Shown here: positions 1-64,000 of the stretch, in pieces | Position numbering within the stretch: position 1 is the first letter of the stretch | Layout: each line of letters begins with the position of its first letter | Source of the DNA: a virus | Virus record (IMG/VR): IMGVR_UViG_3300037245_003639 | Length of the DNA: 64,000 nt | Direction: 5' to 3' (one strand) | Program-made: the position numbers and the translations under genes | The notes under the pieces: model-generated | Told to the model about the DNA's origin: nothing | What the model saw: only the letters and a program-made list of their open reading frames with translations | The model's database searches: none

Positions 1-311
1 TTCAAAAACTCTTGATTGCCACTAGAAAAGCCGATAAGCTTTTGGATAAAACCACCGCTAATATCCCAGTCTTGAGTTAGCTCCTCTTCAAAGATGAGTC
101 TCTTCTCTAGTTGGTTTATGCCTGATACAGTCAGAAGTTCAGCGTCTACCGTATCCGAATTTCGGATAACAACAGTATCCCCAAGATTAAAGCGACGAAT
201 GCTCTCTAGATATGCGTAGCTCGTCCCTTCCGTAGCCGTTTGAGTTAGTGGAATCATCTGAGCGATGTATTTCTCGATGATTAGTTTTATGGCTTTTTGC
301 AGATCGAGCAT
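1..311 (-). CDS. hypothetical protein (5'-partial in window; runs off left edge)
   Basis: open frame on minus strand from ATG at 309-311 to window edge (MLDLQKAIKLIIEKY...); same orientation as neighbours. Confidence 0.35.
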   Translation of the reverse strand, partial: MLDLQKAIKLIIEKYIAQMIPLTQTATEGTSYAYLESIRRFNLGDTVVIRNSDTVDAELLTVSGINQLEKRLIFEEELTQDWDISGGFIQKLIGFSSGNQEFL

Positions 312-577
312 TACCCTTCTACACTCCTATTAATCTGGCGATATATCCCTCGAATAAAATCAAATATCTCTTGATTATCCTGTTCGAATTGGGCGCTCTC
401 TCGCTCAGACATCTTCAAATTGCCATCCTCATCTTTCACGTCCTGATGCAGGAAAGGTCCAGGAACAAAACTTGCAGTCTTGCCTATGTCAACTTTGCCT
501 TCAAGACTGTTTATAACAGCCTGGCGGCGCTGGAGCTTCTGAATCACTTTGTCGATGTTTTTGATACCTTTTATCAT
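311..577 (-). CDS. hypothetical protein
   Basis: 88-aa ORF in minus-strand gene block; stop overlaps next start. Confidence 0.4.
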   Translation of the reverse strand: MIKGIKNIDKVIQKLQRRQAVINSLEGKVDIGKTASFVPGPFLHQDVKDEDGNLKMSERESAQFEQDNQEIFDFIRGIYRQINRSVEG

Positions 578-1317
578 GTCGGTTTACTCAGATCTCGTTC
601 AGTAGTGTTATATCCACGATCTCTATGAGCATATGTGTCATCAAGCCATGGATTACCAAAGCGGTCTCCAATCCTTTGTTGACAATACAGAATAATTTTG
701 CCGTTCAAAATGTCATTCAGACGGCCCAGGGCTATGTTGCGCATCTCTTGGCCATATTCCGAAACATTAGGTTCATTTTGGGCCGCGAAATATTTGTCGT
801 ATATGAAAGCTGCTGCGAAACGAGCAGAAATCTCGTTGACAGGATACGGATAAGCTATCCGAAAGACTCTTGCCCCCGCATCAAAGAAAGTGAGAATAGG
901 ATCTAACGTGGTAATGCTGTTCTGGTCAATAATCGTAGCAACGATATGAACTTCCTCAACCCCTGTATCTTCATCTCGGAGAATAATCTCCTCACCGGGG
1001 TTTAGGTTGTGAGTCGTGCTCGTCTCAACTATCTGGTTGTATTCACTGATAGCTGAATCAAGCTCCCATTCCCCACTAACACATTTTACCAGAGGAGTTT
1101 TGTATAATTGTGAAATGCTGCCATCGATGCGACTGTCTGACAACGAAATATAATACTCAACCACCTCATCAGGTATCCTATTGACACCAACAGGGTTATC
1201 GGGATTCGCTGCGGGGATGTTGATTAGATTTATTTTATCCCCGGTTTGGTCGGGCCGAGCACTAGTCACGGCCTGCGGTAGAATAAGATCGACCTCGATC
1301 ACGGATGCATAGCCCAT
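574..1317 (-). CDS. hypothetical protein
   Basis: 247-aa ORF, no recognisable motif. Confidence 0.55.
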   Translation of the reverse strand: MGYASVIEVDLILPQAVTSARPDQTGDKINLINIPAANPDNPVGVNRIPDEVVEYYISLSDSRIDGSISQLYKTPLVKCVSGEWELDSAISEYNQIVETSTTHNLNPGEEIILRDEDTGVEEVHIVATIIDQNSITTLDPILTFFDAGARVFRIAYPYPVNEISARFAAAFIYDKYFAAQNEPNVSEYGQEMRNIALGRLNDILNGKIILYCQQRIGDRFGNPWLDDTYAHRDRGYNTTERDLSKPT

Positions 1318-1340
1318 TATTGTCCCTCGAAGAATTGCTC

Positions 1341-2456
1341 TTATTTATTCTTGGCAGTCTTCGGGGCTTTGTCCTGTTGGTTCTTGCTCTTATTCTCAAC
1401 TGCCAGTGATTTGATCAAACAACCATTAGACACCGCATACAGGGGATTTTCGGCCAAACGAGCGCTCTTCACTTTGAAGGGCAAGTCCACAGATTTGAGC
1501 ACTGCGTTAAATTTTTCCATGAAGCCAGGCACGCTGGCAGTCCCTCCTGCCACAATAACTTCCAGCGGAGAATCTATCTGGTTCTCAAGCTCATTGAATT
1601 TTTGAGCAAAATTCCGCAGAGCATGCTCAATCATGTTCTGATAAAAGATCTTCAAAGCTGCCTGACGCATATCAGACATATCCACATTGTTTAGGTCAAA
1701 GTTCTTTTCTTTGTAGCGAGTAATCACGGACATATCCACGCCAGCAACCTTGGCCGCTTCGCGGTCAATCCAGTCGCCCGAACGAGCTATGGAAAAACTA
1801 ATCAACGGCATTTGCCTGTAAGCAAAACAAACATTGCACATTCCAGCCCCAAAGGAAAAGGCAATTCCTGTAAATTTAGCCTCACCATTAGGTTCATTTT
1901 CATCTGGCATCGTTGGCTGCTCGCTGAAGATAATGGCCATCGCTTCCGGAATGCATTCGATAGAATACCCCAGTCCCTGCAAAAAACTCGTCAGCATAGT
2001 CTTGTGAAACATTACAGACAGATTGCTATCGATTGGATCTCCAGGAGAACAAAAACACAAAGTCTCATCAGGCTGGTTTGGCTTACCCAATAGATTCTCG
2101 ATGAGTTTTTGAATGATGGCTACACTGAGCTTTTCCTCGCTGGTATTCAGGATACCATTCTGCATTGGGCGCCGAAGTTCACTTATTTTGGTTGCGATTA
2201 GATTTTCGTTCGTCGAACTGGATTTTATTGTAAGAAGGTTTTTGAGTTTGATAGCATCCTCGCCAAGTATGTAAAAGTCATCATCATACTTGGCATATGC
2301 CCAGTTGTTTTCTTTGAGAGTTTCCTCGGTATCGTCAGTGGTAGCAGCATTGAGGAAAACGTTGCGTTCAACAGTAAAAGCACTGCCCCCACCCGCTATA
2401 TCGTCTACTTCGCTTTTGACGAGAAACATGGTCCCGATATCAAGGCCCTTAGCCAT
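1341..2456 (-). CDS. actin-like ATPase (ASKHA superfamily, ParM/MreB/Hsp70-like)
   Basis: N-terminal phosphate-1 motif GLDIGTMFLVK and C-terminal VIVAGGTASVPGF adenosine/phosphate-2 motif. Confidence 0.6.
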   Translation of the reverse strand: MAKGLDIGTMFLVKSEVDDIAGGGSAFTVERNVFLNAATTDDTEETLKENNWAYAKYDDDFYILGEDAIKLKNLLTIKSSSTNENLIATKISELRRPMQNGILNTSEEKLSVAIIQKLIENLLGKPNQPDETLCFCSPGDPIDSNLSVMFHKTMLTSFLQGLGYSIECIPEAMAIIFSEQPTMPDENEPNGEAKFTGIAFSFGAGMCNVCFAYRQMPLISFSIARSGDWIDREAAKVAGVDMSVITRYKEKNFDLNNVDMSDMRQAALKIFYQNMIEHALRNFAQKFNELENQIDSPLEVIVAGGTASVPGFMEKFNAVLKSVDLPFKVKSARLAENPLYAVSNGCLIKSLAVENKSKNQQDKAPKTAKNK

Positions 2457-2466
2457 AATTCACTCC

Positions 2467-3075
2467 TTAGTCAAGTTCATTAGCCAAATCACTAGCACTC
2501 TTTTTGTTTACAATGCGAATAGGTTTGGCCTTATTTTGCCCACCAGTTTCAATTCCCTCCGAAATCTTCCGAATCGATTCCTGCGATATTTCAGCAAACT
2601 GCTTTGGATCAATAGGTAAATCGGCGTTTTCTGATTTCTTTGGTCCTGCAATCTGGATGCTATTAATCTGATCTCTTATCGAAGAAACCAGTCCACCCAT
2701 ATTGTTTACAATGGCCTTTTGAATTGTATGTTCAATATCAAGATGAGGCTGATCTTGTAATTCCTCTGCTACTGCTTGTTTGATGAGCCTGCTCAATTGG
2801 GCTTCATCTATTTTTTGCACTGTGGTCTTTTCTATGACCTGTGGCACAGGTTGAACAGCAGGTTTATCTGCTTGTATTATACTGTGTCGTGTTAGTGCCA
2901 ATCTGCGCTGAGCTATCGCTTTTTTCAGATCGAAACTCCCATCTATGGAGTTTCTGTCGGTGACTAATTCCAGATCCAAAATCTTACGCGGACCAATTTC
3001 GACCCGCAAGTCAGACAGAATGATTGTCCTGGTTGTAAGATTATGAACAATAAACATGCTAATGACCGACCCCAA
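2467..3075 (-). CDS. hypothetical protein
   Basis: 202-aa ORF; start uncertain. Confidence 0.45.
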   Translation of the reverse strand: MGSVISMFIVHNLTTRTIILSDLRVEIGPRKILDLELVTDRNSIDGSFDLKKAIAQRRLALTRHSIIQADKPAVQPVPQVIEKTTVQKIDEAQLSRLIKQAVAEELQDQPHLDIEHTIQKAIVNNMGGLVSSIRDQINSIQIAGPKKSENADLPIDPKQFAEISQESIRKISEGIETGGQNKAKPIRIVNKKSASDLANELD

Positions 3076-3286
3076 TCCGAGGTAATGGAGGAGGCATATC
3101 TTTGCCGAAAAACATCTCGTTCATATGTTTGCATATACTACAAAGATAGTAGACCTTACTCTCTCTAAAGTTAAACTCTATACTGGCTTTTTCTGCGTCT
3201 CGGTTATTACATTTTCCGCAAACACAACTTATCTCGTTGACCCCGATTTCAGCGGTTCCTTCGATACGTATTGTCCCTATAGCCAT
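3059..3286 (-). CDS. small zinc-ribbon protein
   Basis: two CxxC pairs (CVCGKC ... CSICKH) in 75 aa. Confidence 0.4.
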   Translation of the reverse strand: MAIGTIRIEGTAEIGVNEISCVCGKCNNRDAEKASIEFNFRESKVYYLCSICKHMNEMFFGKDMPPPLPRIGVGH

Positions 3287-3314
3287 TTCTCGTCTCCTTA
3301 GAGTTCATTATACA

Positions 3315-4364
3315 TCAAAGAGACAATCCGAGAACATCAAAGACAATGGTCATGGGGTTTAGAATAGTCGTACTATCCGAGCCTGCAAATAACAACCCTA
3401 CTAGGTTATTGTTCGTATCTAGAACCGCAGAGCCGGAATCCCCACCGGCACTCATGGCTCCTGCTACAATCTGTTCATCAAATTGAGCAATTTTACCCGC
3501 TCCATACTGGACACTCACGGTAGCATCGATCAACATGACCTCACCAGTAGTGTATTTGGTAGTACGTCCATACTTCTGAAGAGGCATGCCAAGCTCTGCT
3601 TCAATCACTCCAACAGGCTTTCCTATTTGAACGATATCTTCATTGACGGGCTCGATTGGGTCCGCTAATGCAGCATCCATCTTATTAGCCTCTTCAGATG
3701 TAGTAACTGCAATTAGACGATGTTTGCGGCCCAGGCTTTTGGCAGCGATATTGGCAGCCCCCGCCGTTGCTTTAGCGATTGGACAAGTAGGAGGGTTGCC
3801 AGGAGGAGTTCCTTCCCCTCCGAATACAATGGGAACAAACTCGGCGAGATGAGCGATCAGGTCTGCTGACGATCCCCCGTCATATACGCCTGGCTGATAG
3901 ATCTCATCGCCAATTTCGGCATCGTTACTGTTCGCCAAGACATGGTTGTTGCTAAGAATGTAACTTAGTCCTTCTTTCTTGACCACACAACCGAACGTAC
4001 CAGCAGTAATGTTTTTGTGACCAATCGAAATACCAGGCATCGCTGGACGATGTTTTTGAGTTGGGTCAAATTCCGTCGCCGCGGCAGCCAGAGCGGCTCT
4101 TTTCTTTTTCTTTTTGTTTTGAGCTACAATATTGTTAGTCTCGATGACATCTGTGCCAATGCCTTCTAGGGTCGGTGGTATCTGATCCTTCTTCGCTAAT
4201 GTTTGCATGCTCAGTTTTTTAGTGACTCCGAAGACAATAACCAATTCATCGGTTTTCTGACCATCCTTGATTTTGTAACCGTAGCCGATGATGTTGACAT
4301 TGGCTTTCTTCAACATCGCTCTGCGGTGTTTTCGAATTGCTTTACGGGCTGTTTTGCGATCCAT
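3315..4364 (-). CDS. trypsin-like (S1) serine peptidase with basic N-terminal extension
   Basis: SNNHVLA His region, GDSGSAV catalytic Ser motif near C-terminus; K-rich linker. Confidence 0.65.
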   Translation of the reverse strand: MDRKTARKAIRKHRRAMLKKANVNIIGYGYKIKDGQKTDELVIVFGVTKKLSMQTLAKKDQIPPTLEGIGTDVIETNNIVAQNKKKKKRAALAAAATEFDPTQKHRPAMPGISIGHKNITAGTFGCVVKKEGLSYILSNNHVLANSNDAEIGDEIYQPGVYDGGSSADLIAHLAEFVPIVFGGEGTPPGNPPTCPIAKATAGAANIAAKSLGRKHRLIAVTTSEEANKMDAALADPIEPVNEDIVQIGKPVGVIEAELGMPLQKYGRTTKYTTGEVMLIDATVSVQYGAGKIAQFDEQIVAGAMSAGGDSGSAVLDTNNNLVGLLFAGSDSTTILNPMTIVFDVLGLSL

Positions 4365-5121
4365 GGTTGCCTCCCTCTCTCTGTAATGTTAATTCTTGTT
4401 GACGAGCTTCGTATCTCTCTTCAATCCTCCGGACTAACTCATGTCTAACGATTGACGCTTCTGTCAGTTGAATAATTCCGATATCATCAATCCCTTCCAA
4501 GAGTTGCATCGCATCGGATAAGCCGTTCTTACCTTGGATGTCAGTTTGACGGATATCTCCACAAATAATCATCTTAGAGTCTTCGCCTAATCGTGTTAAA
4601 AGCATCCTCACCTGATCAGGCGTTGAGTTCTGCATTTCGTCGCATATTATGAACGATTTGCGGAATGTAACACCCCGCATATAAGCCAACGGAATAATGC
4701 GGATAGACGAACCTTTTCCATTACCACTGTTGCCATTACCACTGTTGCCATTCCCATTTTTCATCAGTTTATTCATCGTTTCGACAGGAACCACCTGCGA
4801 CATAGCATCGTAAATAGGCATCAGATACGGGTTGATTTTGTCGATCATATCACCAGGCAGAAACCCTAATTTCTCGCCCGCTGCCTCGATAACAGGTCTG
4901 GTGAGAACTAACTTTTCAAACTTATCCTTAAAGAGTTGTTGTAGTCCATAGGCAACAGCTAGGAATGTTTTCCCAGTCCCCGCTGGGCCTGTGACGAAGG
5001 TTATAGTTCTGTGGCTGATGGCTCGAAGTAGAATTTTCTGTTCATCGGTTTTAGCTGAAACGATGATCTTAAGACCATCCAAAATCTCTGACGGGTCTAC
5101 TGAATTGTGTCTCTTTGCCAT
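4342..5121 (-). CDS. phoH: PhoH-like ATPase
   Basis: Walker A GPAGTGKTFLA, Walker B FIICDEMQN, overall PhoH architecture; contains GNGNSGNGNSGNGKG repeat insertion. Confidence 0.8.
   Translation of the reverse strand: MAKRHNSVDPSEILDGLKIIVSAKTDEQKILLRAISHRTITFVTGPAGTGKTFLAVAYGLQQLFKDKFEKLVLTRPVIEAAGEKLGFLPGDMIDKINPYLMPIYDAMSQVVPVETMNKLMKNGNGNSGNGNSGNGKGSSIRIIPLAYMRGVTFRKSFIICDEMQNSTPDQVRMLLTRLGEDSKMIICGDIRQTDIQGKNGLSDAMQLLEGIDDIGIIQLTEASIVRHELVRRIEERYEARQQELTLQREGGNHGSQNSP
4719..4760. repeat. tandem 15-bp repeat (CCATTACCACTGTTG x ~2.8) inside phoH-like gene
   Basis: direct reading of sequence; encodes Gly/Asn/Ser loop. Confidence 0.7.
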
Positions 5122-5127
5122 AAATGA

Positions 5128-5532
5128 TTAGCACCTCCTGATTGCTCTAATCTTACAAAATTTACTGTTCTTACCCCAGTTACTCACTACCAAATCTCCA
5201 AATACTATATTCGAATCATAGTAACCATCGAACTCAAGAATCAAATTCTCGATCGTTTCCCAATCGTTTTTGTTAACAAGAAAGACCTTACCAAGTTTGA
5301 GGGCCTGAAGCCTCATCTCGATAAGGTCTATACCATAGTAATCTTTGATGTAATCCAACCTGTTATCAACAACGTTTTGAACGATAACTTCATACCACCT
5401 GTCTTCAAAGAAACTGCTAACCAATCTTGATTGTTCCCTGTGTGACAAGGCATCAAAGTACCCTTGTCTCTCCTCAAGAGTCTTTTGACTATAGTCGTTC
5501 CAAAATGCTTCGAATGTGAGATATAGCTTCAT
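5128..5532 (-). CDS. hypothetical protein
   Basis: 134-aa ORF. Confidence 0.45.
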   Translation of the reverse strand: MKLYLTFEAFWNDYSQKTLEERQGYFDALSHREQSRLVSSFFEDRWYEVIVQNVVDNRLDYIKDYYGIDLIEMRLQALKLGKVFLVNKNDWETIENLILEFDGYYDSNIVFGDLVVSNWGKNSKFCKIRAIRRC

Positions 5533-5589
5533 GCCGTACCTCGTTCTGCACTTTATTACGAGGCAGCGACAGTTGGTTCCTGCTTTTAA

Positions 5590-6381
5590 TTAGTGAGGAA
5601 AGACATGCTGTCGGGTATGCTTGACCCAGTTCATAGAATTAAAGAGGTCCAATTTTGCCCGCAATTCCTGAGCGTCCGCAGAAACCTCGATAAAGCATTG
5701 AGACCAGGGGATTGTACGATTTTGAATCGGTTTGATCTGTGCAGTGGTCATCAAAAACTCCATTTTTGAACCATCAATTGGAACTGCCGAATTTTCAAGA
5801 ACCATCATATAATTTTCAAACTTGCGATATCGTTCCATTTCGTGAGCACGCCATTTTCTCTGCGTAGCAAGGTCTCCTAAAACATCAAACGCTTCTGCTA
5901 GCTTTTCTTTGATATTTTGGACAGTCCCAAATAACTGAAGCTTAACTTCTTTATCGGTCGCCGAGGCTACTCGATAAAGCTGTGAATCTTCGGAGACAGA
6001 AGTGAAATACTTTTGCGTCTCAGTCGATTGTCTAAAATTCTTAAGACTTCGTTCAAAATGCTCTTGAAGTTGGGCAAACTTACCTATAACCTCTACCGGG
6101 GATAAAAGCTGGCCGACAGTTAAAGTCACTGATGCAGGGGTATTGGCTTCGACTTGACAAACTCCACCTTTCTCGGGAAGAGTAACATCAGGTATTTTTG
6201 CGCTGACGATTACTTTATTCTCAGTGAAAGCGTCGCTTCTCGGCATCTTGCGATGAAGCCTAGCCCCCTTTGGAACGGCTTTCATAAAACGCCACTCGTA
6301 AAATTCCGCGGGAGAAATGGTGGCGAAATACGCAGCAGGATCGTTATTTACAGTAGTAAATGCCTGTGTTATCCAACTCAT
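5590..6381 (-). CDS. hypothetical protein
   Basis: 263-aa ORF. Confidence 0.5.
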   Translation of the reverse strand: MSWITQAFTTVNNDPAAYFATISPAEFYEWRFMKAVPKGARLHRKMPRSDAFTENKVIVSAKIPDVTLPEKGGVCQVEANTPASVTLTVGQLLSPVEVIGKFAQLQEHFERSLKNFRQSTETQKYFTSVSEDSQLYRVASATDKEVKLQLFGTVQNIKEKLAEAFDVLGDLATQRKWRAHEMERYRKFENYMMVLENSAVPIDGSKMEFLMTTAQIKPIQNRTIPWSQCFIEVSADAQELRAKLDLFNSMNWVKHTRQHVFPH

Positions 6382-6550
6382 GATGACAACCTTCTAAAAT
6401 AGCGAGGGAATACTCCAAATTGAGCAAGAACAGTGTTTAACTGACCATCCAGTTTGTCGAGGTCTTTCTTCTCTAGGACCGGCTTTTCCAAAAGCGTCTC
6501 CGCGAGTTTCTCGATTTCTTTGACCTCAGTAACATCGGATTTCTTTCTCA

Positions 6551-7324
6551 TTATTGTGCTCCTGTCTCTGGTACCGCAGGTACAGCGGAGATGGCTCCTG
6601 CCGCAGGAACCTCACGAGAAACCCCTGGAACATCTGCGGTTGCTCCGTCATCTTGAAAAGTTGAGGGATGAGTTTTGCGCTGGTCTTCGGGGGATTGACG
6701 GGGAGCAATAAACGGCTGAGCTATCTTTCGAACATCAACCCATAACGTTCCATCAAATCCCTCATAAGCATTAGATGTTCTTCCTCTAGACAATGCCAAT
6801 TCCGTAGGAAAATCCTGCATTAGATACATACCTTGAGCACTCGTATCGAGTGTCCCGGCTTTGACATCTCTGCGATACGCAGGAGGTAAGTTAGCCGCTG
6901 ACTTTGCCTCTTCAAAAACCTGGTTTAAATCTACAGAAACAGTGCGACCTGACATTTCTTGGGGAGGCTGGCAATCTTCCTCTTCCTTCTCAGCGACGGG
7001 TTCAGCACGACCTTCACCAGAGAACTCCTCGAAAGACATAACCTGCTCGCCCCTCTCTCCTGCTTGAGTCCTGCTTTCTTCCTCTGTTCTATGACCTGAT
7101 TCGTGTTGTATTGTGCTTTGTATCTCACAACGAATGTAAGGCAAAGCATCCTCGTAAATATCGACAGTTTCGTTCATCATTTGCTCAGGGATAATCTGGG
7201 CTATTCTAATTGATGGGTCAGTATGGCTGGCAGGAATGTTGGCATATACCATCGGGGTTCTATTGGGATATTTTCGACCTTGCGGAATAGACGCTGCTGG
7301 TATATGGTTATCGTATAGTATCAT
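6551..7324 (-). CDS. hypothetical acidic protein
   Basis: 257-aa ORF, longest frame in region; antisense ORFs considered spurious. Confidence 0.4.
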   Translation of the reverse strand: MILYDNHIPAASIPQGRKYPNRTPMVYANIPASHTDPSIRIAQIIPEQMMNETVDIYEDALPYIRCEIQSTIQHESGHRTEEESRTQAGERGEQVMSFEEFSGEGRAEPVAEKEEEDCQPPQEMSGRTVSVDLNQVFEEAKSAANLPPAYRRDVKAGTLDTSAQGMYLMQDFPTELALSRGRTSNAYEGFDGTLWVDVRKIAQPFIAPRQSPEDQRKTHPSTFQDDGATADVPGVSREVPAAGAISAVPAVPETGAQ

Positions 7325-7755
7325 TTTTGAACTCTAATTTGCAATCGATCTAAATCTTTCTTCACAATATCCTCAGCTTTGCCGATTACATAAAAGTTTG
7401 GGCTGAAGATATGTATATCTCCCTGTATGCCGTTCAATCTGCCCAGTACCTTCATCAACGTTTTGAAATTAGGACTTTCACTCCAAATGTCATCTACTTC
7501 TGAGCAGCCGACTTGAAGCATCACATCGGCCCGAAAAACAAGGCGGATAAAACCTTCATCTACCTTCTCGTTCATCCACTTTAGGTTATTTTCAGCGCTG
7601 GGCTCACTACCCAAGTGTCGAATAATCGTCTCCCAGTGGTGCTCTTCGTAATTTTCCCCTACTATGAGACCACCATCGGGCGCAATCCAATTCCCGACAG
7701 ATACGGTGAATCCTGCTTTATGAGCGACTTCTTCGCAGATTATCTCGGACACCAC
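7321..7755 (-). CDS. hypothetical protein
   Basis: 144-aa ORF, start overlaps upstream stop. Confidence 0.5.
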   Translation of the reverse strand: MVSEIICEEVAHKAGFTVSVGNWIAPDGGLIVGENYEEHHWETIIRHLGSEPSAENNLKWMNEKVDEGFIRLVFRADVMLQVGCSEVDDIWSESPNFKTLMKVLGRLNGIQGDIHIFSPNFYVIGKAEDIVKKDLDRLQIRVQK

Positions 7756-7782
7756 AGGCCTCTTTGCCGCTATACCGTGCCC

Positions 7783-8115
7783 TTATATTACGTCCCCTCC
7801 TTGAACGGCCACATCCATCGGCTCAGGGGCAGGAGCCTGTACTGGATCAGGGGACCGAACAGGTGCAGACCGAAAACCATCATGCATAACGTTTCTAGGA
7901 TGAACATCGTGCTCTTCCGCAGGATCTCCATCTGTTTTGACTCGATAGCGGTTGGTCGAACGATCGTAGTTAGTGACCTCACCTTTGCCGAAATCAGGCA
8001 TCAAAACTGTTTGCCCTTTACCTCGACGAGGAGAAGTTAGAAAACGGACCCTGTCTCCAGGGTTGTATCGTCGGTGACGAGCTTCTTTTTGTAGTATTGT
8101 TACGAGCCAATTCAT
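7783..8115 (-). CDS. hypothetical protein with MNWL N-terminal motif
   Basis: starts MNWLVTILQKE; SD-like AGAGAGG upstream. Confidence 0.5.
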   Translation of the reverse strand: MNWLVTILQKEARHRRYNPGDRVRFLTSPRRGKGQTVLMPDFGKGEVTNYDRSTNRYRVKTDGDPAEEHDVHPRNVMHDGFRSAPVRSPDPVQAPAPEPMDVAVQGGDVI

Positions 8116-8163
8116 CGTTATACCTCTCTTCTTGATTATACGGGTTGCCTTGGTAGGCTCCTG

Positions 8164-8550
8164 CTATAGTTTTTGCCAACCCCTGGTCAAACCAAGCCAG
8201 TCATCTGGAAGGTCGTAAGGGGTCATAGCTTGACCCTTACATGCTTCCATGACACCTCTTCCCTGAATCCTGCCACCTTCATGTCCTGGACTTCCTATAA
8301 CAACACCACCATTTACACTGAATAACCGTACCATACGAGAGCATTTCTTACAGTGAGTGCTGTTTATGTTGCTCCAGGGTTTCAAAATGTGGCCGAGAGA
8401 TTCAGCTATTTCTTCTGCTTTTTTCCGGAGAATATCTCTTTGTTCTGTAAGTTCCGCCTCTTTATCTTCCCATCTCATAAGGTTCCAGCCACCACCAAGC
8501 TCTTCTGCCAGATAGCCACTTATCTGAGCCCACTTTATTAACCAATTCAC
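8164..8550 (-). CDS. hypothetical protein, GTG start, (V)NWLIKWAQI N-terminus
   Basis: GTG at 8548-8550 overlaps upstream TGA (GTGA coupling); N-terminus matches MNWLQKI family. Confidence 0.4.
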   Translation of the reverse strand: MNWLIKWAQISGYLAEELGGGWNLMRWEDKEAELTEQRDILRKKAEEIAESLGHILKPWSNINSTHCKKCSRMVRLFSVNGGVVIGSPGHEGGRIQGRGVMEACKGQAMTPYDLPDDWLGLTRGWQKL

Positions 8551-9062
8551 TGTTGTTCTCCGAAAATCTTCGTTCCCATTGCTGAGAGCAACTCTATAAC
8601 TCCTGGATGTAGGTCCAATTGAGAGGCACCTTCCATTGATACCCATCTTGCGTCCGAAACCTCCCAGTTGAGTTGATAGTCCTCCCAGGCTAAATCCAGA
8701 ACTTCAACAATATAGGTAGTATACGTGAAAGTTCCATTGGGAGCCTGCCATACATATTCATCTATCAACCGATAATTCTGCGGTACACTCCCAATCTCTT
8801 CCATGGTTTCTCGTAGAGCTGATGCAAACGAATCCTCATGTTCAGGAATCGCGCCCCCTGTTACTCCCCAAGTATTAGGCTCGAAATCCACATTGTTAGA
8901 GCGAAGGGTCATCAACAACTGCCATCCAAAGTGAGGATGATTTCGAACAAAAAGAACTCCACTGGCACTGTTTCCCCAATAAACCTGTCCGTCTTCATCT
9001 TCGAAAGTCTCATCCTCCTCATAAGCTTGTTTTAGCCACTTTTCAGCGACAATCGCTTTCAT
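8547..9062 (-). CDS. NUDIX hydrolase
   Basis: Nudix box GGAIPEHEDSFASALRETMEEIG; start could alternatively be 9134. Confidence 0.65.
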   Translation of the reverse strand: MKAIVAEKWLKQAYEEDETFEDEDGQVYWGNSASGVLFVRNHPHFGWQLLMTLRSNNVDFEPNTWGVTGGAIPEHEDSFASALRETMEEIGSVPQNYRLIDEYVWQAPNGTFTYTTYIVEVLDLAWEDYQLNWEVSDARWVSMEGASQLDLHPGVIELLSAMGTKIFGEQQ

Positions 9063-9085
9063 TGAGATGTGATTAGTGAAAAATC

Positions 9086-9523
9086 TCACAATCCAGGACT
9101 CTGCTGTGCTTTCTGTCGTCCCGCCAATATCCATTGCTGTGGAATTTCGATTTGTTCTTCGCTGGCCGCATAAAATACGCCAGTGCCATCGTCATAAAGC
9201 TCAAAAATGACACCTCCAGGAACATGACGACAACTCTCTTGATCAGGGGCACCGTTTGTACCAATTTGACACTCTTCGACCCACATCTCTTCGTATTCTA
9301 AGAGATAATCCTCTAAATTTGGCTGAACTAAACTTCTAGCTTGCTCTATACTGTCCACCGGATCTGCTATCACTATATCCAAACTATTTGCATGAGTAGT
9401 TCCCCAAACCATCAATACACCCGGACCGGGATCGCCGAATCGCTCTTCAATTGCCGCAGCATCAGCACCCGCTCTCGCTCTATCCATCATATCATCATAT
9501 TGAGCACTTTTGATTCGTAACAT
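9086..9523 (-). CDS. hypothetical protein with MLRIKSAQ N-terminal motif
   Basis: 145-aa ORF; SD AAGGAG upstream; N-terminus shared with 14922..15206. Confidence 0.5.
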   Translation of the reverse strand: MLRIKSAQYDDMMDRARAGADAAAIEERFGDPGPGVLMVWGTTHANSLDIVIADPVDSIEQARSLVQPNLEDYLLEYEEMWVEECQIGTNGAPDQESCRHVPGGVIFELYDDGTGVFYAASEEQIEIPQQWILAGRQKAQQSPGL

Positions 9524-9524
9524 C

Positions 9525-9926
9525 TTAAACTCCTTGTGATGGGTCTGTTGTAGGCTTCTGCGAAGGATCTCTGAACATAGTTTCAGTCATCCTGTAATCT
9601 TTTTTTCTGCCTCTGTTTTCAAGAAACCCGAATCTCTTGTAAAATTGGACCAACCGATTCCTGGATGTGGTGCCTTGATAGGGGTCTTTCACACCAGGGC
9701 TTAATTCCATGCGTTTTCCAATCTGATCAGCATAGTCGATTAGGTCTTGCACAACTTGACTGCCAAAACCCTGTTTGCGTTGTCCTTTAGGAACAATGAT
9801 ATTACTTAGAACTATCCTGTTTTCGTCTTCATAAACATAAAGAAGCAAACCCGGAACTGCTGATTTCCATTTGTCTACGAGGGCCTGAAGAGCTTCTGAT
9901 TTAGCTATCTTTTGTAACCAATTCAT
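9525..9926 (-). CDS. GNAT family N-acetyltransferase with MNWLQKI N-terminus
   Basis: acetyl-CoA motif QRKQGFGSQVVQDLIDYA; ATG at 9924-9926 overlaps upstream TAA. Confidence 0.6.
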   Translation of the reverse strand: MNWLQKIAKSEALQALVDKWKSAVPGLLLYVYEDENRIVLSNIIVPKGQRKQGFGSQVVQDLIDYADQIGKRMELSPGVKDPYQGTTSRNRLVQFYKRFGFLENRGRKKDYRMTETMFRDPSQKPTTDPSQGV

Positions 9927-10207
9927 TATCGTCCCCAACCCTCAGGAACTTTCAGTCTGCGTTGACTGCCAGGAGAAGGAGCTGCGTTGGCGGGAGCCGG
10001 CAAATTCGTTATTTGTTGAGGCCACACTCTTAGACTGCGAACAGTATTTCCATCTGCGTGGTCAACCGCTGCATAATCAGAATAAACCTCTTTAGCGGGA
10101 TTGGTATAAATTGGACCATTTTGAAGTAACCAATAAGATATATCAGAACCAACTTGAAATACTTGAGTCAAGTCAATATTAGCCGATATCTTTTGCAACC
10201 AGTTCAT
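9926..10207 (-). CDS. hypothetical protein with MNWLQKI N-terminus
   Basis: 93-aa ORF starting MNWLQKISANI. Confidence 0.5.
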   Translation of the reverse strand: MNWLQKISANIDLTQVFQVGSDISYWLLQNGPIYTNPAKEVYSDYAAVDHADGNTVRSLRVWPQQITNLPAPANAAPSPGSQRRLKVPEGWGR

Positions 10208-10251
10208 AAGTTAACTGATACTGCAAAAAAGAGGAGGAACCCTGCCAATGT

Positions 10252-10497
10252 TTAGGACTTAAGAGTCGCTTTGGTCGCCCACATCACACGACCCTTATGC
10301 ATCAACCGACATGGCCAACATTGGTCTATACGTCTCAACCGCCATAATTGCCACCATCGCAAATCACAAACTTTGACCCATTTAGGATTTTGGGCAGCGT
10401 GAAGCCACCAGTCAGCGGGGATGATACGTTTGGTTTGACGAAGGACAAGGAGTGGTGAGTCAAATGGTGCGTCACATTCGATGGCTTCAAGAATCAT
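10252..10497 (-). CDS. hypothetical protein
   Basis: 81-aa W/R-rich ORF. Confidence 0.3.
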   Translation of the reverse strand: MILEAIECDAPFDSPLLVLRQTKRIIPADWWLHAAQNPKWVKVCDLRWWQLWRLRRIDQCWPCRLMHKGRVMWATKATLKS

Positions 10498-11192
10498 GAT
10501 TGTGTCCTGGAGGGTTCACTGTGTTTTTCATGCCAATCCACGGCTTTATCATAATCATAATAATAGAATACAGTTATCTGTACATCTAGTTTGCCGGGTT
10601 CTATTTCTACTTCCCTTGACCCACAAACAAAAAAACCACTTCGCTTCGACTTGCCATTTAGGCGGTAGAGTAGTTTGTAGATTCCGTCTGGTGGTTGGTG
10701 GTGGAAACTAACGCAAACCGTTTTCCTATCGTAATGTTCTATTTTTATAGTGGGTTTTTCCGTTGCAAGTTCTTTTACACACAAATACTTATCGGACTTA
10801 TCTAAAAGATTAAGTTCTTCATCCGGCAAACACAAATATAACTGTACAGATTCTTTGCCATCATCAGAGACCAACATGCATTCTCGTTCTAAAAAAAACG
10901 AACTAGGAATTAAACCCCAATTTGAGATCCGCAACTGTACCAATCTATCGACATGCCCTTGGAGATATCTTTTTCCTTGCAATTTCTGACCAGCAAATTC
11001 TAGTCGTTTCCAAGAATACAGCGTGCTCCAAATCAATAGAAATATCACACCAGCGAATACAGTGCTGAATACAGTGCTGAATACACTTTTGATAATCGGG
11101 CATGAATACAAAAAACCCAATATTTTCGGGCAATCTGGCGATAAAAAGAACATGCACAAAGCTATCACCACTAGCCACCAATATTTACTCAT
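10494..11192 (-). CDS. hypothetical membrane protein
   Basis: two hydrophobic N-terminal helices; internal SVFSTVFSTVF repeat. Confidence 0.5.
   Translation of the reverse strand: MSKYWWLVVIALCMFFLSPDCPKILGFLYSCPIIKSVFSTVFSTVFAGVIFLLIWSTLYSWKRLEFAGQKLQGKRYLQGHVDRLVQLRISNWGLIPSSFFLERECMLVSDDGKESVQLYLCLPDEELNLLDKSDKYLCVKELATEKPTIKIEHYDRKTVCVSFHHQPPDGIYKLLYRLNGKSKRSGFFVCGSREVEIEPGKLDVQITVFYYYDYDKAVDWHEKHSEPSRTQS
11055..11085. repeat. tandem 12-bp repeat (GAATACAGTGCT x2.6)
   Basis: seen directly; within membrane-protein gene. Confidence 0.7.
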
Positions 11193-12126
11193 AATTCATC
11201 ACCTTGTATTTCATGCTTGGAATTATACTCGGACGAATCAGGTCAAAAAGCTTAGGGGTCTCGGTGGTCGGGAAATAAACCCGAAGAAATTTGTTCCTTT
11301 TCTGTGGTTTGGGAGAGATGTTGTATCTCTCCGAGAACCAATCACATATCATGTCAATCTCATCACTTGTAAATGAATCAGTGCATAACTTCGCACCTGG
11401 CTGGGCATTCCACCCTTTTTTGATAAACCTGTCCCCCCAATCTGTCGTTCCGTCGTCCATATACCAAACCGCTACTGAAAATGCTGTCAGTTCATCCAGA
11501 ATGGCCTGAGTGATAACCTTCTTGCCATCAGGATAGAAAGCTCGGATTATTGTCTCTACATCAGTGTTGGCATTAGTGTAAAACCTGACATTCGTATACT
11601 CAGCATCATATCTTTTGTCATAGTAAGTCTCATCCTGAAGCGACTTCAACGATACATGCTCCTGCAACTCAGCGAACTTCCAGAGCAGATATTCACGTTG
11701 TTTAGCAGACTGCTTCATCTTGATAGACGAAGGTGACATCTTGCCGCAATCGCCCATCAGAGAGCCATAAATCAACTCCTTCTGACGTTGAGTGAGCGGT
11801 TTCTCGGTCTTCTTGCGATTGATAAACTTGGCGCCCAACCTTGGAATGTCCAAGTGTTCTCTAAGGAAACCGATGTAATCTTTGGAGATGTTGTATTTTG
11901 CTGCAATCTCAAACAGGGACATGCCACTCAAATAGTCCGACCGAAAGTTCGCCTCTGTGACATGATCAAAGAAGCCCTGATTCAAAGCCGACAAAAATTG
12001 GACATGGTTCTTAGAGACATCCAGCAGTTTCGGCATTCGCTTTACATGCATGCCTTCTGCTTTATGCTGTTTGAATTGCTCCAAAGTGAGACGACCACGC
12101 TTACGGTGTGATGGAATAACGCTCAT
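11185..12126 (-). CDS. LAGLIDADG homing endonuclease (two-motif, with N-terminal HTH)
   Basis: motifs LIYGSLMGDCG and VAVWYMDDGT; own TATAAT and AAGGAG immediately upstream. Confidence 0.8.
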   Translation of the reverse strand: MSVIPSHRKRGRLTLEQFKQHKAEGMHVKRMPKLLDVSKNHVQFLSALNQGFFDHVTEANFRSDYLSGMSLFEIAAKYNISKDYIGFLREHLDIPRLGAKFINRKKTEKPLTQRQKELIYGSLMGDCGKMSPSSIKMKQSAKQREYLLWKFAELQEHVSLKSLQDETYYDKRYDAEYTNVRFYTNANTDVETIIRAFYPDGKKVITQAILDELTAFSVAVWYMDDGTTDWGDRFIKKGWNAQPGAKLCTDSFTSDEIDMICDWFSERYNISPKPQKRNKFLRVYFPTTETPKLFDLIRPSIIPSMKYKVMNYE

Positions 12127-12127
12127 A

Positions 12128-12175
12128 AGAAAATCTCCTTCTGAGTATTATACTCACTCGGAAGGAGATTTTACT
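12128..12175 (-). promoter_or_regulatory. 12-bp inverted repeat (terminator-like hairpin for upstream gene) whose loop carries TATAAT + SD for the homing endonuclease
   Basis: AAAATCTCCTTC...GAAGGAGATTTT with T-run on minus strand; TATAAT in loop. Confidence 0.45.
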
Positions 12176-12224
12176 GGAAATATGTTTTCGGGAACTCGTT
12201 TTTGGTCTTACAAAAACCCCTTGT

Positions 12225-13271
12225 TTACGTGGCCGTCTTAAAGAGATATCGGAACCACCTTGAGCGACCTCCAGGAAGCGTATATTCTGGCACTGTGACA
12301 GTCACTGTCAGTCCGGTGTATGGACCTTTGGCCTTTTGCTCCAGAAGTTTTTCAAGCCATTCTTCGTAGTTCTTCTTGAGAGTATCCATTTGAGTAAAGA
12401 TGGTATTGGCTCGCTCCAGTCCGCCGAAAATCTTGGCAGGCTCTTGGAATTGGACATCCATCATCCAGCGACGAATCGCCTCAACGGCGGCTCCCCAGAA
12501 GACCGCAATCCCCCAACGCTCTGGGATGTTGCCCATATGATATGCTGAATGAGGAGGCCAGTTATTGAACAAGTTCATGGACTGAGCAATAAGAACATCC
12601 AGCTCGGAGTCTTTGAACCATCTGAAGTTATAAGATACCAGAACCTGGTCATAATCAGACAAAGCATTATCGAAAGTGATTTTGCCATTCATATAATCAA
12701 CTGAATAGCCAGATTCTTGCTCTTGATTATTTACTAAAATCTGGACGCCAGCGGCCTGATTCCAAGGTCCACTTTTAACACCGCCTGGAAAGGTTAGAGT
12801 AGCAATAGTTTTGTTTCTGTTTAGCCTTGCAGGCTCATGGAATACTGGAATATGCTGAGTATAGCCCATCAACAATTCAAGGTAACTTCTCCAACTGGTT
12901 GTGCGAAGACTGATGATATCGGCTGTGGCATCCAACACAACGAAGTCTTCAGAAAATGTTCCGGTCTCGGGGCCTGTGGCTGTTTCGTAAATGAAAGTGA
13001 CATCCAGAGAGTATTTACCAGTCGCCGCATCTGCCGCAATATTCCACGAAATAACGAACTTACCGAAAGCTAACTTATCCGTCTCGGTAAAAGTCTCTAC
13101 TTCTACTCCATCAGGGTCGTTGATAGTTACATCAATATCAGAGGGGTCATACAAATCTCCATTCACGTCGGTAAACGTGAAAAACAGAACGGCGACACTG
13201 CCGACTACAAACGATCCTCTACCGTCAAGTTCAACAGCCCCAGGGCTCGTAATGATTGGAGGAATTGGCAT
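12225..13271 (-). CDS. hypothetical protein (possibly structural)
   Basis: 348-aa ORF. Confidence 0.55.
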   Translation of the reverse strand: MPIPPIITSPGAVELDGRGSFVVGSVAVLFFTFTDVNGDLYDPSDIDVTINDPDGVEVETFTETDKLAFGKFVISWNIAADAATGKYSLDVTFIYETATGPETGTFSEDFVVLDATADIISLRTTSWRSYLELLMGYTQHIPVFHEPARLNRNKTIATLTFPGGVKSGPWNQAAGVQILVNNQEQESGYSVDYMNGKITFDNALSDYDQVLVSYNFRWFKDSELDVLIAQSMNLFNNWPPHSAYHMGNIPERWGIAVFWGAAVEAIRRWMMDVQFQEPAKIFGGLERANTIFTQMDTLKKNYEEWLEKLLEQKAKGPYTGLTVTVTVPEYTLPGGRSRWFRYLFKTAT

Positions 13272-14245
13272 TATGTCTCCTTGAACATTTCTGTTAGATC
13301 AATCGTTCCGAAACCTACCGCTTTCTTATTGAGGTCGGATAGAGAGCGAGAATATTTTCGTAGATGTTCTACCATTTGCTTTGGTGTTTCGCAGGGCGTT
13401 TTGGGTTTATCTACTTTTCGGTGCTGAGACAAAACAAGAGCACAAACTCCTGCCAACATCGGGCAAGCGTAAGACGTGCCTTTGGACTTACAGAAGGTAT
13501 TACCGATCCAAGTGCTATATATATCCACCCCTGGCATTGCGCAAAATACATTGATTCCCCGAGATGAGAATTTCGCGGCCTTATGGCGCTTGTCATAAGC
13601 TGCCACACCAATCACTTCGGGATAACGGGCAGGAAATGCGACATCAAAATGCCTCTTACCTGAGTTGCCTGCGGCTGCCAGGACGATAATATTTTTCCTG
13701 TAGGCAGTTTTGATAATATTGTGCAATGGCCTAAAGTTGAAAAATGAACCAGCCGATATTGAGATGATATCAACTCCTTTGTTGATGGCCCATTTGACTG
13801 AATTTACCATTGCAGCGGGGTTTCCTCTGCCGCCGTCATCGATAGCTTTTGCCAGATATAAAGATGCGCCGGGGGCTACGCCAATAATCCCTTCGTCGTT
13901 TTTCCTGGCGGCAATAATCCCACTGATAAAAGTTGAATGACCGAAATTATCTTTAACAGTGCGGGAATCTGTGAAATTTTTTGAGTCGGCCACATTCTGT
14001 GCAACCTCGAAATGGTCGCTGCGTCCGCTGTCAATCACACATACTTTGATTCCCTCCCCAAGAGTTTGTTTGTGAATTTCGGGGATATTCAGATCGGTCA
14101 AGCCCCAATCGTAGACTTCAGATAAGGTTTGATAGACGAACTCGATCTGTAAATCCGGCAATTGGATTCGTGGCAGCATAGAGACCTCCAGGATTATGTA
14201 TTGAGATCTTCTGCCCTTTTTTCCTTGGCCAATAAACGAACTCAC
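13271..14245 (-). CDS. subtilisin-like (S8) serine peptidase
   Basis: catalytic Asp region VCVIDSG, His region HSTFISGIIAA, Ser region GTSYACPMLAG. Confidence 0.8.
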   Translation of the reverse strand: MSSFIGQGKKGRRSQYIILEVSMLPRIQLPDLQIEFVYQTLSEVYDWGLTDLNIPEIHKQTLGEGIKVCVIDSGRSDHFEVAQNVADSKNFTDSRTVKDNFGHSTFISGIIAARKNDEGIIGVAPGASLYLAKAIDDGGRGNPAAMVNSVKWAINKGVDIISISAGSFFNFRPLHNIIKTAYRKNIIVLAAAGNSGKRHFDVAFPARYPEVIGVAAYDKRHKAAKFSSRGINVFCAMPGVDIYSTWIGNTFCKSKGTSYACPMLAGVCALVLSQHRKVDKPKTPCETPKQMVEHLRKYSRSLSDLNKKAVGFGTIDLTEMFKET

Positions 14246-14925
14246 TTGCTCTTATTGAAGAACTCAAGCTCATATGGCAAGTCAGCATGGAAATGAACAA
14301 TTTTGCGGAGAGCAATACCAGCATGGGCCACAAAGAGATCATCAGTATGAATCTCTCTAAACTGGTTAATAGCATCGAATTTGGGCAGCAACTGTTTGGG
14401 CAATTTTATGGGGGAAGCGTTTTGTATGTTGATATTCTGAGACAGATAAGTTCCATATCCTTTTTCTTGACGCTTGCGAGGATAATAGCTCAAACCATAT
14501 CCCTCACCAGCCCATTTCAAATCCGCCAATGCGAAGTATAGATCCAAGATTGTTTTGTGGGTGGTGACAGATCCGTTCATAATCCTACCAAAGAATTCGG
14601 CATGTCGGTCCACTGCCCCTGTTTTGGTAAAACCGAGATATCGTTTGGATGAGACCGATGATGCGAATTTTCTGGAGTCTTTTGTGCTGCTGGGGTTGAT
14701 GCACAGATCAGTATTATAAAAGATGGAAAGGTCAGAGAAGGTTAGATCCTGGTTAATATCCACACACCGTTTGATTCGTCGATTGTACTTCATCAACTCA
14801 AAGAGTTTAGGATTGCCTGCCCAAATAATTTGACACCCTGGGTACTTCTTATGTAATCCAATAAGTAAGCTGCCCAGAACTAATATCTCATGGTTAGGCC
14901 CAGACTGTATAAGAACTATCTTCAT
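14242..14925 (-). CDS. GT9 (heptosyltransferase) N-terminal-domain-like protein
   Basis: N-terminus MKIVLIQSGPNHEILVLGSLLIGLHKKYPGCQIIW resembles GT9 start; C-terminal nucleotide-binding half absent. Confidence 0.35.
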   Translation of the reverse strand: MKIVLIQSGPNHEILVLGSLLIGLHKKYPGCQIIWAGNPKLFELMKYNRRIKRCVDINQDLTFSDLSIFYNTDLCINPSSTKDSRKFASSVSSKRYLGFTKTGAVDRHAEFFGRIMNGSVTTHKTILDLYFALADLKWAGEGYGLSYYPRKRQEKGYGTYLSQNINIQNASPIKLPKQLLPKFDAINQFREIHTDDLFVAHAGIALRKIVHFHADLPYELEFFNKSK

Positions 14926-15206
14926 GCAATAGGTGGTCGGTTTTGGGTTTGCCTTAACAGATCCATTTCAGATTCTTCTTGCAAATTCTGTTCATATCTT
15001 TGTCTAAATTGCCTCATGTATTCAACGAACTGAGCGTGCAGGTGAGGATTCTCTTTGATAAATTTGATACATGCTGCATATATTAGTTCCTCATCAATGT
15101 CACCTAAAAATCCTTCTGCATGAAATCCAAGTTCTTTTTCATCGTCCAGTCCTGCATTATAGGATAAATCGGTCCAATTTATTTGAGCACTTTTTATTCG
15201 AAGCAT
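14922..15206 (-). CDS. hypothetical protein with MLRIKSAQINW N-terminus
   Basis: 94-aa ORF. Confidence 0.5.
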   Translation of the reverse strand: MLRIKSAQINWTDLSYNAGLDDEKELGFHAEGFLGDIDEELIYAACIKFIKENPHLHAQFVEYMRQFRQRYEQNLQEESEMDLLRQTQNRPPIA

Positions 15207-15248
15207 ATTTTCTCCAGAAATTTGGTAGGAAATCTCAAAGTTTCTGAT

Positions 15249-15569
15249 TTATTCAGAGATCAGCCACTCATCAAGATCTTCAGTATTGACGTAACCGGAC
15301 CCTCCGCTGGGGGTATCCTGATAGCCATCCTTGACATCCTCATCGTAGTTGGTTGCTTCAACTAAACCCAATTCAACGAAGTCTTCAAAAAGAGCACGCA
15401 TGTTTTCATAGGTGTTTGCCATTAAGTGCTTTTTGAAAGTTTTATATCGTGAATCGTTGCGGCCCTTCTCTCGATACGAAAATTCTTCAAGTTCCAAAGC
15501 ATACTTCATGCTCGACATCCAGCGGTGGTAGACCTGTCGGGCAAGTTGTTTCGCGGAAGTTTCGTTCAT
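15249..15569 (-). CDS. hypothetical protein
   Basis: 106-aa ORF. Confidence 0.45.
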   Translation of the reverse strand: MNETSAKQLARQVYHRWMSSMKYALELEEFSYREKGRNDSRYKTFKKHLMANTYENMRALFEDFVELGLVEATNYDEDVKDGYQDTPSGGSGYVNTEDLDEWLISE

Positions 15570-15572
15570 AAT

Positions 15573-16256
15573 TTAACCCTCAATCATGATTTCTGGTGCC
15601 ATATCACCACCAGAAGCAGCCCAATCACTGGAAGCTGCTGTTTCAGCCTTCACATCAGCAGGCACAAGAATCGCATCCAACGCAGCCTGCGCAGGTGAGA
15701 TCTTGGTTTTCTGCTTATGCTTATTGGCTTGAACATAACTTTCGGGAACTAACTCGACTTTTCCTTTACCAAGTAGAACTTGAAAATGTGAACTATCCAT
15801 TAATGTTTCTTCGCCAATTACGTCAACAGCAATAAAATGCCATTTACCATTCAGTCGTATTCCCTCTGGAAATTGTGGTGTCTGAATGTCCTCAATGAGG
15901 ATGGTGCCGTTGGCAGTTGGATGTAGGTAGTATTTATGTACCCCTGGGGAAGCAGGGGCTTGAGCTATCTTTTGTATCTGATTATGAGCATCCCAAGGTT
16001 GATTCCTATCTCCTAAAAGCCCAGTAAAACGACTTACTTCATTCTCCGGAATATCTTTGACTAACTCTAAATCTCCTTGGAGCCATTCTGCGAATTGTCC
16101 TTTGGTAATGAAATGAGCATCTTCAACGTATAGAATGTCATCATTGGGGACGTAATCTAATAAACTAGGATCTTCTATACGAATGATCTTTGTTTTTTCG
16201 TTTTCTGTGCAAATATAAATCTGTTCTTTATTTGCATCGTAGAATATGATTATCAT
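15573..16256 (-). CDS. hypothetical protein
   Basis: 227-aa ORF. Confidence 0.5.
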   Translation of the reverse strand: MIIIFYDANKEQIYICTENEKTKIIRIEDPSLLDYVPNDDILYVEDAHFITKGQFAEWLQGDLELVKDIPENEVSRFTGLLGDRNQPWDAHNQIQKIAQAPASPGVHKYYLHPTANGTILIEDIQTPQFPEGIRLNGKWHFIAVDVIGEETLMDSSHFQVLLGKGKVELVPESYVQANKHKQKTKISPAQAALDAILVPADVKAETAASSDWAASGGDMAPEIMIEG

Positions 16257-17743
16257 TGTCCACCTTTCAATTGTCGGTGTATTTCTTTGAGTCTGTCCGC
16301 TGCGAGAATCGCCGTATGATTCCAGGTATACTTATCCATAATCAGTTTCTGGAGTCGCTTGTTTCTACTCTGGGCTTCGGCATAATCATTCACAACAGAT
16401 CTCATTATCTGACGAAGTTGATTATGGACATCGGGTGAAGTCATTGCCGGGAACTTCTGACCGTCCCAGTAATGTATTTTCATTTGACCAGGACGAACTT
16501 CCTCAAGCCTATCAAATTCGAGCATATACGAGTTGTCAGGACGCAAGTACATTTGTTGTCCTGAACAGTTAGTCATTATAACCGGCAATCCGCACATAGA
16601 TGCTTCTAAAGGAGGCAACCCTCCGCCTTCTCCTCTGGTCGGCAAGACGAAACAATTGGCAGAACGGTATAACTTGGGCATATCTTGTTCTCGAATAACC
16701 TTCCCGTAACGTACCAAGTGTGGCAGGTCTTTATTGGGGAATTCATCCATGATAGTCTCAATGTCTGTTCTGGGTTTGTTTTTTTCATGTTTGCTGCGAC
16801 CAGATTGATAACGGCTCACAATCATTAAGCTTACGTTGTCAGCTTCTGAAAATTCATCAAAATAGGCTCTTGTCAGGACATCCCAGCCCTTTCTATAGTT
16901 CCAGGAAAACACGGAAATGAAAACGAAATCTTTGATATTTGGCCGAAAATCATAACGAGATCCATTCTCACAATACAGTTCTGTATCTACCCCAGTTGTA
17001 ATAGCGTGAATGGGTTTGTCTTTGATATGTTCTTTGAGTAACGCTGCCGACCAGGGGCTCGTCAACCAAATCTCATCGTAGAACTGGCAACCTTCAATAA
17101 ACTGATTTGGAATCGTATATGACTCGATAGTAGTGTAGAGAATTTTATACCGACCCGTACCCATCTCTGAGAATGAAGGAACAACACTGTCTATACGGAT
17201 ATGATTGCGGGATAGTTCGGTTCGTTCAAGGTGCATAAACTCTGATATCTCGTTCTCCGTAAGTTGATTTCTTCCCATTTTTGCATCGACTTGAAGTTTG
17301 AATCCCATCTCGCTTAATTTATGAGCCACATTGCGATTTACTTTACTGTAACCACTGGCATCGTAAAAAATACCATGGAACTTGATTTCAATCTCATCAT
17401 CAATCACATCTAGACTTGGTGGGTCTGGCAATTCTTCTTTAGGTTCGGACATTGAATCTGTCTCAGACCCGAAAAACTCTGTCGCAGCCTTCTGTTTTAG
17501 ATAAACAATTGCAGTTTCTATGCGTTCGCTGGGATTATGATGAACTATATCTACTGAAGGGCTAATGATCGCACTGCGCAGACCTCTTGATCTCTTCAGG
17601 AGATCCGGGTCAACTTCGTGAGTCCTGCCATCCTCGTACGGAAGATAGAAATCGATATCTTCTATATAAATAGTGTTCTTACTTTTGTTGATGATTTTCA
17701 TGCTCAACCTTCTCTTGGCATTATACTGGTTCCGCATCTTCAT
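16253..17743 (-). CDS. glycosyltransferase family 4 (GT-B, group 1)
   Basis: C-terminal EX7E-type motif GEGGGLPPLEASMCGLPVI. Confidence 0.7.
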   Translation of the reverse strand: MKMRNQYNAKRRLSMKIINKSKNTIYIEDIDFYLPYEDGRTHEVDPDLLKRSRGLRSAIISPSVDIVHHNPSERIETAIVYLKQKAATEFFGSETDSMSEPKEELPDPPSLDVIDDEIEIKFHGIFYDASGYSKVNRNVAHKLSEMGFKLQVDAKMGRNQLTENEISEFMHLERTELSRNHIRIDSVVPSFSEMGTGRYKILYTTIESYTIPNQFIEGCQFYDEIWLTSPWSAALLKEHIKDKPIHAITTGVDTELYCENGSRYDFRPNIKDFVFISVFSWNYRKGWDVLTRAYFDEFSEADNVSLMIVSRYQSGRSKHEKNKPRTDIETIMDEFPNKDLPHLVRYGKVIREQDMPKLYRSANCFVLPTRGEGGGLPPLEASMCGLPVIMTNCSGQQMYLRPDNSYMLEFDRLEEVRPGQMKIHYWDGQKFPAMTSPDVHNQLRQIMRSVVNDYAEAQSRNKRLQKLIMDKYTWNHTAILAADRLKEIHRQLKGGQ

Positions 17744-17767
17744 CGAACAAGTTGGGTATAATGAGAA

Positions 17768-18469
17768 ATGCCAGCTTGTGAAATTACGCTTGACGACTCA
17801 GACGTAATTGAAGATATCTCTCAGCTAGATCCTGGTTCTTTTGAGCCACTTTACTGGGCACTTGAAGATTCGATCTATAAAAGCGAATTACCACTGGCCC
17901 GAATGATTTATAGAGATTTTCTTTATCTTGCTAAGCACCGTAAACAAGTCCTTACGAACGCTTTGCAATCTGCCTACATAACCAGACTCCAAGAAATTGC
18001 CTTTGAGCTTTACGATGAGAAATCATTCAAAGCACGCAAACCCATCGCCATCAAACAGGCGAGTTATTGCAAAAAACTTCCGTTTGATAAAGAAAGCGAT
18101 TTGCGCGATTATCTCGCTGTGAATTCGGATGTTCTCTCAGATGCTCTCGAAGAGGATGTGAGAGTTGTGGACACGGAAGTCAGAACAGATTGTGATTATC
18201 GTTGTGATATTTTGGCGAGTAGCGAGCGAGTTTACTATCCGATAGAACTAAAACTTGGGCAGGCCAATCATGCGGTTGTTTCCCAGATCACCAAATATTG
18301 CTATTTCTTCTACCGTAAATTTAGATACGGGTGGCACAAGCCTATCCAGGGGGTAGTAGTTGCCGCAGGTTTCGATGCCTGGAGTATCAACGAGCTAAGA
18401 AGAGAAGGGATATGGATATTCGATATCTTTCCTAACAGAGATGGGGTTAAGTTAATCAGGATTCCCTAA
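17768..18469 (+). CDS. PD-(D/E)xK nuclease-fold protein
   Basis: DYRCDILA ... YYPIELK motif; TATAAT just upstream. Confidence 0.45.
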   Translation: MPACEITLDDSDVIEDISQLDPGSFEPLYWALEDSIYKSELPLARMIYRDFLYLAKHRKQVLTNALQSAYITRLQEIAFELYDEKSFKARKPIAIKQASYCKKLPFDKESDLRDYLAVNSDVLSDALEEDVRVVDTEVRTDCDYRCDILASSERVYYPIELKLGQANHAVVSQITKYCYFFYRKFRYGWHKPIQGVVVAAGFDAWSINELRREGIWIFDIFPNRDGVKLIRIP

Positions 18470-19140
18470 CCGCCCCAGTTGGTAGTAACCTCAATATCGA
18501 GATCAGAGAACATTTTGTATAACTTCTCTGTATCCTGTTCCGGCTTGAACCCATAGGTTGTGATATCCAAATTGGGAACGGATTTGGTCCAACAATATTT
18601 CCTGACAGCAGATTCGCATATTCGATGAGCTATGGTAACACAAGTTCTTCCCCAGTCGGCATGGTGAACAGTTTCCACTATATCAGATAGGAGTCTTATG
18701 TTAGTATCAATGTTATCTCCCACCAGCATAAACGATTTGTCGAACTCGCCAATACTTTCCGCGAAATCCTGGAATTCATCATCGGATAGTTTAGTCACAT
18801 AATTCTCTTTAACCACTGCGATATTGGAGGATTCGGCATCTTTGTATGATGCGATCTTCAACAATTTCCCATCAATGATTGTCTCATTGAGATGAACTAC
18901 ATCATTAAAAGGAATCAGAAGAGGGAAATCGTAAAACCGATAAAAGTACGTTGATTGCCGCATAACAGCTTGTTGGCTGGTTTTGAATTCAATAAAAAAC
19001 TCATCGGTTTTGAGAGGTTGTCTCTGGCCCTCTCGGTATATATTATCAAAGCACAACAAAATACCGTTGTCGTGGACGACATACGGGATGTCAGATTCTT
19101 GTGAAAGGACTAAAGGTTCTACGTGGCGTACCCAGCGCAT
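18466..19140 (-). CDS. hypothetical protein
   Basis: 224-aa ORF. Confidence 0.5.
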   Translation of the reverse strand: MRWVRHVEPLVLSQESDIPYVVHDNGILLCFDNIYREGQRQPLKTDEFFIEFKTSQQAVMRQSTYFYRFYDFPLLIPFNDVVHLNETIIDGKLLKIASYKDAESSNIAVVKENYVTKLSDDEFQDFAESIGEFDKSFMLVGDNIDTNIRLLSDIVETVHHADWGRTCVTIAHRICESAVRKYCWTKSVPNLDITTYGFKPEQDTEKLYKMFSDLDIEVTTNWGG

Positions 19141-19227
19141 AGTCTCTCGCTTGTATAATTGCTCTGGATTATACCGGAGTTACCAGTGTCGTTCGAAATA
19201 AGTCAAAAACGAAAGTTCCATAATCTA

Positions 19228-20181
19228 ATGGGATACTGTGCCGACGAGCACAATCTTTACACTCTCTCGGCTCTTGACAATCACTTTGAGTTGGCGGCGT
19301 TCGATGGGCAAACCTTCAGCCAGATCTCTCGCTTCGTCATCGCCTATTACCCATATATCAAAGTATCACCGTTTATACACGGGAACACGATCTTCTTACC
19401 AGCAGTTGATGGCCGCATTATAGGGTTAGATTCTCATTCAAATGAACGAACCGTAGACGTTGATCTCGGCCCGACTATGGTTGCGTCAGAGCCGAAATGT
19501 GATGATGAGTTTATCTACTCTGTCTGTTCGATACCAATTTCAAATAGGCCCACTACCGATACGGACATCTCGGTAATCTGTATAAACGACCTCACTTCAG
19601 GCAAAAAGAGAGGACAAAGTTGTGTTCTAAAGGGAAGGACTTCTCCGTTGGTTTTAGGTAAAAAGATATGGGTTGCATCTGAAAAACTTCTCAGCCGATT
19701 TAGCAAACAAGGTGAACAAGAGAAAACGACTACCCTAAATTTCTCCTTATCATTTTCCCCTATCGTAACGGATAAGAGAATATTCACTTTTTCTGACTTC
19801 GGAGGAATCGAAATCTTCGATTTGGAATTGGAGCCCATTGCCCGCTTGATGTCTGGAAAGAACAAATGTTCTCCAATCCAAGTTGGAAACGAAGTTTTCT
19901 GGCTAACAGAGAAAGTTCTCTATAAATTAAATCTGGACACAGAAAAGGTGGAAAGACTCACAGTTTTGCCATCAAAAACTTGCAAGGGTAAAGCTGTATT
20001 TTCCAGAAATCGTATTTATGCGGCTACGCGGGATAATCAGGTTGTGAGCTTTGATATAGGACAAAACCACGCAACCAGTCTAACCGTGGGTAACAACTTA
20101 CGAGACCCAGTAGCAACTAGAAATGAAGTCTTTATAGCCACAGACAGTGAGATATATCAACTATGCTCGACTACGCCATAA
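19228..20181 (+). CDS. beta-propeller-like protein
   Basis: repeat-rich; ORF could start at TTG 19159. Confidence 0.45.
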   Translation: MGYCADEHNLYTLSALDNHFELAAFDGQTFSQISRFVIAYYPYIKVSPFIHGNTIFLPAVDGRIIGLDSHSNERTVDVDLGPTMVASEPKCDDEFIYSVCSIPISNRPTTDTDISVICINDLTSGKKRGQSCVLKGRTSPLVLGKKIWVASEKLLSRFSKQGEQEKTTTLNFSLSFSPIVTDKRIFTFSDFGGIEIFDLELEPIARLMSGKNKCSPIQVGNEVFWLTEKVLYKLNLDTEKVERLTVLPSKTCKGKAVFSRNRIYAATRDNQVVSFDIGQNHATSLTVGNNLRDPVATRNEVFIATDSEIYQLCSTTP

Positions 20182-21167
20182 AAGTTCCAGATCCTGATTT
20201 CCGATACACATCAGAACCCGTTTTTTATGCAGATGACCAACTGACGGTTTATCGCGACGGCCCGTTTGTTAAAGCTGTAGACAGAGATGGAGATGTAATA
20301 AAGACCATTCGCATTTCGTCAAACTTCAAGTATTTCGAGTCTGTAGAGTTGGACGACGCAGTGTTGTTAATGTTCTCTGGTGAGCAAATTATCATCTTCG
20401 ATAAACTGGGAATGAATGTTACCTCCTATAAGTTGGCTACCCATAAATTTGGAACATGTGTCACCCCGATATCGGTACTCAAAGATTCTTTGGGGTTGGT
20501 TTTCGGGACTAGGAGTAGAGGGCATATCCAGTTTTTGAACTATGACTACAAAACACAGCAACGGACCTCGCAAACATCATCTTGGAAGATGGCCAATATC
20601 TCAGATACTGTTCTTCATAACGACAAGCTATATGCCTTGTTGGATAATTCTTTTATGCTCTGTGCTGACGTTGTAACGGGCGAAACATTGTGGACAAGAT
20701 TTGAAACAGGCCATATTTCCCCAAAGATTATTGCCGATGGAGATGATATTTTTTATGCCTGTCAGGGCGTGCTAAAACGTCGTAATCCCGATCTTGAATC
20801 CATCAAAATACCTCTTGTTAAAGTTCATACAGTAGAAGCTAAATTTGGTGATGGTGTAGTTCTGACTGCCATGCAAGGGAAAAGTCTGTGTTGCTATGAC
20901 CTAACAACAAAAAAGATAAGGTGGGAAATCCGCAGCAATCTATCCATTCAAGAAACTTGTCCAATACGTATTCTGATTGACGGCAAAATTCATGATGCTT
21001 TGGCTGTCCGCACCAAAGACCACGTAACAATCATAGATTGCTCTAAAGGAAAAACTGTATACCACAACAAGTTTGATAACCTTGTCCGTATACGCAAGAC
21101 GGGAAGCCACCTGTTATTGCATAAGTATAACGGTTCTACAGGTGTTATTGCAGGTGAATTTATCTAA
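20163..21167 (+). CDS. PQQ-like beta-propeller repeat protein
   Basis: repeats of form ADVVTGETLW / YDLTTKKIRW. Confidence 0.55.
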   Translation: MLDYAIKVPDPDFRYTSEPVFYADDQLTVYRDGPFVKAVDRDGDVIKTIRISSNFKYFESVELDDAVLLMFSGEQIIIFDKLGMNVTSYKLATHKFGTCVTPISVLKDSLGLVFGTRSRGHIQFLNYDYKTQQRTSQTSSWKMANISDTVLHNDKLYALLDNSFMLCADVVTGETLWTRFETGHISPKIIADGDDIFYACQGVLKRRNPDLESIKIPLVKVHTVEAKFGDGVVLTAMQGKSLCCYDLTTKKIRWEIRSNLSIQETCPIRILIDGKIHDALAVRTKDHVTIIDCSKGKTVYHNKFDNLVRIRKTGSHLLLHKYNGSTGVIAGEFI

Positions 21168-21269
21168 TGATCGACTGGCTTTTATACACATGGGAACTGC
21201 TATACTTCTATCTTCATGATTTCATATTGCACACTTGCGAGGAAACAGATTCCTGCTGTAGGAGATAAT

Positions 21270-21638
21270 ATGGAAACTTTAATCGGCGGTTCTTTAGTGG
21301 TTTTCGCTATCACTCTTATAGTCACCAAAGCCAAGGTATTGGAGTGCAAGAGACAGTTTGTTAAAGAACGCTATCAAGCCAGTTGGGTAGGTGATCAGAA
21401 ACCAGGATGGCTGCACTGGTGGTGGCACGCGATGTGGACATGTTCAATGTGCTTGGGGGCATGGGTTGCACTCGTTATTGCCCCATGGTTTTACTGTTTT
21501 GGCTATGTTTTCGACGTATTAATTTTCTTCAGCGCAAATTGGTTAATCCATTGTGTGGAAGACTTTATGTTTCAGACTGCAACTTTTTCCAAGAAATTTC
21601 TTAACAACGATGGAAATGGATTTGACGCTGATGTATGA
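21270..21638 (+). CDS. hypothetical Trp-rich membrane protein
   Basis: GGAGAT SD before ATG 21270; hydrophobic segments. Confidence 0.45.
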   Translation: METLIGGSLVVFAITLIVTKAKVLECKRQFVKERYQASWVGDQKPGWLHWWWHAMWTCSMCLGAWVALVIAPWFYCFGYVFDVLIFFSANWLIHCVEDFMFQTATFSKKFLNNDGNGFDADV

Positions 21639-21730
21639 TGTAGGCGTCGAGAGCGTTTCTCGGCGGTTATCGCCACCTGCGGCGATTCATAAGTAGCAGA
21701 GTGAGTGAGTTGTGCGTAAGGAGAAGTGAA

Positions 21731-22675
21731 ATGTCCAGCACACCTATCGTTCCCACCTGGCAGGCTGAATTCGATTCGAGAATCGCAGCATTTTCCGAAG
21801 CAATTGGAGTTGAAAAAGCGAAAGTTCGTGAAGTGCTCGCTGACTACGGGGCGGACGGCAAGTCAGCCCAAAGTCTTCAAGTCATCGACAGTGAGAAGAC
21901 CCTTCCAATGAATGAGTTGTTCACAATGTTCGTGGACAACGGTTTGACTCAGAGAGGCAGGATGCGTCTTGCTGCCGATCATCTTTGGGGTAAAACGTCT
22001 TTCGAAGAGCCAGCAACTTCTGAGGAGTCGTCCTCTGGTGTTCTTGGCAGTGTCGTTGGGGTTATCAGAGACATGACGGCTGGCATGCGACCCAAAACCG
22101 ATTGGTCGGATCGGGAATTGCTCGAAGCTTACGACGAGACCTCTAACGAAATCTGGGAGATTCTCCGCAAGCGTTCCCACGGGCGTCCGTTTATTGTCAA
22201 CCTTCCCGACAACAGCGGTATCAGCATCGATGAATCCCTCAAGCTGTTGAAAATCGCCAAGAAGCAACCTACCAGCAACAAGCATAAGATTGGTGGCAAA
22301 CTGCTTCACGTTTTCCGCGCAGGCGAGTTCCTCACTACAACGGTAGACGAATCGCCGTTCTGTCGTGGTGTAGCCCTGGTCGGTGATTACTGCTCACAGA
22401 GCGACACCAACTGGGAAGGCGTTTGCCACGAGGCCCGGGTTATCTGTCGGCTGCATGTCGATAAAGTCGAATCGGCAGCGTTGAGCAAGCGGGAGATGAA
22501 GCAGGTTGCGAAGATTGCCAAGAATTTGGAAGAGCTTCGCGATGAGCTTTCCGACGCTGCGTTGATGCATGACGAGTTGAAGGTACAAGACGAACGTCAA
22601 CTACCATCACTCAAGATCAACCCAGACAAAACTTGTCCGCAGTCGTTCCACGGCAAGACGGATAACGCTTTTTAA
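21731..22675 (+). CDS. hypothetical protein
   Basis: AAGGAGAAG SD before ATG 21731. Confidence 0.5.
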   Translation: MSSTPIVPTWQAEFDSRIAAFSEAIGVEKAKVREVLADYGADGKSAQSLQVIDSEKTLPMNELFTMFVDNGLTQRGRMRLAADHLWGKTSFEEPATSEESSSGVLGSVVGVIRDMTAGMRPKTDWSDRELLEAYDETSNEIWEILRKRSHGRPFIVNLPDNSGISIDESLKLLKIAKKQPTSNKHKIGGKLLHVFRAGEFLTTTVDESPFCRGVALVGDYCSQSDTNWEGVCHEARVICRLHVDKVESAALSKREMKQVAKIAKNLEELRDELSDAALMHDELKVQDERQLPSLKINPDKTCPQSFHGKTDNAF

Positions 22676-22735
22676 AATGAGAATTTGGGGCGGGGCAGGG
22701 TTTAACCCTGCCCGCCTCCGTTTTGGAGATTTACT

Positions 22736-23923
22736 ATGCGTCAAAATGACTTTACAGCATCAGTCAGGCGTACAACGGTAGTCAATGTGGACGAAGAAAA
22801 CCACAGATTGCCTCCTGACCATGGTCCGTTCAAAGAGTTCAAAGTAGCAGATTGGTTTTGCCCAGATGAATGGAGCAAAGACGGCGTTTTCATCTCGATC
22901 AAAGAAGGCGATCCCATGTGGTTCGACTTCCGAGGCAACGATGATTGCGCCATTCTCTGCGCTATCCAACGACTCAATCCGGTTACTGGTGATCCCGCCA
23001 ACCTCGAAGGTGGGCTGAGCAAAGATCCGAAGCAGAATTACCTGCGAATGCCCCAGCAACAATGGCTCGACGGCTATGCCAAAGATGGCAAGGTCTATCA
23101 ATTCATCGTGACTAAAGCGGGTGAGGGTTTGGCTGTCAGCGAGTTTGTCTTGCCCAAGCATATGCAGGACAGTCATGCTGTTGGCTTCGCTTTCTTCGGG
23201 CCGAAAAACCCGAAGCCCAAACCCGTGTATCTTCCCAGATCGATGTCGTCACCCACCCTTTATAGTTGCTCTTCTATCCCCATGGGTAATTATGACCAAA
23301 TAACGAAAGGTGACTCGGTAAAAATCGGGGCTAGAATGAAGAACCTTTGTTCCAGCGGTGGCAAAAAGGGGGGGATGTCTGCTGGCGGTTTCGCGAACGA
23401 CAGCTTGGACGATTGTGGAGCTGATGCTGCAATCGATTTCGATGCTGCATCAATTGACTGCTTTGCGGCTCCTGCGGATAGTAGCGGAGATTGTGTTTAC
23501 TCCGAGGGTGAAGTCGAAGTCAAAACAAGCAGTTATGTCGCAATTCCCGATGTCGAAACCGAAGTCAATTATTCCAAGGATGATGTAAAAGTCCAGGAAA
23601 AAATTCCAGAGCATTTGATGGAAGTCGTCGAAGCCGAAGTAGTTGACCGCTTGGAAGAAGTCGATCATACTCAATTCGACAAGGCATCGATGGGCATGGG
23701 AGGTCGCATCAGCCAACTAATCACAACTGACGATAACACGGTCGAATACTATACCGAAAAACCAGCCGCTGTTCTAACTATCTACTTCTGCCTGCCCGAA
23801 CAATTCGAGGCTATCATGAAGCAAGGCGAGCGTCAGGATGCGCAGAAGCAAGATAAATTCGTCCACTCAGGCGAGGTTGGTGGAGTGCAGGTGCCGTTGG
23901 TGAAATCCGCTAAGCAAGACTAA
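22736..23923 (+). CDS. hypothetical protein with acidic C-terminal half
   Basis: 395-aa ORF. Confidence 0.55.
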   Translation: MRQNDFTASVRRTTVVNVDEENHRLPPDHGPFKEFKVADWFCPDEWSKDGVFISIKEGDPMWFDFRGNDDCAILCAIQRLNPVTGDPANLEGGLSKDPKQNYLRMPQQQWLDGYAKDGKVYQFIVTKAGEGLAVSEFVLPKHMQDSHAVGFAFFGPKNPKPKPVYLPRSMSSPTLYSCSSIPMGNYDQITKGDSVKIGARMKNLCSSGGKKGGMSAGGFANDSLDDCGADAAIDFDAASIDCFAAPADSSGDCVYSEGEVEVKTSSYVAIPDVETEVNYSKDDVKVQEKIPEHLMEVVEAEVVDRLEEVDHTQFDKASMGMGGRISQLITTDDNTVEYYTEKPAAVLTIYFCLPEQFEAIMKQGERQDAQKQDKFVHSGEVGGVQVPLVKSAKQD

Positions 23924-24407
23924 CCAACCGCATCGATTCGGTACCAGCGAGATCTGGTTCGTCCAGGTCTCGCTTTACCATTTTAACTTGAGCCAAAGCT
24001 GACTCTGCTTTTTTGAGTTGAAGTCTTAGTTGATTCTGTAGGTTATTTTCTTTGATTTTTCGTTCCAGGCTCGATAGTATTTCTTCCACAGCATCAATGC
24101 CCTCGAACGTACATACGGAATCTACCCTGTATTTGACGACCTGCTTTAGGGTCTCAATGTCATGATCGCAGCAACAGGCAACAATAATGGCATCCTGGTT
24201 TTCTTCTCTGATGGCTTTTATGATGTTGACAGCATTGTCCAGTTGCATAGAGACAACGTAAATATCACATTGCTGCACAGTTTCATCACAAGAGTAACGC
24301 GCTAATCGCGTCTGTTGTGAATTGATGAGCTTTGGTAAGTTCAGTTGGACATAATCAAAGCACGGACAATCATGGCCATAAATACCAATGATAGTTTTTG
24401 AATCCAT
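23910..24407 (-). CDS. hypothetical protein
   Basis: 165-aa ORF. Confidence 0.5.
   Translation of the reverse strand: MDSKTIIGIYGHDCPCFDYVQLNLPKLINSQQTRLARYSCDETVQQCDIYVVSMQLDNAVNIIKAIREENQDAIIVACCCDHDIETLKQVVKYRVDSVCTFEGIDAVEEILSSLERKIKENNLQNQLRLQLKKAESALAQVKMVKRDLDEPDLAGTESMRLVSLA
23946..23977. terminator. bidirectional rho-independent terminator between convergent genes
   Basis: 12-bp stem AGCGAGATCTGG/CCAGGTCTCGCT, loop TTCGT, T-run after. Confidence 0.6.
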
Positions 24408-24420
24408 TTTTTTTCGGCCC

Positions 24421-24807
24421 CTACGACATTAGTTTGAATATTAGCGCTACAATACCTCCGATTGCAGTAGCCGTGGCGACGATGGTAGTCAGGATAAGTT
24501 TCACCCAATATCCAGGTTTGGACATCAGCTCCCGAAAGTCTTGGACAGTGACCTTTAACTCAGTTATTTCTTCTTTTAGGTCAGTCACGGGTTTGTCTCG
24601 TTTAGTGAGTTCATCAGTGATATGGTGTTTTATCTCTGAACGAAACCCATTTTTGAAATGGTCGTTGATTTCTTGGAGATTACGGGCAGAATCTTCCACA
24701 GCAGACTTTAGCCCCGTCATAGCTTCGGTGGAGGCTTGCTGCATGTCGATCATTTTATCGAGGATCTCAGAAATTAGACCCAACGCACTGTTCTTGTCAT
24801 CTGGCAT
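24421..24807 (-). CDS. coiled-coil protein with C-terminal transmembrane anchor
   Basis: C-terminal LILTTIVATATAIGGIVALIF segment. Confidence 0.45.
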   Translation of the reverse strand: MPDDKNSALGLISEILDKMIDMQQASTEAMTGLKSAVEDSARNLQEINDHFKNGFRSEIKHHITDELTKRDKPVTDLKEEITELKVTVQDFRELMSKPGYWVKLILTTIVATATAIGGIVALIFKLMS

Positions 24808-24884
24808 GAATGGGCGACTCCTTATACCTTTATTCTCTACTATGAACGCAGGATATAGACCTGCGCATAAGGTATAATTTCAAT

Positions 24885-26645
24885 ATGCTAGTTGTGAAAA
24901 GTTATCAACTGAACAAAACAGCGGCCCTACCTGCTGATATTTCTTTGCCTCTGGATGGTAAAGAGGAGCAAATCTTCTCTTTTATCAGACGGGCCATAGG
25001 TTCTATGCCCAAAGCTCCTGTGGCTCGGGTCGCCGGGGGCTGGGTGCGTGATAAATTACTGGGAAAACCGTCGAAAGACATTGATATTACAGTCGAAGGA
25101 ACCACAGGAGTTGAATTTGCAAATGCTCTCAGACAATATGCCATCGAAACCCAAGGAACAAAACAGAACATAGTTAGTCGGGTCAAAGACACAGAAGCGC
25201 GTCCCGAGCAAATCAAGAACTTGGCTGTTGCATTCCTGCGTATCTTTGATCAGGATATGGAAATTCTTGATCTGCGAGCAATCGAGTTCTATGAGAAGGG
25301 CAATCGAAATCCCACTGTGATTCGTCTCGAAGAGTTGAAAGCCATTGCACAACAACAGGGAATTCCGAGTTTCGTCAAAGACAAAGCTCCCCATTTGTTA
25401 TCTGCCATTAGCAAATTACCACATGGTAACAGCAACCATCCCAATGAAGTTCTTAAAACCCTTGACGCTCATCGACGAGATCTTACGATAAACTCGCTTT
25501 TCTACAACATCAACACAACGGAGATTGAGGATTTTACAGGTGAGGGATATGACGATTTGCTGACAATGACATTGCGGACTCCTATTGAACCCGTGAAAAC
25601 TTTTCAAGATGACCCTTTGCGAGTTCTTAGGATTCTGCGTTTCCACAGTCGTTACCCGAATTCCAAGATAGCCCCCGAAATTATTCAAGCAATGGCAGAT
25701 GAAGAAGTACAACATCAGATTACTCGTCGTCTTATCAAAGCAGATGAAACCGCAGGCATCGTCCCTGAAAGGACTGCTGAGGAATTACGCAAGCTAATGA
25801 TGGGAGCCCAGCCCGAAGCCGCTCTGCGGGTGATGCATGAAACGGGCCTGCTCCAGAAGATGTTTAATCTGCCAAAGGAATTTCACCCTCTGAATATGGA
25901 CCAAATGAGTTCATATCACAGTCTATCGGTTATTGAGCATATTCTAAATGTAGTAAAGAATGTCAATAACCTAGCCCAGGAATTCAATCTGTCTGGCCAG
26001 GAGAGGATGTTTCTAAATCTGGCCTCTCTATTCCACGACCTTGGGAAACTTGATCCTCGATCACATAAAGCAAAACCAGATGGAACAAGAGGCTATTCAG
26101 GAAGTGAAGCTGATGATTCACTGACCCATGAGCAATCCAGCTCAGATATGTGGGAAAGATTCGCGAGGGCTCTGAGGCTCAGTGATAAAGAACGGACAAC
26201 CATCCAAGATGTTGTTTCGGGGCACATGCGTCCACATGCTCACTTCGAGAATGAGATGCAATCTGCATCGGATAGAACATTACGACGTTATATGCGTAAA
26301 AACCCCCTATGGAAGTTGCAATATATCCTTGCCATGGGTGATGCTATGTCCAAAGCAGATGAGCCCGAGCCGCAGGCAGCAGACCCATATCGAGCAACCT
26401 ATGAGTACATGCAATCCCCAGGTTTTACCCCTCCACCGAAAAGTACTGAAAGACCTTTAGTAGATGGGCATCGAATCATCGAATTGGTTGGAGCCCATCC
26501 AAAGTCAGGTTACATTGAAGATGTCAAAGAGGAAATCAATCGCCTCCGCGATGAGAATCCTGCCTTAACTATTCAAGAAGCAGAACAGTTTATTCTCCAA
26601 ATGAAGGCCGATGGAGCATTCGCCCATCTTCCTCCTCTCCGTTAG
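24885..26645 (+). CDS. cca: CCA-adding tRNA nucleotidyltransferase with HD domain
   Basis: GGWVRDKLLG...DIDITVEG head motif, RRDLTINSLFYN, DPLRVLRILRF, HD motif LFHDLGK. Confidence 0.85.
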   Translation: MLVVKSYQLNKTAALPADISLPLDGKEEQIFSFIRRAIGSMPKAPVARVAGGWVRDKLLGKPSKDIDITVEGTTGVEFANALRQYAIETQGTKQNIVSRVKDTEARPEQIKNLAVAFLRIFDQDMEILDLRAIEFYEKGNRNPTVIRLEELKAIAQQQGIPSFVKDKAPHLLSAISKLPHGNSNHPNEVLKTLDAHRRDLTINSLFYNINTTEIEDFTGEGYDDLLTMTLRTPIEPVKTFQDDPLRVLRILRFHSRYPNSKIAPEIIQAMADEEVQHQITRRLIKADETAGIVPERTAEELRKLMMGAQPEAALRVMHETGLLQKMFNLPKEFHPLNMDQMSSYHSLSVIEHILNVVKNVNNLAQEFNLSGQERMFLNLASLFHDLGKLDPRSHKAKPDGTRGYSGSEADDSLTHEQSSSDMWERFARALRLSDKERTTIQDVVSGHMRPHAHFENEMQSASDRTLRRYMRKNPLWKLQYILAMGDAMSKADEPEPQAADPYRATYEYMQSPGFTPPPKSTERPLVDGHRIIELVGAHPKSGYIEDVKEEINRLRDENPALTIQEAEQFILQMKADGAFAHLPPLR

Positions 26646-26678
26646 TGCGTATAATATCGCAGACAGGAGAATGAACAT

Positions 26679-27668
26679 ATGTTGTTTCTCAAACGTTTGC
26701 GGTTACAGAATTTCTGCAACTTCGAAGATCATACTTTCGATTTCATGAAAGCAGACGGATCGCCAGAGCGATTCGTCTGCTTCTATGGTCCTAATGGAAT
26801 CGGAAAAAGCACATTATTAGAAGCTATTAGCCTGTTGACCAGCGATCAGACGGGACGCCCAATATCTTATGTACGCAATTCATTACGCAAGTATGTCCGT
26901 AACCCAGACTATAACCCTTCCTATCAGAAGCTCATAGGACATACATACAAAAACCAGATTATCACAGGCAATGTAGAGAATGAACTTCCAGAAATGCAGA
27001 TTGAGGGGACATATGAATACGAAGGCAAAGATTATACGATTCTCATGAATCAGGACGGCTGGGTTCGTAATGAGTTTCTTAGTGGAGCCTCTGAAAGACA
27101 TGAGAAGCAAGGGCCTTGGTTTCAGAACGAACTAAAAATGCGGCGAAGAATTTCTCACTCCATCAAAACTGACTCCGACCTTTCATTGAACTCATTCCAG
27201 ATTCATTTCGCCTACCAAAAAGAGTTCGAGGAAATCGTTTCGACCGTGATGCGTTACCCTATCCAATGTATCCGGAGACCAGAGCTAAGTGATACCAAAG
27301 AAGATTTCTGCACAGATGTGGTATTGGTGAAAAATAAGCACCGTATTCATTTCAAACGCATGAGTGCCGGTGAGCGTAAAATCTTGAAGTCATTCAGCGA
27401 GGTTTTGAACCTCATGCACACTTTAGCCCACCCAAGGCCAGGTGATCCAGCTATGCCTGGTTGGCCAAAGCTGCTATTAATGGATAATCTCGTAATGCAC
27501 GTTTATTACGACCGACATGCGACAATGGTCGATTGCTTGAAGCGCGTTTTTAACGAACAACAGATATTCGCCACCACCCACAGTGGAACACTCATCAACC
27601 AGCAACTGGCAAAAGAGAATGACTGGGAGAATGAGCTTTGGTTTGATCTGGAAAAGATCAACTTATAG
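26679..27668 (+). CDS. ABC/SMC-type ATPase (AAA_21-like)
   Basis: LRLQNFCNF start, Walker A GPNGIGKST, signature-like SAGERK, Walker B LLLMDN (Asn in place of Glu), H-loop TTHSG. Confidence 0.65.
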   Translation: MLFLKRLRLQNFCNFEDHTFDFMKADGSPERFVCFYGPNGIGKSTLLEAISLLTSDQTGRPISYVRNSLRKYVRNPDYNPSYQKLIGHTYKNQIITGNVENELPEMQIEGTYEYEGKDYTILMNQDGWVRNEFLSGASERHEKQGPWFQNELKMRRRISHSIKTDSDLSLNSFQIHFAYQKEFEEIVSTVMRYPIQCIRRPELSDTKEDFCTDVVLVKNKHRIHFKRMSAGERKILKSFSEVLNLMHTLAHPRPGDPAMPGWPKLLLMDNLVMHVYYDRHATMVDCLKRVFNEQQIFATTHSGTLINQQLAKENDWENELWFDLEKINL

Positions 27669-28059
27669 GCGTGTCCTCACCGAACAGGTCAAAATCTTCG
27701 TCGATGATTGTTGGATTCAATAAATTCGATTCAAGAACTGATCTGGCAAGTTTCCACTGATCAAGACAATGCATACGCAAAGCTTCTCCGTCAGGCTCGT
27801 TTTGCAACTTGGCTGTACGCCCCAACTTCGTGCCCTCTAGAAATTGAGTTCGCATCGAAGCATCCAAATCGATGCTTTTGTGGACTATTTTGTCCCACAA
27901 TTGGACAATGCCCTGTAGAACTTCAGGTGGCATACTGTTAACCGCCATATTGTAAAGCAGAATACGATCAAGCATGCGCAGATATCCCTCTACGCGCTCT
28001 TGGTCCGTGTTTCGGATTTTAGTTTTGATTTGTTTTTCCATCTTAGGCTGGGTCTCCAA
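27658..28059 (-). CDS. hypothetical protein
   Basis: 133-aa ORF. Confidence 0.5.
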   Translation of the reverse strand: METQPKMEKQIKTKIRNTDQERVEGYLRMLDRILLYNMAVNSMPPEVLQGIVQLWDKIVHKSIDLDASMRTQFLEGTKLGRTAKLQNEPDGEALRMHCLDQWKLARSVLESNLLNPTIIDEDFDLFGEDTPIS

Positions 28060-28252
28060 GAGCAGCTACATATCCTGACCACCATATATCAGCCACTTCT
28101 TTGGTGATTGGTTGTTCTGCAACGAGGATAACTACTTCCTCTTGTGTTTGGTCAACGAGATACAGGCTCTTTATTATTCCACTGTTATCGGCATATTCCT
28201 GTAATATATTCAATACAGAGCGGACCTCGTTCTTGCAAATTATCGGCTTCAT
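28043..28252 (-). CDS. hypothetical small protein
   Basis: 69-aa ORF. Confidence 0.3.
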   Translation of the reverse strand: MKPIICKNEVRSVLNILQEYADNSGIIKSLYLVDQTQEEVVILVAEQPITKEVADIWWSGYVAALGDPA

Positions 28253-28255
28253 TAG

Positions 28256-28594
28256 CTACGCCTTCGCATATTGGATTTTTAGAAGCGCAGCCCGTTTTGC
28301 AAAGAGTTGAAACGAGAAAAAATTGCCTTCTCTGAAAATAATCCAGTGTAAGTCCGAAAAACCGTAGACAGAACCGATGTCCGGTTCTTCTGGTTCCACA
28401 TCACCCGATGCAAGAATTACTCTATCAGGTGTTTCCCAATTCATTTTGCCCTCGTATTTTTTCATCTTTCCGTTTGCCCAAACACGAAGATGAGTAATTT
28501 CTTTTTCAGTCACGGTGGCGGGGTTGAGAATCCATTTGGGCTCTCGTCTCTTGTTTATAACGTCTTCGGGCGGGGGTGGATCTACTTTGGCCAT
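28256..28594 (-). CDS. hypothetical protein
   Basis: 112-aa ORF. Confidence 0.45.
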   Translation of the reverse strand: MAKVDPPPPEDVINKRREPKWILNPATVTEKEITHLRVWANGKMKKYEGKMNWETPDRVILASGDVEPEEPDIGSVYGFSDLHWIIFREGNFFSFQLFAKRAALLKIQYAKA

Positions 28595-28655
28595 AATAAC
28601 CTCCAGGTCATTATACCTGCGTTTGAGTATAATGCACTGTAATCGGAGATGCTAT

Positions 28656-29090
28656 ATGCCAGCCTATGACTATGCTTGTAATAAGTGCGGATTAGTAAAT
28701 GAAATCCGCCACGGAATGACTGAAACCAAGAAATATAAATGCACGGAATGTGGGCATAAATACATGGAGAAGCAGATAAGCGCGACATTTCATGTGGCCC
28801 AGAGTTATCACGCTGGCCCAACCATGGCAGACCGCAAAGAAGGAGAACACACCAAAAGGGTTAAGGATTTAGACCGAGCTGTCAAAGCTCGTAAACGACA
28901 ATTCGGTTTTGACGCTGTCGGAACTCCAGTAGATACGCCAGACCCAAAACATATCGTGAAAAGGGGGCGCACTCTCGGCGGGCAGCAACTTGAAGTAGAC
29001 AAAACAGAATTTGTGAAGGCAGCAGCCAAAGACCCAGCTATGGTCAAAAAAGCTCAAGATGCACTAAAGAAGAGCAGAAGCAAAAAGTAA
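28656..29090 (+). CDS. FmdB-family zinc-ribbon protein with basic C-terminal tail
   Basis: MPAYDYACNKCG...CTECG pattern; GGAGAT SD; TATAAT at 28628-28633. Confidence 0.55.
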   Translation: MPAYDYACNKCGLVNEIRHGMTETKKYKCTECGHKYMEKQISATFHVAQSYHAGPTMADRKEGEHTKRVKDLDRAVKARKRQFGFDAVGTPVDTPDPKHIVKRGRTLGGQQLEVDKTEFVKAAAKDPAMVKKAQDALKKSRSKK

Positions 29091-29119
29091 ATTGGCTGAT
29101 CCCAATTGAGGACTTGTAA

Positions 29120-31057
29120 ATGAACAGGCCATATATTAATAAAAAAGTTACCGTTATTTTACCATGCAAAAACAGAGATCTGAGTTTGTATCAAGTTTTG
29201 CCTGCATGGTTTTGTCAGATAAAACATGCCCAAATTGTTATTGTGGATTACTCATCTCGTAGTTCTCTCTATAGTTTGGTGAAAGAGATTTGCAACCGAC
29301 ACAAAAAAACTCTGGCATACGATATGCCGCACTCCGATGCGGACTGTCTTATTCTCACGGTTAAAGATAAACAGTTCTTCAACATGAGCCATGCTATTAA
29401 TTACGCCATCACCAGAACCACATCAGACGTGATTTCGATTGCAGGATGTGAGAGCTTACCGACTCCTTACTATCTTGAGATAACGTGTAACCTGATCGAT
29501 CATTCCACTTTTACGAGATGCATTCGAGGGAGACTCACCTTTCCTCGACACCTGATAGAGCAAATTAATGGTTATCCCGAACTCATGGAATATTGGGGAG
29601 GGGAAGATGATATTGTAGCTTATCAGTTTACTCAACTTGGAGCCATGTGTATCGATCTTGATTATCTCTTGGCTCGTAATATGCAAACATCGGACTTCCA
29701 TAATCCTTTGCAAGGTTATGCCAATGAGGAACTAAATCTAAACAGGCAATACTCAGAACAAAATGATAACATTAAATACCGGAAAAACGATATAGCAAAA
29801 AAATTTGAAGGAGTAAAAAAGAACAGAAAAGCTTTCGCTCAATATTGCAAAGACTTCGGAGATGAAAAAACAAACAACTACGGGAAAGCCTATGGAGATG
29901 AGCTATCGGTACTGTTGACGCCTCAATCCCAGAAGATGGTGGTAGATGTACTCCCTGAAATCGCATGCCCACCTGTGGCCTCCCGATGCGTCGGCTCCAG
30001 ATGTGCAGTAATAATTCCTTGCATGAATAGATTAGAGAACCTTAAGGCAACTCTGCCTATGTGGTTATCTCAATTACACCAAAACAAACAAATCGTTATC
30101 ATTGATTATAACTCAAAAGTTCCAATTCTGCCACATGTCAAAGATATCTGTGAGGGATTCAAAATGTCTCTCGTTTATAACGAGTACGATGTTGACGCTG
30201 ATGTAGTAGTGTTCAGATTAGATGGCCAGGAACACTTTAATATATCACATGCGTATAACTATGTAGTCAAACGAATTAAAACAGAGGTTCTATCGTTCGC
30301 TTGTGCTGATACATGCCCAGTTGACTATTATCTTGATTTAGTGACCCATGCTGTCGATGAGAAATCAATAATTCAAACCTGGTGGGGGTTGCATACTATA
30401 ACCTATGAGAATTGGAAGAAACTAAATGGGCATCAAGAGTTTTTAGTGGGCTGGGGAGGAGAAGACAGCGACTTTATGGAAAGAGCCGTTTTGATGGGGC
30501 TTAGTTTTGTACATATACCCAAGAACTATTGCTTCCATATACCACAAACACCAGATGCTAAAGGGCAATACAGAGAAGTCAAGCAAATCGACCGTAGCAA
30601 TGCAATTAATATTGCTCGATTCAATCAATATCAGGCACTAAGGGGATATGTCGGAAATTACAAAGATAAAATCGGTGGAAACGAGCCTCTACCATATTTT
30701 GGAACAGAAGAAATACTCTATGTACTGCATGTTTTTGAATATCACGGTGAAGTAGATACGAGCAAATTGCCGCAACTCGCCAAACGAGGCAAAGAAGGTA
30801 TCTTCTACCTGGTTGTTGACGCTGTTGTTTCATTATCGCTTTTTTCAAAAGAAAAATGGCAGCAATGGCTAGATGCAGGTAAAGTAAAAGACCACATCAG
30901 CAAGATGATCCCTGATAACTCTGACATTACTGTTGACAAGTTTCTTTCAAATATTTACATTGAAATCGAAAATAAACATAAGAACCAAATACCTCAAGAT
31001 ACGGAAGAACTTCATGAAGCCAAAAGGCACAACCCTTTGCATAATAATGACGTATAA
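29120..31057 (+). CDS. tandem-duplicated GT-A fold glycosyltransferase (two GT2/GT7-like modules)
   Basis: two repeats of VIxPCxNR...IVIxDY...WGGED (WGGEDDIVAYQ and WGGEDSDFMERA). Confidence 0.65.
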   Translation: MNRPYINKKVTVILPCKNRDLSLYQVLPAWFCQIKHAQIVIVDYSSRSSLYSLVKEICNRHKKTLAYDMPHSDADCLILTVKDKQFFNMSHAINYAITRTTSDVISIAGCESLPTPYYLEITCNLIDHSTFTRCIRGRLTFPRHLIEQINGYPELMEYWGGEDDIVAYQFTQLGAMCIDLDYLLARNMQTSDFHNPLQGYANEELNLNRQYSEQNDNIKYRKNDIAKKFEGVKKNRKAFAQYCKDFGDEKTNNYGKAYGDELSVLLTPQSQKMVVDVLPEIACPPVASRCVGSRCAVIIPCMNRLENLKATLPMWLSQLHQNKQIVIIDYNSKVPILPHVKDICEGFKMSLVYNEYDVDADVVVFRLDGQEHFNISHAYNYVVKRIKTEVLSFACADTCPVDYYLDLVTHAVDEKSIIQTWWGLHTITYENWKKLNGHQEFLVGWGGEDSDFMERAVLMGLSFVHIPKNYCFHIPQTPDAKGQYREVKQIDRSNAINIARFNQYQALRGYVGNYKDKIGGNEPLPYFGTEEILYVLHVFEYHGEVDTSKLPQLAKRGKEGIFYLVVDAVVSLSLFSKEKWQQWLDAGKVKDHISKMIPDNSDITVDKFLSNIYIEIENKHKNQIPQDTEELHEAKRHNPLHNNDV

Positions 31058-31793
31058 TCGACAGCATTTACTACATCACGCAATAGACCAAGCTTGTAAA
31101 CAGAAAGAACCCGTCGATATAGTCATTTGGAATAACGGCCCCCGCCCGCGTATTGATGTTCCTCTGTTTAATGAGATACAAGTATTTCACGGAATCAACT
31201 CAGTCGGTCTACACCAGAGGTTTGTACCCGCTTTGTTGTATCCACATGAATACGTGATGTTTTTGGACGATGATCTGGTTATTGGTTCTCGATTCCTGGC
31301 GAATGCTCTGTCTATCATTGATGCTCACGAGAGTGCAATGGTCGTATCCATGGGATCAGTAATAGAAAATCCACTTAGTCAATATAACATTCGCACGAGA
31401 AAACCAATAGTCGGAAACACTATAAGAAACTCTACTCCTTGGCATTTAGATTTAGGGTCCATGGGGATATGCGTATGCCGTAGAAAATATATTCACTCAG
31501 TTTTCATGAACGGTTTTATACCTCCTCATCCAGCCGAGGAAATAGCCTTTTCAATGATGCACAAAATATACAACAAAGGAGAGATTATCTTAGCCCCTCA
31601 CTCAAAAGAGGACGAGATGGGCATAATCTCTTTTAAACAAGAACACTACAGTGGTCTAACATCCTCCCCTTCTTTTTCTAAAGAAAGAGGTAACATAATT
31701 CAGTCACTAGGGAATAAGCTCAAGTGGGAACCCACAGCGCAAAACTATCCAGAATGGAAATTTGGCGAAGCTTTCGAATATGCGAATAGATAG
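31015..31793 (+). CDS. glycosyltransferase family 2
   Basis: LCIIMTYNRQHLLHHAIDQ N-terminus typical of GT2. Confidence 0.6.
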
Positions 31794-32604
31794 AAAAAAC
31801 ATACTACTCATCATGAGAGTTAGAAACGAAGAGGATCAGCTCGAATGGTTCCTGGACCACCATAAATATTTCTATGATGTATTTGTAGCTATCGTAGACA
31901 GATGCACGGACAAATCCTATAAGATGCTCAGAGGCCATCCTCAATGCGCTGCAATCTTAGAAAAAGTCCAAGATTGCGGTTATTCTCACGCAAAAGATCA
32001 TAATGTTCTGCACAGTATCTGCCAGTATTACTCACACGAATGGATATGGAAATTAGATGCTGACGAACGAATATGTCAGTCTTTTCTGGATGAAATGGAA
32101 GACCTCCCAGACGGCATTGTCAAGATAGCAATGCGGTTTTTGTCGATATATCACAGCACCTCTGATCTCACCGCACCAGAATTTTATCAACATTTCATTG
32201 TCGGAGGACATGAATATGCGTCCATTCATGCTATTCCCCGGCTATTTAGAAAAATAGAGCGAGATGGGGTTCTCAATTGGAACGACGCTCCAACGTATAT
32301 CGCTAACGCGTTATGCTATCATTATCATATGCTAGACGGACGCAGGCGCATCCAGCGGTACAGGACGTATATAGAACATAACCCAGAAAGATTCACTCCC
32401 ACTAACATAGAGAGAGGCTATCGACATATCGTCGAGGTAGCAGGGGCCAAGCATTTGTCCCTCAAAAAAGAGGATGGAGAATTATGTCAAACCAGGGGGG
32501 AACTATATCAACATCTTAGGTCACTGGATTTGCCAGAAGAGCTTCGAGCAGATGTTGACAAAATGTGCAAGCTCCTCTTACAAGAGTGGGCAGAATTTAC
32601 ATGA
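31762..32604 (+). CDS. putative GT-A fold glycosyltransferase
   Basis: LIMRVRNEEDQLEWFLDHH N-terminal pattern; weak. Confidence 0.4.
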   Translation: MAKLSNMRIDRKNILLIMRVRNEEDQLEWFLDHHKYFYDVFVAIVDRCTDKSYKMLRGHPQCAAILEKVQDCGYSHAKDHNVLHSICQYYSHEWIWKLDADERICQSFLDEMEDLPDGIVKIAMRFLSIYHSTSDLTAPEFYQHFIVGGHEYASIHAIPRLFRKIERDGVLNWNDAPTYIANALCYHYHMLDGRRRIQRYRTYIEHNPERFTPTNIERGYRHIVEVAGAKHLSLKKEDGELCQTRGELYQHLRSLDLPEELRADVDKMCKLLLQEWAEFT

Positions 32605-33146
32605 TTCAACTTTATCTAACAGTGGATGATGGACCGAACAAACAAACCGCCGCAATAGCTGATTATCTATCTCAAAGGGGAATCAGAGCAGTTTTCTACC
32701 TTACTGGAGGAGCAATTGAGTGTTTTTCAAATGTCGCCAGAAAGGTTTCGGATTATGGTCATGAAATCGGAAATCATGGATATACCCATCAGTGTCTTTA
32801 TTCCAAATCCATTAAGGAAATAGAACAGGAACTGACAGATACACAAAATATTATCCAGTCTACTGCGGGCCAACTGCCAACAAAGTTTCGGCCTCCATAC
32901 CTTCGTTGGAACGAAGAACATAATCATCTTCTGCAAAAACTAGGCTTGCAGATCGAAGAGCTTTGCATGGGCATTGGCGATGCAACAAAGGAATATAGAA
33001 TCGACTATGAATTGGCTGAACGGAACCTATTTAAAAAAATAGAAGAAACAAAAGTGGTTTTGATTCATTCACGACAGCACACTTTAGAGGGATTACAGGA
33101 TCTACTGAGTTGGTTCGAATCAAAGGGTTATATCTTTGTCGATTAA
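32601..33146 (+). CDS. polysaccharide deacetylase (NodB domain)
   Basis: TVDDGP and GHEIGNHGYTH motifs; ATGA overlap with upstream stop. Confidence 0.75.
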   Translation: MIQLYLTVDDGPNKQTAAIADYLSQRGIRAVFYLTGGAIECFSNVARKVSDYGHEIGNHGYTHQCLYSKSIKEIEQELTDTQNIIQSTAGQLPTKFRPPYLRWNEEHNHLLQKLGLQIEELCMGIGDATKEYRIDYELAERNLFKKIEETKVVLIHSRQHTLEGLQDLLSWFESKGYIFVD

Positions 33147-33846
33147 AAAACACATCTTTTTGCCGGGAAATGCGAGATCAGGAACGACATGGGTAACAAA
33201 ATGGCTGGAGACCCATCCTAATATCGCATGCCGCCATAACTTTTATCTGCTTGATCACGCACTAGGTCTATTTGAACCGGTTGGGCCACGCATTCAACAC
33301 TGTATACAACCCCATGATGTGCGAGTGTTACTGGACTCCGTATTTGACCGATATTCTGAGGGAAAAGAGATTATGCTCGAAAGTTCATCAGGAGACATCT
33401 CTTATGGCGAACGGAGCCCGGCCCATCCCTACGGGCGACATATATCCTATTTCATCCACTCAGTTTACGAAGATGCTTACATTCTTATCATCTACAAAGA
33501 TGGAAAAAGCTGGGTTCACTCTCTCATGAACATTCCCTGGAAGACTGGCCATACAGTAGAACGATCAGTAGATTATTGGATCTCCAAAATGAGCATCATC
33601 CTGGAGCATACTCCTAAAAACACCTTACATATCAAATACGAAGATTTGTTATACAACGATGCCTATCAAGATATACTGGATTTCCTGAATATAGAACACT
33701 TACCACTGGTTGCCTGGGAGGAACCGCATGTTACCGTGTACTCAGAATATGACCCCGACAGATGGAAAAGCATGTCAAAAGAACAAATAAGTATGATGAA
33801 ACGTATGAATCCATGGTTAAAAAGAGCTGGCTATGAAACCATTTGA
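33136..33846 (+). CDS. sulfotransferase-family protein
   Basis: 5'-PSB-like LPGNARSGTTW; TTG start per ORF track. Confidence 0.55.
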   Translation: MSIKKHIFLPGNARSGTTWVTKWLETHPNIACRHNFYLLDHALGLFEPVGPRIQHCIQPHDVRVLLDSVFDRYSEGKEIMLESSSGDISYGERSPAHPYGRHISYFIHSVYEDAYILIIYKDGKSWVHSLMNIPWKTGHTVERSVDYWISKMSIILEHTPKNTLHIKYEDLLYNDAYQDILDFLNIEHLPLVAWEEPHVTVYSEYDPDRWKSMSKEQISMMKRMNPWLKRAGYETI

Positions 33847-33894
33847 CAATCATGTGTTATTCTGATAGGATTATCGCAGCATAAGGAGATGCTC

Positions 33895-34050
33895 ATGCTG
33901 TACCGGTTATTTCACAGGGATAATACGGAAGTCGTCCTTTGCAAGCAGCATTTGGATGAGGTAATTGCCGCTGAAGAAGAAACCATCGGGAAAGTGAACA
34001 CAGAACCAGACGGAGCGCCCTGCTGTATGTGCGAGGACCAGAAATCCTGA
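33895..34050 (+). CDS. small hypothetical protein (51 aa, Cys-rich C-terminus)
   Basis: AAGGAG SD 6 nt upstream of ATG; below ORF-track cutoff. Confidence 0.3.
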   Translation: MLYRLFHRDNTEVVLCKQHLDEVIAAEEETIGKVNTEPDGAPCCMCEDQKS

Positions 34051-34085
34051 CACGAAAAAACTTTCAGAAATAAGCAGGATTTCCC

Positions 34086-34113
34086 TTGCATCTTCCGAAA
34101 GCTAACGTATAAT
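34086..34113 (+). promoter_or_regulatory. sigma70-like promoter (TTGCAT-16-TATAAT)
   Basis: read directly. Confidence 0.55.
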
Positions 34114-34119
34114 ACCTGC

Positions 34120-34283
34120 GTGGTCGAATGATCGACCACCGAAACGGGACGGTAAGAATGAGATGTTTAGCGGATTCATTGTGGCTCTGTGATTATCTCC
34201 TAACGGGAGAGGCCCCCTAGTCCGCGAACGCATAAGCGATAAAGCGAGACTCGGTGGCCTAAACCAGGCGACCGAGTTTTTTG
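34120..34283 (+). ncRNA. candidate structured small RNA / leader (promoter to intrinsic terminator)
   Basis: hairpin GGTCGAATGATCGACC near 5' end; terminator stem GAGACTCGGTGGCC/GGCGACCGAGT + TTTTTT at 34246-34283. Confidence 0.4.
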
Positions 34284-34300
34284 TTTAACTGGACGAAACC

Positions 34301-34801
34301 ATGAGCAATATGACGGGAAGATTTCTCTCTCAATGGGAGATGGCAGAAGCAAAACGGCATGAAGCCCGAGCAAATTCGATACAGAAGCGAGAAGGAACGA
34401 ACTTCCCGCTCAGCGGAATTATCGCTTGGGGATGTGGCTGTTGCATCGGCCCAAGCATACGGTATGACCAGCCGATTCTGTCGGCATCCGAGGCTGATGG
34501 AGTCTTGAAGCAGCGGAAGCATGAAGTGTTTGGGCATCGAATAGGATGGCTCGACTCAGCGAGAATGCCGTCCCGAGTCCATCGCACTATCGACTGCGGA
34601 GAAACGACCGTTTGCGGGCATGTTCCCGCTGATAACGATTGGATTCTGGCAGAAGTGCCTCGAAAGAATCATGGATACAGCCGGTATTGTCGGACCTGTT
34701 TTCAACAAGGCGGTAAAGCATTGCCTTGGCTGAGAAAAGCGGATGTGGCAGAGCGGATGTGGCGGGAGCAGATATGGCGGAACGGCAGACGCGATAGCTG
34801 A
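34301..34801 (+). CDS. hypothetical Cys/Trp/Arg-rich protein in GC-rich segment
   Basis: 166-aa ORF; internal GCGGATGTGGC tandem repeat; coding status uncertain. Confidence 0.35.
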   Translation: MSNMTGRFLSQWEMAEAKRHEARANSIQKREGTNFPLSGIIAWGCGCCIGPSIRYDQPILSASEADGVLKQRKHEVFGHRIGWLDSARMPSRVHRTIDCGETTVCGHVPADNDWILAEVPRKNHGYSRYCRTCFQQGGKALPWLRKADVAERMWREQIWRNGRRDS

Positions 34802-34808
34802 ATAAAAA

Positions 34809-34883
34809 GGCTGGATAGCCCAATTTGGCAGAGGCATACGGTTCAGAGCCGTAAAGTTATGGGTTCGACTCCCATTCCAGCCA
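34809..34883 (+). tRNA. tRNA, class I (5-nt variable loop), anticodon CAG (decodes Leu CUG)
   Basis: acceptor GGCTGGA/TCCAGCC, anticodon arm TACGG-TTCAGAG-CCGTA, T-arm ATGGG-TTCGACT-CCCAT, A73. Confidence 0.55.
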
Positions 34884-34945
34884 TTGCTAGGCTGCTCAGG
34901 GTGGAGCAGCGAGAGACTTGTTTCAAACTCTCCACCCACAGCTTT

Positions 34946-35018
34946 GCCAAGGTGGCCCAACGGCAGAGGCGTCCGTCTCAAAAGCGGAATGTTGTGGGTT
35001 CGACTCCCACTCTTGGCA
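34946..35018 (+). tRNA. tRNA, class I, anticodon CAA (decodes Leu UUG)
   Basis: acceptor GCCAAGG/TCTTGGC, anticodon arm TCCGT-CTCAAAA-GCGGA, T-arm GTGGG-TTCGACT-CCCAC, A73. Confidence 0.55.
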
Positions 35019-35030
35019 TTGAAAATTAAA

Positions 35031-35104
35031 GCCCAGGTAGCCCAATTGGCAGCGGCTCGTGGTTTAGGTCCACGGAGTTGGGGGTTCGAATCCCTCCCTG
35101 GGTA
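35031..35104 (+). tRNA. tRNA, class I, anticodon UAG (decodes Leu CUA)
   Basis: acceptor GCCCAGG/CCTGGGT, anticodon arm CGTGG-TTTAGGT-CCACG, T-loop TTCGAAT, A73. Confidence 0.55.
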
Positions 35105-35233
35105 TTTAGTCATATTGGACAGGAGCGCAACTACTGTCCATGATTGAGCATAAGTGGCATTGCGTAGGTGCTTATGCAAATGACTAGACCGAGGGTGCAT
35201 TGCACTAATCACTCTAGAGGCTCCTCGGCCGAA

Positions 35234-35307
35234 GCGGCGGTAGCCCAATGGCAGCAGGCACAGCACTTAAAATGCTGACAGTGCGGGTTCGAATCCCGCC
35301 CGCCGTA
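35234..35307 (+). tRNA. tRNA, class I, anticodon UAA (decodes Leu UUA)
   Basis: acceptor GCGGCGG/CCGCCGT, anticodon arm CAGCA-CTTAAAA-TGCTG, T-arm GCGGG-TTCGAAT-CCCGC, A73. Confidence 0.55.
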
Positions 35308-35593
35308 TTGGAGAAAATCATGACTCACTAGAACCGGAAAAACCGAAGATCAGTTTTCATGCAGATTGCGTGTTCCATTGTGGTAAAGATGATATACACC
35401 ATTACTGGCAGGAACCCGGAGCACCATTGGGTGAAAAACAAACTTGGCGAGTAGTCTGTGAGCATGGAACAGTTAGAGGCGCCTTTGAAAACGAACTCGT
35501 GGCAGAAATATTTGCCGCATCGATGAATTGGGCATATACCCACGGAGTTTGGAATCGCCCCTAACAACACTGTTCTCTGATAAATGAATAAAC

Positions 35594-35676
35594 GTGGACG
35601 TGGTGAAATGGCAGACACGCCAGCTTGAGGGGCTGGTCCGGGCAACCGGGTGGAGGTTCGACTCCTCTCGTCCGCA
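35594..35676 (+). tRNA. tRNA-Leu (GAG), canonical class II with long variable arm
   Basis: anticodon arm CCAGC-TTGAGGG-GCTGG, variable arm CCGG-GCAA-CCGG, T-arm GGAGG-TTCGACT-CCTCT, A73. Confidence 0.7.
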
Positions 35677-35687
35677 TTGTGACCCCT

Positions 35688-35706
35688 CCTGAGATAGTAT
35701 CTCAGG
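35688..35706 (+). other. perfect 9-bp hairpin (CCTGAGATA-G-TATCTCAGG) after tRNA-Leu; likely processing or termination signal
   Basis: seen directly. Confidence 0.4.
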
Positions 35707-35753
35707 ATCGACGCTTGACAGCGTTTCGGGTGTGTGGTAACATACACCCACTT

Positions 35754-35835
35754 GGGTGAGTTGAGCAATTGGCTGCTCAGCGGGCTGTAAACCCGCCGTC
35801 GTGAGGCATTGTGGGTTCGAATCCCTCCTCACCCA
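35754..35835 (+). tRNA. tRNA-Tyr (GUA), class II
   Basis: acceptor GGGTGAG/CTCACCC, anticodon arm GCGGG-CTGTAAA-CCCGC, long variable region, T-loop TTCGAAT; preceded by hairpin GGGTGTGT-GGTAAC-ATACACCC. Confidence 0.65.
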
Positions 35836-35879
35836 TTCCAGGTATAATCCACATGGAGTAAACCATGCTGGAGTAACCA

Positions 35880-36644
35880 ATGGCTAAGTTTCCAGATTTC
35901 GTTGTAGTCGGACAAACGAAAACCTGTACCACTTCCTTATGGTACAACCTCGATAATCATCCCGACATCACTATGTGTTCTCAGGAGAATGATTCTGAAA
36001 TCCTTACGGGAACAGAGATTACGTTTTGGGGAAGCCGTAATTTTGGCAAAGGGATCGAATGGTATAAGTCATTGTTTCAAGGAAAGGTCGCAGGAGAGAA
36101 AAGCCCAGGTTATATAAACAGGGCACAATGTTTCAAACAAATGTCTCGACATATGCCTGACGTAAAGTTGGTTCTTTGCATCCGCAATCCTGTGGATAGA
36201 GCATATTCTCAGTTTCAGATGAGACAACGCAGGAACCCTGTTACAAAAGCTCCTAGCTATCAAGAATTAGAACAGTCGTCAGAGAAAGGTCGATACTATA
36301 CGCTAATCACAAATAACGTCTTGCCTTACTTCCCTAGGGGGCAGTTGCACCTATGCGTTGCCGAGTGGATGCGTCATGACCCGAATGCTGAAATACAGAA
36401 GGTTTACGATTTTTTGGGCATCGGACACCATTCTCTTCCAAATGTAAGATTGGAATCTTCAATCGCTCATGGCAAAGGGAAACCCAAGGTAGAAGTAAAA
36501 CGGTCTGACGATTATAAAGAGTGGCATAATGAATATCCAAAGCTTCCGGCCCGCATGAGAGCGAAGTTACTGAAACTCTTTGAGAAGGACAATAACAGAT
36601 TGTTCAGTTTTCTAGGTTATGAGATTCCAGAATGGAGCAAATAA
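35880..36644 (+). CDS. sulfotransferase (PAPS-dependent, Sulfotransfer_1/3-like)
   Basis: 5'-PSB-like VVVGQTKTCTTSLW and 3'-PB-like CIRNPVDRAYSQF; TATAAT and GGAG upstream. Confidence 0.7.
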   Translation: MAKFPDFVVVGQTKTCTTSLWYNLDNHPDITMCSQENDSEILTGTEITFWGSRNFGKGIEWYKSLFQGKVAGEKSPGYINRAQCFKQMSRHMPDVKLVLCIRNPVDRAYSQFQMRQRRNPVTKAPSYQELEQSSEKGRYYTLITNNVLPYFPRGQLHLCVAEWMRHDPNAEIQKVYDFLGIGHHSLPNVRLESSIAHGKGKPKVEVKRSDDYKEWHNEYPKLPARMRAKLLKLFEKDNNRLFSFLGYEIPEWSK

Positions 36645-36699
36645 AGTGCGTAAAAGCAAGTTTCGGGTGTGTGGTAACATACACCCATCTGGGTGAGTT

Positions 36700-36780
36700 G
36701 GGCAGGTGGTGTGCCCAGTAGGCTGTAAACCTACCGTTTCGGCATTGGTGGTTCGATTCCACTCTCACCCATTCCTAGTG
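36700..36780 (+). tRNA. tRNA-Tyr (GUA), second diverged copy
   Basis: acceptor GGGTGAG/CTCACCC, anticodon arm GTAGG-CTGTAAA-CCTAC, T-arm GGTGG-TTCGATT-CCACT; same upstream hairpin motif. Confidence 0.65.
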
Positions 36781-36850
36781 TGATTTAACGTAAGTGGATC
36801 ACCTTGGGTGTCCAGCGAATAGTCGCTAAGACATTTATTAGGAAAACAGA

Positions 36851-37111
36851 ATGAAAGAAATTTCTGAAGAACAAGTTGAGTTTGTAAAATGCTCAGGCCG
36901 AAGTGGTTTCTCAATCAGGAGAGCCCTGATTGAAGTGGAAAAATCGGTTGTGGAATGGTGGAAAATGTACTATCATTCAGGTAATGGGCCTGGTGTCTCT
37001 GGGAGTTGTGACTTCGTTGCTCATGCCCCAACAAGAGAACTGGCTCTTGAGCAAGCTCGCAAAATAAAGAATGGGCCATACACCCATTTGTTTCTCAAAC
37101 TGGAGAGCTGA
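36851..37111 (+). CDS. hypothetical protein
   Basis: 86-aa ORF. Confidence 0.4.
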   Translation: MKEISEEQVEFVKCSGRSGFSIRRALIEVEKSVVEWWKMYYHSGNGPGVSGSCDFVAHAPTRELALEQARKIKNGPYTHLFLKLES

Positions 37112-37116
37112 AACCA

Positions 37117-37429
37117 TGCGTAAAAGCAAGAACATTAAACAACTGAAGGTGAAAGCTGCCAATGAGTATCGCAAGGGCAACAGGAAGGAGGCTTACAAAT
37201 TGTGGGAAAAAGCCCGAATTGAACGACTTATTCAACAAGAGAAGATGTAATGAGGTGGACTGGTACCAAACAATCGAGAATCCGTTGGCGACGAGCAGTT
37301 AGAAATCATCGAACAGAGCTTCAAGATAAACGTGATTCCTTTCATCGCTCAAAGGCAAAATCAGGGCATCGATATGTCGAGGAACTTATCTGGCCGTTAG
37401 CCTTACGGCCTAAAAAAAGACTTCGTTAG
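37117..37429 (+). other. two very basic small ORFs (44 aa and 59 aa)
   Basis: MRKSKNIKQLKVKAANEYRKGNRKEAYKLWEKARIERLIQQEKM (37117..37251) and MRWTGTKQSRIRWRRAVRNHRTELQDKRDSFHRSKAKSGHRYVEELIWPLALRPKKRLR (37250..37429); below ORF-track cutoff. Confidence 0.2.
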
Positions 37430-37496
37430 GTCATCCAGCGGCTCTGGACCTGGGTCTCCAAAACCCGGAGGATCGGCTCGACCCCGATATGGCCTG
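37428..37496 (+). tRNA. tRNA-like element, anticodon-loop CCA (Trp-like) with compact non-canonical D-arm
   Basis: acceptor AGGTCAT/ATGGCCT, anticodon arm TGGGT-CTCCAAA-ACCCG, T-arm ATCGG-CTCGACC-CCGAT; only 69 nt, D region 16 nt. Confidence 0.3.
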
Positions 37497-37535
37497 TTGA
37501 GAGGATGCGGCCTAGCAGTAATTGCTTACATACTC

Positions 37536-37620
37536 TTTATGTGGGTTCGAGTCCCATCATTGCAGAGATTCTGCGATGTAGCCTAACTGGCAAAGGCAAC
37601 TGTCTGCAAAACAGTGAAGT
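37536..37620 (+). tRNA. split/circularly permuted tRNA-like locus: 3' half (T-arm + acceptor 3' strand + G73) followed 6 nt later by 5' half (acceptor 5' strand, D-arm, anticodon arm with GCA)
   Basis: 3' half TTATGTGGGTTCGAGTCCCATCATTGCAG almost identical to 3' half of tRNA at 34809; 5' half TGCGATG-TA-GCCTAACTGGCAAAGGC-A-ACTGT-CTGCAAA-ACAGT; acceptor halves complementary (7/7 with G-U). Confidence 0.4.
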
Positions 37621-37660
37621 GAGAAAACAGCAATGCAAACTTTCGCATCCTTCTCTTTTT

Positions 37661-37731
37661 GAGCGCGTACCCAAGTGGCTAGGGAGCGGATTGCAAACCC
37701 GCCTACGTCGGTTCGACTCCGACCGTGCTCT
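37661..37731 (+). tRNA. tRNA-Cys (GCA)
   Basis: acceptor GAGCGCG/CGTGCTC, anticodon loop TTGCAAA, T-arm GTCGG-TTCGACT-CCGAC, U73 discriminator typical of Cys. Confidence 0.65.
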
Positions 37732-37735
37732 TGTT

Positions 37736-37809
37736 GGGGCCGTGGTGCAATTGGTTAGCACATCTGCCTGTCACGCAGAAGGTTGCCGGTTCGAGTCCGG
37801 TCGGTCTCG
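37736..37809 (+). tRNA. tRNA-Asp (GUC)
   Basis: acceptor GGGGCCG/CGGTCTC, anticodon arm TCTGC-CTGTCAC-GCAGA, T-arm GCCGG-TTCGAGT-CCGGT, G73. Confidence 0.7.
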
Positions 37810-37812
37810 TTT

Positions 37813-37887
37813 GGGCTATTGGAAGAGTCTGGAGTCTTCGCCTGCTTGTCACGCAGGAGATCACGAGTTCAAATCTCGTATAGCCCG
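37813..37887 (+). tRNA. tRNA-Asp (GUC), second diverged copy
   Basis: acceptor GGGCTAT/ATAGCCC, D-stem GAAG/CTTC, anticodon arm CCTGC-TTGTCAC-GCAGG, T-arm ACGAG-TTCAAAT-CTCGT, G73. Confidence 0.65.
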
Positions 37888-37890
37888 TTT

Positions 37891-37984
37891 GCCACAGTAG
37901 TTTAAGGACTAAGGCAAAACGTCGAGCCCGTCTTCTTAATAGAGCGGGTGCTCGATCATGCGAGTTCGAGTCTCGTCTGTGGCT
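37891..37984 (+). tRNA. 94-nt tRNA-like element with canonical acceptor and T-arm but atypical body (long bulged hairpin with 14-nt loop); identity unassigned
   Basis: acceptor GCCACAG/CTGTGGC, T-arm GCGAG-TTCGAGT-CTCGT; internal hairpin TCGAGCCCG-(TCTTCTTAATAGAG)-CGGGTGCTCGA. Confidence 0.35.
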
Positions 37985-38003
37985 AATTTCAGTATAATGA
38001 GAC

Positions 38004-38738
38004 ATGAAAGCCTTCACGCTCACTGAGCTTCTTGTTGTTCTATTCATCATCATTCTGATATTAGGCATCGCTATTCCAAGTTTTCCAGCCATGATGCGGG
38101 AAGCTCGCGTTGCGGGCGCTTATACCACCATCAGCAGCATCTTACAGCAAGCCAAAATCCTCTCTCAAATTGAACATAATGTCATGGCAGTCAGGATTAT
38201 GCCTGCTGAGTGGGCCATTGACGAAAAAACAGCCAGAGACAGGCAATGTCTTGTCATCTATCGTTGGGTTTGTTCAACTGATGATAAAGAGAGCGGAGAC
38301 CTCAATAGAGTTGTTTTCCATGAACATCTCGAAAGATATCCTGGAATCGATATTGCACTTTTGCCGACAGGTGTCTGGGCTGCCCCTCTCAAAGCCACAA
38401 GTGATTTCAAGATCTTAGAGGGGGATATCGGGGAGTTTTTCAATGATCCTAATGAACCTGATTTCTTCAATGCGGACGATTTTCTAATCGTCTTTTTCAA
38501 AGGCAGAGAGTTAGTTGGTCGCCCTTATCATTTAGAACTTTGGGAATACGATCCTGTGGCTGGATATGATCAGTTCTTTCATAGAAACCGTTACAAGGGA
38601 GTAGTGATTTATTCCCGAGAGCCGGTGTTGGATGTCGCCAGGCATGAGGACGCTCTGACTAGACAAGAGATTCTGATTCGATTAGGGCGTCGATACTTTG
38701 TGGATTTCAATACGGGCACATTGTTGCCAGCCCATTAA
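38004..38738 (+). CDS. prepilin-type N-terminal domain protein (type IV pilin / pseudopilin-like)
   Basis: N-terminus MKAFTLTELLVVLFIIILILGIAIP matches prepilin cleavage/methylation motif; TATAAT upstream. Confidence 0.6.
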   Translation: MKAFTLTELLVVLFIIILILGIAIPSFPAMMREARVAGAYTTISSILQQAKILSQIEHNVMAVRIMPAEWAIDEKTARDRQCLVIYRWVCSTDDKESGDLNRVVFHEHLERYPGIDIALLPTGVWAAPLKATSDFKILEGDIGEFFNDPNEPDFFNADDFLIVFFKGRELVGRPYHLELWEYDPVAGYDQFFHRNRYKGVVIYSREPVLDVARHEDALTRQEILIRLGRRYFVDFNTGTLLPAH

Positions 38739-38852
38739 AGTGATTTTGGCGCCGATTCGATGAAACATTCAAGGACAAACAGTCGATGAAAGATAACTGA
38801 ATATTGGCTATGGTTCTTCCAGATACAGAATCGGCATTATTTTTCATCAAGG

Positions 38853-39053
38853 ATGGGAGGAATCATGAAAGCCAAACATGTCATCAAGAGATTGTACGGC
38901 CTTTACAAGGAAGGCGAAAACGAGGACGCTGAACTACAAATCAAAGTCAAAGAAGATGACCTCATAGGGAAGATCTATCTCCCTATCAATCCCAAGGATA
39001 TTAAAATCGAGACCATCGACGATATTACGGTTATTATTATCGACCTTTCGTAA
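38853..39053 (+). CDS. hypothetical small protein
   Basis: 66-aa ORF with GGAGG SD. Confidence 0.4.
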   Translation: MGGIMKAKHVIKRLYGLYKEGENEDAELQIKVKEDDLIGKIYLPINPKDIKIETIDDITVIIIDLS

Positions 39054-39076
39054 ATTTCGTTTAGCCGTCCAGGTAG

Positions 39077-39277
39077 GTGTTGTATAATTTATACATGAAC
39101 CTCAAACAGGCCAAACAGTTCATTACAGAACTGATATTAGAAGATATCCAAGAGGCATTTGATAACCAGGATAAACCAAATATCAAATTGCATTTAGGAG
39201 ACCAAAATGAATCTGACGGAATTCCTATGGAGCCTATTCATTGTTGTACAGTTGTGGCCTTGAAAGAACTGTTCTGA
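39077..39277 (+). CDS. hypothetical small protein
   Basis: 66-aa ORF. Confidence 0.35.
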   Translation: MLYNLYMNLKQAKQFITELILEDIQEAFDNQDKPNIKLHLGDQNESDGIPMEPIHCCTVVALKELF

Positions 39278-40171
39278 ATGCAATCGATTCTACGCTATCC
39301 TGGAGGCAAGACTAAGCGCAAAGTGCGTAGTCTAATTCTAAGTCATGCTCCTCACGGCTATCAAGAATATAGAGAACCTTTCGTCGGTGGTGGAGGTGTC
39401 TTTTTCTCAATCGGAGATGATCATAAACGCTGGATAAACGATCTAAATGAGGGGCTTGTCGATGTCTATCTGGCTCTACGAGACAGACCTGACGAGTTTA
39501 TCAAACGCTGCAAATCCGTGCAGCCGAGACAACCGGGGGAGCCCGATGTCTATCCGACTGCAAACAGTTCAGGAAAGAAATACAACAAACGTTTGAAAGA
39601 ACAGTTTGATGATCTGAAATTCAATAACGATGAGGATCAGGCTTTTCGTTATTTCTTTATCAACAGAACTGTCTGGGCGGGTCGAGTAGATTATGAACGC
39701 AAGTCCCGCTTATATTTCTCTAATCCCGAAGGATGGGATATCGTTGCCACTCAACGAATCGAAGCGGCTGCTGAACATCTCCGGAATGTCAAAGTCACTT
39801 GTGGGGATTATGAGAATTTACTCTTAGCACCAGGCAAGAATGTCTGGGTTTACTGCGATCCTCCATATATGCGCGATACGAAACTGTCAGCCACAGACAA
39901 ACTGTATGCTCATGGCTTTACCATGCAAGACCATGAAAGATTTGCGTATTTGGCCCGTAAGTCAGAGCACAAACTGTGCATTAGTTATGATGACGATCCA
40001 AAGGTGAGACAGCTATTCAAAGGATTTACGATCATTCCTCAACAATGGGTTTATTGTGGAACCTCCAACGAAGAGAAAAAGATAGGCCAGGAACTACTGA
40101 TTTTGAATTACCCAGTTCCTGCTGGGGCCATCAAAACGAAACATAAACCAAAGAAAATGGCTCAATATTAA
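39278..40171 (+). CDS. dam: DNA N6-adenine methyltransferase (Dam-like, D12 class)
   Basis: YPGGK start, FxGxG motif FVGGGGVFF, catalytic DPPY. Confidence 0.8.
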   Translation: MQSILRYPGGKTKRKVRSLILSHAPHGYQEYREPFVGGGGVFFSIGDDHKRWINDLNEGLVDVYLALRDRPDEFIKRCKSVQPRQPGEPDVYPTANSSGKKYNKRLKEQFDDLKFNNDEDQAFRYFFINRTVWAGRVDYERKSRLYFSNPEGWDIVATQRIEAAAEHLRNVKVTCGDYENLLLAPGKNVWVYCDPPYMRDTKLSATDKLYAHGFTMQDHERFAYLARKSEHKLCISYDDDPKVRQLFKGFTIIPQQWVYCGTSNEEKKIGQELLILNYPVPAGAIKTKHKPKKMAQY

Positions 40172-40174
40172 GTA

Positions 40175-40204
40175 TTGACACTGATGCTCGGAATGGAGTA
40201 TAAT
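40175..40204 (+). promoter_or_regulatory. consensus sigma70 promoter TTGACA-18-TATAAT
   Basis: read directly; predicted start ~40211 coincides with P1 5' strand. Confidence 0.65.
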
Positions 40205-40210
40205 TCGTCT

Positions 40211-40457
40211 ATCTGGGCTTCCGGCTCGTCGCTGCGGTCAGGAGTTTGACTGGTCGTAGAGGAAAGTCGGGACTGCACCGCTTAAGGTGGAAGACGAAAG
40301 TCGCTTGTACCACTGAGGCAGCAACACAAATTGTCCTAGGTGGTGAGCGGGCCAATGATGGACTGGTTGTGGCACCCTTAATAGGGCGCGGCTCTAAGGG
40401 TCGTGAGATGAATGGCGAGCTAAAACAGAATCCCGCTTATTGGAAGCCCAGATACTT
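40211..40457 (+). ncRNA. rnpB: candidate RNase P RNA (compact, ~247 nt)
   Basis: P1 ATCTGGGCTTCC (40211-22) pairs exactly with GGAAGCCCAGAT (40442-53); P4 5' strand AGAGGAAAGTCGGGACT; P4 3' strand ACAGAATCCCGCTTATTGG resembling bacterial ACAGAAcCCGGCUUAUCGG, with the bulge expected in P4. Confidence 0.6.
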
Positions 40458-40696
40458 TGGTTCACAGAAGAAGACATTTAGCCAAAGCAATCAGTTACCG
40501 TTTCTTTGGCAGTTTAGTGACGGCGATTGTTGTCTTCTTGCTTACAAATGATTTGAATATTACTTTGGCGTTCTTCGCCATCGAATCGGTTGGAAAAATA
40601 GTTCTTTACTATGTGCATGAAAGAGTTTGGTATCATGTTAGTTGGGGAATAGAACACAAAGAACACAAAGATGACAAAATGGGCTCTTCATACTGA
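40457..40696 (+). CDS. hypothetical small membrane protein
   Basis: 79-aa ORF with hydrophobic segment; start abuts RNase P RNA end. Confidence 0.3.
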   Translation: MVHRRRHLAKAISYRFFGSLVTAIVVFLLTNDLNITLAFFAIESVGKIVLYYVHERVWYHVSWGIEHKEHKDDKMGSSY

Positions 40697-41141
40697 CGGA
40701 GCTTGTCAGCCCAATCCCGGAGCAGGCGGTTGGGCTTTCATTCTTCAAAACGGCGAAACAGAAGTTGTTAGACGAGGCATTATTCCTCGGACAACTAACA
40801 ACCGCATGGAGATACAAGCTGTTCTGGAGGGATTGCGTTACTTTATTTTGGAAATAGGAACTGAAAGCAACTCGCTGGTTATCTTCTCAGACAGTAAATA
40901 TTTGATTCAAGGTATTACTGAATGGTGTGATAAATGGGCCAGCAAAGGCTGGATGAAACATGATGAAAATCCTGTATTGAATCAGAGTTTCTGGAAAGAG
41001 CTTCGCACTCTAAAGAACCTCATACAACTTGAATGTGTTCATGTCAAAGGGCATTCCGGCGACGAGATGAATGACAGGGTAGATGCTCTGGCCGTTGAAG
41101 CCGCTTTCAAAGCCAAACAACTCTACGGAGATATAAAATGA
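40671..41141 (+). CDS. rnhA: ribonuclease HI
   Basis: TDGACQPNPGAGGWAFIL, ...VHVKGHSGDEMNDRVDALA catalytic pattern. Confidence 0.85.
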   Translation: MTKWALHTDGACQPNPGAGGWAFILQNGETEVVRRGIIPRTTNNRMEIQAVLEGLRYFILEIGTESNSLVIFSDSKYLIQGITEWCDKWASKGWMKHDENPVLNQSFWKELRTLKNLIQLECVHVKGHSGDEMNDRVDALAVEAAFKAKQLYGDIK

Positions 41142-41389
41142 CGAAGTATTATCTGTGGGGTAACGGATGTAGTTGCTGGACCATTGACCTTTGGAAAGGG
41201 CGCCGACACTTCGAGATGGTCAAAGAATTCAAGGTGAAAGTCAAGCCCACAAGAACTGCCAATAACGACTTAGATGCCCGGCGGCAAATTCAAACTGACT
41301 ACTTGGAGCGCCGTATAAAAGCTGTAAAATATCTTGTGAAGTTGATGGCCGAAACCGGTATTCCCGCAGTTGGCGGTATGTATGAATAA
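41138..41389 (+). CDS. hypothetical protein
   Basis: 83-aa ORF overlapping neighbours by 4 nt. Confidence 0.45.
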   Translation: MTKYYLWGNGCSCWTIDLWKGRRHFEMVKEFKVKVKPTRTANNDLDARRQIQTDYLERRIKAVKYLVKLMAETGIPAVGGMYE

Positions 41390-41390
41390 C

Positions 41391-42446
41391 ATGGCGAAAC
41401 AAGATTACTACGAAGTCCTCGGAGTTCAACGCAATTCATCTGACGCTGAAATAAAAACAGCATATCGCAAAGCCGCGCTCGACTACCATCCCGACCGGAA
41501 TCAAGAACCTGGAGCAGAAGTCAAATTCAAAGATGCTGCGGAAGCATACGATGTGCTTTCCGATACAGATAAAAGGGCTCAGTATGACCGCTTTGGCCAT
41601 AATTCCCCACAGCAGACTCATTGGTCTCAGCACGATCCATTTGATATTTTCAATTCCTTCTTCGGGGGTTTTGGAAGGCAACGCCAAAAAGGGGCCGATT
41701 TACATGCTCGTATTCGTTTAACACTTGAAGAAGTGGCAACCGGAGTAGAAAAGAACTTCTCTGTTAAACAAACAGACCGATGCTCGAAATGTCATGGCAA
41801 GGGAGGAACCGGCCCTCCTTGTCTTGGTTGCGCTGGTTACGGCCAAGTACGACGCCAGGATGGACCTTTCGTTGTATCAGTAGGAGATTGCCCACGGTGC
41901 CAGGGCTCAGGTATAAAAATAGAACAATCCTGTAACAAATGCTCTAGAAAAGGCCATGTAGAGAACAACAAAACGATTTCCATCAAAATTCCCAAAGGGG
42001 TTGACGATGGGCAGGTTATGAGAATACAACGAGAGGGACATCTGAGCGTTCCTTCTGCTCCCAGAGGAGATTTGTATTGTCATATCGAGATTGCTCCGCA
42101 TTCAGTTTTTGAGAGACGAGGCCCTGATTTGTATATGCACAAAACTATCTCATTTGCGGATGCAGTCGGAGGGATCTCAATCGACGTACCTACCATCGCA
42201 GGAGAAGAAGTTTCATTAAAAGTGCCTCCCGGCACTCAATTTGGTCAGATGCTCAGACTTCATGAAAAGGGAATTGAAGGGGCCATTCAAGTTACTCGTG
42301 GTTCCCCTGTAAAAGTTCGAAAGAATGGTGACCAGTTTGTTCAAATAAGAATAGCAGTCCCACAGAATGTTTCAGATGAGGCTATAAAGATTCTCCGACA
42401 ATTTGAAGACACCGTGGCAGGAAAAAACCACGTCTGCTTCGTATAA
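41391..42446 (+). CDS. dnaJ: DnaJ chaperone (type I, with zinc-finger domain)
   Basis: J-domain DYYEVLGV...YHPDRN; four CxxCxGxG repeats. Confidence 0.85.
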   Translation: MAKQDYYEVLGVQRNSSDAEIKTAYRKAALDYHPDRNQEPGAEVKFKDAAEAYDVLSDTDKRAQYDRFGHNSPQQTHWSQHDPFDIFNSFFGGFGRQRQKGADLHARIRLTLEEVATGVEKNFSVKQTDRCSKCHGKGGTGPPCLGCAGYGQVRRQDGPFVVSVGDCPRCQGSGIKIEQSCNKCSRKGHVENNKTISIKIPKGVDDGQVMRIQREGHLSVPSAPRGDLYCHIEIAPHSVFERRGPDLYMHKTISFADAVGGISIDVPTIAGEEVSLKVPPGTQFGQMLRLHEKGIEGAIQVTRGSPVKVRKNGDQFVQIRIAVPQNVSDEAIKILRQFEDTVAGKNHVCFV

Positions 42447-42557
42447 TAACGAATCGGAGGAATAACAGGCAAACAATGTTAGAATCTGAAGACCCTGATG
42501 CTGACCCTTATTGTCGGCGGTCGTTCTGGCACAAACTTCTCATGACATCAGTCCTCG

Positions 42558-42782
42558 ATGACTGCTGGAGATTATCTGCGAATGGACTATTTAAGCACAG
42601 GTTTAGTTGCATTCCTCGGAATTGCAATATGGGATACCGTAAGAATGTTCATACAAACCTGGTGGATCAAGCGCAGTCTAAATCTCAACAACAATGCACC
42701 CAGTTGTAAATGCAATTATTGTTCTTGCTGTGGCTCTTTAATCAAAGGCGAGGAAGATGGAAAAGACACTTGTGATGATTAA
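42558..42782 (+). CDS. hypothetical small membrane protein with Cys cluster
   Basis: 74-aa ORF. Confidence 0.3.
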   Translation: MTAGDYLRMDYLSTGLVAFLGIAIWDTVRMFIQTWWIKRSLNLNNNAPSCKCNYCSCCGSLIKGEEDGKDTCDD

Positions 42783-43185
42783 GCCAGACTGCGTTGAACG
42801 TCATATGTCTGGCTCGGTTATACTTGCTATCGAATCAATCGGCCTCGAAATCTCTCAACTACAAATGAAGCAACTTAGTCGAAAAGAAGCTTGCTCTCTT
42901 TACGCTGAACATAAAGGGAAATGGCATTTTGAAAGAAATATTAATCATGTAACCAGCGGCCCCGTCATTCTCATTGAGGTTGAGGGGCCAAATGCCGTTC
43001 CACGTTGCCGCGAAATCGTAGAGACCTACCGTCGAAGTCACAAAGATTTGATTGAGTTGCCACGTAATCTCGTTCACGCTACTACGGAAGCCACAAAAGC
43101 AGACGAAGAATTGTTAGCAGTAGGGCTTGACAATCACGTTGCTACTGTGTACAGTGCTCATCATGAAGACGCATTCCCCATCTAG
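42757..43185 (+). CDS. ndk: nucleoside diphosphate kinase-like protein
   Basis: TLVMIKPDCVER start, NLVHATTE active-site His region (HGSDS replaced). Confidence 0.55.
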   Translation: MEKTLVMIKPDCVERHMSGSVILAIESIGLEISQLQMKQLSRKEACSLYAEHKGKWHFERNINHVTSGPVILIEVEGPNAVPRCREIVETYRRSHKDLIELPRNLVHATTEATKADEELLAVGLDNHVATVYSAHHEDAFPI

Positions 43186-43227
43186 AAAGGAGGCTCGTAT
43201 GTTATGTCTTAGATAAAGGAGACAAAT

Positions 43228-43608
43228 ATGCGAAATCCTCGTTTGAATAAACTCCGCGAGTACCGCAAGGCACTCCGTGGGGCCAAGGGCTATATTAGCC
43301 TCTGGAAGCTGTTCGACCACATCCACCCTGAGTGCGAGAAAGACCCCCGCTGGTGGCATCCTGATTGGCGTACTTGGTTGGATCAGGTAGACAACATCCG
43401 GGAAGACTGGTTCCGTGAAATCACTCACGAACCAGTCAGTTTCCACTATGGTGGGGGTAACGCTCCCGCGCATTTCCGCCGCGATGTCAATCGCAGTAAT
43501 CGTAACAAAGAGAAACAGGCTATCCGTGATGCCGCATCAAACAACGTGGACTGGGAAGATTTCACATTGCCTCGTCCCCGCCGCAACGTGAACTGGCTGT
43601 GGTGGTAG
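43228..43608 (+). CDS. hypothetical protein
   Basis: AAAGGAG SD upstream. Confidence 0.5.
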   Translation: MRNPRLNKLREYRKALRGAKGYISLWKLFDHIHPECEKDPRWWHPDWRTWLDQVDNIREDWFREITHEPVSFHYGGGNAPAHFRRDVNRSNRNKEKQAIRDAASNNVDWEDFTLPRPRRNVNWLWW

Positions 43609-43622
43609 CGGTATAATGGCTT

Positions 43623-44756
43623 ATGCCTGAGAGTGACTTTTTTGTTGATGGAATCTGGGTTCGCGATACGCAAATGTATCAGAAGTGCAAATGGAACAAA
43701 GACATCATTGATGACCGAGGGGTCATCATCGGTGTCGATGATAATCAAGCCTGGATGCTCAAGTGGTGGTGGGACAAATATCGAGAACATAACTCTCTTC
43801 CCGTCCTATTTGCTGATTTCGGCCTGACGAAGAAACATAGAAACTGGTGCGAGGAAAGAGGTTATCTTTCGCCTCTGATCACTCTCGAAGGCCATCCTTG
43901 GTTTAGAAAACCCTTTGGTTGCTTAGCTACTTGTTTTCAGCAAACCATATGGCTTGATACTGATGTAGAAGTGCGCCGCAATGTTGAGCCACTGTTTGAA
44001 TATGCCGCCGACAACAGTATAGGAATTACATTCGACCGAGGCTCACCTAAACAATGGGCTGAAGCCTTACCAACTGATTGTCGGCTCTTTAATAGCGGAG
44101 TCATCGCATACAACCACGGTGATATTGTTTTCAACAAATGGGCATTGATGGTTATGATCATGTGTCCATTTGAACCTATAGAAAAGAAACTAAAAATTCC
44201 CACCGGTGATCAGGAAGTATTGGCACTATCTATTCGGCAATATGGTCAAGGTCGAGTCAAAGAAATGCCAAAAGAAGAAGTCAGACTTCGCAGAGAACCT
44301 GACCGAATCCTATATGGAGACTGTTTAGTCAAGCATTGGACAGGGCCACATGGTAAAGATGAAATCAAAAAACGCCTTCCATCTTTGACCATAAACCAAC
44401 GACAACATATCCTGGCCAAGATTCCTCCCAAAGGGAAGTTTCTACAATGGAACTGCAACAACGATACTATCTGGTTTGCGGAGCATTTAGACCCAGACCA
44501 AAAGATGCTGGTTATACATCGAGGAGAGAACGAATTCGAGAAGGCTGTGACGGAAATCGGGCTTTCGGATCGAGTTAAATTTCTTCTTGAAGATGAATTT
44601 ATTGCCGAACTATCCATTGATCTGTTTAATGTTCATCTGGTGGACACGGGGAACCTACGCGTTTGTTTATCTAAGGCTCCCAAAAAATCATGGCTTTTCA
44701 CCAAGACACCCAAGGGTCTAAACGGAGTGAGAATAGGTTATGGCAATATGGTATGA
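43623..44756 (+). CDS. GT8-like retaining glycosyltransferase
   Basis: IWLDTDVEV (DxD), FNSGVIAYNHGD, KHWTGPHGKD (HxxGxxKPW-like). Confidence 0.6.
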   Translation: MPESDFFVDGIWVRDTQMYQKCKWNKDIIDDRGVIIGVDDNQAWMLKWWWDKYREHNSLPVLFADFGLTKKHRNWCEERGYLSPLITLEGHPWFRKPFGCLATCFQQTIWLDTDVEVRRNVEPLFEYAADNSIGITFDRGSPKQWAEALPTDCRLFNSGVIAYNHGDIVFNKWALMVMIMCPFEPIEKKLKIPTGDQEVLALSIRQYGQGRVKEMPKEEVRLRREPDRILYGDCLVKHWTGPHGKDEIKKRLPSLTINQRQHILAKIPPKGKFLQWNCNNDTIWFAEHLDPDQKMLVIHRGENEFEKAVTEIGLSDRVKFLLEDEFIAELSIDLFNVHLVDTGNLRVCLSKAPKKSWLFTKTPKGLNGVRIGYGNMV

Positions 44757-45525
44757 AACTGGGAATGGTATGGCCAGATCAAAAATGGCCAAGTGTAATA
44801 TAGGTATCGATGTCTATCTATGTTGCCCCGGCCCGTCTTTGGCTGATGTAAATGTTAGTGATTTACAAATTCCCAACGTGATGACAGTAGCAATTAACAC
44901 TGCATATCCTCACATTCGTCCCGACTTATGGATGGGCATGGATGAACCAGAATGTTACGACAAAACAGTTTGGTGGCAACCCTTTATGAAGATATGCCGA
45001 GGAGGTTACCAGAACAGAAAATGTGATGACCGATTGATATCTAGTTTTCCTAATGTATTCTTTGCAGATTGTGCTGAACCCAAAAGCCGAGCGGAGTTAT
45101 TCAATCTAAGAGCGCATGACGTGCGTTTCGTATGGCATAAGAACACTATGGCAATCTGTCTCCATATTCTGGTTTGGATGGGAGCAAAGAAAATCCACTT
45201 GCTTGGGTGTGACATGGGAGGAGAGAAAGACTATTACGATGATCGGGTTCTTGATGATGAACAGAAAAAATACAACCGTCGTCTTTATGGACACTTATGT
45301 CACTATTTGAAATGGTTTTCTGAAGAAGGAGCCAACCATGGAATCGAGTTGATTTCATGTACCTCTGATTCTCCCATTAACGAGTACCTGGTACACTATG
45401 ATTTGAAAGATGCTTTGGCTATCTCTTTGTCTTCGGTTCCTATCCCGGAGAAAGTAAAACACGTTTTGGAGGTTAGGAAACAGAAAAACAAGGAGAATGA
45501 GAAGAATGAAAATAGAAAGAAGTGA
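44740..45525 (+). CDS. DUF115/MptE-like domain protein (possible glycan-modification enzyme)
   Basis: CCPGPSL and NTAYP motifs; weak. Confidence 0.35.
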   Translation: MAIWYETGNGMARSKMAKCNIGIDVYLCCPGPSLADVNVSDLQIPNVMTVAINTAYPHIRPDLWMGMDEPECYDKTVWWQPFMKICRGGYQNRKCDDRLISSFPNVFFADCAEPKSRAELFNLRAHDVRFVWHKNTMAICLHILVWMGAKKIHLLGCDMGGEKDYYDDRVLDDEQKKYNRRLYGHLCHYLKWFSEEGANHGIELISCTSDSPINEYLVHYDLKDALAISLSSVPIPEKVKHVLEVRKQKNKENEKNENRKK

Positions 45526-46489
45526 ACCAGCCGTAATAGCTTATGATGCAGACCTTTACTCATCATTCCCAGATGTGGTTTTCTTCAATGGTTCTTTCTT
45601 TTGTGTTTATAGAGAATCGGATGTCCATCATCCCACATTTTCTCGTTTAGTCATGATGGACTCTAACGACGGTGAAACATGGCACAGTCAAGTCGTAGCA
45701 ACGGCGACGCTTGCTGACAACGGCTATGTTTTCAATTGTCCGCGACTCAGTGTAATCAACAGGAAACTGGCTCTAACATGTGATACCAAAACAGAGCAAA
45801 AAGAAAAGTTAGCTGGTTGGAAAATCTATTTGGCATGGTCCGGCGATGGCGAGAAATGGACGGATTTCCAAGACATTTTGATATCAGGCATGGTTCCAGA
45901 CAAAATTATCATCGGTGATAGAAAACTCATCATGGGTTATCACATTATCGAAAGCACACATAAATCAAACAGACTCGTTCAGATGATGGCAGAGTCTTAT
46001 GATGGAGGCACAAACTGGAGAGACCGCACAACCGTAGCCGAGAGCAATAAACATGACTTTTGCGAAGGTAGCATTGTGGCTATAGATGCAAAACGTTTGT
46101 TATGTTATTTGCGAGACAACCGTGGCCCCACATTACGTTCCCAGTTTGTGGCCTCGGTTGATGGTGGAAAAACATGGTCAATGCCGTCCAAACTAAATCT
46201 CATGGGACATCGTATTGTAGCCAAAATCAAAGAATCTGAACCATACAAAGGATTAGTGGTCGGGACATTTCGGAATACGCTTAACCGCAATGTAAGTATG
46301 TTTTTGCATAATCTGAAGAGAAAAAGAACCCAAACAGCCAACCTTGACTACGAAAGCAAAGAGTCACTGTTTGATTATGGTTACACTGGCTGGGCTGAGA
46401 ACCAAAAGGGCGAGATCCTGGTAGTTTACTATATCCAGCGACACCGACCTAACCCGATGATTTGCTCTACTTTGGTCAAACTTCAATAA
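45506..46489 (+). CDS. BNR/Asp-box repeat protein (sialidase-like beta-propeller glycoside hydrolase)
   Basis: four Asp-boxes: SNDGETW, SGDGEKW, YDGGTNW, SVDGGKTW. Confidence 0.6.
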   Translation: MKIERSEPAVIAYDADLYSSFPDVVFFNGSFFCVYRESDVHHPTFSRLVMMDSNDGETWHSQVVATATLADNGYVFNCPRLSVINRKLALTCDTKTEQKEKLAGWKIYLAWSGDGEKWTDFQDILISGMVPDKIIIGDRKLIMGYHIIESTHKSNRLVQMMAESYDGGTNWRDRTTVAESNKHDFCEGSIVAIDAKRLLCYLRDNRGPTLRSQFVASVDGGKTWSMPSKLNLMGHRIVAKIKESEPYKGLVVGTFRNTLNRNVSMFLHNLKRKRTQTANLDYESKESLFDYGYTGWAENQKGEILVVYYIQRHRPNPMICSTLVKLQ

Positions 46490-46826
46490 ATCGCAGAATC
46501 GAGTTGTTGATTAACTCAGCGAATTCGGGCATATCCACAAGCCGTTCATGAACTCTGATGATTTTCCAGCCTCTACTGAGTAAAACCCTGTTCTTCTTCA
46601 GGTCTCGCTCTCTCTGGGCAACCTGACGACATGTCAAAGTTCCTACTGATTTATGCCAGTAGTTCCCATCAACCTCAATGGCAATTTGGTCATTTGGGAA
46701 GGCAAAATCAATGCGATAGCGGCCAACCTTGAATTGAGGATACCAAGTGTTAGCTGGTCCGTCATCAGCGACATGAAAACCAATACTAGATAGAGTGTTA
46801 GCTACTTTTCTTTCAAGAGAGGTCAT
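46476..46826 (-). CDS. DUF559 / Vsr-like endonuclease domain protein
   Basis: RIDFAFPNDQIAIEVDGNYWH core. Confidence 0.7.
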   Translation of the reverse strand: MTSLERKVANTLSSIGFHVADDGPANTWYPQFKVGRYRIDFAFPNDQIAIEVDGNYWHKSVGTLTCRQVAQRERDLKKNRVLLSRGWKIIRVHERLVDMPEFAELINNSILRFIEV

Positions 46827-47140
46827 GAGAGACTGCTTTTAATAAAGTGTTCTGCCCAGGCTTTGTCTGCGGCGAGAGTTATGATTTGTCCGAGTTCTTG
46901 AACTCTTTCGTTCCTGTTTGTTTTCATATCTTCAATCAACATTTCAGTTTCTGTTAGTGAGCGCCTTTTTTCAAGTTGCTTTTTAAGTTCTTTGAAGAAT
47001 TGTCCTGTCTCAGTGCCACTAAGTTTCGGGTTTATTTTGACATAGAAATAAAACTCATCTTCTACATCATTATACCTACCCTTGATCCAGAAATGATAAT
47101 CATCCATGGGCTCATTTTCTTGCGTCTGAAAGCCGTCCAT
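46823..47140 (-). CDS. hypothetical protein
   Basis: 105-aa ORF. Confidence 0.5.
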   Translation of the reverse strand: MDGFQTQENEPMDDYHFWIKGRYNDVEDEFYFYVKINPKLSGTETGQFFKELKKQLEKRRSLTETEMLIEDMKTNRNERVQELGQIITLAADKAWAEHFIKSSLS

Positions 47141-47247
47141 GATATCAGTATTCTGCGAATTGGACCTAATTTCCTGCTTCGGGTATCTTGACAGCCTAAT
47201 CGGTAGTTACGCTTTACCACGTCCATTATATGGCTTCCTGTGGCCTA

Positions 47248-47505
47248 TTACGGAGCGTTAAGGCGGGACTTCTTATTGTTGACAATATCATTCAGAAACC
47301 GCAATGCCATCGCCCCTACTTGCACTGCTTCATCTTCCAGGCGCTCCCAGCCATCATCCGCCTTGATAGCATCCCACAGTTCTTCAAATTCCTCGCGCAG
47401 AACACTGATGCCTTCGTGCTTTGATTCAAATGGCTGGAATTTCAAAACGGCTCTATTGTGTTCTTCGATAATCTTCTGGACGTATTCGTTATCAGTATCA
47501 ATCAT
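47248..47505 (-). CDS. hypothetical acidic protein
   Basis: start moved to MIDTDNEYV to avoid long overlap with next gene. Confidence 0.4.
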   Translation of the reverse strand: MIDTDNEYVQKIIEEHNRAVLKFQPFESKHEGISVLREEFEELWDAIKADDGWERLEDEAVQVGAMALRFLNDIVNNKKSRLNAP

Positions 47506-47950
47506 ACTCAAGTCCTCCACACCGGGTCGGCTCAACCATCGCATCGACCAAAGCCTTGCGTTGAACTGGATTTTTGAGAGCTTTAGCGATGAGAGCTTCT
47601 TTCTGTTTGTTGGTGAGCGGACGCGTGAGAGCCTGAGAGAAGGCCGTGATATCACGTTCGTAATGAGCCAGGGCGCCTTGTGGAAGTTCATCAACCATCA
47701 GTAGCTTCCGCGCAACAGAATTGTACTCAAGCGCACGACGAACCGGCTCCACTATTGCAAGCTTCAAAGCCTCGCGACCTTCATCAGTGTTCAGCGCCTG
47801 AGCGATGATGGCTTCTTTTTGTTCACCAGCGGGGAGTCGAACCCGATGAACAGGATGGTTACCGGACAGTTTGCGGCCAAGAGTTCCTGCCCATCCCATG
47901 GAGACAAGATGCTTAGGCCGTTTCTTCATTTGGGTTATGTCGATTATCAT
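47498..47950 (-). CDS. hypothetical protein with MIIDITQMKKRP N-terminus
   Basis: ATG at 47948-50 overlaps upstream TAA. Confidence 0.5.
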   Translation of the reverse strand: MIIDITQMKKRPKHLVSMGWAGTLGRKLSGNHPVHRVRLPAGEQKEAIIAQALNTDEGREALKLAIVEPVRRALEYNSVARKLLMVDELPQGALAHYERDITAFSQALTRPLTNKQKEALIAKALKNPVQRKALVDAMVEPTRCGGLEYD

Positions 47951-48306
47951 TACCAATGCCCTCCAGTTCTGATGACGAGATTTGGGTCATTCGCGGTCAG
48001 GCGCAGTTGCTCCTGAATATATCGAATATCTTCGTCAGTGGCTTCCGGAATCGTCGGGAAATAATGTGGCTGTTCTGCAACCTGTTGAAAATGGGTTGCT
48101 AACCACTTCTTTTCACCGTTTGTTAGTTTCGCGTAAAGCGGAGGCTTTTGACTGGTATCAGCAGGAGTAAGTATTACATTGTTGCTACAACCACATTGAT
48201 AGCAACAGTAGTCGTTGTACACGTCAAGATCCTCATTGCCGCATCCCCGGCAGGTCATGCCGGGCGGTTGAGGTTTGCGTTTCATTTGGGTGATATCGAC
48301 AATCAT
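47950..48306 (-). CDS. zinc-ribbon protein with MIVDITQMKRKP N-terminus
   Basis: CRGCGN...CCYQCGC cluster; N-terminus paralogous to downstream gene. Confidence 0.5.
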   Translation of the reverse strand: MIVDITQMKRKPQPPGMTCRGCGNEDLDVYNDYCCYQCGCSNNVILTPADTSQKPPLYAKLTNGEKKWLATHFQQVAEQPHYFPTIPEATDEDIRYIQEQLRLTANDPNLVIRTGGHW

Positions 48307-48779
48307 TTGACTACGTATTTCACTCCCTCAACGATGAGATATTTGATAGTGCGATGATCCACCAGGCGTAACCGATGACCCTCTGTAATATCCAGATCCT
48401 CGACCATGCTTCTACCAAGCAGTGGTTCAGGAGTAATCAGACGACCTCGCATTACTCGCTCTGAACCATCAGTCTTCTCAAAGCAAACCGTCAAAGGACG
48501 GTTGTGAGAAGCTATCAAAGTCTCTGCTGCTTTGGTCTTCGTGACTTTCACTTCCTCTTCAAATTGGTCCGCTGAAAATCCGCTCTCGATGAGTTCTCTT
48601 CCACGGACTTGGAAGTCCAAATCCGCGGAAGATCCTAAACTCTGGACTTGCAAAACGTCAGGCTTGGCGTCTTTGATTTTGCCGTAGTAAACAAATGCCA
48701 TCAGATCATTTGGTTTGATGGCAGATGCTTTGACTTTGTGCTTAGTCCGGTCAGTTTCTGGGGATAATTTCTTAATCAT
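48303..48779 (-). CDS. hypothetical protein
   Basis: 158-aa ORF. Confidence 0.5.
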   Translation of the reverse strand: MIKKLSPETDRTKHKVKASAIKPNDLMAFVYYGKIKDAKPDVLQVQSLGSSADLDFQVRGRELIESGFSADQFEEEVKVTKTKAAETLIASHNRPLTVCFEKTDGSERVMRGRLITPEPLLGRSMVEDLDITEGHRLRLVDHRTIKYLIVEGVKYVVK

Positions 48780-48862
48780 TTTCAGAACTCCTGTTCAAGT
48801 TTCAATACTTGTGTGTATTATACAACTCAGGAGCTTGAAAACTTTATGACATGGCCAGATAA

Positions 48863-49378
48863 TTACAACCCTTCAATGTATCTCGTGACAATTTCGTCAT
48901 ACAAATCAGGATAATCGGTTCTCAATTTACCTAATTCAACAAGCCGAACAGCGGGAGAAAGAGGTATTAGATAATCCACTGCCATCTGAGCCGCAGCGTT
49001 GAAACTTCCCGCCTCTACGGGGGGTTCGGAATCGCCACTCTCCCAGTCTCGGTTAATATACGTCATCAGAGACACATAAGCCCCGTGATACTCAGGAGTT
49101 CCGGTAAATATCCCATATGGATCTTCTGTGACCCCTGTTACTGGTTCTCCATTGTATTTCCTCTGCGTCATAAAGACAGCAGACTGAACTTGTACATCAT
49201 TTATAGCCAGATACAGGCCAATTATAGAGGGGTCATTGGATGTAGCATCGATAGATAGTGTCCAAAAATCAGCAGCCAAAGTAACAGTCCAACCAGCGCT
49301 ATCATTCGGCCTGCTGTTGATGATGGTCAGATCATATTCGAGAAGCGATATTTCTCTGATGAAAGTGTCGTTAATCAT
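48863..49378 (-). CDS. hypothetical protein
   Basis: 171-aa ORF. Confidence 0.5.
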   Translation of the reverse strand: MINDTFIREISLLEYDLTIINSRPNDSAGWTVTLAADFWTLSIDATSNDPSIIGLYLAINDVQVQSAVFMTQRKYNGEPVTGVTEDPYGIFTGTPEYHGAYVSLMTYINRDWESGDSEPPVEAGSFNAAAQMAVDYLIPLSPAVRLVELGKLRTDYPDLYDEIVTRYIEGL

Positions 49379-49389
49379 ATCTTCTCATT

Positions 49390-50505
49390 TTACGGATGAG
49401 TGAAGTATCCATCACGATTTTTCCAAATCACACCTTCGTGAAAACCTGGGTTTAATTTTTCTATCTCCCAAAATCCGCTATACGATTCAGGAGTACCCTT
49501 TAAATTTAGATAAAACTTATCAACAGAAAATACAACATCAGCCGTATATAGTTCATTATTCGCATGTTCGGCTTGGTTACCGATTATAGTCCCACCCCAC
49601 ATGCTGTATCTATATCCTTGCGGTTTTTGGCCTACATAAATAGCACATCTACCATTGCCTTTGACCGAGAAGTCACAGCCAAAAACATTAATGAGTCCAC
49701 TGCCGTCTTTCCCGCTTTTCACGACTACCGAGGCAGAATTGCCCAAATAACCAAAATGGCAATTCCGCAAATCATGAACAATATTACTAATCGAGTCACG
49801 ACCACTAGTCCCGCCGCCAAAGGTTTGCTTACCTGCAAACGGTCCAAATGGTGATATAATTTGCAGATCATTATATGGTGACGCATAGTAGCAGTGAGCA
49901 TTATGCGATCGTTCATTGTTCCAGATATCAGTATATTCGATTCGCGCAATTTCACTGCCTACATTGTAAATCATAGATGCCCGAGCATACCCATAGAAGA
50001 CACTTCTGGTGATTAAATGTCTTGAGGCAGATCGAGCATATGCCGAGCCAACCTGAACGTTCCGAGCCATAAGCAACAAACAACCAGGTTTAACTTTACT
50101 TGACACAGGAACATCAATATGTACATTATCCATAATAATACGTTTTGAACCAACTAAGTCAAATACAGGCCAACTGCGTGCTTCTTTGTTAGTGTACATC
50201 ACTCGTATATTTAGATTGCGTAAAATCAATCCCTCGCGATCACGCAAGTTGATTGGATGGGTCAACTCTATCACCATCGGCGAAGTGCCAGTGATAATGT
50301 GCTTTTCACCAACAACATAAACTTCACTAAATGCTGTTGAAATCTCACCCCAATCCGATGTCTCGTTAATAGCCTGTTGCAAAATCTTGCCAGCAGGGGT
50401 TTGTTCATTATTTACTTGTCGGGGGACTTTGGTATTAGGACTCAACTGTCCATAAGCAACCGCAGTTAACACAAGCAATGTCACAATTACTTTTAAACTT
50501 TTCAT
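49390..50505 (-). CDS. secreted protein with signal peptide, probable right-handed beta-helix (depolymerase/tailspike-like)
   Basis: MKSLKVIVTLLVLTAVAYGQ signal; Gly/Asn-rich repeats. Confidence 0.5.
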   Translation of the reverse strand: MKSLKVIVTLLVLTAVAYGQLSPNTKVPRQVNNEQTPAGKILQQAINETSDWGEISTAFSEVYVVGEKHIITGTSPMVIELTHPINLRDREGLILRNLNIRVMYTNKEARSWPVFDLVGSKRIIMDNVHIDVPVSSKVKPGCLLLMARNVQVGSAYARSASRHLITRSVFYGYARASMIYNVGSEIARIEYTDIWNNERSHNAHCYYASPYNDLQIISPFGPFAGKQTFGGGTSGRDSISNIVHDLRNCHFGYLGNSASVVVKSGKDGSGLINVFGCDFSVKGNGRCAIYVGQKPQGYRYSMWGGTIIGNQAEHANNELYTADVVFSVDKFYLNLKGTPESYSGFWEIEKLNPGFHEGVIWKNRDGYFTHP

Positions 50506-50523
50506 ATTTTGGCTACTTTCATG

Positions 50524-51840
50524 TTATGTGGCGTTCAGATCTATCCGACTTTGTTCTTGATTATAAACGTTGTTTACAATTTGGACCCCGGTGCTCGTGG
50601 CAGTTTCTGTCCATTTTGGATTGCTGGTTTGAACGGTAGCCCCAGCAGATGTTTCAGTAACCGTAGTGGTATCACGATGTTTACCAGTAATGCTTCTTAT
50701 CTCTCCTGATAGATCCATGAAAACCCAATCACTCCAAGACGCTGCATTTTCCCTTACCCGCACATAATAATTTTCGGATTTATCAAGAACCATATCCAAA
50801 CGGGTCAAATTGGCATTTGTGACATTTGCGATGTCTATAGCTGTCCCTGAACTTGTAGTTCTTATGTTGATAGAAGCTGATGCTTCGTGTTCTCGACGCA
50901 ATTGCCAATCTGTAAATTGATGATCAAATACATCTGCTTCAAATGCCAAAGAAACTTCGTTGTTCTTGAATTTGACAGCATCCTCATTGGAAATATCTCC
51001 GCTGGCGAATCTCGTAGTATTCATATCCAAACTTCTAGTGGCCCGTGCAATATGATCACCAGCAAAAAACAATTCTCGCATTCGAGTGACTGTTAACATT
51101 TCAGGTATTAGCATAAAATCGGCTATATCGCCAGTATAATTATCGTAGGTATCTCCCCAGGTTTCTGTAGGTGCGAACCCTATAGTAGAATCTGCATCAA
51201 AAGCTCCTGCACCTAATCCGTTACCAGTCGAAAGATTATCTAAAATAACCTCATTATCAACTACAAAAGAAAACCGTTCTTCTTCCCTGTATCCTATACT
51301 TACAAAGTGCCAATTGCCATCATTTACTTGCGGGGTAGCAGGAAAAATTTGATACCGACCATCCGCATAAGTAGCACCGATATCTATCGCTGGATTATCT
51401 GCCGGTATTAACTGGATAAAATTAAATTCTAAATCGTCAGTCAATCGTATAGTTAATCTTTGTCCATCTCCTGAATTTTTGGTATGAAAAATAACTGTTT
51501 GATTAGCGCTGGTAGACCGCATCCACCAACACATTGTAAATCCTATTCCTGGGTTAATCGCACTCCACGCATCAGTGAAAGCACTACCTAATGCTTGATT
51601 ACTTGTAAGAGTATTGAAGTCTCCCCCCTCCATTGTTATATAATGATCCGTCCAATGACCATTGCCAACTGTATCCCAAATAGTAGGATCAACACCATCA
51701 TTAACCATTAATATTTCGTTTCCTATAGCATCAACATCATGTAATAATACCGTAGGTGATTCCAACAGAGCTTCTGTCTTAAAAGTAGCTCGACTTGTAG
51801 TGTTTGGAAATGGTTGAGACATAGAACTTACCTCCAACAA
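50524..51840 (-). CDS. hypothetical large protein (possible lectin/jelly-roll structural protein)
   Basis: 438-aa ORF. Confidence 0.5.
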   Translation of the reverse strand: MLEVSSMSQPFPNTTSRATFKTEALLESPTVLLHDVDAIGNEILMVNDGVDPTIWDTVGNGHWTDHYITMEGGDFNTLTSNQALGSAFTDAWSAINPGIGFTMCWWMRSTSANQTVIFHTKNSGDGQRLTIRLTDDLEFNFIQLIPADNPAIDIGATYADGRYQIFPATPQVNDGNWHFVSIGYREEERFSFVVDNEVILDNLSTGNGLGAGAFDADSTIGFAPTETWGDTYDNYTGDIADFMLIPEMLTVTRMRELFFAGDHIARATRSLDMNTTRFASGDISNEDAVKFKNNEVSLAFEADVFDHQFTDWQLRREHEASASINIRTTSSGTAIDIANVTNANLTRLDMVLDKSENYYVRVRENAASWSDWVFMDLSGEIRSITGKHRDTTTVTETSAGATVQTSNPKWTETATSTGVQIVNNVYNQEQSRIDLNAT

Positions 51841-51858
51841 ATATTTGCTAGGAAACTA

Positions 51859-52194
51859 CTATGATTCCTTTACCTGTTCTCTATCGTTGTCTACTTCGAT
51901 TCGGCTGACAGCGTAATCATTAATGACCACAATCCCAACCTCTTCATAGATAACCCAGCCCATCTTTTTATCACGCTGATCAGCAGGTAATACCGTTATA
52001 TCTTGTCGAATGGGGAAACCCCCAGGATCAGGGGAATATGGAAGGCGAGGCCCAGAAGGCCAGTTTTGGTTGATTTCAACATTGCCACAGGCATGACGAC
52101 CCTGAGCTTTAGCCGTTTCAATTAAAGCTTGAGTCAAAGTGGATTTTCCATGACCCTGATGACCAATTGTCCCGACTGTTATTCTTCGGTCCAT
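51859..52194 (-). CDS. mini-GTPase resembling EF-Tu N-terminal G-domain (G1 and G3 motifs only)
   Basis: ITVGTIGHQGHGKSTLTQAL (G1, cf. EF-Tu NVGTIGHVDHGKTTLTAAI), DPGG (G3); no NKxD. Confidence 0.4.
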   Translation of the reverse strand: MDRRITVGTIGHQGHGKSTLTQALIETAKAQGRHACGNVEINQNWPSGPRLPYSPDPGGFPIRQDITVLPADQRDKKMGWVIYEEVGIVVINDYAVSRIEVDNDREQVKES

Positions 52195-52412
52195 GCAAGA
52201 CTTTCTCGTTCTTTACGAATAAGCTTCATTTCCTTTTCGGGGTCAAACCCGATTTCTGATATAAGACTTTGTGTGGAAATGATTTGTTTGTCATGTAGTT
52301 GCATCAATATATGGAACCACTGACGCATTTCACCAGAATCATGATTCTCCATCAGTTTATCAATAATCATGCTAAATCTCCTTTGCACATTATACTCACT
52401 CTCCTGTATCAA
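52179..52412 (-). CDS. hypothetical small protein
   Basis: 77-aa ORF. Confidence 0.4.
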   Translation of the reverse strand: MIQESEYNVQRRFSMIIDKLMENHDSGEMRQWFHILMQLHDKQIISTQSLISEIGFDPEKEMKLIRKERESLAWTEE

Positions 52413-52833
52413 CCACGACCAAAGCGGGGAATGAAGTAACGTTCAAAATATTGAGAGCCACAAGCCTGTGTATGCCTTCGACAATATGAGGCCCTGTTGT
52501 ACTGTCGATGCCTACGATAAGAGGCTTTATCTGTCGAGATTGTCTTATTTGTTCTGCCAGTTCTTTCGACTTTCTGATATCCCCGGCAGAATAAAACACC
52601 TCATGAGGCTCTGTGTTTCCGAAATCATGTACCTCACGTATTCCAGGAAGAACCTCGTATTCAAGAAAACTGGCTCCGATAGAGTTGGTATTGGGCACAT
52701 CGTCCAAGATTGTTAGTCCACCGACTTGAGAACCTGCTGGTGGATAGTGGGCGTCCCAATGTGCCGTGGTTTGCTCTTCTGATGTAAACTCTGGCTCAGC
52801 AAGAGATTGAGATATTTTCTGACACCAGTTCAT
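52396..52833 (-). CDS. ParB/Srx-like nuclease-domain protein with MNWCQKI N-terminus
   Basis: LIVGIDSTTGPHIVEGIHRLVAL resembles ParB N-terminal motif. Confidence 0.45.
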   Translation of the reverse strand: MNWCQKISQSLAEPEFTSEEQTTAHWDAHYPPAGSQVGGLTILDDVPNTNSIGASFLEYEVLPGIREVHDFGNTEPHEVFYSAGDIRKSKELAEQIRQSRQIKPLIVGIDSTTGPHIVEGIHRLVALNILNVTSFPALVVVDTGE

Positions 52834-53100
52834 AACTTAAATACCAGAGTCATCCTGAAGCAACCTGTATAATATTCAATCAAGCGGCAGTTGCGGCGTG
52901 GATGGTGACACGCTATTAACTTTCAGGAGTGGTGATGCACTGGCTGAGGTGAAGTTTAGTCCGCTTCTCCAAGAGACCGTCGAGGGTAGAGCAGGAAGAC
53001 ATCTATGTCAAAGTGAACAACCTGCCAAGGCCCCTAAACCGCCTACGCTGTTGGGACGCCAACGTAAGAACCGTAGGTAAATATCGGAAAATGCCAGAAG

Positions 53101-53125
53101 CAGGGTTCGAATCCCTGCCAACTGT
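53101..53125 (+). other. tRNA 3'-end-like fragment (T-arm CAGGG-TTCGAAT-CCCTG + acceptor-like CCAACTG)
   Basis: no convincing 5' half upstream. Confidence 0.3.
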
Positions 53126-53139
53126 CGCTTGTCTTTTCC

Positions 53140-53168
53140 TTGACATTCTCCAAGAGACCGTGTAGAAT
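53140..53168 (+). promoter_or_regulatory. sigma70-like promoter TTGACA-17-TAGAAT for gene at 53175
   Basis: spacer TTCTCCAAGAGACCGT also present 180 bp upstream (52965-52980). Confidence 0.55.
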
Positions 53169-53174
53169 GCGGTC

Positions 53175-54335
53175 ATGAGAAAAATACTCATTACAGGTGG
53201 ACCCGTTCACGCTCATTTGGACGCGGTAAAAATCATCACGAACAAATTTCGCGGTGGTTTAATGGCCAAATTAGCAGACCAATTGACCGGATTTTTGCAT
53301 CCGCAGTACGAGATCATATATCTCACCGCTTCCCATGCGGCAATGCCACCTCTTAGACCCGACCTGACAGTCGTGGTTCATGAAGGGTTTCAGGATTACC
53401 AACAGAAAGTAAAAGAACTTGCTCCCGATTGCAGCGCCGTTATCATGGGGGCAGCAGTCGTCAATTTGATTCCCAAGAAACCCTTCGAGGGTAAGTTCCC
53501 CAGTCACAACTATCAACCCGGCGACACAATTCCGATTGACTTCGAGATTGCTCCAAGGGTCATCAGTCTGGTCAAAGAAGTAGCTCCCAAAACAATGCTT
53601 TTTGGTTTCAAGCTACTACAAGGCGTTGAACGGGAAGAACTCATTAGAGCCGCCTATGAGGTTTGTCTGGACAGCAGATGCACTGCGGTATTCGCCAACG
53701 ATGCCGACGATCTACAGCAAATCCATGCCGTAACCAAAGAACGTGGCATTCACTCGCTGAAAAGAGACGCATTGGCCGACTGGATCAACGAGTTGTTACA
53801 AGATGATTACTATGCCACTGAATTTGGTCACGAAACCTCATTCGCGGAAGAGAAGGCAAAATTCCCAAGAGCCCTGGAAACTTTTGAGGGTCTCATCAGC
53901 AAGTTTAGACATCAGTTCACTCCTGTCGAAGAAGGTTACATCTTCGGGACTGTGGCCCTACGTTTGGAATCGTATGCAGCAGCCACAAGACCAAGCAACA
54001 ATCGAAGTTTCCTAACAACTGGACGAGGCAAAAAAGAACTATCTTCGTGTATTTTGGTTCGGACTGTCAACCATAGAACGCGACGCGTATGGGTCGCTCC
54101 GAGTTTGAGCAGGGAAAAAGCTTCACTAAACGCCCCTCTGCTACATTATCTGTTCACTAACAATCCTAAGTGCCATCATATAGTTCACTTCCATCAGGCA
54201 ATTCCAGGGTTACCTTATGAGCCGTATGCCCCTCCAGGAACCGAACGTGATGCAATGCGCTCCCAATTAACGTCTTTCAACATCCATGGTCACGGCTGTA
54301 TGCTCATGTTCGACGAAGAGGGAAGACAACTGTGA
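53175..54335 (+). CDS. CoaB-like (DFP/phosphopantothenate-cysteine ligase-like) domain protein
   Basis: ILITGGPVHAHLDAVKIITNKFRGGLMAKLADQL resembles ITAGPTxExIDPVRxISNxSSGKMG. Confidence 0.4.
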   Translation: MRKILITGGPVHAHLDAVKIITNKFRGGLMAKLADQLTGFLHPQYEIIYLTASHAAMPPLRPDLTVVVHEGFQDYQQKVKELAPDCSAVIMGAAVVNLIPKKPFEGKFPSHNYQPGDTIPIDFEIAPRVISLVKEVAPKTMLFGFKLLQGVEREELIRAAYEVCLDSRCTAVFANDADDLQQIHAVTKERGIHSLKRDALADWINELLQDDYYATEFGHETSFAEEKAKFPRALETFEGLISKFRHQFTPVEEGYIFGTVALRLESYAAATRPSNNRSFLTTGRGKKELSSCILVRTVNHRTRRVWVAPSLSREKASLNAPLLHYLFTNNPKCHHIVHFHQAIPGLPYEPYAPPGTERDAMRSQLTSFNIHGHGCMLMFDEEGRQL

Positions 54336-55039
54336 GTTACCCCGACTATGATACCTATAACATGCTTTACGCTCGTTACTTGGATTCCACCAAAACAAAG
54401 CGAATGATGGCTTGGGCAGGCCCTCTAAAACCTAAGAGAGTGCTGGATGCCTGCGGAGGCGGAGGAGAAATCACTTTAGCCGCAATAGAAGATGCCGCTC
54501 TGGTTGTGTATGTGGACCAGGAAGAGAAAATGCTGTCTCCCAGGCTAAAAGGGATACGACGCGAAGCAGCAGCCCGAGGCTATACAGGTGAGGTTCCACG
54601 GAATCTTATGTTTTCAATTGAACCCATTCAACTCTTCCTTTCGAGCCCGCCTCCTAATTTCACAACCGGGCTAGGGGGGTTCGATGTTGTCTTCTGCCAA
54701 CAGGCCATCAACTATTGGCTCAATCCTGAAACAGCGAAACAACTCGCTGCCCTTATGAAGTCTGGCGGGGTTTTCATCTTCAATACCTTTGCCAATAGGC
54801 CTCCAAAAGAACCTTTTGTAAGACAGTATGGACTTAATGGCCGACATTACGTGGAAACCAGTTGGATGGTAGAAGATGATATGGTTCATCATGTTCAAGT
54901 TGCAAGTGGTCTTTCACCACATACCACAATATTCAAGTGGATGTCAGCCGATACTCTCAAAACAATATTGAGCCCTCACTTCCATGTCACTTACAAAAAG
55001 ATGGATCAGGCTTTATATGTGAAATGCACAAAGATCTGA
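54332..55039 (+). CDS. class I SAM-dependent methyltransferase
   Basis: motif I VLDACGGGGEIT; GTG start overlapping upstream TGA. Confidence 0.6.
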   Translation: MSYPDYDTYNMLYARYLDSTKTKRMMAWAGPLKPKRVLDACGGGGEITLAAIEDAALVVYVDQEEKMLSPRLKGIRREAAARGYTGEVPRNLMFSIEPIQLFLSSPPPNFTTGLGGFDVVFCQQAINYWLNPETAKQLAALMKSGGVFIFNTFANRPPKEPFVRQYGLNGRHYVETSWMVEDDMVHHVQVASGLSPHTTIFKWMSADTLKTILSPHFHVTYKKMDQALYVKCTKI

Positions 55040-55597
55040 ATCTGCAATCTGCTGTAATACCTGAGGATAAAGCTCTCGTTCTGCCATCATCACTCGCTGA
55101 CCCAAACTGTCAGGAGTATCGCCAACCAAAACAAAAACAGCAGTTTGAGCCAGAATAGACCCATGATCATACTCATTGTCAGCAAAATGAACTGTGCAGC
55201 CACTCTGCGTTTCACCTGCGGATAAGACAGCTTCATGAACATGATGTCCATACATGCCCTTGCCACCATACTTCGGCAGCAAAGCGGGATGTATGTTTAG
55301 CACCCGACCTTCATAACGATCGGGAATCTTCCACAAGTGAAGGAATCCAGCCATCACAACCAAATCGACTTGAGATACATCCAAAGCCTGAACAATCATC
55401 TCCGAGAAATCAGGCAATTCTGGATAGATGATTTGGACAAGCAGGTCATGTCGGTTGGCTATTTCCACGCCACGAACACGCTTCCGAGAGCTAATCACAA
55501 GAGAGATGTGGATGTTTGATAAACGTCCATCTGCGATACGGTCACATAAGTTCTCAAGAGTAGAACCGCCACCAGAAATGAGGACTGCTATATTCAT
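55013..55597 (-). CDS. purN: phosphoribosylglycinamide formyltransferase-like (PurN/Fmt family)
   Basis: MNIAVLISGGGSTLENL, HPALLPKYGG, catalytic His/Asp region HVHEA...GCTVHFADNEYDHG. Confidence 0.8.
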   Translation of the reverse strand: MNIAVLISGGGSTLENLCDRIADGRLSNIHISLVISSRKRVRGVEIANRHDLLVQIIYPELPDFSEMIVQALDVSQVDLVVMAGFLHLWKIPDRYEGRVLNIHPALLPKYGGKGMYGHHVHEAVLSAGETQSGCTVHFADNEYDHGSILAQTAVFVLVGDTPDSLGQRVMMAERELYPQVLQQIADSDLCAFHI

Positions 55598-55917
55598 ATA
55601 TTGTTCACTGAACGATAACCACGAGCAATAGAGAACATCTGATTAGCATATTCACGCCGACTACTGGTAGTGCCCCACAGACGGTGGCATAGTTTGTCAT
55701 CTACCAACACTCGATGAGCAGCATAGAGCCAAGCGTTGGCCGCTGCGTTACTGCAATACAGTGAATCATCTTTGCTCAAGAAAAGCAATAGCAATTTCTC
55801 AGGAAACAAGATTTTGCGGAGTTCGGGAAGGCCCAATAAACCCCTGAGATAAGCCAGACGTGCAGCGTCTACGACAATTGTAGGGCGATGATGGCGATGA
55901 CACAGGTCAACAATCAT
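55594..55917 (-). CDS. hypothetical protein
   Basis: 107-aa ORF. Confidence 0.45.
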   Translation of the reverse strand: MIVDLCHRHHRPTIVVDAARLAYLRGLLGLPELRKILFPEKLLLLFLSKDDSLYCSNAAANAWLYAAHRVLVDDKLCHRLWGTTSSRREYANQMFSIARGYRSVNNI

Positions 55918-56122
55918 TACCAGACCTCTGCCATTGGTCTTGTGCTATTGATGCAATCGCTTGCAACATATAATGCACTTTCTTTCCATCGTTAGTATCA
56001 AGATCTATTTCGACTTGCAACTTGCTCTCTTTGCTTACGTTATCAGAAGGAACAAAACAAATGGAATAGCCCTTCTCATTGTCAGAAATCAAATCAATGT
56101 GAGGCAACTCGGATTCTCGCAT
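55907..56122 (-). CDS. hypothetical small protein
   Basis: 71-aa ORF. Confidence 0.35.
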   Translation of the reverse strand: MRESELPHIDLISDNEKGYSICFVPSDNVSKESKLQVEIDLDTNDGKKVHYMLQAIASIAQDQWQRSGNDC

Positions 56123-56178
56123 GTTTATCTATCCTATATCAGTTCTTGTATTCGACAGAAGCCAAAATTTTGACCAGA

Positions 56179-56523
56179 TTAGCTCCAACTCTGCCAACAA
56201 TCCCAACTCTTCTCGTCGCACCAATAAACTAACGTGGATGGGGTCTTAATATCTAGAGTCGAGACACCTCGAAATGGAAACCACTTAGCTGTAACGATCT
56301 GAGGGATGACGAGATTATCCAGAAGAGGATACTTTTTGAAAACTTTTGATATCATCAGAGAATGAACTGTACTCATATATTGAGTATCAGGACGCTTAAA
56401 ACTTAGAACCAAGTGTCCAGGAGGAGTGAAACAGACACAAGTTACCCGAGAGCCTGCTGCTATAGTAAAGTGTAGCTGCATCTCAGAGAACAGAATCTCT
56501 AATGCATCAATTATCATCAGCAC
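56179..56523 (-). CDS. hypothetical protein
   Basis: 114-aa ORF. Confidence 0.4.
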   Translation of the reverse strand: MLMIIDALEILFSEMQLHFTIAAGSRVTCVCFTPPGHLVLSFKRPDTQYMSTVHSLMISKVFKKYPLLDNLVIPQIVTAKWFPFRGVSTLDIKTPSTLVYWCDEKSWDCWQSWS

Positions 56524-56872
56524 TCCTTCGATTCAACTTGGATATCCTAAGCGCAATTGGTATTATTTCGTTATAGTTCTTATGTATTATCGCAAGCTCG
56601 TCCTCTGTGAGAAACTTGTTGCCATGGATGTTTTTCAGAGAACCTTCGACTACATTCAGGGCGTTAGCCGTCGATTTGAGGGTGTGGTTTTTTGAGCCCA
56701 TGTTTATCCTGCCTAATTAACTGCCCCCATTCTATAAGTTCACCCATCTCTTCACTTGTAAAACCTCTTTTCCAATCCCAACACATGTCGTCAGTCTTAC
56801 AAACATATCGAGCCACTACATCACCGGATAGGTCCATTTTTGGTGCTCTACGTCTATCTATCACATCAACTA

Positions 56873-57286
56873 TCATTTGTTCTGATCCTGCCTCTCTAAT
56901 ATCCTTCTTTTCCTAGAATTCGCATCAGACCAGAAATCGGTCTCGACCTCACACTTCTCATCAAAAACCATGATACCCACTTCGTCTCCATCAAATCCGT
57001 CCACTTCGATAACGTGAATATGAACAGGAGATTCATCAGCACCGTTTTTCTGCATGTCGAAATAAAATTTGACCGCTGCCTTTGTTTGCTCTTCCAACTT
57101 CCCTCCGACCGTCTCTAACGAAAAGCTGGGAATGATAATTCTTTCAACTCGACCATCCTTATCGACCCTGGAAGCACGAAAACAAATCATGCGATCTCGG
57201 GGCCAGGTATATCTGGTCCCAGTGTGTTTACCGAACTCAAAGTCCTTTTCAGTCCACCATGCAGTCAGAATCATGATTTTCTCCAC
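56873..57286 (-). CDS. hypothetical protein
   Basis: 137-aa ORF. Confidence 0.5.
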   Translation of the reverse strand: MEKIMILTAWWTEKDFEFGKHTGTRYTWPRDRMICFRASRVDKDGRVERIIIPSFSLETVGGKLEEQTKAAVKFYFDMQKNGADESPVHIHVIEVDGFDGDEVGIMVFDEKCEVETDFWSDANSRKRRILERQDQNK

Positions 57287-57288
57287 AT

Positions 57289-57747
57289 TTACCGTACTAA
57301 AGCTCTGTTTTTGCGTAGACTCTTAAGCTTCTCTTGTCCCATTCTTTGCATTCGTTCCGCCCATCGTTGATTTCGTTTTTCCATCGCCAAGGAATATCTT
57401 TGCTCGGGAGTCATTCGGCGTTCTGCCTCCCTCTCTTGGCGTTTTCTTTCCGCTTTTAGGTTTGTTATCTTATATCGTTCACAATCGGTTTCCGGTGTCC
57501 ATCTCTCGAATTCCTCGTCAGACATTGCGTAACAGTCAATGCCCGCAGTATCCATTAAATCCATCTTGTCCAACACGTCGTTCATCTTGCGGTCCTCTTC
57601 TAACCGCTTCTCTTTATCAACTTCGTTATGCCCAGAGCCCTCGCATTGGAGGCAATTGGGATCTGCGGCGGCTTCCCACTGATCATTAGGAAGCTCTTCT
57701 TCGTTCTTGCGACAGGCAGGACATTGTTGGATTGTGATTACTGACAT
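57289..57747 (-). CDS. hypothetical zinc-binding/coiled-coil protein
   Basis: CPACRKNEEE...CLQCEGSG. Confidence 0.5.
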   Translation of the reverse strand: MSVITIQQCPACRKNEEELPNDQWEAAADPNCLQCEGSGHNEVDKEKRLEEDRKMNDVLDKMDLMDTAGIDCYAMSDEEFERWTPETDCERYKITNLKAERKRQEREAERRMTPEQRYSLAMEKRNQRWAERMQRMGQEKLKSLRKNRALVR

Positions 57748-58280
57748 GTAAACTTCTCCAGTTGGTTTCCCAAGTCTTTCACGGGATAATCGAATGACAG
57801 CCGAGTTCCATTTTCATTTCGGCATCCCTTACCGAGAACCAATGTGTAATCCCGTAAGCATCCCGGCAACGGAGGCCGGACTGAAGGATGCTGTGTTTCA
57901 TCCACAACCTCCAGAAATTCAAGGCACTCGAAGTCTTCTGGAGGGCTAAAGCAGTTCCTTCTATCAGTGATGCGGTCGATGGCATCCTGAATCGCTGAGT
58001 CCAAATCAGGATAGAACCCAAAAGACTTACCATCCCACATAACGATGATATTGCCAGGAACCAGGTGGTTGGGGTCAAATCCAAAATCACCCAGTTTTCG
58101 CATAAGATCTTCTAGCCAGGATTTGACTTTCTCTTTTACATCCCAACGTTCAGTATCAGGGAGATCCTTCCACTGCTCACAATCGATAAAAGAGAAGAAT
58201 TCGTCATCCCAGTTCTGGAAAGCTTCGAGCCGCTCTTCTGATGCGTGCTCTTTCCAATAAGATTCAAGCCATTTTCTCAT
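57738..58280 (-). CDS. hypothetical protein
   Basis: 180-aa ORF. Confidence 0.5.
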   Translation of the reverse strand: MRKWLESYWKEHASEERLEAFQNWDDEFFSFIDCEQWKDLPDTERWDVKEKVKSWLEDLMRKLGDFGFDPNHLVPGNIIVMWDGKSFGFYPDLDSAIQDAIDRITDRRNCFSPPEDFECLEFLEVVDETQHPSVRPPLPGCLRDYTLVLGKGCRNENGTRLSFDYPVKDLGNQLEKFTCQ

Positions 58281-58494
58281 TCACATACTCCGAGTACATT
58301 TTAAAGGCAAGCTCGTCCTTTAACATCCTCTTTATTGGAATTGACCAATCTAAATCACATTCCGAACAAACAAAACCTATACGATCATGTTCGGGGTCAT
58401 CAGACAAGAGTACATTATGCTTTATATCATGTTCTTTTAGTGCGTTGATAAATTGTCTGGGTGACCCATTGCTGAATCTTGCCATAATCATCAC
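58264..58494 (-). CDS. hypothetical small protein
   Basis: 76-aa ORF. Confidence 0.4.
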   Translation of the reverse strand: MMIMARFSNGSPRQFINALKEHDIKHNVLLSDDPEHDRIGFVCSECDLDWSIPIKRMLKDELAFKMYSEYVNEKMA

Positions 58495-58808
58495 CTGTTT
58501 TTACATGAATGTTCTTTACAGTAGCAATCGTCATCGCACGGACATACAACAGGCACCTCATTTGCATGTTCACAAAAAATAGAAGACGAACATTCAGGCT
58601 TATCAAAATCCTCGAAATCAATTGTTGGAGCCCTGCCTCGAAACGTGGCAACAGGGAACTTATCCGAACTCTCTAGCAAGACTCGGAGGTCTCCGTTGTC
58701 GTCAACCATGACTTGACCTATCTGTGTATCATCTGATAAACCTAACAAATCATATAACTCACGTCGTCTCACTTTTAGCACAATATGCCGTATTTTTCGA
58801 TGTTTCAT
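58491..58808 (-). CDS. hypothetical Cys-rich protein
   Basis: 105-aa ORF. Confidence 0.45.
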   Translation of the reverse strand: MKHRKIRHIVLKVRRRELYDLLGLSDDTQIGQVMVDDNGDLRVLLESSDKFPVATFRGRAPTIDFEDFDKPECSSSIFCEHANEVPVVCPCDDDCYCKEHSCKNR

Positions 58809-59374
58809 GTAATTCTCTCGATAATCCGATCTAACTCCCCGGAGAACTTAATTTCAGATTCAAATTCCTTAACCATGTTCCGTTTCTCAGCCTCAGACAA
58901 TGGATTCCTTGAACGACGAGAAAAGAGTCGCTTCTTCGCATCCTCTGCCATGAACGCCTGAGCGTCTTCTAGAGACTTGAACTTGCGTCCAGCAAACTTC
59001 TCAATGAACACCAGATTTTTCTTGGCTAATTCTTGAGGGTCCGATTGATGTGAGAAAGAACAAGCCCCTCCCGAATATGACGGAAGCTGACCTGATGATG
59101 TATTGACGAAATGGGGGTTAATCTCCCATTCACTCGTAATCTCTAAAGAACGATTATCCAAATCCTGGGAAGAAAGAGATTTGATATCATCAACAATGGG
59201 TTTCAAGGCCGACTTATACAATGCCTCTCGTTTGGCTTTGACTATCTTTCGATACCGTTCTTGTCGTTCAATGTTGAGTTTTTTCTCTTCTGCAAGCCAC
59301 AACTTTTTTCTGGCTTTCCTGACCTTTAGTTCCGATTCTGCTATCGTGGTTTTCATAATAAAACTCCTCGACAA
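58805..59374 (-). CDS. hypothetical protein
   Basis: 189-aa ORF. Confidence 0.5.
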   Translation of the reverse strand: MSRSFIMKTTIAESELKVRKARKKLWLAEEKKLNIERQERYRKIVKAKREALYKSALKPIVDDIKSLSSQDLDNRSLEITSEWEINPHFVNTSSGQLPSYSGGACSFSHQSDPQELAKKNLVFIEKFAGRKFKSLEDAQAFMAEDAKKRLFSRRSRNPLSEAEKRNMVKEFESEIKFSGELDRIIERIT

Positions 59375-59431
59375 TTATACACGTAAGAAGGGCGAGCTTT
59401 TGGGCTCGCCCTGGTCATCTTAGGTCAGTTT

Positions 59432-60565
59432 TTAATGTAACGGTCGTTCTTCTACTTTGCATCCTGCCGAGACTCTCATGAACGTTAGCGGAGCCAGATT
59501 ATCTTGAACTGTCAAAATTAATCGGTCAAAGTCTTCGCTCTTGAGAACAATCGGCTCTGTCAAATCCAGTGACATAGATACCCATGTAAACACACCATCA
59601 GATCCAGAACCCGAAATACGAGCCCCAGGAAGACTCATGATATCTATGAAATCTCTCAAGATTAAGCTAAAGACAACGCCATCTAATTGAATGCGCCTGT
59701 AATTCAGGCCCCTGGTCAAGGTGCCAAGACCCAAGAAGCCATCATATGGAATAGAAGGCATTGTTGCATCGGCCAAAGTCCCTTCGTATTCATCTACCAT
59801 AGTAAAATGTATAGTATGGACATGTAACCAGGTGCCCTTTGTCGGCTCAAGAACAAAGTCTTCTGGTTGGGCACTATCTCCTGGGGAAACTCCTGTTCCT
59901 GGCAGAGATATCAAATCCAGATAAAAATCAGGAGGTACACCTGTTCCAATATCGATAGTCGCAATACGAAAAGCATCTACAGAAGCGCCTGTCAAAGACA
60001 TATCAGCCAGTGGGATTGTGAATATTTGCCACATATTCAGGCTTCCTGTATCCACATAGTTGCCGATATCAACTGTGGCCCCAACTGCGCCGCCAACTGT
60101 ATCCCACCCCGTTATATTAACTGCTTTGGTGCCCTGTGTAGACCAGCTTGTAATATAGATTGCGCCTTCGACGGCTACATAACCAGATAAATCCAATGCC
60201 GATGCTCTGGCCAACTGCATAGTATCGTTATGAGTTGTGGAAGTTCCATCTATACTCGTAGTCCCACTGTAAACCTGAGCCGCGCTGGCGAAATCCCACC
60301 CCCCACCTACGATTATACTTGTGTCCCATTCCGTGGGAGTTCCCGCATCATCCTCGTAAATAAGTTCTTCTAATGATCCTGAGACCCCAACCACCACACC
60401 AATATTCATGTCAGCGCCGAAAGACGGGCTGACGAAAAAGCGAACTGAATTCTCATACTGTTTCAGAGGACGAGTAGCAACAACTAAAGCATTTATCTCA
60501 TCGCCATCTACGACGTTTGCTTTTCTACCCGTGGCAGGATCAGTTATTTGAGACTTAATAGACAT
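59432..60565 (-). CDS. putative tail fibre / receptor-binding protein (paralog 1)
   Basis: N-terminus ITDPATGRKANVVDGDEINALVV shares pattern with three downstream paralogs; Gly/Thr/Ser-rich. Confidence 0.45.
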   Translation of the reverse strand: MSIKSQITDPATGRKANVVDGDEINALVVATRPLKQYENSVRFFVSPSFGADMNIGVVVGVSGSLEELIYEDDAGTPTEWDTSIIVGGGWDFASAAQVYSGTTSIDGTSTTHNDTMQLARASALDLSGYVAVEGAIYITSWSTQGTKAVNITGWDTVGGAVGATVDIGNYVDTGSLNMWQIFTIPLADMSLTGASVDAFRIATIDIGTGVPPDFYLDLISLPGTGVSPGDSAQPEDFVLEPTKGTWLHVHTIHFTMVDEYEGTLADATMPSIPYDGFLGLGTLTRGLNYRRIQLDGVVFSLILRDFIDIMSLPGARISGSGSDGVFTWVSMSLDLTEPIVLKSEDFDRLILTVQDNLAPLTFMRVSAGCKVEERPLH

Positions 60566-60568
60566 CGA

Positions 60569-61132
60569 TTATCCCAGACTGACGTTATGATAATTGAAAT
60601 ACAATGTGCAAACTACCGTTGCCGTAGTGCTACTCCATACAGTAAGAGTTGAACCCTTCGGCATAATGAAGTCTTGTGGAAAGTTGATATGGGCAGTATT
60701 AGTTTGGCCTCGAAATACATATCGCTCTACTTCTGTGCCACCAGCCAATGTGGCTGCTCCACCATCCAGATCGGCCCCTTGCTCAAAAGTTCCTTCTGCT
60801 GTGCGTCCACTCCCAAAATTGCAATTAGCAGGTGTTAAATCTGTCGCAGTATTCCGTGCACCTGTATCACCGGATTGTATGTATATCTCTGCTGCTCCAG
60901 AGACCGAAATACTAATTCCTTCGCAGGTTATATCTTCTTCAGCGTCGTTGCTCATATAAAAAATGCAATCATCCCCTGCCGTGGCAACCTGCGACCAAAG
61001 AACATGATACGCTGCTCCATCATGGTGGTTAGTATGATGTTCTACTGAGCTGCTTATAGCAGTGACAGCCAACCGATTTTCAATATTAACCTGTGCCTTA
61101 GTTCCACTACCAGCTCCATCTTCTATTTGCAT
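60569..61132 (-). CDS. putative tail fibre-like protein (paralog 2)
   Basis: MQIEDGAGSGTKAQVNIENRLAV N-terminus. Confidence 0.45.
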   Translation of the reverse strand: MQIEDGAGSGTKAQVNIENRLAVTAISSSVEHHTNHHDGAAYHVLWSQVATAGDDCIFYMSNDAEEDITCEGISISVSGAAEIYIQSGDTGARNTATDLTPANCNFGSGRTAEGTFEQGADLDGGAATLAGGTEVERYVFRGQTNTAHINFPQDFIMPKGSTLTVWSSTTATVVCTLYFNYHNVSLG

Positions 61133-61142
61133 GACCTCTCCT

Positions 61143-61730
61143 TTACGTTATTTCTTTCATGAGAAATGATAGTCTTGTATATAACGTGCCACTGGAATGG
61201 TCTCCCACATACGCTAATTCCAGCGTCCGGTTGGGGGCAACGACAACTGATCCTTCTTTATTGAATAAGTTCATATCACCTTCAGCTTTAGTATAATACC
61301 TGTCAATCTCAAGAGCAGTTCCATCTAGAGTCGGGCCAGAATCGTAAGCAGTGACTTCCGCAATGTTTCCAGAACCTTGGTTTAAGTTAATTGGAGTGAC
61401 TGTTGACCCACCACTGACATATTTTCTACCAAGCGCTATTCTATAATAATTGCTGGCGTTAGGAAAACCAGTGCCTCCAGCTTGATCAAGAATTTGATGC
61501 CTGATATATGTTACGACTACACCGTGAGTGCTGCTGACGTTTGTGATATGCAAAACTACCACAATGCCAGATGTCAAAGTGACTGTTCCAATCACTTGAT
61601 ATGCTTGGCCGAGCCTCCAGCTTATGTCGTGCTGTACCGAATCGGAAACTGAATCAACTTGCAGCCGGTTGCTAGACGAAACTTTTGCTCTATATCCTTG
61701 TCCTGCTCCATCTAAAATCATATCAGGCAT
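61143..61730 (-). CDS. putative tail fibre-like protein (paralog 3)
   Basis: MPDMILDGAGQGYRAKVSSSNRLQV N-terminus. Confidence 0.45.
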   Translation of the reverse strand: MPDMILDGAGQGYRAKVSSSNRLQVDSVSDSVQHDISWRLGQAYQVIGTVTLTSGIVVVLHITNVSSTHGVVVTYIRHQILDQAGGTGFPNASNYYRIALGRKYVSGGSTVTPINLNQGSGNIAEVTAYDSGPTLDGTALEIDRYYTKAEGDMNLFNKEGSVVVAPNRTLELAYVGDHSSGTLYTRLSFLMKEIT

Positions 61731-61761
61731 AATAAATTCCCCTAACTATTTTGTGTCAAAA

Positions 61762-62319
61762 TCATAGTTGTTCGTGGTAATTAAACATGATTGTGCCATC
61801 TATTTCGATACTTCCAGTTGCTGCATGAAAACTGATAATTTGATTTTTAGGCAGAATGATATCTTGTTCAAAATTGATACTCTTGCTCTCATTTCCACCT
61901 GCTATGTAAAATCTATTTACCAGAACTTCATTTATAAGACCAGTGATATCATTTCCAGTCCTAAATGTACCTGAGGCTATATTTCCACTGCCGCTATAGA
62001 GGTTCGTGGGCGTAGCTCCACTATGTCCAGCTATAGTGTCCTCTTGTCCTTCCAAATATACGAGAATTTGCTCATTACTGGCAACTCTGATCCACATGCC
62101 TTCAAGTACTATCTCAATATTATTGCTATTTTTGATATAACAGAAACAATCATTTGCCCCCGTTGGTGTTTGTTGGAATACCAAATTAAAAGCTAGTTGC
62201 TCATTTTGGTTTGTATGATGTTCAAGAGTCTGCGTAACCGATTCCACCATCATCCGATTTTCAGCATTGACACCTACAAGATATCCTGTTCCTTTTCCAT
62301 CTCGTATCATATCTGCCAT
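61762..62319 (-). CDS. putative tail fibre-like protein (paralog 4)
   Basis: MADMIRDGKGTGYLVGVNAENRMMV N-terminus. Confidence 0.45.
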   Translation of the reverse strand: MADMIRDGKGTGYLVGVNAENRMMVESVTQTLEHHTNQNEQLAFNLVFQQTPTGANDCFCYIKNSNNIEIVLEGMWIRVASNEQILVYLEGQEDTIAGHSGATPTNLYSGSGNIASGTFRTGNDITGLINEVLVNRFYIAGGNESKSINFEQDIILPKNQIISFHAATGSIEIDGTIMFNYHEQL

Positions 62320-62501
62320 TATTCTAATTCCTCTTTAGTAATTTCGTCATCAGTCAATAACGCCAACTGAATGTTCATCATTTTTAACTCCTCCAAAATG
62401 CACCCAAGTAATTGTGCTATATCTTCATCAGATACAACAACTTGACGCTCATTACCCTCAGTCTTTTGGGGTGTTGAAAAGTAACTCATACTATCACCCA
62501 A
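62319..62501 (-). CDS. hypothetical small protein
   Basis: 60-aa ORF. Confidence 0.3.
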   Translation of the reverse strand: MGDSMSYFSTPQKTEGNERQVVVSDEDIAQLLGCILEELKMMNIQLALLTDDEITKEELE

Positions 62502-63133
62502 TTCAAACTTGTAGACACAATATCCATGCAGTCGTATTGATAATCGATTATTTGAGTCAGCTCTCCATCAATCGTTTCCAAGTTGTAAGCATCGACAATG
62601 ACCTCATTTCTGGTGCTGTCAATCTTTTTGATATCGAACTCTTTACCCGGATTGCTCACGGCTGAAGGAACCGAAATAGTTACATTTCTGCTCGAAGCGT
62701 CCACCAGAATCAAATCGTCTAGGCTTACGATAATGTAATCATTGATGACCGTGATTACATTCTTGTCAGGCCCCTCTTTGTCTTCAGGTTGAACATTTAC
62801 CCATTTTTCAGTCGAACCATCATATTGTAAAAGATCATCATCAGATAACCCGCTCAAATTCAAATCGAGAATATCTTCTTCCCAAGCGAGAGATGCTTTC
62901 CTCTGGTCCCTGGGGCGAGTCTGGCGTTTTGTTCTAAACAGAATGAGCCAGCCCAAACCAATTGCTGTCTGTAAATCTCGTGACTGGTTGAGGTTATCTT
63001 TGGTTGCCTGTTTCAATAAATTGACGGTTTCACCTTGAAGAATGGTGATATTCAGATCACCGATAGAAATCGGCCCTGAAGTGGTATTCCTTACTCTTGC
63101 GGTATCCAAATATGATTGATCGAGAAGAGGCAT
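62486..63133 (-). CDS. hypothetical protein
   Basis: 215-aa ORF. Confidence 0.5.
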   Translation of the reverse strand: MPLLDQSYLDTARVRNTTSGPISIGDLNITILQGETVNLLKQATKDNLNQSRDLQTAIGLGWLILFRTKRQTRPRDQRKASLAWEEDILDLNLSGLSDDDLLQYDGSTEKWVNVQPEDKEGPDKNVITVINDYIIVSLDDLILVDASSRNVTISVPSAVSNPGKEFDIKKIDSTRNEVIVDAYNLETIDGELTQIIDYQYDCMDIVSTSLNWVIV

Positions 63134-63330
63134 ATTCTATCCTTGCTACGGTAAAGTCTCAATTCCTTTGAAAATAGGTATGGTGCAGACTTGAAAATAC
63201 ACAAGAAAAGGGCGAGCCCAAAGGACTCGCCCTTTTCTAATGACAGGTACGTGGATTTATCTTTGAAAAAGCCCCATCAAAAGATGAGGCAAAGGTCTGA
63301 CGATTACCGGTATCCAAAACTTCCTTTTGT

Positions 63331-63828
63331 TTAGGGTTCGACCAGGTAGCAGGTACGGAGTGGTAGATAACGCAACAAAACCGTGTAAGGTACATCAGCG
63401 CCGATTTGAGTATCACAACTATAGGCGAATGTGACGCCATCGCAATCAAAATCGCATAAAGCTGGATTTCCTCCCGGGGGCGCGGTACTCGGAATGCATG
63501 AATATTCAAAGCAACAATCGAAAGTTATATTGCGTGCATCATGGCCTGCCAGCGACGGTTTGTAGTTTGGTTTATTATCACAAACTAAACCGGTGCCACC
63601 CGTGCATTCACATGCAATTTTAAATTTACTCTCCCCTTCACAATATGCGGACCAGCAGTGATTGCAATAACAATTAAAGATGATCTCCGGAGCACATGGA
63701 ACTACCGATGGATCATCCGGTTCCACACACCAAGTCTGAGGAAAAGGGTCGATGGGGTCATCCGCTTTGATGAGTGCAACTGCCAGCAGAACAACAGACA
63801 GTCCGATGAAAATCTTTCCAAATTTCAC
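63331..63828 (-). CDS. secreted Cys-rich protein
   Basis: signal peptide MKFGKIFIGLSVVLLAVALIKA; >20 Cys. Confidence 0.5.
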   Translation of the reverse strand: MKFGKIFIGLSVVLLAVALIKADDPIDPFPQTWCVEPDDPSVVPCAPEIIFNCYCNHCWSAYCEGESKFKIACECTGGTGLVCDNKPNYKPSLAGHDARNITFDCCFEYSCIPSTAPPGGNPALCDFDCDGVTFAYSCDTQIGADVPYTVLLRYLPLRTCYLVEP

Positions 63829-63843
63829 AACGAATCTCCTGAT

Positions 63844-64000
63844 CTAAGGTTCGTACAATTGACAAGCCGACAACGGAAAATCACGTCTCCAGATGGTTTT
63901 CGGCAAGCTGGCGCCTATTAGCGCAGTACAACTATTGGAAAACGAAGTGGCACCGCATTTCCAGTAACACAAATCTGGATTTTGTCCGGGAGGGGCGGTG
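63844..64000 (-). CDS. paralog of the Cys-rich secreted protein (3' end only; continues beyond window)
   Basis: C-terminus TAPPGQNPDLC...CQLYEP parallels TAPPGGNPALC...CYLVEP of 63331..63828. Confidence 0.4.
   Translation of the reverse strand, partial: TAPPGQNPDLCYWKCGATSFSNSCTALIGASLPKTIWRRDFPLSACQLYEP

Follow-up and report, generated by a model that had tools for sequence, protein, structure and literature searches.

RNase P removes the 5' leaders of precursor tRNAs by endonucleolytic cleavage and acts in vivo with the protein RnpA. In bacterial type A RNase P RNA the specificity domain (P7–P14) docks the T/D-loop elbow of the tRNA, and the GGU of L15 pairs with the 3' RCCA of the substrate. 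Phage T4 relies on the CCA enzyme of its host. Its tRNA genes lie close together and do not encode CCA, their precursors are processed by host RNase P, and the Pro-Ser precursor, made without CCA, is preferred by RNase P once CCA has been added (PMC11143913). The catalytic domain of the E. coli RNA alone is catalytic whether or not C5 protein is present and needs a P6-like interaction; RNase P RNAs consisting only of this domain are much less efficient in vitro (PMC5839562).

Here we describe a 64-kb stretch of viral DNA (64,000 nucleotides, hereafter the window) that is part of a 403-kb contig. A single plus-strand block of the window carries a tRNA array lacking CCA, a class II nucleotidyltransferase gene and a 243-nt RNase P RNA (Table 1). 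The contig is probably, we infer, that of a huge phage with a Planctomycetota/Verrucomicrobiota-type host. The most interesting point, which the first-pass annotation of this DNA missed, is that the RNase P RNA appears to be a natural minimal variant and a member of a wider, unannotated phage family. We found no published description of such a phage RNA in the literature.

Table 1. Features of the window and elements of the small RNA. Positions marked RNA are numbered within the small RNA, with 40213 as 1.
Feature	Position	Strand	Details
Class II tRNA nucleotidyltransferase (CCA-adding type), probable C-terminal HD domain	24885..26645	+	586 aa; Pfam, PHROG, NCBIfam, PDB, motifs
tRNA-Leu(CAG)	34809..34883	+	75 nt, class I length, 5-nt variable loop, A73, no CCA; ARAGORN; Rfam 56 bits
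tRNA-Leu(CAA)	34946..35018	+	73 nt, class I length, A73, no CCA; ARAGORN; Rfam 56.4 bits
tRNA-Leu(UAG)	35031..35104	+	74 nt, class I length, A73, no CCA; ARAGORN; Rfam 52.4 bits
tRNA-Leu(UAA)	35234..35307	+	74 nt, class I length, A73, no CCA; ARAGORN; Rfam 61.2 bits
tRNA-Leu(GAG)	35594..35676	+	83 nt, long variable arm (class II), no CCA; ARAGORN; Rfam 47.1 bits
Promoter-like site TTGACA-17-TAACAT with TG	35715..35743	+	10 nt upstream of first tRNA-Tyr
tRNA-Tyr(GUA), first	35754..35835	+	class II, no CCA; ARAGORN; Rfam 51.2 bits
tRNA-Tyr(GUA), second	36691..36771	+	no CCA; ARAGORN; Rfam 49.5 bits
tRNA-like element, weak, probably decayed	37572..37638	+	Rfam 31.1 bits; one of several, about 37430-37640
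tRNA-Cys(GCA)	37661..37731	+	U73, no CCA; 4 nt to next tRNA; ARAGORN; Rfam 51.6 bits
tRNA-Asp(GUC), first	37736..37809	+	no CCA; 3-nt spacer to next tRNA; ARAGORN; Rfam 66.1 bits
tRNA-Asp(GUC), second	37813..37887	+	no CCA; ARAGORN; Rfam 56.3 bits
tRNA-like gene	37891..37984	+	94 nt; ARAGORN only (Leu-GAG); normal acceptor stem and T arm, ~20 extra nt mid-gene
Consensus sigma-70-type promoter TTGACA-18-TATAAT	40175..40204	+	12/12 matches; ends 9 nt before small RNA
Predicted mini type A RNase P RNA	40213..40455	+	243 nt; RF00010, orthologues, covariation, RNAalifold, fold z-score
P1	RNA 1-10/230-239	+	
P2	RNA 12-18/202-208	+	
P3	RNA 21-29/38-46	+	
P4	RNA 52-59/220-226	+	
P5	RNA 61-64/106-109	+	
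P6	RNA 67-72/132-137	+	strand after P5 with loop of P17
Stub stem in place of P7-P14	RNA 74-78/98-102, hairpin 81-90	+	
P15	RNA 113-116/156-159	+	
L15 GGU	RNA 153-155	+	UGGU 152-155
P16	RNA 121-124/148-151	+	
P17	RNA 127-129/139-141	+	
Two hairpins at P18 position	RNA 163-174 and 175-193	+	

The candidate miniature RNase P RNA

At the Rfam gathering score for RNase P RNA (100 bits) the window contains no match. In E-value mode, RF00010 aligns to the 243 nt from 40213 on the plus strand with 71.5 bits (E 1e-20), covering model positions 1-367. In place of the specificity domain there is a 29-nt stem-loop, which is why the RNA falls below the Rfam threshold: where the model has ~140 positions for P7–P14, the RNA has 37 nt, stem-loop included. 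Of the Rfam families in the RNase P clan, bacterial type A fits best. The two P4 strands, GAGGAAAGUC and ACAGAAUCCCGCUUA, are invariant, the second reading ACAGAA..GCUUA, and J5/15 (GCAAC) and J18/2 (AGAUGAAUG) are kept. RNAalifold recovers P1–P3 independently and the fold z-score is -3.5. This RNA is genuinely homologous to bacterial type A RNase P RNA and comprises the catalytic domain alone (P1–P6, P15–P17). The candidate placed at 40.2 kb by the first-pass annotation is thus real, and its truncated form had gone unnoticed.

The structure of the RNA is under purifying selection. Orthologues on related contigs (L016, L017/L018, L020 and L024) occupy the same site, in the order Dam, RNA, (DUF2061), RNase H, DnaJ, NDK, and each lies behind a promoter, TTGACAC-(15-17)-GTATAAT, that is kept at all orthologous loci. 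Across five orthologues 97% of cells are paired and 23 of 72 pairs have changed on both sides; slid controls give 2-3. An alignment of 14 window-type sequences has 95.5% of cells paired, and both partners have changed in 62 of its 73 pairs; its covariation score is 0.64, compared with at most 0.10 for slid alignments, and none of 500 shuffles scored as high. Covarying pairs are found throughout P1 (10/10), P2 (6/7), P3 (7/9) and P5 (4/4). The P4 and P6 pseudoknots, which lie outside the model used to align these 14 sequences, behave similarly: P4 pairs in 99% of cells with five of its seven pairs covarying, and P6 in 98.8% with three of six pairs changed on both sides (UA in eight sequences and CG in six at one of them). 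The L15 GGU is present in 14/14 aligned relatives, the ten-residue catalytic motifs are invariant, and the reduced architecture persists down to 43% DnaJ identity.

One relative departs from this pattern. L019, the closest by DnaJ (76%), has kept the promoter, which there drives RNase H directly, and has no small RNA at the orthologous site, so the RNA is either dispensable in this relative or located elsewhere in it. The window RNA is followed by no terminator.

About 20 further contigs, viral or metagenomic, carry similar RNAs of 190-254 nt in their tRNA arrays or next to them. Homologues occur on ~18 IMG/VR viral contigs. They are also present, unannotated, in cultured Microbacterium phages with complete genomes; in one of these, A3Wally, the match (locus 2521-2741) fills all of the 216 nt left unannotated between two tRNA genes. 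At nine loci (L001, L003, L009, L010, L011, L014, L035, L036 and L040) the RNA sits inside or beside a same-strand tRNA array with a flanking tRNA no more than 65 nt away on one side or, at six of the nine, on both. RF00010 scores of the relatives range from 28 to 136 bits, with only L003 and L005 above threshold; L009, a distant member, scores best against the archaeal RNase P model. The two small hairpins at the P18 position of the window RNA are missing from some relatives. In an assembly of Achromobacter anxifer that includes a large contig of 487 kb, one such RNA lies inside a 32-tRNA array and looks like an accessory copy. The arrays of L001, L010, L011 and L014 encode CCA and those of the window lineage, L003 and L009 do not; a link between these RNAs and a CCA enzyme is therefore not general.

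The tRNA array and the nucleotidyltransferase

ARAGORN identifies 11 tRNA genes between 34809 and 37984, all on the plus strand, in keeping with the ten or more annotated at 34.8-38.0 kb. Ten of them score 47-66 bits in Rfam against a threshold of 29, and by covariance score these are not pseudogenes. Together they comprise a complete set for decoding Leu, two Tyr, one Cys and two Asp genes. The earlier claim that 3' CCA is not encoded holds for all 11: each gene ends at the discriminator, which is followed by TTG, TTT, TTC, TGT or AAT. A single flagged CCA was rejected, as it consists of acceptor-stem GCC and discriminator A. The tRNA-Leu(UAA) gene is 87% identical to the 74-nt tRNA-Leu of Cronobacter phage S13. 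A sulfotransferase gene (35880-36644) sits between the two tRNA-Tyr genes, and upstream of the second is a copy of the -10 region and leader of the first. Two elements are doubtful as functional tRNA genes. The 94-nt ARAGORN call has no Rfam match, and relatives carry a long "tRNA-Cys" in its place; in the stretch corresponding to the weak tRNA-like element, the L016 array has an intact tRNA-Trp between tRNA-Tyr and tRNA-Cys.

The assignment of a CCA-type nucleotidyltransferase was likewise borne out, with a probable HD domain. The 586-aa translation matches the PolyA_pol head (PF01743, 1e-20), the PolyA_pol_RNAbd profile that forms the RNA-binding neck (PF12627, 9e-9), the HD domain (PF01966, E 4e-5, 24.2 bits against a cutoff of 22) and PHROG 2244, tRNA nucleotidyltransferase (9e-40). 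Its HD dipeptide lies within FHDLGK; only some homologues receive a Pfam HD call. The multifunctional E. coli enzyme has an HD phosphohydrolase domain. The head reads GGWVRD...KDIDIT with the catalytic Asp pair intact, and the segment containing this DxD, GGWVRDKLLGKPSKDIDIT, aligns to S. pombe Cca2. Motifs B (RRD) and D ((E/D)DxxR), which serve nucleotide selection in class II tRNA nucleotidyltransferases, are present as RRDLTINSLFYN and DDPLRVLRILRF. Compared with S. pombe Cca, the protein has a 48-aa insertion directly before motif B, near the flexible-loop region. Alternative specificities in such enzymes are the addition of CC only, of A only or of poly(A). The top NCBIfam matches are CCA tRNA nucleotidyltransferases, all under their equivalog cutoffs, and the top PDB matches are eukaryote-type CCA enzymes (9ns4, 3e-42). 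From these best family and structural matches we classify the protein as a CCA-adding-type class II nucleotidyltransferase with predicted C-C-A specificity. A homologue is encoded, together with one of the small RNA, on the L016 contig.

The first-pass annotation had proposed that the enzyme, the tRNAs and the RNase P RNA form a co-located set that could make tRNA maturation independent of the host. They do share one strand within 15.6 kb, but are co-located only loosely, with glycosyltransferase, sulfotransferase and methylase genes between them. A CCA-adding activity is required by genes that lack CCA, as the annotation argued; bacteria, however, generally possess a CCA-adding enzyme, so the phage enzyme itself is not specifically necessary. 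Host independence was overstated: the specificity domain is gone, RnpA was not found in the 64-kb window of the 403-kb contig by Pfam scans of ~70 ORFs, motif search and tblastn, and neither a 3' trailer nuclease nor an aminoacyl-tRNA synthetase was found in the window. A functional link between the three components is nonetheless plausible, since the L15 GGU, which pairs with substrate 3' CCA, is kept while the tRNA genes lack CCA.

Proposed function and alternative explanations

We favor, with moderate confidence, a model in which the RNA is the core of a pared-down phage RNase P, one that uses RnpA taken from the host and acts in concert with CCA addition by the phage. The RNA would be transcribed from the promoter at 40175-40204, fold into the P1–P6/P15–P17 core and recruit host RnpA, its assumed protein partner, and the resulting enzyme would cleave the 5' leaders of phage pre-tRNAs. 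As it lacks a specificity domain for the tRNA elbow, recognition would depend mainly on the acceptor stem, on the leader (via the protein) and on pairing of the L15 GGU with 3' RCCA. Because each tRNA gene stops at its discriminator and a U-rich trailer follows, trailer removal must come first; a host nuclease would carry it out, and the phage enzyme would then add CCA, which would complete the tRNA and also create a handle for the small RNase P. This proposed order of steps is that of the T4 Pro-Ser precursor. Hosts already own a full RNase P, which counts against this model.

An unlikely alternative, though the one that fares best, is that the RNA mainly binds the host RNase P protein, either sequestering it from full-length host RNA or forming a holoenzyme biased toward the phage; maturation of host tRNAs would then be throttled and phage tRNAs favored. 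Retention of the entire protein-contacting core (P2, P3, P4, J18/2 and J2/4) with loss of the domain that binds the tRNA elbow fits this explanation, as do the very strong consensus promoter and the lack of a visible phage rnpA in the window. Yet a pure sponge needs none of the catalytic-core nucleotides, L15 GGU or P6 that are also conserved and covarying, and the presence of such RNAs inside tRNA arrays suggests a role in processing.

We consider it distinctly improbable that the contig is instead cellular, either the reduced genome of a bacterium or symbiont or else a megaplasmid, with the RNA as its own streamlined rnpB. No phage hallmark gene (capsid, terminase or portal) was identified within the 64-kb window, most of its ORFs have no PHROG match, and DnaJ, NDK, PurN-like and CoaBC-like genes are present. 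Against a cellular origin, the window consists mostly of ORFans, along with PhoH, a LAGLIDADG endonuclease, Dam and the tRNA array, and Pfam scans of its ORFs found no ribosomal or other core cellular genes. Relatives carry genes for phage lysozyme, for giant fibre proteins of collagen-like type and for additional sigma factors, homologous RNAs are carried by viral contigs and complete cultured Microbacterium phage genomes, and the A. anxifer copy appears accessory.

Little credence can be given to a non-tRNA target, such as the co-transcribed downstream DUF2061-RNase H-DnaJ-NDK mRNA or other phage transcripts. Bacterial RNase P does cleave some mRNAs and phage RNAs (PMC11143913), and the lack of a terminator after the RNA, like the L019 promoter that drives RNase H, would suit this idea; however, other family members are lodged between tRNAs with no mRNA context, and the L15 GGU is conserved. 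Finally, that the RNA is a decaying relic, a host rnpB once captured, now without its S-domain and no longer functional, is very unlikely, despite its sub-threshold Rfam score and its absence from the nearest relative, given the compensatory pairs across 14 lineages (62/73), the conserved promoter, the invariant catalytic motifs and the same reduced architecture in distant relatives.

Comparison with known systems

CCA-adding enzymes of jumbo and huge phages (PMC7824862, PMC7162821; PHROG 2244) are likewise class II and have been read as serving tRNA repair or maturation; the window enzyme differs in being closest in the PDB to the eukaryote type, in its insertion and in sharing only 26% identity with its nearest GenBank phage homologue. 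The window array resembles that of T4 in its close spacing and missing CCA, but T4 precursors depend on host RNase P (PMC11143913), whereas here both the RNase P RNA and the CCA activity appear to be phage-encoded. The Theta (HDV-like) ribozymes (PMC10879173) set a precedent for phage ribozymes that adjoin tRNA genes and are implicated in tRNA processing, although they are small, self-cleaving in cis and of unrelated fold, and the window RNA is a predicted trans-acting RNase P homologue.

With E. coli M1 RNA and the RF00010 type A model, the window RNA has the catalytic domain in common (P1–P6, P15 with the L15 GGU, P16, P17, the P4 strands, J5/15 and J18/2). It differs in size, at 243 nt against 367 model positions, with the 29-nt stem-loop in place of P7–P14, and in that the genes of these small RNAs lie in phages or mobile tRNA arrays and are not chromosomal housekeeping genes. 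The archaeal type T RNase P RNA of Pyrobaculum and relatives (PMC13462272) is also natural, has nearly no specificity domain and measures ~200 nt. Its core, however, is archaeal and works with Pop5/Rpp30 and L7Ae, while that of the window RNA is bacterial type A by best Rfam match; the loss of the S-domain described here is independent of the type T loss, and not cellular. The engineered Eco CP RPR (PMC5839562) is likewise a type A catalytic domain without its S-domain and needs a P6-like pairing, and the window RNA keeps a covarying P6. Eco CP RPR is the product of laboratory deletions and has reduced efficiency, whereas the phage RNAs appear to constitute a naturally selected and diversified family with a stub helix.

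A shortened RNase P RNA between Dam and RNase H

No RNase P RNA was reported in the window at the Rfam gathering threshold; in E-value mode, RF00010 matches 40213-40455 (+) with 71.5 bits (E 1e-20), a homologue that bears out the RNase P RNA candidate placed at 40.2 kb by the first-pass annotation. It lies between the genes for a Dam methylase (39278-40171) and an RNase H (40671-41141) and covers model positions 1-367 with just 243 nt. P1, P2, P3 and P15/P16 with the GGU of L15 are kept in the alignment, the two strands of P4 read GAGGAAAGUC and ACAGAAUCCCGCUUA, and the conserved joining segments are GCAAC (J5/15) and AGAUGAAUG (J18/2); the specificity domain (P7-P14), about 140 model positions, is reduced to 37 nt. 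To judge from its sequence, this is a catalytic-domain-only RNase P RNA (hereafter mini RNase P RNA) that has kept every part on which its catalytic centre and the bacterial protein subunit depend. The hairpins at the usual site of P18 are missing in the smallest relatives (L028, L038 and L039).

Promoter and predicted structural elements of the mini RNase P RNA. Promoter positions are those of the window; all others number the RNA from 40213 (= 1), and the secondary structure was drawn by analogy with type A RNase P.
Element	5' part	3' part	Strand	Remark
Promoter	40175-40204		+	consensus TTGACA-18-TATAAT, 12/12, upstream of the RNA
P1	1-10	230-239		
P2	12-18	202-208		
P3	21-29	38-46		
P4	52-59	220-226		
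P5	61-64	106-109		
P6	67-72	132-137		
Stub helix	74-78	98-102		replaces P7-P14
Small hairpin	81-90			within the stub
P15	113-116	156-159		
P16	121-124	148-151		
P17	127-129	139-141		
L15 GGU	153-155			
First hairpin	163-174			usual P18 site
Second hairpin	175-193			usual P18 site

Homologues of the neighbouring DnaJ led us from the source contig of the window (403,172 bp) to the syntenic contigs L016, L017/L018, L020 and L024. Each has the gene order Dam, a gap of about 280-300 nt, DUF2061, RNase H, DnaJ and NDK (DUF2061 was called in L016 and L024 only), and in each gap lies an RNA orthologue of 236-245 nt, preceded by the same TTGACAC-(15-17)-GTATAAT promoter. In five orthologues, 97% of cells are paired and 23 of 72 pairs have changed on both sides, compared with 2-3 in slid controls. 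RNAalifold independently recovered P1, P2, P3 and three hairpins; the alternative that it offered, CCAC (98-101) paired with the P17 region, was dropped for the stub helix, which has a true G-C to A-U compensation. A covariance model built from the five orthologues and searched against all fetched loci gave full-length matches at 30 places, 14 of which we class as window-type (199-255 nt, more than 115 bits). These 14 sequences have 95.5% of cells paired, changes on both sides of 62 of 73 pairs, and a covariation score of 0.64 against at most 0.10 when slid; the P4 and P6 pseudoknots are among the covarying elements, though absent from the aligning model. Because of this covariation we set aside the hypothesis that the RNA is a relic, a decayed and non-functional rnpB. 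The nearest relative by DnaJ (76% identity), L019 (ena:ERZ27316532 k141_1591348), has kept the TTGACAC...GTATAAT promoter, which at positions 1-180 runs straight into RNase H; neither DUF2061 nor the RNase P RNA is present.

Source genome and wider family

Judged from the window's genes, the phage genes of its relatives, a Planctomycetota-like DnaJ and a pilin-like N-terminus of Verrucomicrobia type, the window very probably derives from a huge phage of a PVC-group host. It encodes PhoH, a LAGLIDADG endonuclease, Dam, RNase H, DnaJ, NDK and several glycosyl- and sulfotransferases alongside its tRNA array, and the majority of its ORFs are orphans. Pfam scans of the ORFs gave no core cellular genes, PHROG and Pfam scans gave no recognisable capsid, terminase or portal genes, and a 438-aa ORF has no tblastn match among GenBank phages. 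The contigs of relatives reach 580 kb; among their products are phage lysozyme, additional sigma factors, RNA ligases, RNase T, RRF and giant proteins of collagen-like type. The closest named cellular relatives of the window DnaJ are Planctomycetota, and ORF 38004-38738 (+) has a type IV pilin-like N-terminus of Verrucomicrobia type (Verru_Chthon cassette protein D). ORF 1341-2456 (-) encodes an actin-like protein with a match to the 'Volactin' family (9e-69), and the two ORFs together, an unusual cargo, hint at a PVC-group host. A related huge-phage-like contig (L021) encodes RRF, RNA 2'-phosphotransferase and RNase T, and has a group I intron (397-595; Rfam 80 bits, above threshold) adjoining its tRNA genes.

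Scanning public collections with DNA patterns of the invariant motifs at shortened spacing uncovered mini RNase P RNAs on 18 viral contigs in IMG/VR (12-340 kb), on several metagenome contigs and, within a 32-tRNA array, in Achromobacter anxifer. Their Rfam scores range from 28 to 136 bits, with just two above threshold, and in all of them the P4 5' strand lies 112-154 nt from J18/2, a distance of about 270 nt in full-size type A RNAs. A pattern with a longer gap (151-181) gave no matches, nor did scans of IMG/VR in which the DnaJ and CCA proteins served as queries. At nine loci (L001, L003, L009, L010, L011, L014, L035, L036 and L040) the RNA sits in or next to a same-strand tRNA array, with a flanking tRNA at most 65 nt away on one side or, at six of these loci, on both. 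Among 50,697 GenBank phage records, blastn matched four cultured Microbacterium foliorum phages of about 192-195 kb, including A3Wally, Big4 and Zooman. The A3Wally copy (MZ150783.1, about 93852-94072; Rfam 72 bits, E 6e-22) spans all of the unannotated 216-nt gap that separates tRNA genes 162 and 163. These matches, in tRNA arrays and in cultured phages, establish the phenomenon as viral, recurrent and experimentally accessible. The Big4 and Zooman copies are 89-92% identical to that of A3Wally, which also has an RNA ligase gene downstream of its tRNA array.

Several matches call for comment. The Achromobacter anxifer locus (L014; LMG 26857, NZ_CAHLAR010000005.1) packs 32 tRNA genes, 29 with encoded CCA, into 8 kb, with a 224-nt mini RNase P RNA mid-array (6076-6299); presumably this is a prophage, or else a mobile tRNA array, carried by the bacterial genome. 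At 7795-8010 of L001 (IMGVR_UViG_3300040801_001572; Rfam just 28 bits) the RNA seemingly lacks P1 and P3, and its P2 3' strand GACGGUU pairs with AACCGUC 3' of GCUUA and not with an upstream strand, a pattern consistent with circular permutation of the RNA. Locus L008, left out of the count for an assembly gap of NN, is matched by the covariance model (59.7 bits, 232 nt) and may be a real family member. Two metagenome pattern matches of identical sequence (L007 and L013), without GCUUA and P1/P2, were rejected as chance. In 'Acinetobacter phage MD-2021a' and in a Salmonella record, blastn matched the host's own rnpB beside prophages rather than phage genes.

The tRNA genes and the CCA enzyme

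ARAGORN called 11 tRNA genes (34809-37984, all +): Leu-CAG, Leu-CAA, Leu-UAG, Leu-UAA, Leu-GAG, two Tyr-GUA, Cys-GCA, two Asp-GUC and an odd 94-nt call. Ten score 47-66 bits against an Rfam threshold of 29, in keeping with the earlier count of at least ten, and Rfam adds a weak match at 37572-37638 (31 bits). As had also been claimed, reading the sequence gives an encoded 3' CCA in none of the 11; the discriminator is followed by TTG, TTT, TTC, TGT or AAT, and the lone 'CCA' flagged by script is acceptor-stem GCC plus discriminator A. UU directly follows the discriminator in 9 of the 11 (3' flanks, 34884-37990) and could be a 3' processing signal, for instance for RNase Z. In CCA-less systems, a U after the discriminator favours RNase Z.

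All six Leu codons are used in the window genes (13-23% each). Four of the five Leu isoacceptors (34809-35307) have a class I shape, with lengths of 73-75 nt and a variable loop of 5 nt, yet keep A73 and a Leu-like D arm. The orthologous Leu genes of the syntenic contigs L016 (1760-2616) and L020 (1894-2542) mix short (74-77 nt) with long (83-93 nt) forms, so this lineage seems to be part-way through losing the long variable arm of its tRNA-Leu. Because the anticodons of the four short window genes are reverse complements of CUG, UUG, CUA and UUA, we considered whether these are minus-strand Gln or suppressor tRNAs, a reading rejected on account of the canonical T-loop (GGTTCGA) and high covariance scores on the + strand. 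Short Leu tRNAs also occur in the L001, L010, L011, L014 and A3Wally arrays, each of which also has a mini RNase P RNA.

Elsewhere in the array, a directly repeated stretch of some 45 nt (GTTTCGGGTGTGTGGTAACATACACCCA..; 35700-35760 and 36655-36700) precedes both tRNA-Tyr copies; a TTGACA -35 box is present at the first copy only, and the two copies are split by the insertion of a sulfotransferase gene (35880-36644). Decayed tRNA-like elements follow in series at 37430-37640; one (about 37432-37505) looks like a Trp(CCA) tRNA whose anticodon stem has 6 bp, and L016 has an intact tRNA-Trp at the matching stretch, between tRNA-Tyr and tRNA-Cys. A sub-threshold match to YrlA (Y RNA-like) falls at 37521-37626. 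Spacers of just 3-4 nt separate Cys, Asp, Asp and the 94-nt element (37891-37984), which has a good acceptor stem and T arm, and about 20 extra nt as an extended central arm with UCUUAAU in its loop; the ARAGORN label is Leu-GAG, Rfam makes no call here, and its position in relatives is taken by an unusually long 'tRNA-Cys' of 78-83 nt.

ORF 24885-26645 (586 aa) matches the PolyA_pol head, the RNA-binding neck and, weakly, the HD domain, as well as PHROG 2244 (tRNA nucleotidyltransferase). CCA tRNA nucleotidyltransferases take its top NCBIfam ranks, with every equivalog cutoff missed, and its top PDB matches are eukaryote-type CCA enzymes. The translation contains the catalytic KDIDIT, RRDLTINSLFYN, DDPLRVLRILRF and FHDLGK, and has a 48-aa insertion immediately N-terminal of motif B relative to S. 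pombe Cca2. Neither pseudogene tRNAs nor loss of the catalytic Asp pair, the two findings that the first-pass annotation named as refuting its reading, is seen: the tRNAs score above threshold and the pair is present in KDIDIT. Phage-encoded CCA enzymes are already known (PMC7824862, PMC7162821). The next gene 3' (26679-27668, +) codes for an AAA ATPase of SMC/RecF-like type that weakly matches PtuA, a retron effector ATPase.

Dependence on the host and known counterparts

Motif search, tblastn and Pfam scans found no RnpA in the window, and we therefore make the economical assumption that the mini RNase P RNA uses host RnpA. (A weak tblastn match to E. coli RnpA in L005, another of the loci compared, overlaps a 607-aa ORF on the opposite strand and was rejected.) The L15 GGU, which pairs with the 3' RCCA of the substrate, is kept in the window RNA and the domain that recognises the tRNA elbow is lost; the window tRNA genes have U-rich trailers and no CCA. 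A host nuclease would trim the 3' trailer, the phage enzyme would add CCA, and mini RNase P would then cut the 5' leader with CCA as its main RNA-RNA handle. This order is plausible, and the same one is documented for the T4 Pro-Ser precursor, itself CCA-less (PMC11143913). Among arrays with mini RNAs, CCA is encoded in L001, L010, L011 and L014 and not in the window lineage, L003 and L009, and the link to CCA-less tRNAs and CCA addition is not universal. Because of this, and because the RNA is missing in L019, the earlier proposal that the toolkit could work independently of the host is unsupported; the lack of RnpA in the window likewise speaks against it. On the evidence of this window, the host still supplies trimming, the protein cofactor and aminoacylation.

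A bolder reading, which we consider unlikely, is that several unrelated phage lineages independently domesticated bacterial RNase P and pared it to its catalytic domain, yielding a virus-specific enzyme that privileges phage tRNAs. Such an enzyme would capture host RnpA or act without protein and choose substrates through the 3' CCA and the leader instead of the tRNA elbow; phage tRNAs, including the short-armed Leu tRNAs, would be privileged over host tRNAs during infection, with the co-encoded CCA enzyme as a licensing step. If true, this would be the first RNase P from a virus, and host takeover would gain a new layer at the level of tRNA maturation.

RNase P RNA is regarded as a universal cellular housekeeping ribozyme. 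We found no mention of a phage- or virus-encoded one in full-text literature, jumbo-phage reviews, the Al-Shayeb huge-phage paper and a 2024 RNase P review, sources that mostly exclude subscription journals, and an earlier description may exist. Since most copies score under the Rfam threshold, mini RNAs are systematically missed in phage annotation, including complete GenBank genomes. If they are active, the translation-related repertoire of viruses reaches tRNA 5' maturation, and nature has repeatedly made catalytic-domain-only RNase P RNAs of about 190-254 nt, material for the old questions of what the specificity domain is for and how small the ribozyme can be. Active compact RNase P ribozymes from tRNA arrays would also be attractive parts for making tRNAs in cell-free systems and for processing guide-RNA arrays. 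Since the Microbacterium phages can be cultured, genetics and biochemistry are possible at once.

The window RNA shares the core of type A RNase P RNA but departs from it in the S-domain and in Rfam score. Archaeal type T RNAs (PMC13462272) have undergone an analogous, independent loss of the S-domain, and theta ribozymes (PMC10879173) are a precedent for phage ribozymes beside tRNAs. The laboratory counterparts are engineered C-domain constructs: the E. coli C-domain by itself is catalytic, with and without C5 protein, and P6-like pairing matters for its activity, whereas P18 does not (PMC5839562). The parts kept and lost in the window RNA match these experiments.

Follow-up and report, generated by a model that had tools for sequence, protein, structure and literature searches.

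A very large uncultivated phage carries a conserved operon of soluble enzymes that, judged from their sequences, could potentially build a small sugar chain, remove acetyl groups and add sulfate. The operon lies in the window, i.e. the whole 64-kb stretch analysed, which belongs to a 403-kb source contig. Of the functions considered, the most likely one, with a probability of about 0.45, is that its enzymes glycosylate and sulfate in the cytoplasm a protein made by the phage, probably a component of the virion. Glycan assembly combined with deacetylation and sulfation has been predicted in giant viruses, and we know of no demonstration in a phage so far.

The window derives from a very large tailed-phage-like virus infecting a bacterium. 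Besides the size of the contig, this is supported by the matches of PhoH, DnaJ and a protease to 484-642-kb 'uncultured phage' records, by the relatives found in IMG/VR, by the class II tRNA-Tyr and by Shine-Dalgarno-like motifs preceding 30 of the 53 genes, against a background of 12%.

Enzymes of the co-directional block

Positions 28656-33846 of the plus strand form a single co-directional unit of overlapping genes for a Zn-ribbon protein, a double glycosyltransferase, a GT2, a GT2_4, a CE4 enzyme and a sulfotransferase. Stop and start codons overlap along the block in an operon-like arrangement, and three of the proteins together contain four GT-A glycosyltransferase domains. The unit opens with a Zn_ribbon_8 (FmdB-like) protein of 144 aa (28656..29090; Pfam PF09723, 1.2e-8, above the cut-off), whose gene is preceded by a GGAG motif and a TATAAT.

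The next gene (G1, 29120..31057) encodes the 645-aa tandem double GT-A glycosyltransferase. Glyco_transf_7C (4.9e-16) and Glycos_transf_2 (7.7e-9) each matched it in two stretches, corresponding to two paralogous beta4GalT/GT7-like domains at residues ~10-187 and ~295-473 (halves 34% identical, E 2e-33), followed by a C-terminal alpha/beta domain at residues ~534-640. The AlphaFold (AF2) model (pLDDT 84.9, pTM 0.79) likewise displayed two GT-A domains, in agreement with the tandem architecture originally proposed. Across homologues, both domains retain FN[MI]SHA, an acidic residue at the DxD position and WG[GA]ED, and the WGGED motif of G1 aligns with that of beta4GalT1. The best Foldseek matches were K4CP (3e-16), PmHS2 (4e-12), CHSY3-CHPF and LARGE1, and the best viral match in BFVD was a Moumouvirus australiensis glycosyltransferase (2.1e-18). 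The predicted fold of G1 thus looks most like those of bifunctional glycosaminoglycan polymerases and of the Moumouvirus multi-domain enzyme. Against all phage records, G1 gave one weak partial match only.

The three following calls were also borne out by profile searches. G2 (31014..31793, 259 aa, DDD motif) is a GT2-family GT-A glycosyltransferase (PF00535, Glycos_transf_2, 2.2e-8) with identical coordinates in the L001 gene call. G3 (31780..32604, ~274 aa, alternative start at 31813, DAD motif) is a GT-A-like protein matching PF13704 (Glyco_tranf_2_4, 1.2e-9). In related contigs L109 and L110, G2 has orthologues of 65-68% identity at the same position and G3 orthologues of 70% identity. G4 (32601..33146, 181 aa), whose start overlaps the stop codon of G3 (ATGA), is a CE4/NodB-type de-N-acetylase (PF01522, Polysacc_deac_1, 3.2e-29). 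Its CE4 motifs are intact (TVDDGP, HGYTH, RPPY and LIHS), and its PDB matches include chitin deacetylase (8e-21), PdaC and PgdA. All its matches to the NCBIfam models for PdaB, PdaA, PgdA and NodB fell under the equivalog cut-offs. No membrane or hydrophobic segment was found in any of the enzymes, and no signal peptide in the proteins of the block or in the second sulfotransferase described below; all are soluble.

The block was found again, with the same neighbours, in related viral contigs of 90-327 kb, namely at loci L109, L110, L111 (the 327-kb contig), L112/114 and, in IMG/VR, L113/115. The conserved order is CCA-adding enzyme, AAA ATPase, Zn-ribbon protein, double glycosyltransferase, GT2 and so on, then tRNAs, RNase H and DnaJ. 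By tblastn, the Zn-ribbon gene is a conserved upstream partner of the double glycosyltransferase, lying immediately upstream of it in L109, L110, L111 and L113/L115 and close to it in L112/L114. Because module and neighbours are kept at at least five other loci, the grouping exceeds chance. The core of Zn-ribbon, double-glycosyltransferase and GT2 genes is usually accompanied by a sulfotransferase gene like that of the block, which usually adjoins the double glycosyltransferase. This linkage supports a functional glycan-plus-sulfate module.

Sulfotransferases, tRNA array and outlying genes

The last gene of the block (G5, 33136..33846, 236 aa, TTG start) encodes a PAPS-type sulfotransferase, with a Pfam Sulfotransfer_3 match of 3.8e-8 (34.3 bits; gathering cut-off 27). 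Its 5'-PSB reads RSGTT and its 3'-PB YKDGKSWVHS, with Lys where Arg is normal. Against solved structures, the family profile matched only TPST1/2 and a TPST-like fragment (3e-9 to 1e-7), with which G5 has the motifs GxxRSGTT and DG[RK]xxVHS in common. The position of the TPST catalytic Glu is not conserved, and the Glu itself is missing. Since its sole solved relatives are protein-tyrosine sulfotransferases, G5 may sulfate protein instead of sugar. Its orthologues or paralogues adjoin the double glycosyltransferase in L109, L110, L111 and L112/114, and tblastn of G5 against deposited phages gave no match at E <= 0.01.

The second sulfotransferase (G6, 35880..36644, plus strand, 254 aa) matched PF00685 (Sulfotransfer_1) at 1.7e-14. 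By profile comparison, it is homologous to the heparan-sulfate N-sulfotransferase domain (NDST1 NST domain, 7.6e-32, 114 bits) and to the 3-O-sulfotransferases (~1e-25, 92 bits). The conserved residues are K14/T17/T18, E46, R102 and S110, and G6 has the NST-like E-I-x-F-W-N, not the E-x-H-F-F-D of 3-OSTs. Relatives occur at 24 loci in IMG/VR, and genomes of bacteria and archaea widely carry homologues of 25-33% identity (>590 matches).

G6 is interleaved with tRNA genes, as first described. ARAGORN and Rfam located 11-12 of them on the plus strand: six between G5 and G6, one right after G6 and four or five at 37.57-37.98 kb. The first block (34809..35836, Rfam tRNA scores 47-61 bits) consists of four 74-75-nt tRNAs with Leu anticodons (CAG, CAA, TAG, TAA), tRNA-Leu(GAG) and tRNA-Tyr(GTA); the last (37572..37984) consists of a weak tRNA, then Cys, Asp, Asp and Leu(GAG). 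A duplicated tRNA-Tyr unit brackets G6, its downstream copy (GTA) being at 36690..36772. L109 and L110 likewise have a tRNA array after the module, and G6 is not present in L109-L115. G6 is a later, lineage-specific insertion into the tRNA array, outside the conserved module. Because G6 is missing from the relatives and L113/115 lack sulfotransferases, sulfation is accessory rather than core.

The predicted genes lie where the original description placed them. Failure of the profile searches for the sulfotransferases or the deacetylase had been named in advance as evidence against the original prediction; it did not happen, and the core enzyme assignments all pass. The idea of a sulfated or deacetylated glycan module gains from the conserved linkage of double glycosyltransferase and sulfotransferase and is qualified by the position of G6 outside the module and the possible protein substrate of G5. 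That sulfotransferases are rare in viruses holds insofar as G5 and G6 matched none of 50,697 phage records and no PHROG family, but the 24 loci with G6 relatives, the PF13469 genes of some phages and the predicted enzymes of Megavirinae qualify it.

Several outlying genes had been assigned to the same glycan gene set. A separate unit of three genes opens with the one at 43623..44756 (plus strand), which encodes a distant GT8-like (retaining GT-A) protein of 377 aa. It has no direct Pfam match, while the profile of its family (619 relatives, D112 and D114 invariant) matched only GT8 structures, i.e. AgtA (2.7e-5), glycogenin and LgtC, and 4 of 35 relatives matched PF01501. The next protein (44740..45525, plus strand, 261 aa) weakly resembles MptE/DUF115 transferases, with PF01973 at 0.0033, below the cut-off, and PHROG 4603, labelled 'alpha-2,3-sialyltransferase', at 1e-5 over almost the whole profile; a PDB search with it gave no match. 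The third (45497..46489, plus strand, 330 aa) is a BNR_2 sialidase-like beta-propeller protein (PF13088, 4.5e-10, 39.8 bits; cut-off 31.4), as predicted. On the minus strand, the GT4 (GT-B) glycosyltransferase also stood (16253..17743, 496 aa; Glyco_trans_1_4 8.8e-15, Glycos_transf_1 3.1e-12), and L112/L114 have an orthologue of it, with 39% identity, close to the double glycosyltransferase. The GT9-like identity given to 14242-14925 (minus strand) found no support in Pfam, NCBIfam or the PDB. The outlying genes at 14-17 kb and at 43-46 kb lie 11 kb and 7 kb from the module, respectively, as units of their own, and we found no evidence for a product in common with it.

Candidate acceptors of the glycan

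In the preferred reading, the enzymes would work in the cytoplasm during infection, with UDP-sugars and PAPS supplied by the host; the host PAPS supply is an assumption of this explanation, and no gene for PAPS synthesis turned up in the 64-kb window. A short hetero-oligosaccharide with an N-acetyl-hexosamine would be assembled, G4 would take off the acetyl group, and G5 and G6 would add sulfate, which G6 might place on the amine that G4 had freed. The acceptor would most likely be a phage-made protein, probably on the virion surface, so that the particle would obtain an anionic glycan coat. Analogous cases are Megavirinae, whose fibrils are glycosylated, and mycobacteriophages, with glycosylation of capsids and tails.

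A cytoplasmic acceptor fits the enzymes without hydrophobic segments, as well as the window itself, whose scanned proteins yielded no flippase, polymerase, initiating transferase or export protein. The preferred reading is also favoured by the protein-directed action of G5's only solved relatives, by the protein-directed enzymes among the best GT8 structural matches, and by the predicted sulfotransferase in the glycosylation cluster of Moumouvirus australiensis, the source of the best viral structural match of G1. Against it stand the Lys for Arg in the G5 3'-PB, the missing TPST catalytic Glu and the accessory nature of sulfation. Moreover, a search of the window for virion structural genes identified none, and the module adjoins none in any relative.

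Remodelling of the host envelope glycan is a close rival, though in itself rather unlikely. The enzymes would modify lipid-linked polysaccharide intermediates (O-antigen, capsule, EPS or a holdfast-like adhesin) at the cytoplasmic face, and host export would display a de-N-acetylated, sulfated variant that could block superinfection or the sticking of progeny to debris. The missing membrane segments are compatible with this as well, since cytoplasmic GT-A enzymes also serve such intermediates; bacterial peripheral GT2/GT4 enzymes and cytoplasmic CE4 deacetylases act in this manner, e.g. HfsH, which G4 matched weakly (NCBIfam, 5.8e-5). The wide occurrence of G6 homologues in bacteria and archaea points the same way, as do the gene islands of at least 20 kb in which other large viral contigs carry their G6 relatives, together with genes for NeuB, a CMP-sugar synthetase, GT29-like and GT9 enzymes and methyltransferases, as is typical of loci for surface polysaccharides. 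However, no initiating phosphoglycosyltransferase, flippase, polymerase or ABC exporter was found in the window or in the annotated flanks of the relatives, and the solved relatives of G5 are protein-directed.

It is improbable, and overlaps in part with the virion-protein reading, that G5 is a protein-tyrosine sulfotransferase whose substrate is a protein of the phage or the host and whose action is separate from the glycan, leaving sugar sulfation to G6. The TPST-only structural matches and common motifs suggest it, but the breadth of the PF13469 family means that they may merely mirror which structures are solved. The unconserved catalytic Glu also speaks against it, the AF2 model of G5 was unusable, and the tight, overlapping linkage to the double glycosyltransferase in four lineages indicates a shared substrate.

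Still less probable is a glycosaminoglycan-like polymer made by a 'split NDST', in which G1 would polymerise an alternating disaccharide, G4 de-N-acetylate GlcNAc/GalNAc, the NST-like G6 N-sulfate the free amine and G5 sulfate further, giving a heparan- or chondroitin-sulfate mimic. The top PDB folds of G1 are bifunctional polymerases, but tandem GT-A structures match any tandem GT-A protein, the TM-scores were only ~0.26 at 11-12% identity, and the paralogous G1 domains are of one type whereas those of such polymerases differ. G6 does score best with the NST domain and carries its motif; the NDST1 deacetylase shares the His-His-Asp metal mechanism, CE4 deacetylases plus NST give N-sulfated heparosan in vitro, and a PIG-L family de-N-acetylase directly follows a G6-like gene in L004. 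Yet G6 lies 2.7 kb from G4, relatives have G4 without G6, and neither UDP-glucose dehydrogenase nor an exporter was found in the window.

Glycan hypermodification of phage DNA is very improbable: phage glycosyltransferases are known to put multi-sugar glycans on DNA, according to a study cited in the moraphage paper, but no hydroxymethylase or other base-modification enzyme was found among the scanned window proteins, sulfated or de-N-acetylated DNA glycans have no known precedent, and G5 has affinity to protein-directed enzymes.

Comparison with known systems

The fibril-glycosylation cluster of Megavirinae clade B (Moumouvirus australiensis ma457-ma468) contains both multi-domain GT-A glycosyltransferases and a predicted sulfotransferase, and its products are proposed to decorate virion surface proteins (PMC10117803). 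The phage block shows the same combination, and sulfation is a prediction in both. The carrier there is a eukaryote-infecting giant virus, and its cluster has nucleotide-sugar synthesis and SAT/APS kinase for PAPS, none of which was found in the phage window, but no CE4 deacetylase. Mycobacteriophage GT2 enzymes O-glycosylate the virion (Freeman et al. 2023, cited in PMC12619734). As described in the citing paper, these are also soluble phage GT-A enzymes that work in the cytoplasm and attach sugars to proteins of capsid and tail, from small genomes, unrelated in sequence and with neither sulfotransferase nor deacetylase.

Rhizobial NodC, NodB and NodH likewise combine a GT2 with a NodB-type deacetylase of the cytoplasm and a PAPS sulfotransferase. 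The phage set differs in lacking both a NodA acyltransferase and a NodC-type synthase embedded in the membrane, and G4 scored 67.5 bits against the NodB equivalog cut-off of 240. K4CP and PmHS2 resemble G1 in carrying two GT-A domains on one soluble polypeptide; they differ from it in relative domain orientation (TM ~0.26, 11-12% identity) and in having unlike domains, and polymerase activity of G1 is only putative. G6 keeps the PSB Lys, catalytic Glu and 3'-PB Arg/Ser of NDST1, and has the gene of a metal-dependent de-N-acetylase (G4) in its vicinity; the phage genes are unfused, the NDST1 deacetylase domain is Agd3/CE18-like and not CE4, and NDST1 works in the Golgi, the phage enzymes in the cytoplasm. 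Finally, OM43 phage genomes and Synechococcus phage S-SRM01 also encode PF13469 (Sulfotransfer_3) sulfotransferases, whose function their authors call unclear (PMC10580990); those genes stand alone, whereas G5 is embedded in a conserved glycosyltransferase operon.

A compact block of predicted glycan-modifying enzymes

Six successive plus-strand genes between 28.6 and 33.8 kb are separated by short gaps or overlap at their stop and start codons. They encode a 144-aa Zn_ribbon_8 protein (28656-29090, Pfam 1.2e-8); the 645-aa double GT-A protein G1 (29120-31057, Glyco_transf_7C in two stretches at 4.9e-16 and Glycos_transf_2 in two stretches at 7.7e-9); the GT2 protein G2 (31014-31793, Glycos_transf_2, 2.2e-8); G3 (31780-32604, Glyco_tranf_2_4, 1.2e-9); the CE4 deacetylase G4 (32601-33146, Polysacc_deac_1, PF01522, 3.2e-29); and the sulfotransferase G5, which has a TTG start (33136-33846, Sulfotransfer_3, 3.8e-8). 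On the 3' side of G5 lie a 51-aa ORF, a structured non-coding stretch and six tRNA genes, followed by a further sulfotransferase gene, G6 (35880-36644, plus strand, Sulfotransfer_1, PF00685, 1.7e-14 over residues 5-220), a second tRNA-Tyr and then four or five more tRNAs. The original prediction of a glycan synthesis and sulfation cluster was borne out for its core, as G1 to G6 all exceed Pfam's own threshold in profile tests. When genes were called independently on a 19-kb Logan contig of identical sequence, G2, G4, G5 and G6 received the same coordinates. None of ten proteins received an equivalog-level name from NCBIfam. In scans of 27.5-38.5 kb, neither promoters (19 versus 18.9 expected) nor terminators (14 versus 9.5 ± 2.8 expected) rose above chance.

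Structure prediction of G1 from an alignment of its homologues returned the two GT-A folds that had been anticipated (AlphaFold, AF2, pLDDT 84.9, pTM 0.79), together with a helical linker and a C-terminal alpha/beta domain. The two halves share 34% identity across 159 residues (E 2e-33) and are, judging from this similarity, paralogues. Both contain the W-G-G-E-D motif of the beta4GalT1 type, which reads YWGGEDD in the N-terminal half and GWGGEDSD in the C-terminal one; the motif is kept in homologues, and E448 is invariant. The canonical DxD metal-binding motif is reduced to one conserved carboxylate, within G-[CT]-[ED]-[ST] (N-terminal domain) and C-[AG]-D-[ST] (C-terminal domain, D397 invariant). 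As this carboxylate is retained along with FN[MI]SHA and WG[GA]ED in both domains (27 homologues), both look active. Single domains matched the folds of beta4GalT1, SpsA and TarP, and the best PDB fold matches were the bifunctional polymerases K4CP (3.3e-16), PmHS2 (4e-12), CHSY3-CHPF and LARGE1. With TM-scores of about 0.26 and 11-12% identity, the likeness to these polymerases is architectural. The top viral-model match was a glycosyltransferase of Moumouvirus australiensis (2.1e-18).

The CE4 motifs of G4 are intact (TVDDGP, HGYTH, RPPY and LIHS) and align to CE4 structures, the nearest of which are chitin and peptidoglycan GlcNAc/MurNAc deacetylases (8e-21 to 1e-15). G4 has no signal peptide, so it would act in the cytoplasm. 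It falls below every NCBIfam equivalog cut-off. Assignment as NodB proper was rejected (TIGR04243, 67.5 bits against an equivalog cut-off of 240), and so was an analogy with the Nod-factor pathway, since NodB is under the cut-off and NodA and NodC are absent.

The G5 family comprises four sequences, and its profile matched only protein-tyrosine sulfotransferases (TPST) in the PDB (3e-9). RSGTT and DG[RK]xxVHS are common to both groups, and the G5 5'-PSB, PGNARSGTTW, aligns with GGxPRSGTT of TPST. The 3'-PB reads YKDGKSWVHS in the window and YRDGKNWVHS in the orthologues, compared with the TPST pattern R-D-G-R-x-x-V-H-S; the Lys also occurs in one paralogue from the related locus L112. The catalytic Glu of TPST (C-G-E-E after H-P-D-I) is not kept, as CRHN, CCHN, CYRD or LIRS is aligned there. 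Because this Glu is not conserved and Lys replaces the 3'-PB Arg, G5 is classed as a TPST-like Sulfotransfer_3 protein and not as a TPST. An AlphaFold model built from the four-sequence alignment reached a pLDDT of 44.

Calls for genes outside the block fared unevenly. The BNR-like call holds for a BNR_2 protein (45497-46489, Pfam 4.5e-10) and the GT4 call for 16253-17743 on the minus strand (8.8e-15), both above threshold. The protein encoded at 43623-44756 may be GT8-like. It has no direct PF01501 match at E <= 0.1 but belongs to a 619-member family whose profile matches GT8 structures only (2.7e-5 to 1e-4), namely AgtA (2.7e-5), glycogenin and LgtC; PF01501 is matched by 4 of 35 relatives, and the D-x-D is invariant (D112, D114). 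The MptE-like/DUF115 call at 44740-45525 is weak (17.7 bits against a Pfam cut-off of 34.6), with PHROG 4603, 'sialyltransferase' (1e-5), as the only other match. The GT9-like call at 14242-14925 (minus strand) had to be abandoned, with no Pfam (0.01), NCBIfam or relevant PDB match (E <= 5); as a GT9 heptosyltransferase-like protein it matched neither PF01075 nor a GT9 structure.

Related loci and the second sulfotransferase

Gene order was compared with related loci from metagenomic and viral contigs. In L109 (26 kb) a CCA-adding enzyme, an AAA ATPase, the Zn-ribbon protein, an extra sulfotransferase and a double GT (63% identity) are followed by GT2, G3-like, MurB_C-like, G5-like and CE4 genes, seven tRNAs, RNase H and DnaJ. 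L110 (6.4 kb) carries Zn-ribbon, double GT, GT2, G3-like and G5-like genes and a tRNA, and L111 (327 kb) has PQQ propellers, CCA-adding enzyme, AAA ATPase, Zn-ribbon, double GT, a 247-aa protein, a sulfotransferase and a MurB_C-like protein. L112/L114 (176 kb) combine GT2, a G5-like sulfotransferase and the double GT, with GT4s near; the opposite strand encodes the Zn-ribbon protein and a sulfotransferase of 404 aa. The IMG/VR contigs L113/L115 (90 and 138 kb) have AAA ATPase, Zn-ribbon, double GT and GT2 without a sulfotransferase. These gene orders define a core of Zn-ribbon protein, double GT and GT2, with G5-like sulfotransferases as frequent partners; among these loci the CE4 gene occurs in the window and L109 only. 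That tRNA genes lie close to the module is a conserved trait of genome architecture and gives no sign of a functional link.

Several neighbours recur as well. The window encodes a CCA-adding enzyme with an HD domain and then an AAA/SMC-like ATPase (24885-27668, plus strand), a pair that also immediately precedes the module in L109, L111 and L113/L115; combined with the tRNA array, it points to a possible unit for tRNA repair or maintenance. Two adjoining PQQ/BamB-like beta-propeller proteins of 340 and 334 aa are encoded at 19159-21167 (plus strand), and propellers of the same kind lie upstream of the module in L111. Beside the G5-like sulfotransferase of L109 (9228-10010) and L111 (13283-14062) is a 260-aa MurB_C-like protein that is absent from the window. 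MurB_C is the C-terminal domain of UDP-N-acetylenolpyruvoylglucosamine reductase, and its presence hints at a muramic-acid-like sugar in the glycan of these two loci.

G6 has a different history. The gene is flanked by two copies of a tRNA-Tyr unit (35723-35848 and 36660-36784), a diverged direct duplication with 83% identity, a 30-nt identical upstream leader and a spacing of 937 nt. As it is bracketed exactly by this duplication, G6 appears to be a later insertion into the tRNA array, and the arrangement suggests arrival by insertion or recombination at a tRNA gene. Among the module loci G6 is exclusive to the window, save for one 69%-identical fragment.

The profile of the G6 family (proteins of about 250 aa) matched the NDST1 N-sulfotransferase domain at 7.6e-32 (residues 2-250) and 3-O-sulfotransferases at about 1e-25. 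In a 23-sequence family alignment, K14 of the 5'-PSB (K14-T-C-T17-T18) is nearly invariant and T17 invariant, with a Cys in the window copy where the family has Gly; R102 and S110 of the 3'-PB and the catalytic Glu E46 are also invariant. E46 lies within the stretch aligned to the NST motif E-E-I-Q-F-F. The sequence after the Glu, E-I-x-F-W-N, is NST-like, whereas the His and Asp of the 3-OST motif E-x-H-F-F-D are absent. This motif and the higher NST than 3-OST score are only a hint of N-sulfation.

Homologues of G6 are widespread in GTDB genomes, where identity tops out at 33-34%; relatives at 37-45% are confined to metagenomic and viral contigs, and giant-virus bins hold relatives at 25-30%. 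The closer relatives include IMG/VR contigs of 142-277 kb with three sulfotransferases in a row. Large viral contigs with G6-like genes vary in arrangement. In L006-L008 (L006, 9312-12426) three consecutive sulfotransferases adjoin a PfkB sugar kinase, and L003 (1-20753) contains an island of 20 kb in which NeuB, CMP-sugar synthetase, GT29-like, GT9 and Sulfotransfer_2 genes occur. In L004 (10001-12206) a PIG-L family de-N-acetylase gene lies directly downstream of the G6-like gene. The sulfotransferase neighbourhoods of L005 and L006 have no deacetylase, so the pairing of deacetylase and sulfotransferase rests on the window, L109 (G5-like) and L004 (PIG-L).

Viral context, tRNAs and non-coding features

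The exact G6, G1, CCA-adding enzyme and methylase proteins are encoded on a 403,172-bp JGI contig. The window also encodes PhoH, NUDIX, a PurN-like formyltransferase, DFP, a D12 methylase, RNase H, DnaJ, NDK, a LAGLIDADG endonuclease, an S8 subtilase, a trypsin-like protease, the CCA-adding enzyme and a Volactin-family actin, and its DnaJ and protease match 484-642-kb 'uncultured phage' records. A 24-kb segment had no nucleotide match by megablast among 50,697 phage records; in tblastn against phage records G5, G6 and two large ORFs without assignment were unmatched, and G1 gave one weak partial match. Hence this is a lineage without a deposited relative. Neither G5 nor G6 matches any PHROG family or any of the 50,697 phage records. 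The 64-kb window contains no recognisable gene for a major capsid, portal, terminase or tail protein, and the viral assignment thus rests on context, IMG/VR relatives and genome style; this absence is the main caveat on it.

Class II tRNA-Tyr is the bacterial type, and tRNA lengths place the tRNA-Tyr of the window in this class. Of 53 genes, 30 have a Shine-Dalgarno-like motif upstream, compared with a background of 12%. Moraphages carry DnaJ, PhoH and core GTs and have Bacteroidota as predicted hosts (PMC12619734); the strong Shine-Dalgarno usage in the window argues against such hosts here. At four starts (17768, 24885, 38004 and 43623) GTATAAT ends 4-7 nt upstream of the ATG, an arrangement resembling transcription starts of the leaderless type.

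A full-length homologue of Volactin-family actin is encoded at 1341-2456 (minus strand; PF25216, 9.2e-69); the family takes its name from an archaeal cytoskeletal protein. The adjoining trypsin-like protease has as its only other phage-database relatives a 484-kb phage record and an Aeropyrum pernix virus.

Four tRNAs of 74-75 nt at 34809-35307 (plus strand) carry the leucine anticodons CAG, CAA, TAG and TAA (Rfam 52-61 bits, all confident). They are class I, without a long variable arm, and the first, read base by base, has discriminator A73; bacterial tRNA-Leu is normally class II. The whole array is skewed towards Leu (6), Tyr (2) and Asp (2), plus Cys, a bias that could reflect replacement of host tRNAs cut by anticodon nucleases. 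The non-coding stretch 3' of G5 (34060-34292, plus strand) has a promoter-like TATAAT at about 34108. The roughly 170 nt that follow fold with an MFE of -65.5 kcal/mol (z = -3.3, 0 of 200 shuffles as stable), and the 3' end is a strong hairpin followed by TTTTTTGTTT. The stretch has no match in Rfam. At the corresponding site of L110 (5756-5841), which separates the sulfotransferase gene from the first tRNA, a piece of 91 nt shows 71% identity to it. By these features it may be a phage small RNA.

Proposed pathway and comparison with known systems

No initiating transferase, flippase, polymerase or exporter was found in the scanned window proteins or in the annotated flanks of the relatives, and the same applies to nucleotide-sugar and PAPS-synthesis (SAT/APS kinase) genes. 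G1 to G6, the GT8-like protein and the GT4 are all devoid of hydrophobic segments. Thus the chemistry would take place in the cytoplasm with host UDP-sugars and host PAPS. We propose that four or more GT-A domains would build a short hetero-oligosaccharide stepwise, that G4 would de-N-acetylate a hexosamine of the chain, and that G5 and G6 would sulfate it.

Our tentative choice of acceptor, with a probability of about 45%, is a phage-made, probably virion, protein. It is favoured by the entirely soluble machinery, by the affinity of G5 for protein-directed enzymes, by the protein-directed enzymes among the GT8 matches and, by analogy, by the precedents of Megavirinae fibrils and mycobacteriophage capsids. 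Solubility is shared, however, by ordinary polysaccharide GTs and HfsH-type deacetylases, and this makes remodelling of the host envelope via lipid-linked intermediates and host exporters a serious rival, to which the surface-polysaccharide-style islands of at least 20 kb around G6 relatives in other large viral contigs also point; we consider it somewhat less likely. A 'split NDST', in which the tandem GT-A polymerase makes a hexosamine chain, the CE4 enzyme de-N-acetylates it and the NST homologue N-sulfates it, is improbable: the predicted fold of G1, the NST affinity of G6, the metal-dependent mechanism common to the NDST1 deacetylase, the CE4 plus NST cascades that work in vitro and the independent pairing in L004 would fit it, but the G1 domains are paralogous to each other, no UDP-GlcA gene was found in the window and G6 is missing from the relatives. 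Its product, a GAG-like N-sulfated polyanion displayed by the phage or the infected cell, is correspondingly doubtful.

The module is a compact, conserved, all-soluble operon in a huge-phage lineage that links sulfotransferases to specific GTs and a deacetylase, and its six small genes, expressible in E. coli, make it a directly testable system. An anionic glycan coat would alter phage adsorption, aggregation, binding to mucus or EPS, and immune recognition. Enzymatic heparin synthesis has a recognised bottleneck in obtaining active NDST from bacterial expression, and the NST-like and CE4 enzymes here are soluble and prokaryote-compatible. If the split NDST were true, it would be the first viral route to N-sulfated glycans, among very few prokaryotic ones, and heparin-like synthesis would gain a source of soluble enzymes from a bacterial system.

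Chloroviruses, Megavirinae and mycobacteriophages are established cases of virus-encoded glycosylation. To our knowledge, that enzymes encoded by a virus sulfate any viral glycan or virion protein has so far been a matter of prediction only. Predicted sulfotransferases in Megavirinae glycosylation clusters are already on record and have been remarked on in a review; the cluster of Moumouvirus australiensis combines one with an SAT/APS kinase (PMC10117803). Stray PF13469 genes occur in marine phages, with a function that their authors call 'unclear' (PMC10580990), and we found no description of a phage glycosylation-sulfation operon in the literature. The Megavirinae-type cluster has genes for PAPS and nucleotide-sugar synthesis, whereas none was found in the 64 kb scanned here. 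K4CP and PmHS2 join two different GT activities, which alternate in making a repeating disaccharide; G1 resembles them in architecture only, and its domains are paralogous. The module is a real, conserved and previously undescribed variant of virus-encoded glycan modification, and not a new category.

Follow-up and report, generated by a model that had tools for sequence, protein, structure and literature searches.

Short-arm (class I) tRNALeu genes in the tRNA array of a huge phage-like genome

Short tRNA-Leu genes and the surrounding array

The window (the whole 64-kb stretch of DNA that was analysed) carries eleven tRNA genes predicted by ARAGORN, four of which are short tRNA-Leu genes on the plus strand, each also recognised by the Rfam tRNA covariance model (RF00005). 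These are class I tRNALeu(CAG) (75 nt, 34809–34883; variable loop AAGTT, A73, A37; 56.0 bits), tRNALeu(CAA) (34945–35019, Rfam bounds 34946–35018; variable loop ATGTT, A73; 56.4 bits), tRNALeu(UAG) (74 nt, 35031–35104; G1.U72, variable loop GAGTT, G37; 52.4 bits) and tRNALeu(UAA) (74 nt, 35234–35307; G1.U72, variable loop ACAGT; 61.2 bits). They are followed by a canonical class II tRNALeu(GAG) of 83 nt (35594–35676, plus strand; ARAGORN and Rfam), with which they cover all six leucine codons. The remainder of the array, also on the plus strand and found by both programs, comprises two tRNA-Tyr genes (35753–35836 and 36690–36772), tRNA-Cys (37661–37731) and two tRNA-Asp genes (37735–37810 and 37812–37888). 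The Rfam model matches all four short genes end to end, with scores of 52.4–61.2 bits against a gathering score of 29 and E values of 1e-9 to 7e-12. Agreement between ARAGORN and Rfam on their positions bears out the four short class I tRNAs and their anticodons as originally read, as well as the class II gene placed at 35594.

Parsed ARAGORN cloverleaves are of standard build in all four. The acceptor stems have 7 bp, and positions 8–9 form a two-nucleotide spacer. The D stem is 3 bp long (GCC/GGC) and carries a C13.A22 mismatch, the D loops fit AA(Y)nGGCAG(A/C), the anticodon stems have 5 bp and the T loops read TTCGA(A/C)T. The 5-nt variable loops and A73 reported for all four genes are present in these structures, as is the anticodon at positions 34–36 of a 7-nt loop, preceded by U33. 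The single D arm said to be shared by the four is real as a common form, but not as a strictly identical sequence: that of the CAA gene reads TG GCCCAAC GGCAGAGGC and that of the UAA gene includes GGCAGCAGGC. Pairwise identity among the four is 57–70%, while each is 76–85% identical to class I Leu tRNAs of other phages or bacteria; they are therefore not recent duplicates within this genome, and their description as paralogous holds at the level of the family.

Encoded CCA is absent from the four short genes and from the other tRNA genes of the array, so that a CCA-adding enzyme is needed; one (tRNA nucleotidyltransferase; PHROG 2244, E 9e-40; PF01743 and PF12627) is encoded at 24885–26645 on the plus strand. 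This protein and DnaJ (41370–42446) are identical to proteins on a 403,172-bp JGI contig, which places the window in a huge phage-like genome. Most database matches to DnaJ are unnamed; those carrying names (NCBI-annotated), all at 41–45% identity, are from Planctomycetota/Phycisphaerae. The region also encodes glycosyltransferases, sulfotransferases and a Dam methylase, and the ORF at 1341–2456 (minus strand) matches Pfam Volactin (PF25216) over its full length (E 9e-69).

Several further elements lie in or near the array. Upstream, at 34085–34290, a promoter-like TTGCAT-17-TATAAT precedes ~150 nt of structured sequence (z -2.3) and a strong hairpin with a T run (34247–34290); this is a candidate small RNA, without an Rfam match. 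The UAG and UAA genes are separated by 129 nt (35105–35233) with a fold more stable than that of shuffled controls (-43.3 kcal/mol, z -2.5). A 50-nt direct repeat (35723–35772 and 36660–36709; 90% identity between the copies) takes in a TTGACA-17-TAACAT promoter-like site together with the beginning of each tRNA-Tyr gene, which suggests a duplicated promoter-tRNA module. A Plastid-ycf2 Rfam match on the minus strand of two tRNAs (41.6 and 27.8 bits, below the threshold of 65.7) was dismissed, most likely reflecting tRNA-like sequence within that Rfam model.

Three elements of the downstream part resemble tRNA genes to varying degrees. At 37427–37497 lies a degenerate tRNA-Trp-like sequence (anticodon loop CTCCAAA, damaged T loop CTCGACC), in a slot occupied by an intact tRNA-Trp in one relative (L247, see below). 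The segment 37572–37638 is matched by the Rfam tRNA model at 31.1 bits (threshold 29), without an ARAGORN call, and combines a D arm like that of the class I Leu genes (TAGCCTAACTGGCAAAGGC) with A73 and an anticodon loop for Cys (CTGCAAA). A variable loop and T arm would need 22 nt where this segment has only 15, and it is therefore probably a pseudogene; no counterpart was found in relatives L247–L251. Finally, a 94-nt ARAGORN 'tRNA-Leu(gag)' at 37891–37984 was rejected as a leucine tRNA, with no Rfam match at E up to 1 and a weak anticodon stem; it can also be folded into a long hairpin with a TCTTAAT cap. At this place in the array the relatives have odd tRNA-Cys(GCA) genes (L247, 4955–5032; L248, 3990–4072): in one, of 78 nt, the acceptor/T stems are 8/4, and the other, of 83 nt, bears a long variable arm.

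Displacement of class II genes within a conserved array

Two relatives reached through DnaJ, L247 (70% DnaJ identity) and L248 (52%), have the same array order: Leu CAG, CAA, UAG/UAA, UAA/UAG and GAG, then Tyr, Tyr, then Asp, Asp, Cys. The number of the five Leu slots occupied by class I genes differs among the three, being one in L248 (UAG only), three in L247 (CAA, UAA, UAG) and four in the window (CAG, CAA, UAG, UAA); further class I copies were found in L249 and L250. The window CAA gene is the ortholog of L247 1906–1982, with an identical anticodon arm and variable loop and compensatory changes in the acceptor stem. The UAA gene of the window matches the UAG gene of L247 in acceptor stem, variable loop and T arm, indicating that the anticodon has switched on one and the same body.

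At the CAG locus the outgoing gene is still partly visible. Directly upstream of the class I gene, at the 3' end of the ORF 34301–34801, lies a 32-nt relic of a class II tRNALeu(CAG) (34768–34799, plus strand) comprising the 5' half (acceptor strand, D arm and 5' anticodon stem), with 28/32 positions identical to the intact L247 gene. The first 11 nt of the relic (GCGGATGTGGC) occur twice more just upstream (34740–34750 and 34754–34764), and the 3' flank CATTGCTAGGCTGCTCAGGGTGG is shared. A surviving class II 5' half on one side and a shared flank on the other indicate that the class I gene replaced the 3' two-thirds of the class II gene in place. That the class I gene arose by deletion of a variable arm was considered and rejected: neither its acceptor stem nor its D arm is related to that of the class II CAG gene of the relatives (acceptor identity 0.32), and with the class II 5' half still lying upstream, the gene was replaced, not trimmed. 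In the conserved array of this phage lineage, class I genes have thus displaced class II genes slot by slot.

Class I tRNALeu in phages and bacterial chromosomes

A blastn search of the 499-nt interval containing the four genes against 50,697 deposited phage genomes matched 135 phage records; nearly all matches are annotated as tRNA-Leu, and many are full-length and ungapped over 74 nt. For the comparisons, class I tRNALeu was defined by a Leu anticodon, a 4–6-nt variable loop, A73 and the D arm TAGCCCAAyyGGCAGAGGC, and all four window genes belong to the class so defined. In Cronobacter phage LPCS28 a Leu(taa) and a Leu(caa) gene, each of 77 nt, lie side by side, the former being 86.7% identical to the window UAA gene. 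In Vibrio phage 6E35.1a (KVP40-like) all three Leu tRNAs are short (77–78 nt with CCA), and Ser (89 nt) and Tyr (87 nt) keep their long arms. Two short Leu(tag) genes are found in Streptomyces phage Riptide, and short Leu genes also occur in Rhodococcus phage Francesca and the T5-like Providencia phage PSTCR5; BLAST found none in T5 itself and, within T5-like phages, only those of Providencia and Proteus phages. The short genes of these cultured phages (Cronobacter LPCS28/S13, 6E35.1a, Riptide and related phages, Francesca, PSTCR5) resemble those of the window in length class, D arm, A73 and variable loop. They number one to three per genome, many with encoded CCA, whereas the window has four, all lacking it.

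Scanning IMG/VR for the D-arm pattern returned at least 120 loci, including at least about 80 class I Leu tRNAs; the anticodons among the matches listed are UAA, UAG, CAA, CAG, GAG and AAG. One 234-kb IMG/VR contig is much like the window, with five class I Leu genes and a class II GAG gene. A scan of bacteria (one genome per species; pattern TAGCCCAAN{1,3}GGCAGAGGC) also gave at least 120 loci, with at least 115 class I Leu tRNAs, among the matches listed mostly on Actinomycetota chromosomes and also in Planctomycetota. Most of the bacterial matches listed are from Actinomycetota and have UAA or CAA anticodons and the acceptor strand GCCCCCG, and at 98 of the 120 bacterial loci among the matches listed the class I gene is the only tRNA within 8 kb. 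Loci in Planctomycetota adjoin genes for glutamate synthase, class II aldolase, M17 aminopeptidase and ETF-QO, housekeeping neighbours that indicate a chromosomal context. Class I genes thus lie on chromosomes in Planctomycetota, a CAG-UAA-GAG tandem with housekeeping neighbours among them, in many Actinomycetota and in other bacteria.

The view in the initial annotation that a short-arm family of this kind is atypical is consequently wrong for phages and several bacterial phyla, given at least 135 deposited phage genomes, the viral metagenomes and the bacterial chromosomes. Alignment to other tRNAs, which had been proposed as a check, gives class I Leu tRNAs as the nearest relatives (76–85% identity). 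Such genes are commonplace in phages, a finding that the initial annotation had itself named as one that would refute its reading. Short-arm tRNALeu is much commoner than recent reviews state, occurring in many phages and on Actinomycetota and Planctomycetota chromosomes. According to a 2023 review, tRNALeu is long-armed everywhere except in animal mitochondria (PMC9976931), a statement contradicted by the chromosomal class I genes of Planctomycetota and Actinomycetota. Short-loop tRNALeu(TAG) has been noted in passing in mycobacterial tRNA clusters (Behra et al. 2019, PMC6582537), where the array copy is short-looped and lies beside a normal long-arm chromosomal copy. No paper discussing the short arm of phage Leu tRNAs was found in the library searched, many subscription papers lying outside it.

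One member of the family is known biochemically. In Streptomyces coelicolor a tRNALeu(CAA) is of type I, its variable loop being 5 nt long, and the only LeuRS of that bacterium leucylates it (Fan et al., NAR 2019, PMC6614811). It resembles the window genes in its Leu anticodon, in the length of its variable loop and in coexisting with class II tRNALeu; it differs in being chromosomal and in that only the CAA isoacceptor was studied, whereas the window has four isoacceptors on a phage. The LeuRS of E. coli and of one other Streptomyces could not charge it, so that the host's own LeuRS decides whether charging occurs; in that system A73 was dispensable, and the leucine-specific domain of LeuRS was required (PMC6614811). 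Some tension follows, since enterobacterial and vibrio phages carry short-arm tRNALeu, yet the E. coli enzyme was reported unable to charge the Streptomyces type.

Matching to the host is the simplest reading of the short form. The host of the window phage may be a planctomycete-like bacterium with class I tRNALeu of its own, in which case the phage set would match what the host LeuRS normally charges; the chances of this being the host are roughly even. A more speculative alternative is escape from toxins, long-arm tRNALeu having been exchanged for the short-arm form because tRNA-directed defence toxins or nucleases of the host grip the variable arm. The progressive change from class II to class I within one lineage (one of five slots in L248, three in L247, four in the window) and the class II relic are compatible with such pressure, and the phage encodes a full Leu set in addition to Tyr, Asp and Cys tRNAs. 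Precedents for recognition of the arm exist, as MenT3 needs the long variable loop of tRNASer (PMC11541572) and AbiEii, an abortive-infection toxin, seems to favour class II tRNAs (bioRxiv 10.64898/2026.01.19.700257). Against this, no known defence system targets tRNALeu via its arm, and tRNALeu is not preferred by MenT3 (PMC11541572); the Tyr tRNAs and tRNALeu(GAG) of the same array retain long arms, and occurrence of the same class I type on bacterial chromosomes suggests a neutral or host-matching origin. Escape from toxins is an improbable explanation. If it were true, the class I set would keep leucine decoding alive when class II tRNALeu of the host is disabled, and the class II relic, along with the rise from one to three to four class I slots across the three phages, would show an arms race in progress.

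Leucine identity and the reading of CUA, CUG, UUA and UUG

Leucine determinants in E. coli are A73, A14, the A15:U48 Levitt pair, G18G19, A20a and the D/T elbow, with the anticodon and long arm dispensable for LeuRS (PMC9976931). Every listed determinant is present in the four genes: A73, A14, A15:U48, G18G19 and A20a occur in each, the elbow nucleotides U54, U55, C56 and A58 are intact, and the variable loops end in T. With variable loops of 5 nt the genes lack the long variable stem-loop that defines class II architecture; as the long arm is reported to be dispensable for E. coli LeuRS, the short loop departs from the class II description and not from leucine identity. Compared with E. coli and T4 class II tRNALeu, the window genes have A73, A14, A15:U48, G18G19, A20a and a 3-bp D stem with a 13:22 mismatch in common, and differ in the variable region (5 nt versus a stem-loop of 13–20 nt) and in the D stem (GCC/GGC versus GYG/CRC). 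The anticodon arm of the UAA gene (CAGCA-CUUAAAA-UGCUG) is identical to that of T4 class II tRNALeu(UAA), and also to that of the PSTCR5 class I gene. One feature counts against leucine: CUN readers usually have G37, and the CAG gene has A37.

These features hold across the family. Among 197 unique members, A73 is found in 100% and A15:U48 in ~99%, 13:22 is unpaired in all (C.A in 187) and G.U at 3:70 occurs in none; each stem position is paired in 92–100%, with 4–6 pair types, indicating covariation. The 29 members lying outside the search patterns, and thus free of ascertainment bias, give the same values. In a set of ~580 reference phage tRNAs, A73, A15:U48 and unpaired 13:22 are combined only in class II Leu. 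Comparison of whole tRNA bodies is less decisive: a position-specific log-odds classifier disregarding the anticodon and variable region (home-made; accuracy 74% by leave-one-out) has class II Leu as its best or second-best isotype for each of the four genes, with scores near zero, and nearest-neighbour isotype comparison gives an equally weak answer. The four bodies thus form a family of their own, not obviously Leu-like overall, and with body-only classifiers being weak, isotype was judged from identity determinants and codon-residue alignments instead. The initial proposal of leucine isoacceptors relying on A73 fits all the evidence as far as leucine is concerned, but its basis is wider than A73 alone, including A14, A15:U48, G18G19, A20a, the 3-bp D stem with the 13:22 mismatch and the T-loop elbow.

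The other possibility raised initially was that a synthetase other than LeuRS charges the class I bodies, so that in the infected cell CUG, UUG, CUA and UUA would specify some other amino acid. A short variable loop, deviating from textbook class II tRNALeu, and the lack of a strong Leu call from the body-only classifiers are what this proposal has in its favour. Bacterial synthetases that ignore the anticodon are only LeuRS, SerRS and AlaRS (PMC9976931), and SerRS and AlaRS determinants are missing from every member of the family. In the window genes the tRNAAla-type G3:U70 is absent (the 3:70 pair is C-G, C-G, C-G and G-C, respectively), as are the long variable arm and G73 typical of tRNASer, the variable loop being short and position 73 being A; by elimination, this leaves LeuRS. 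One class I tRNALeu accepts leucine experimentally (PMC6614811), and the same tRNA type occurs as a lone tRNA in housekeeping context on bacterial chromosomes.

Codon-residue alignments also argue against a change of code. Usage of Leu codons over 78 window ORFs is even (12–24% per codon; Leu makes up 8.2% of residues). When the CCA-adding enzyme of the window was aligned with 119 homologues, Leu was the consensus at 29 of the 37 sites scored for CTA, CTG, TTA and TTG, and the mean fraction of L, I, V, M or F was 0.79–0.94 for the four codons compared to 0.55–0.78 for CTC and CTT, the codons that fall to the canonical class II tRNA. The same is seen among the 45 most distant homologues; the sample is of modest size, and many of the homologues are probably from related phages, which may have similar tRNAs. 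DnaJ provides only six sites for CTG, TTA and TTG (none for CTA), with hydrophobic residues in homologues at TTA and TTG and Pro at the single CTG site, and its zinc-finger Cys codons are aligned with Cys. The four codons therefore align with Leu or other LIVMF residues as well as CUC and CUU do, and recoding of CUA, CUG, UUA and UUG is not supported by these alignments; charging with a different amino acid appears very improbable. Nematode nev-tRNAs similarly are of a class (I/II) unexpected for their anticodon (PMC3333845, PMC4300185), but there Gly or Ile anticodons sit on a Leu-type body and mischarging results, whereas in the window anticodon and identity elements agree and no codon-residue mismatch was seen.

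Least credible is that the four are tRNA-like genes without function or acting as decoys, either duplicates in decay or a means of soaking up host enzymes. The decayed tRNA-like sequences of the same array (37427–37497, 37572–37638 and the relic 34768–34799) might suggest this, but the four genes have intact stems, canonical T and D loops, U33, A73 and scores of 52–61 bits, their orthologs in relatives keep the loops and differ by compensatory changes in the stems, and stems covary across the family.

Taken on sequence evidence, the four genes are thus very probably functional leucine isoacceptors of a class I tRNALeu family which, with the class II GAG gene, would give a ~403-kb phage its own decoder for the six Leu codons. 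They are ordinary members of a family that has been characterised biochemically in Streptomyces and is a routine annotation in phage genomes. The phage CCA-adding enzyme would complete the 3' ends of the tRNAs, and the host LeuRS, reading neither anticodon nor long arm, would then leucylate the four. The genes can be annotated as tRNA-Leu, with no evidence of a changed genetic code, and the exchange of class II for class I genes, one slot after another, within a single phage lineage offers a clean natural experiment on the retention and loss of the long variable arm.
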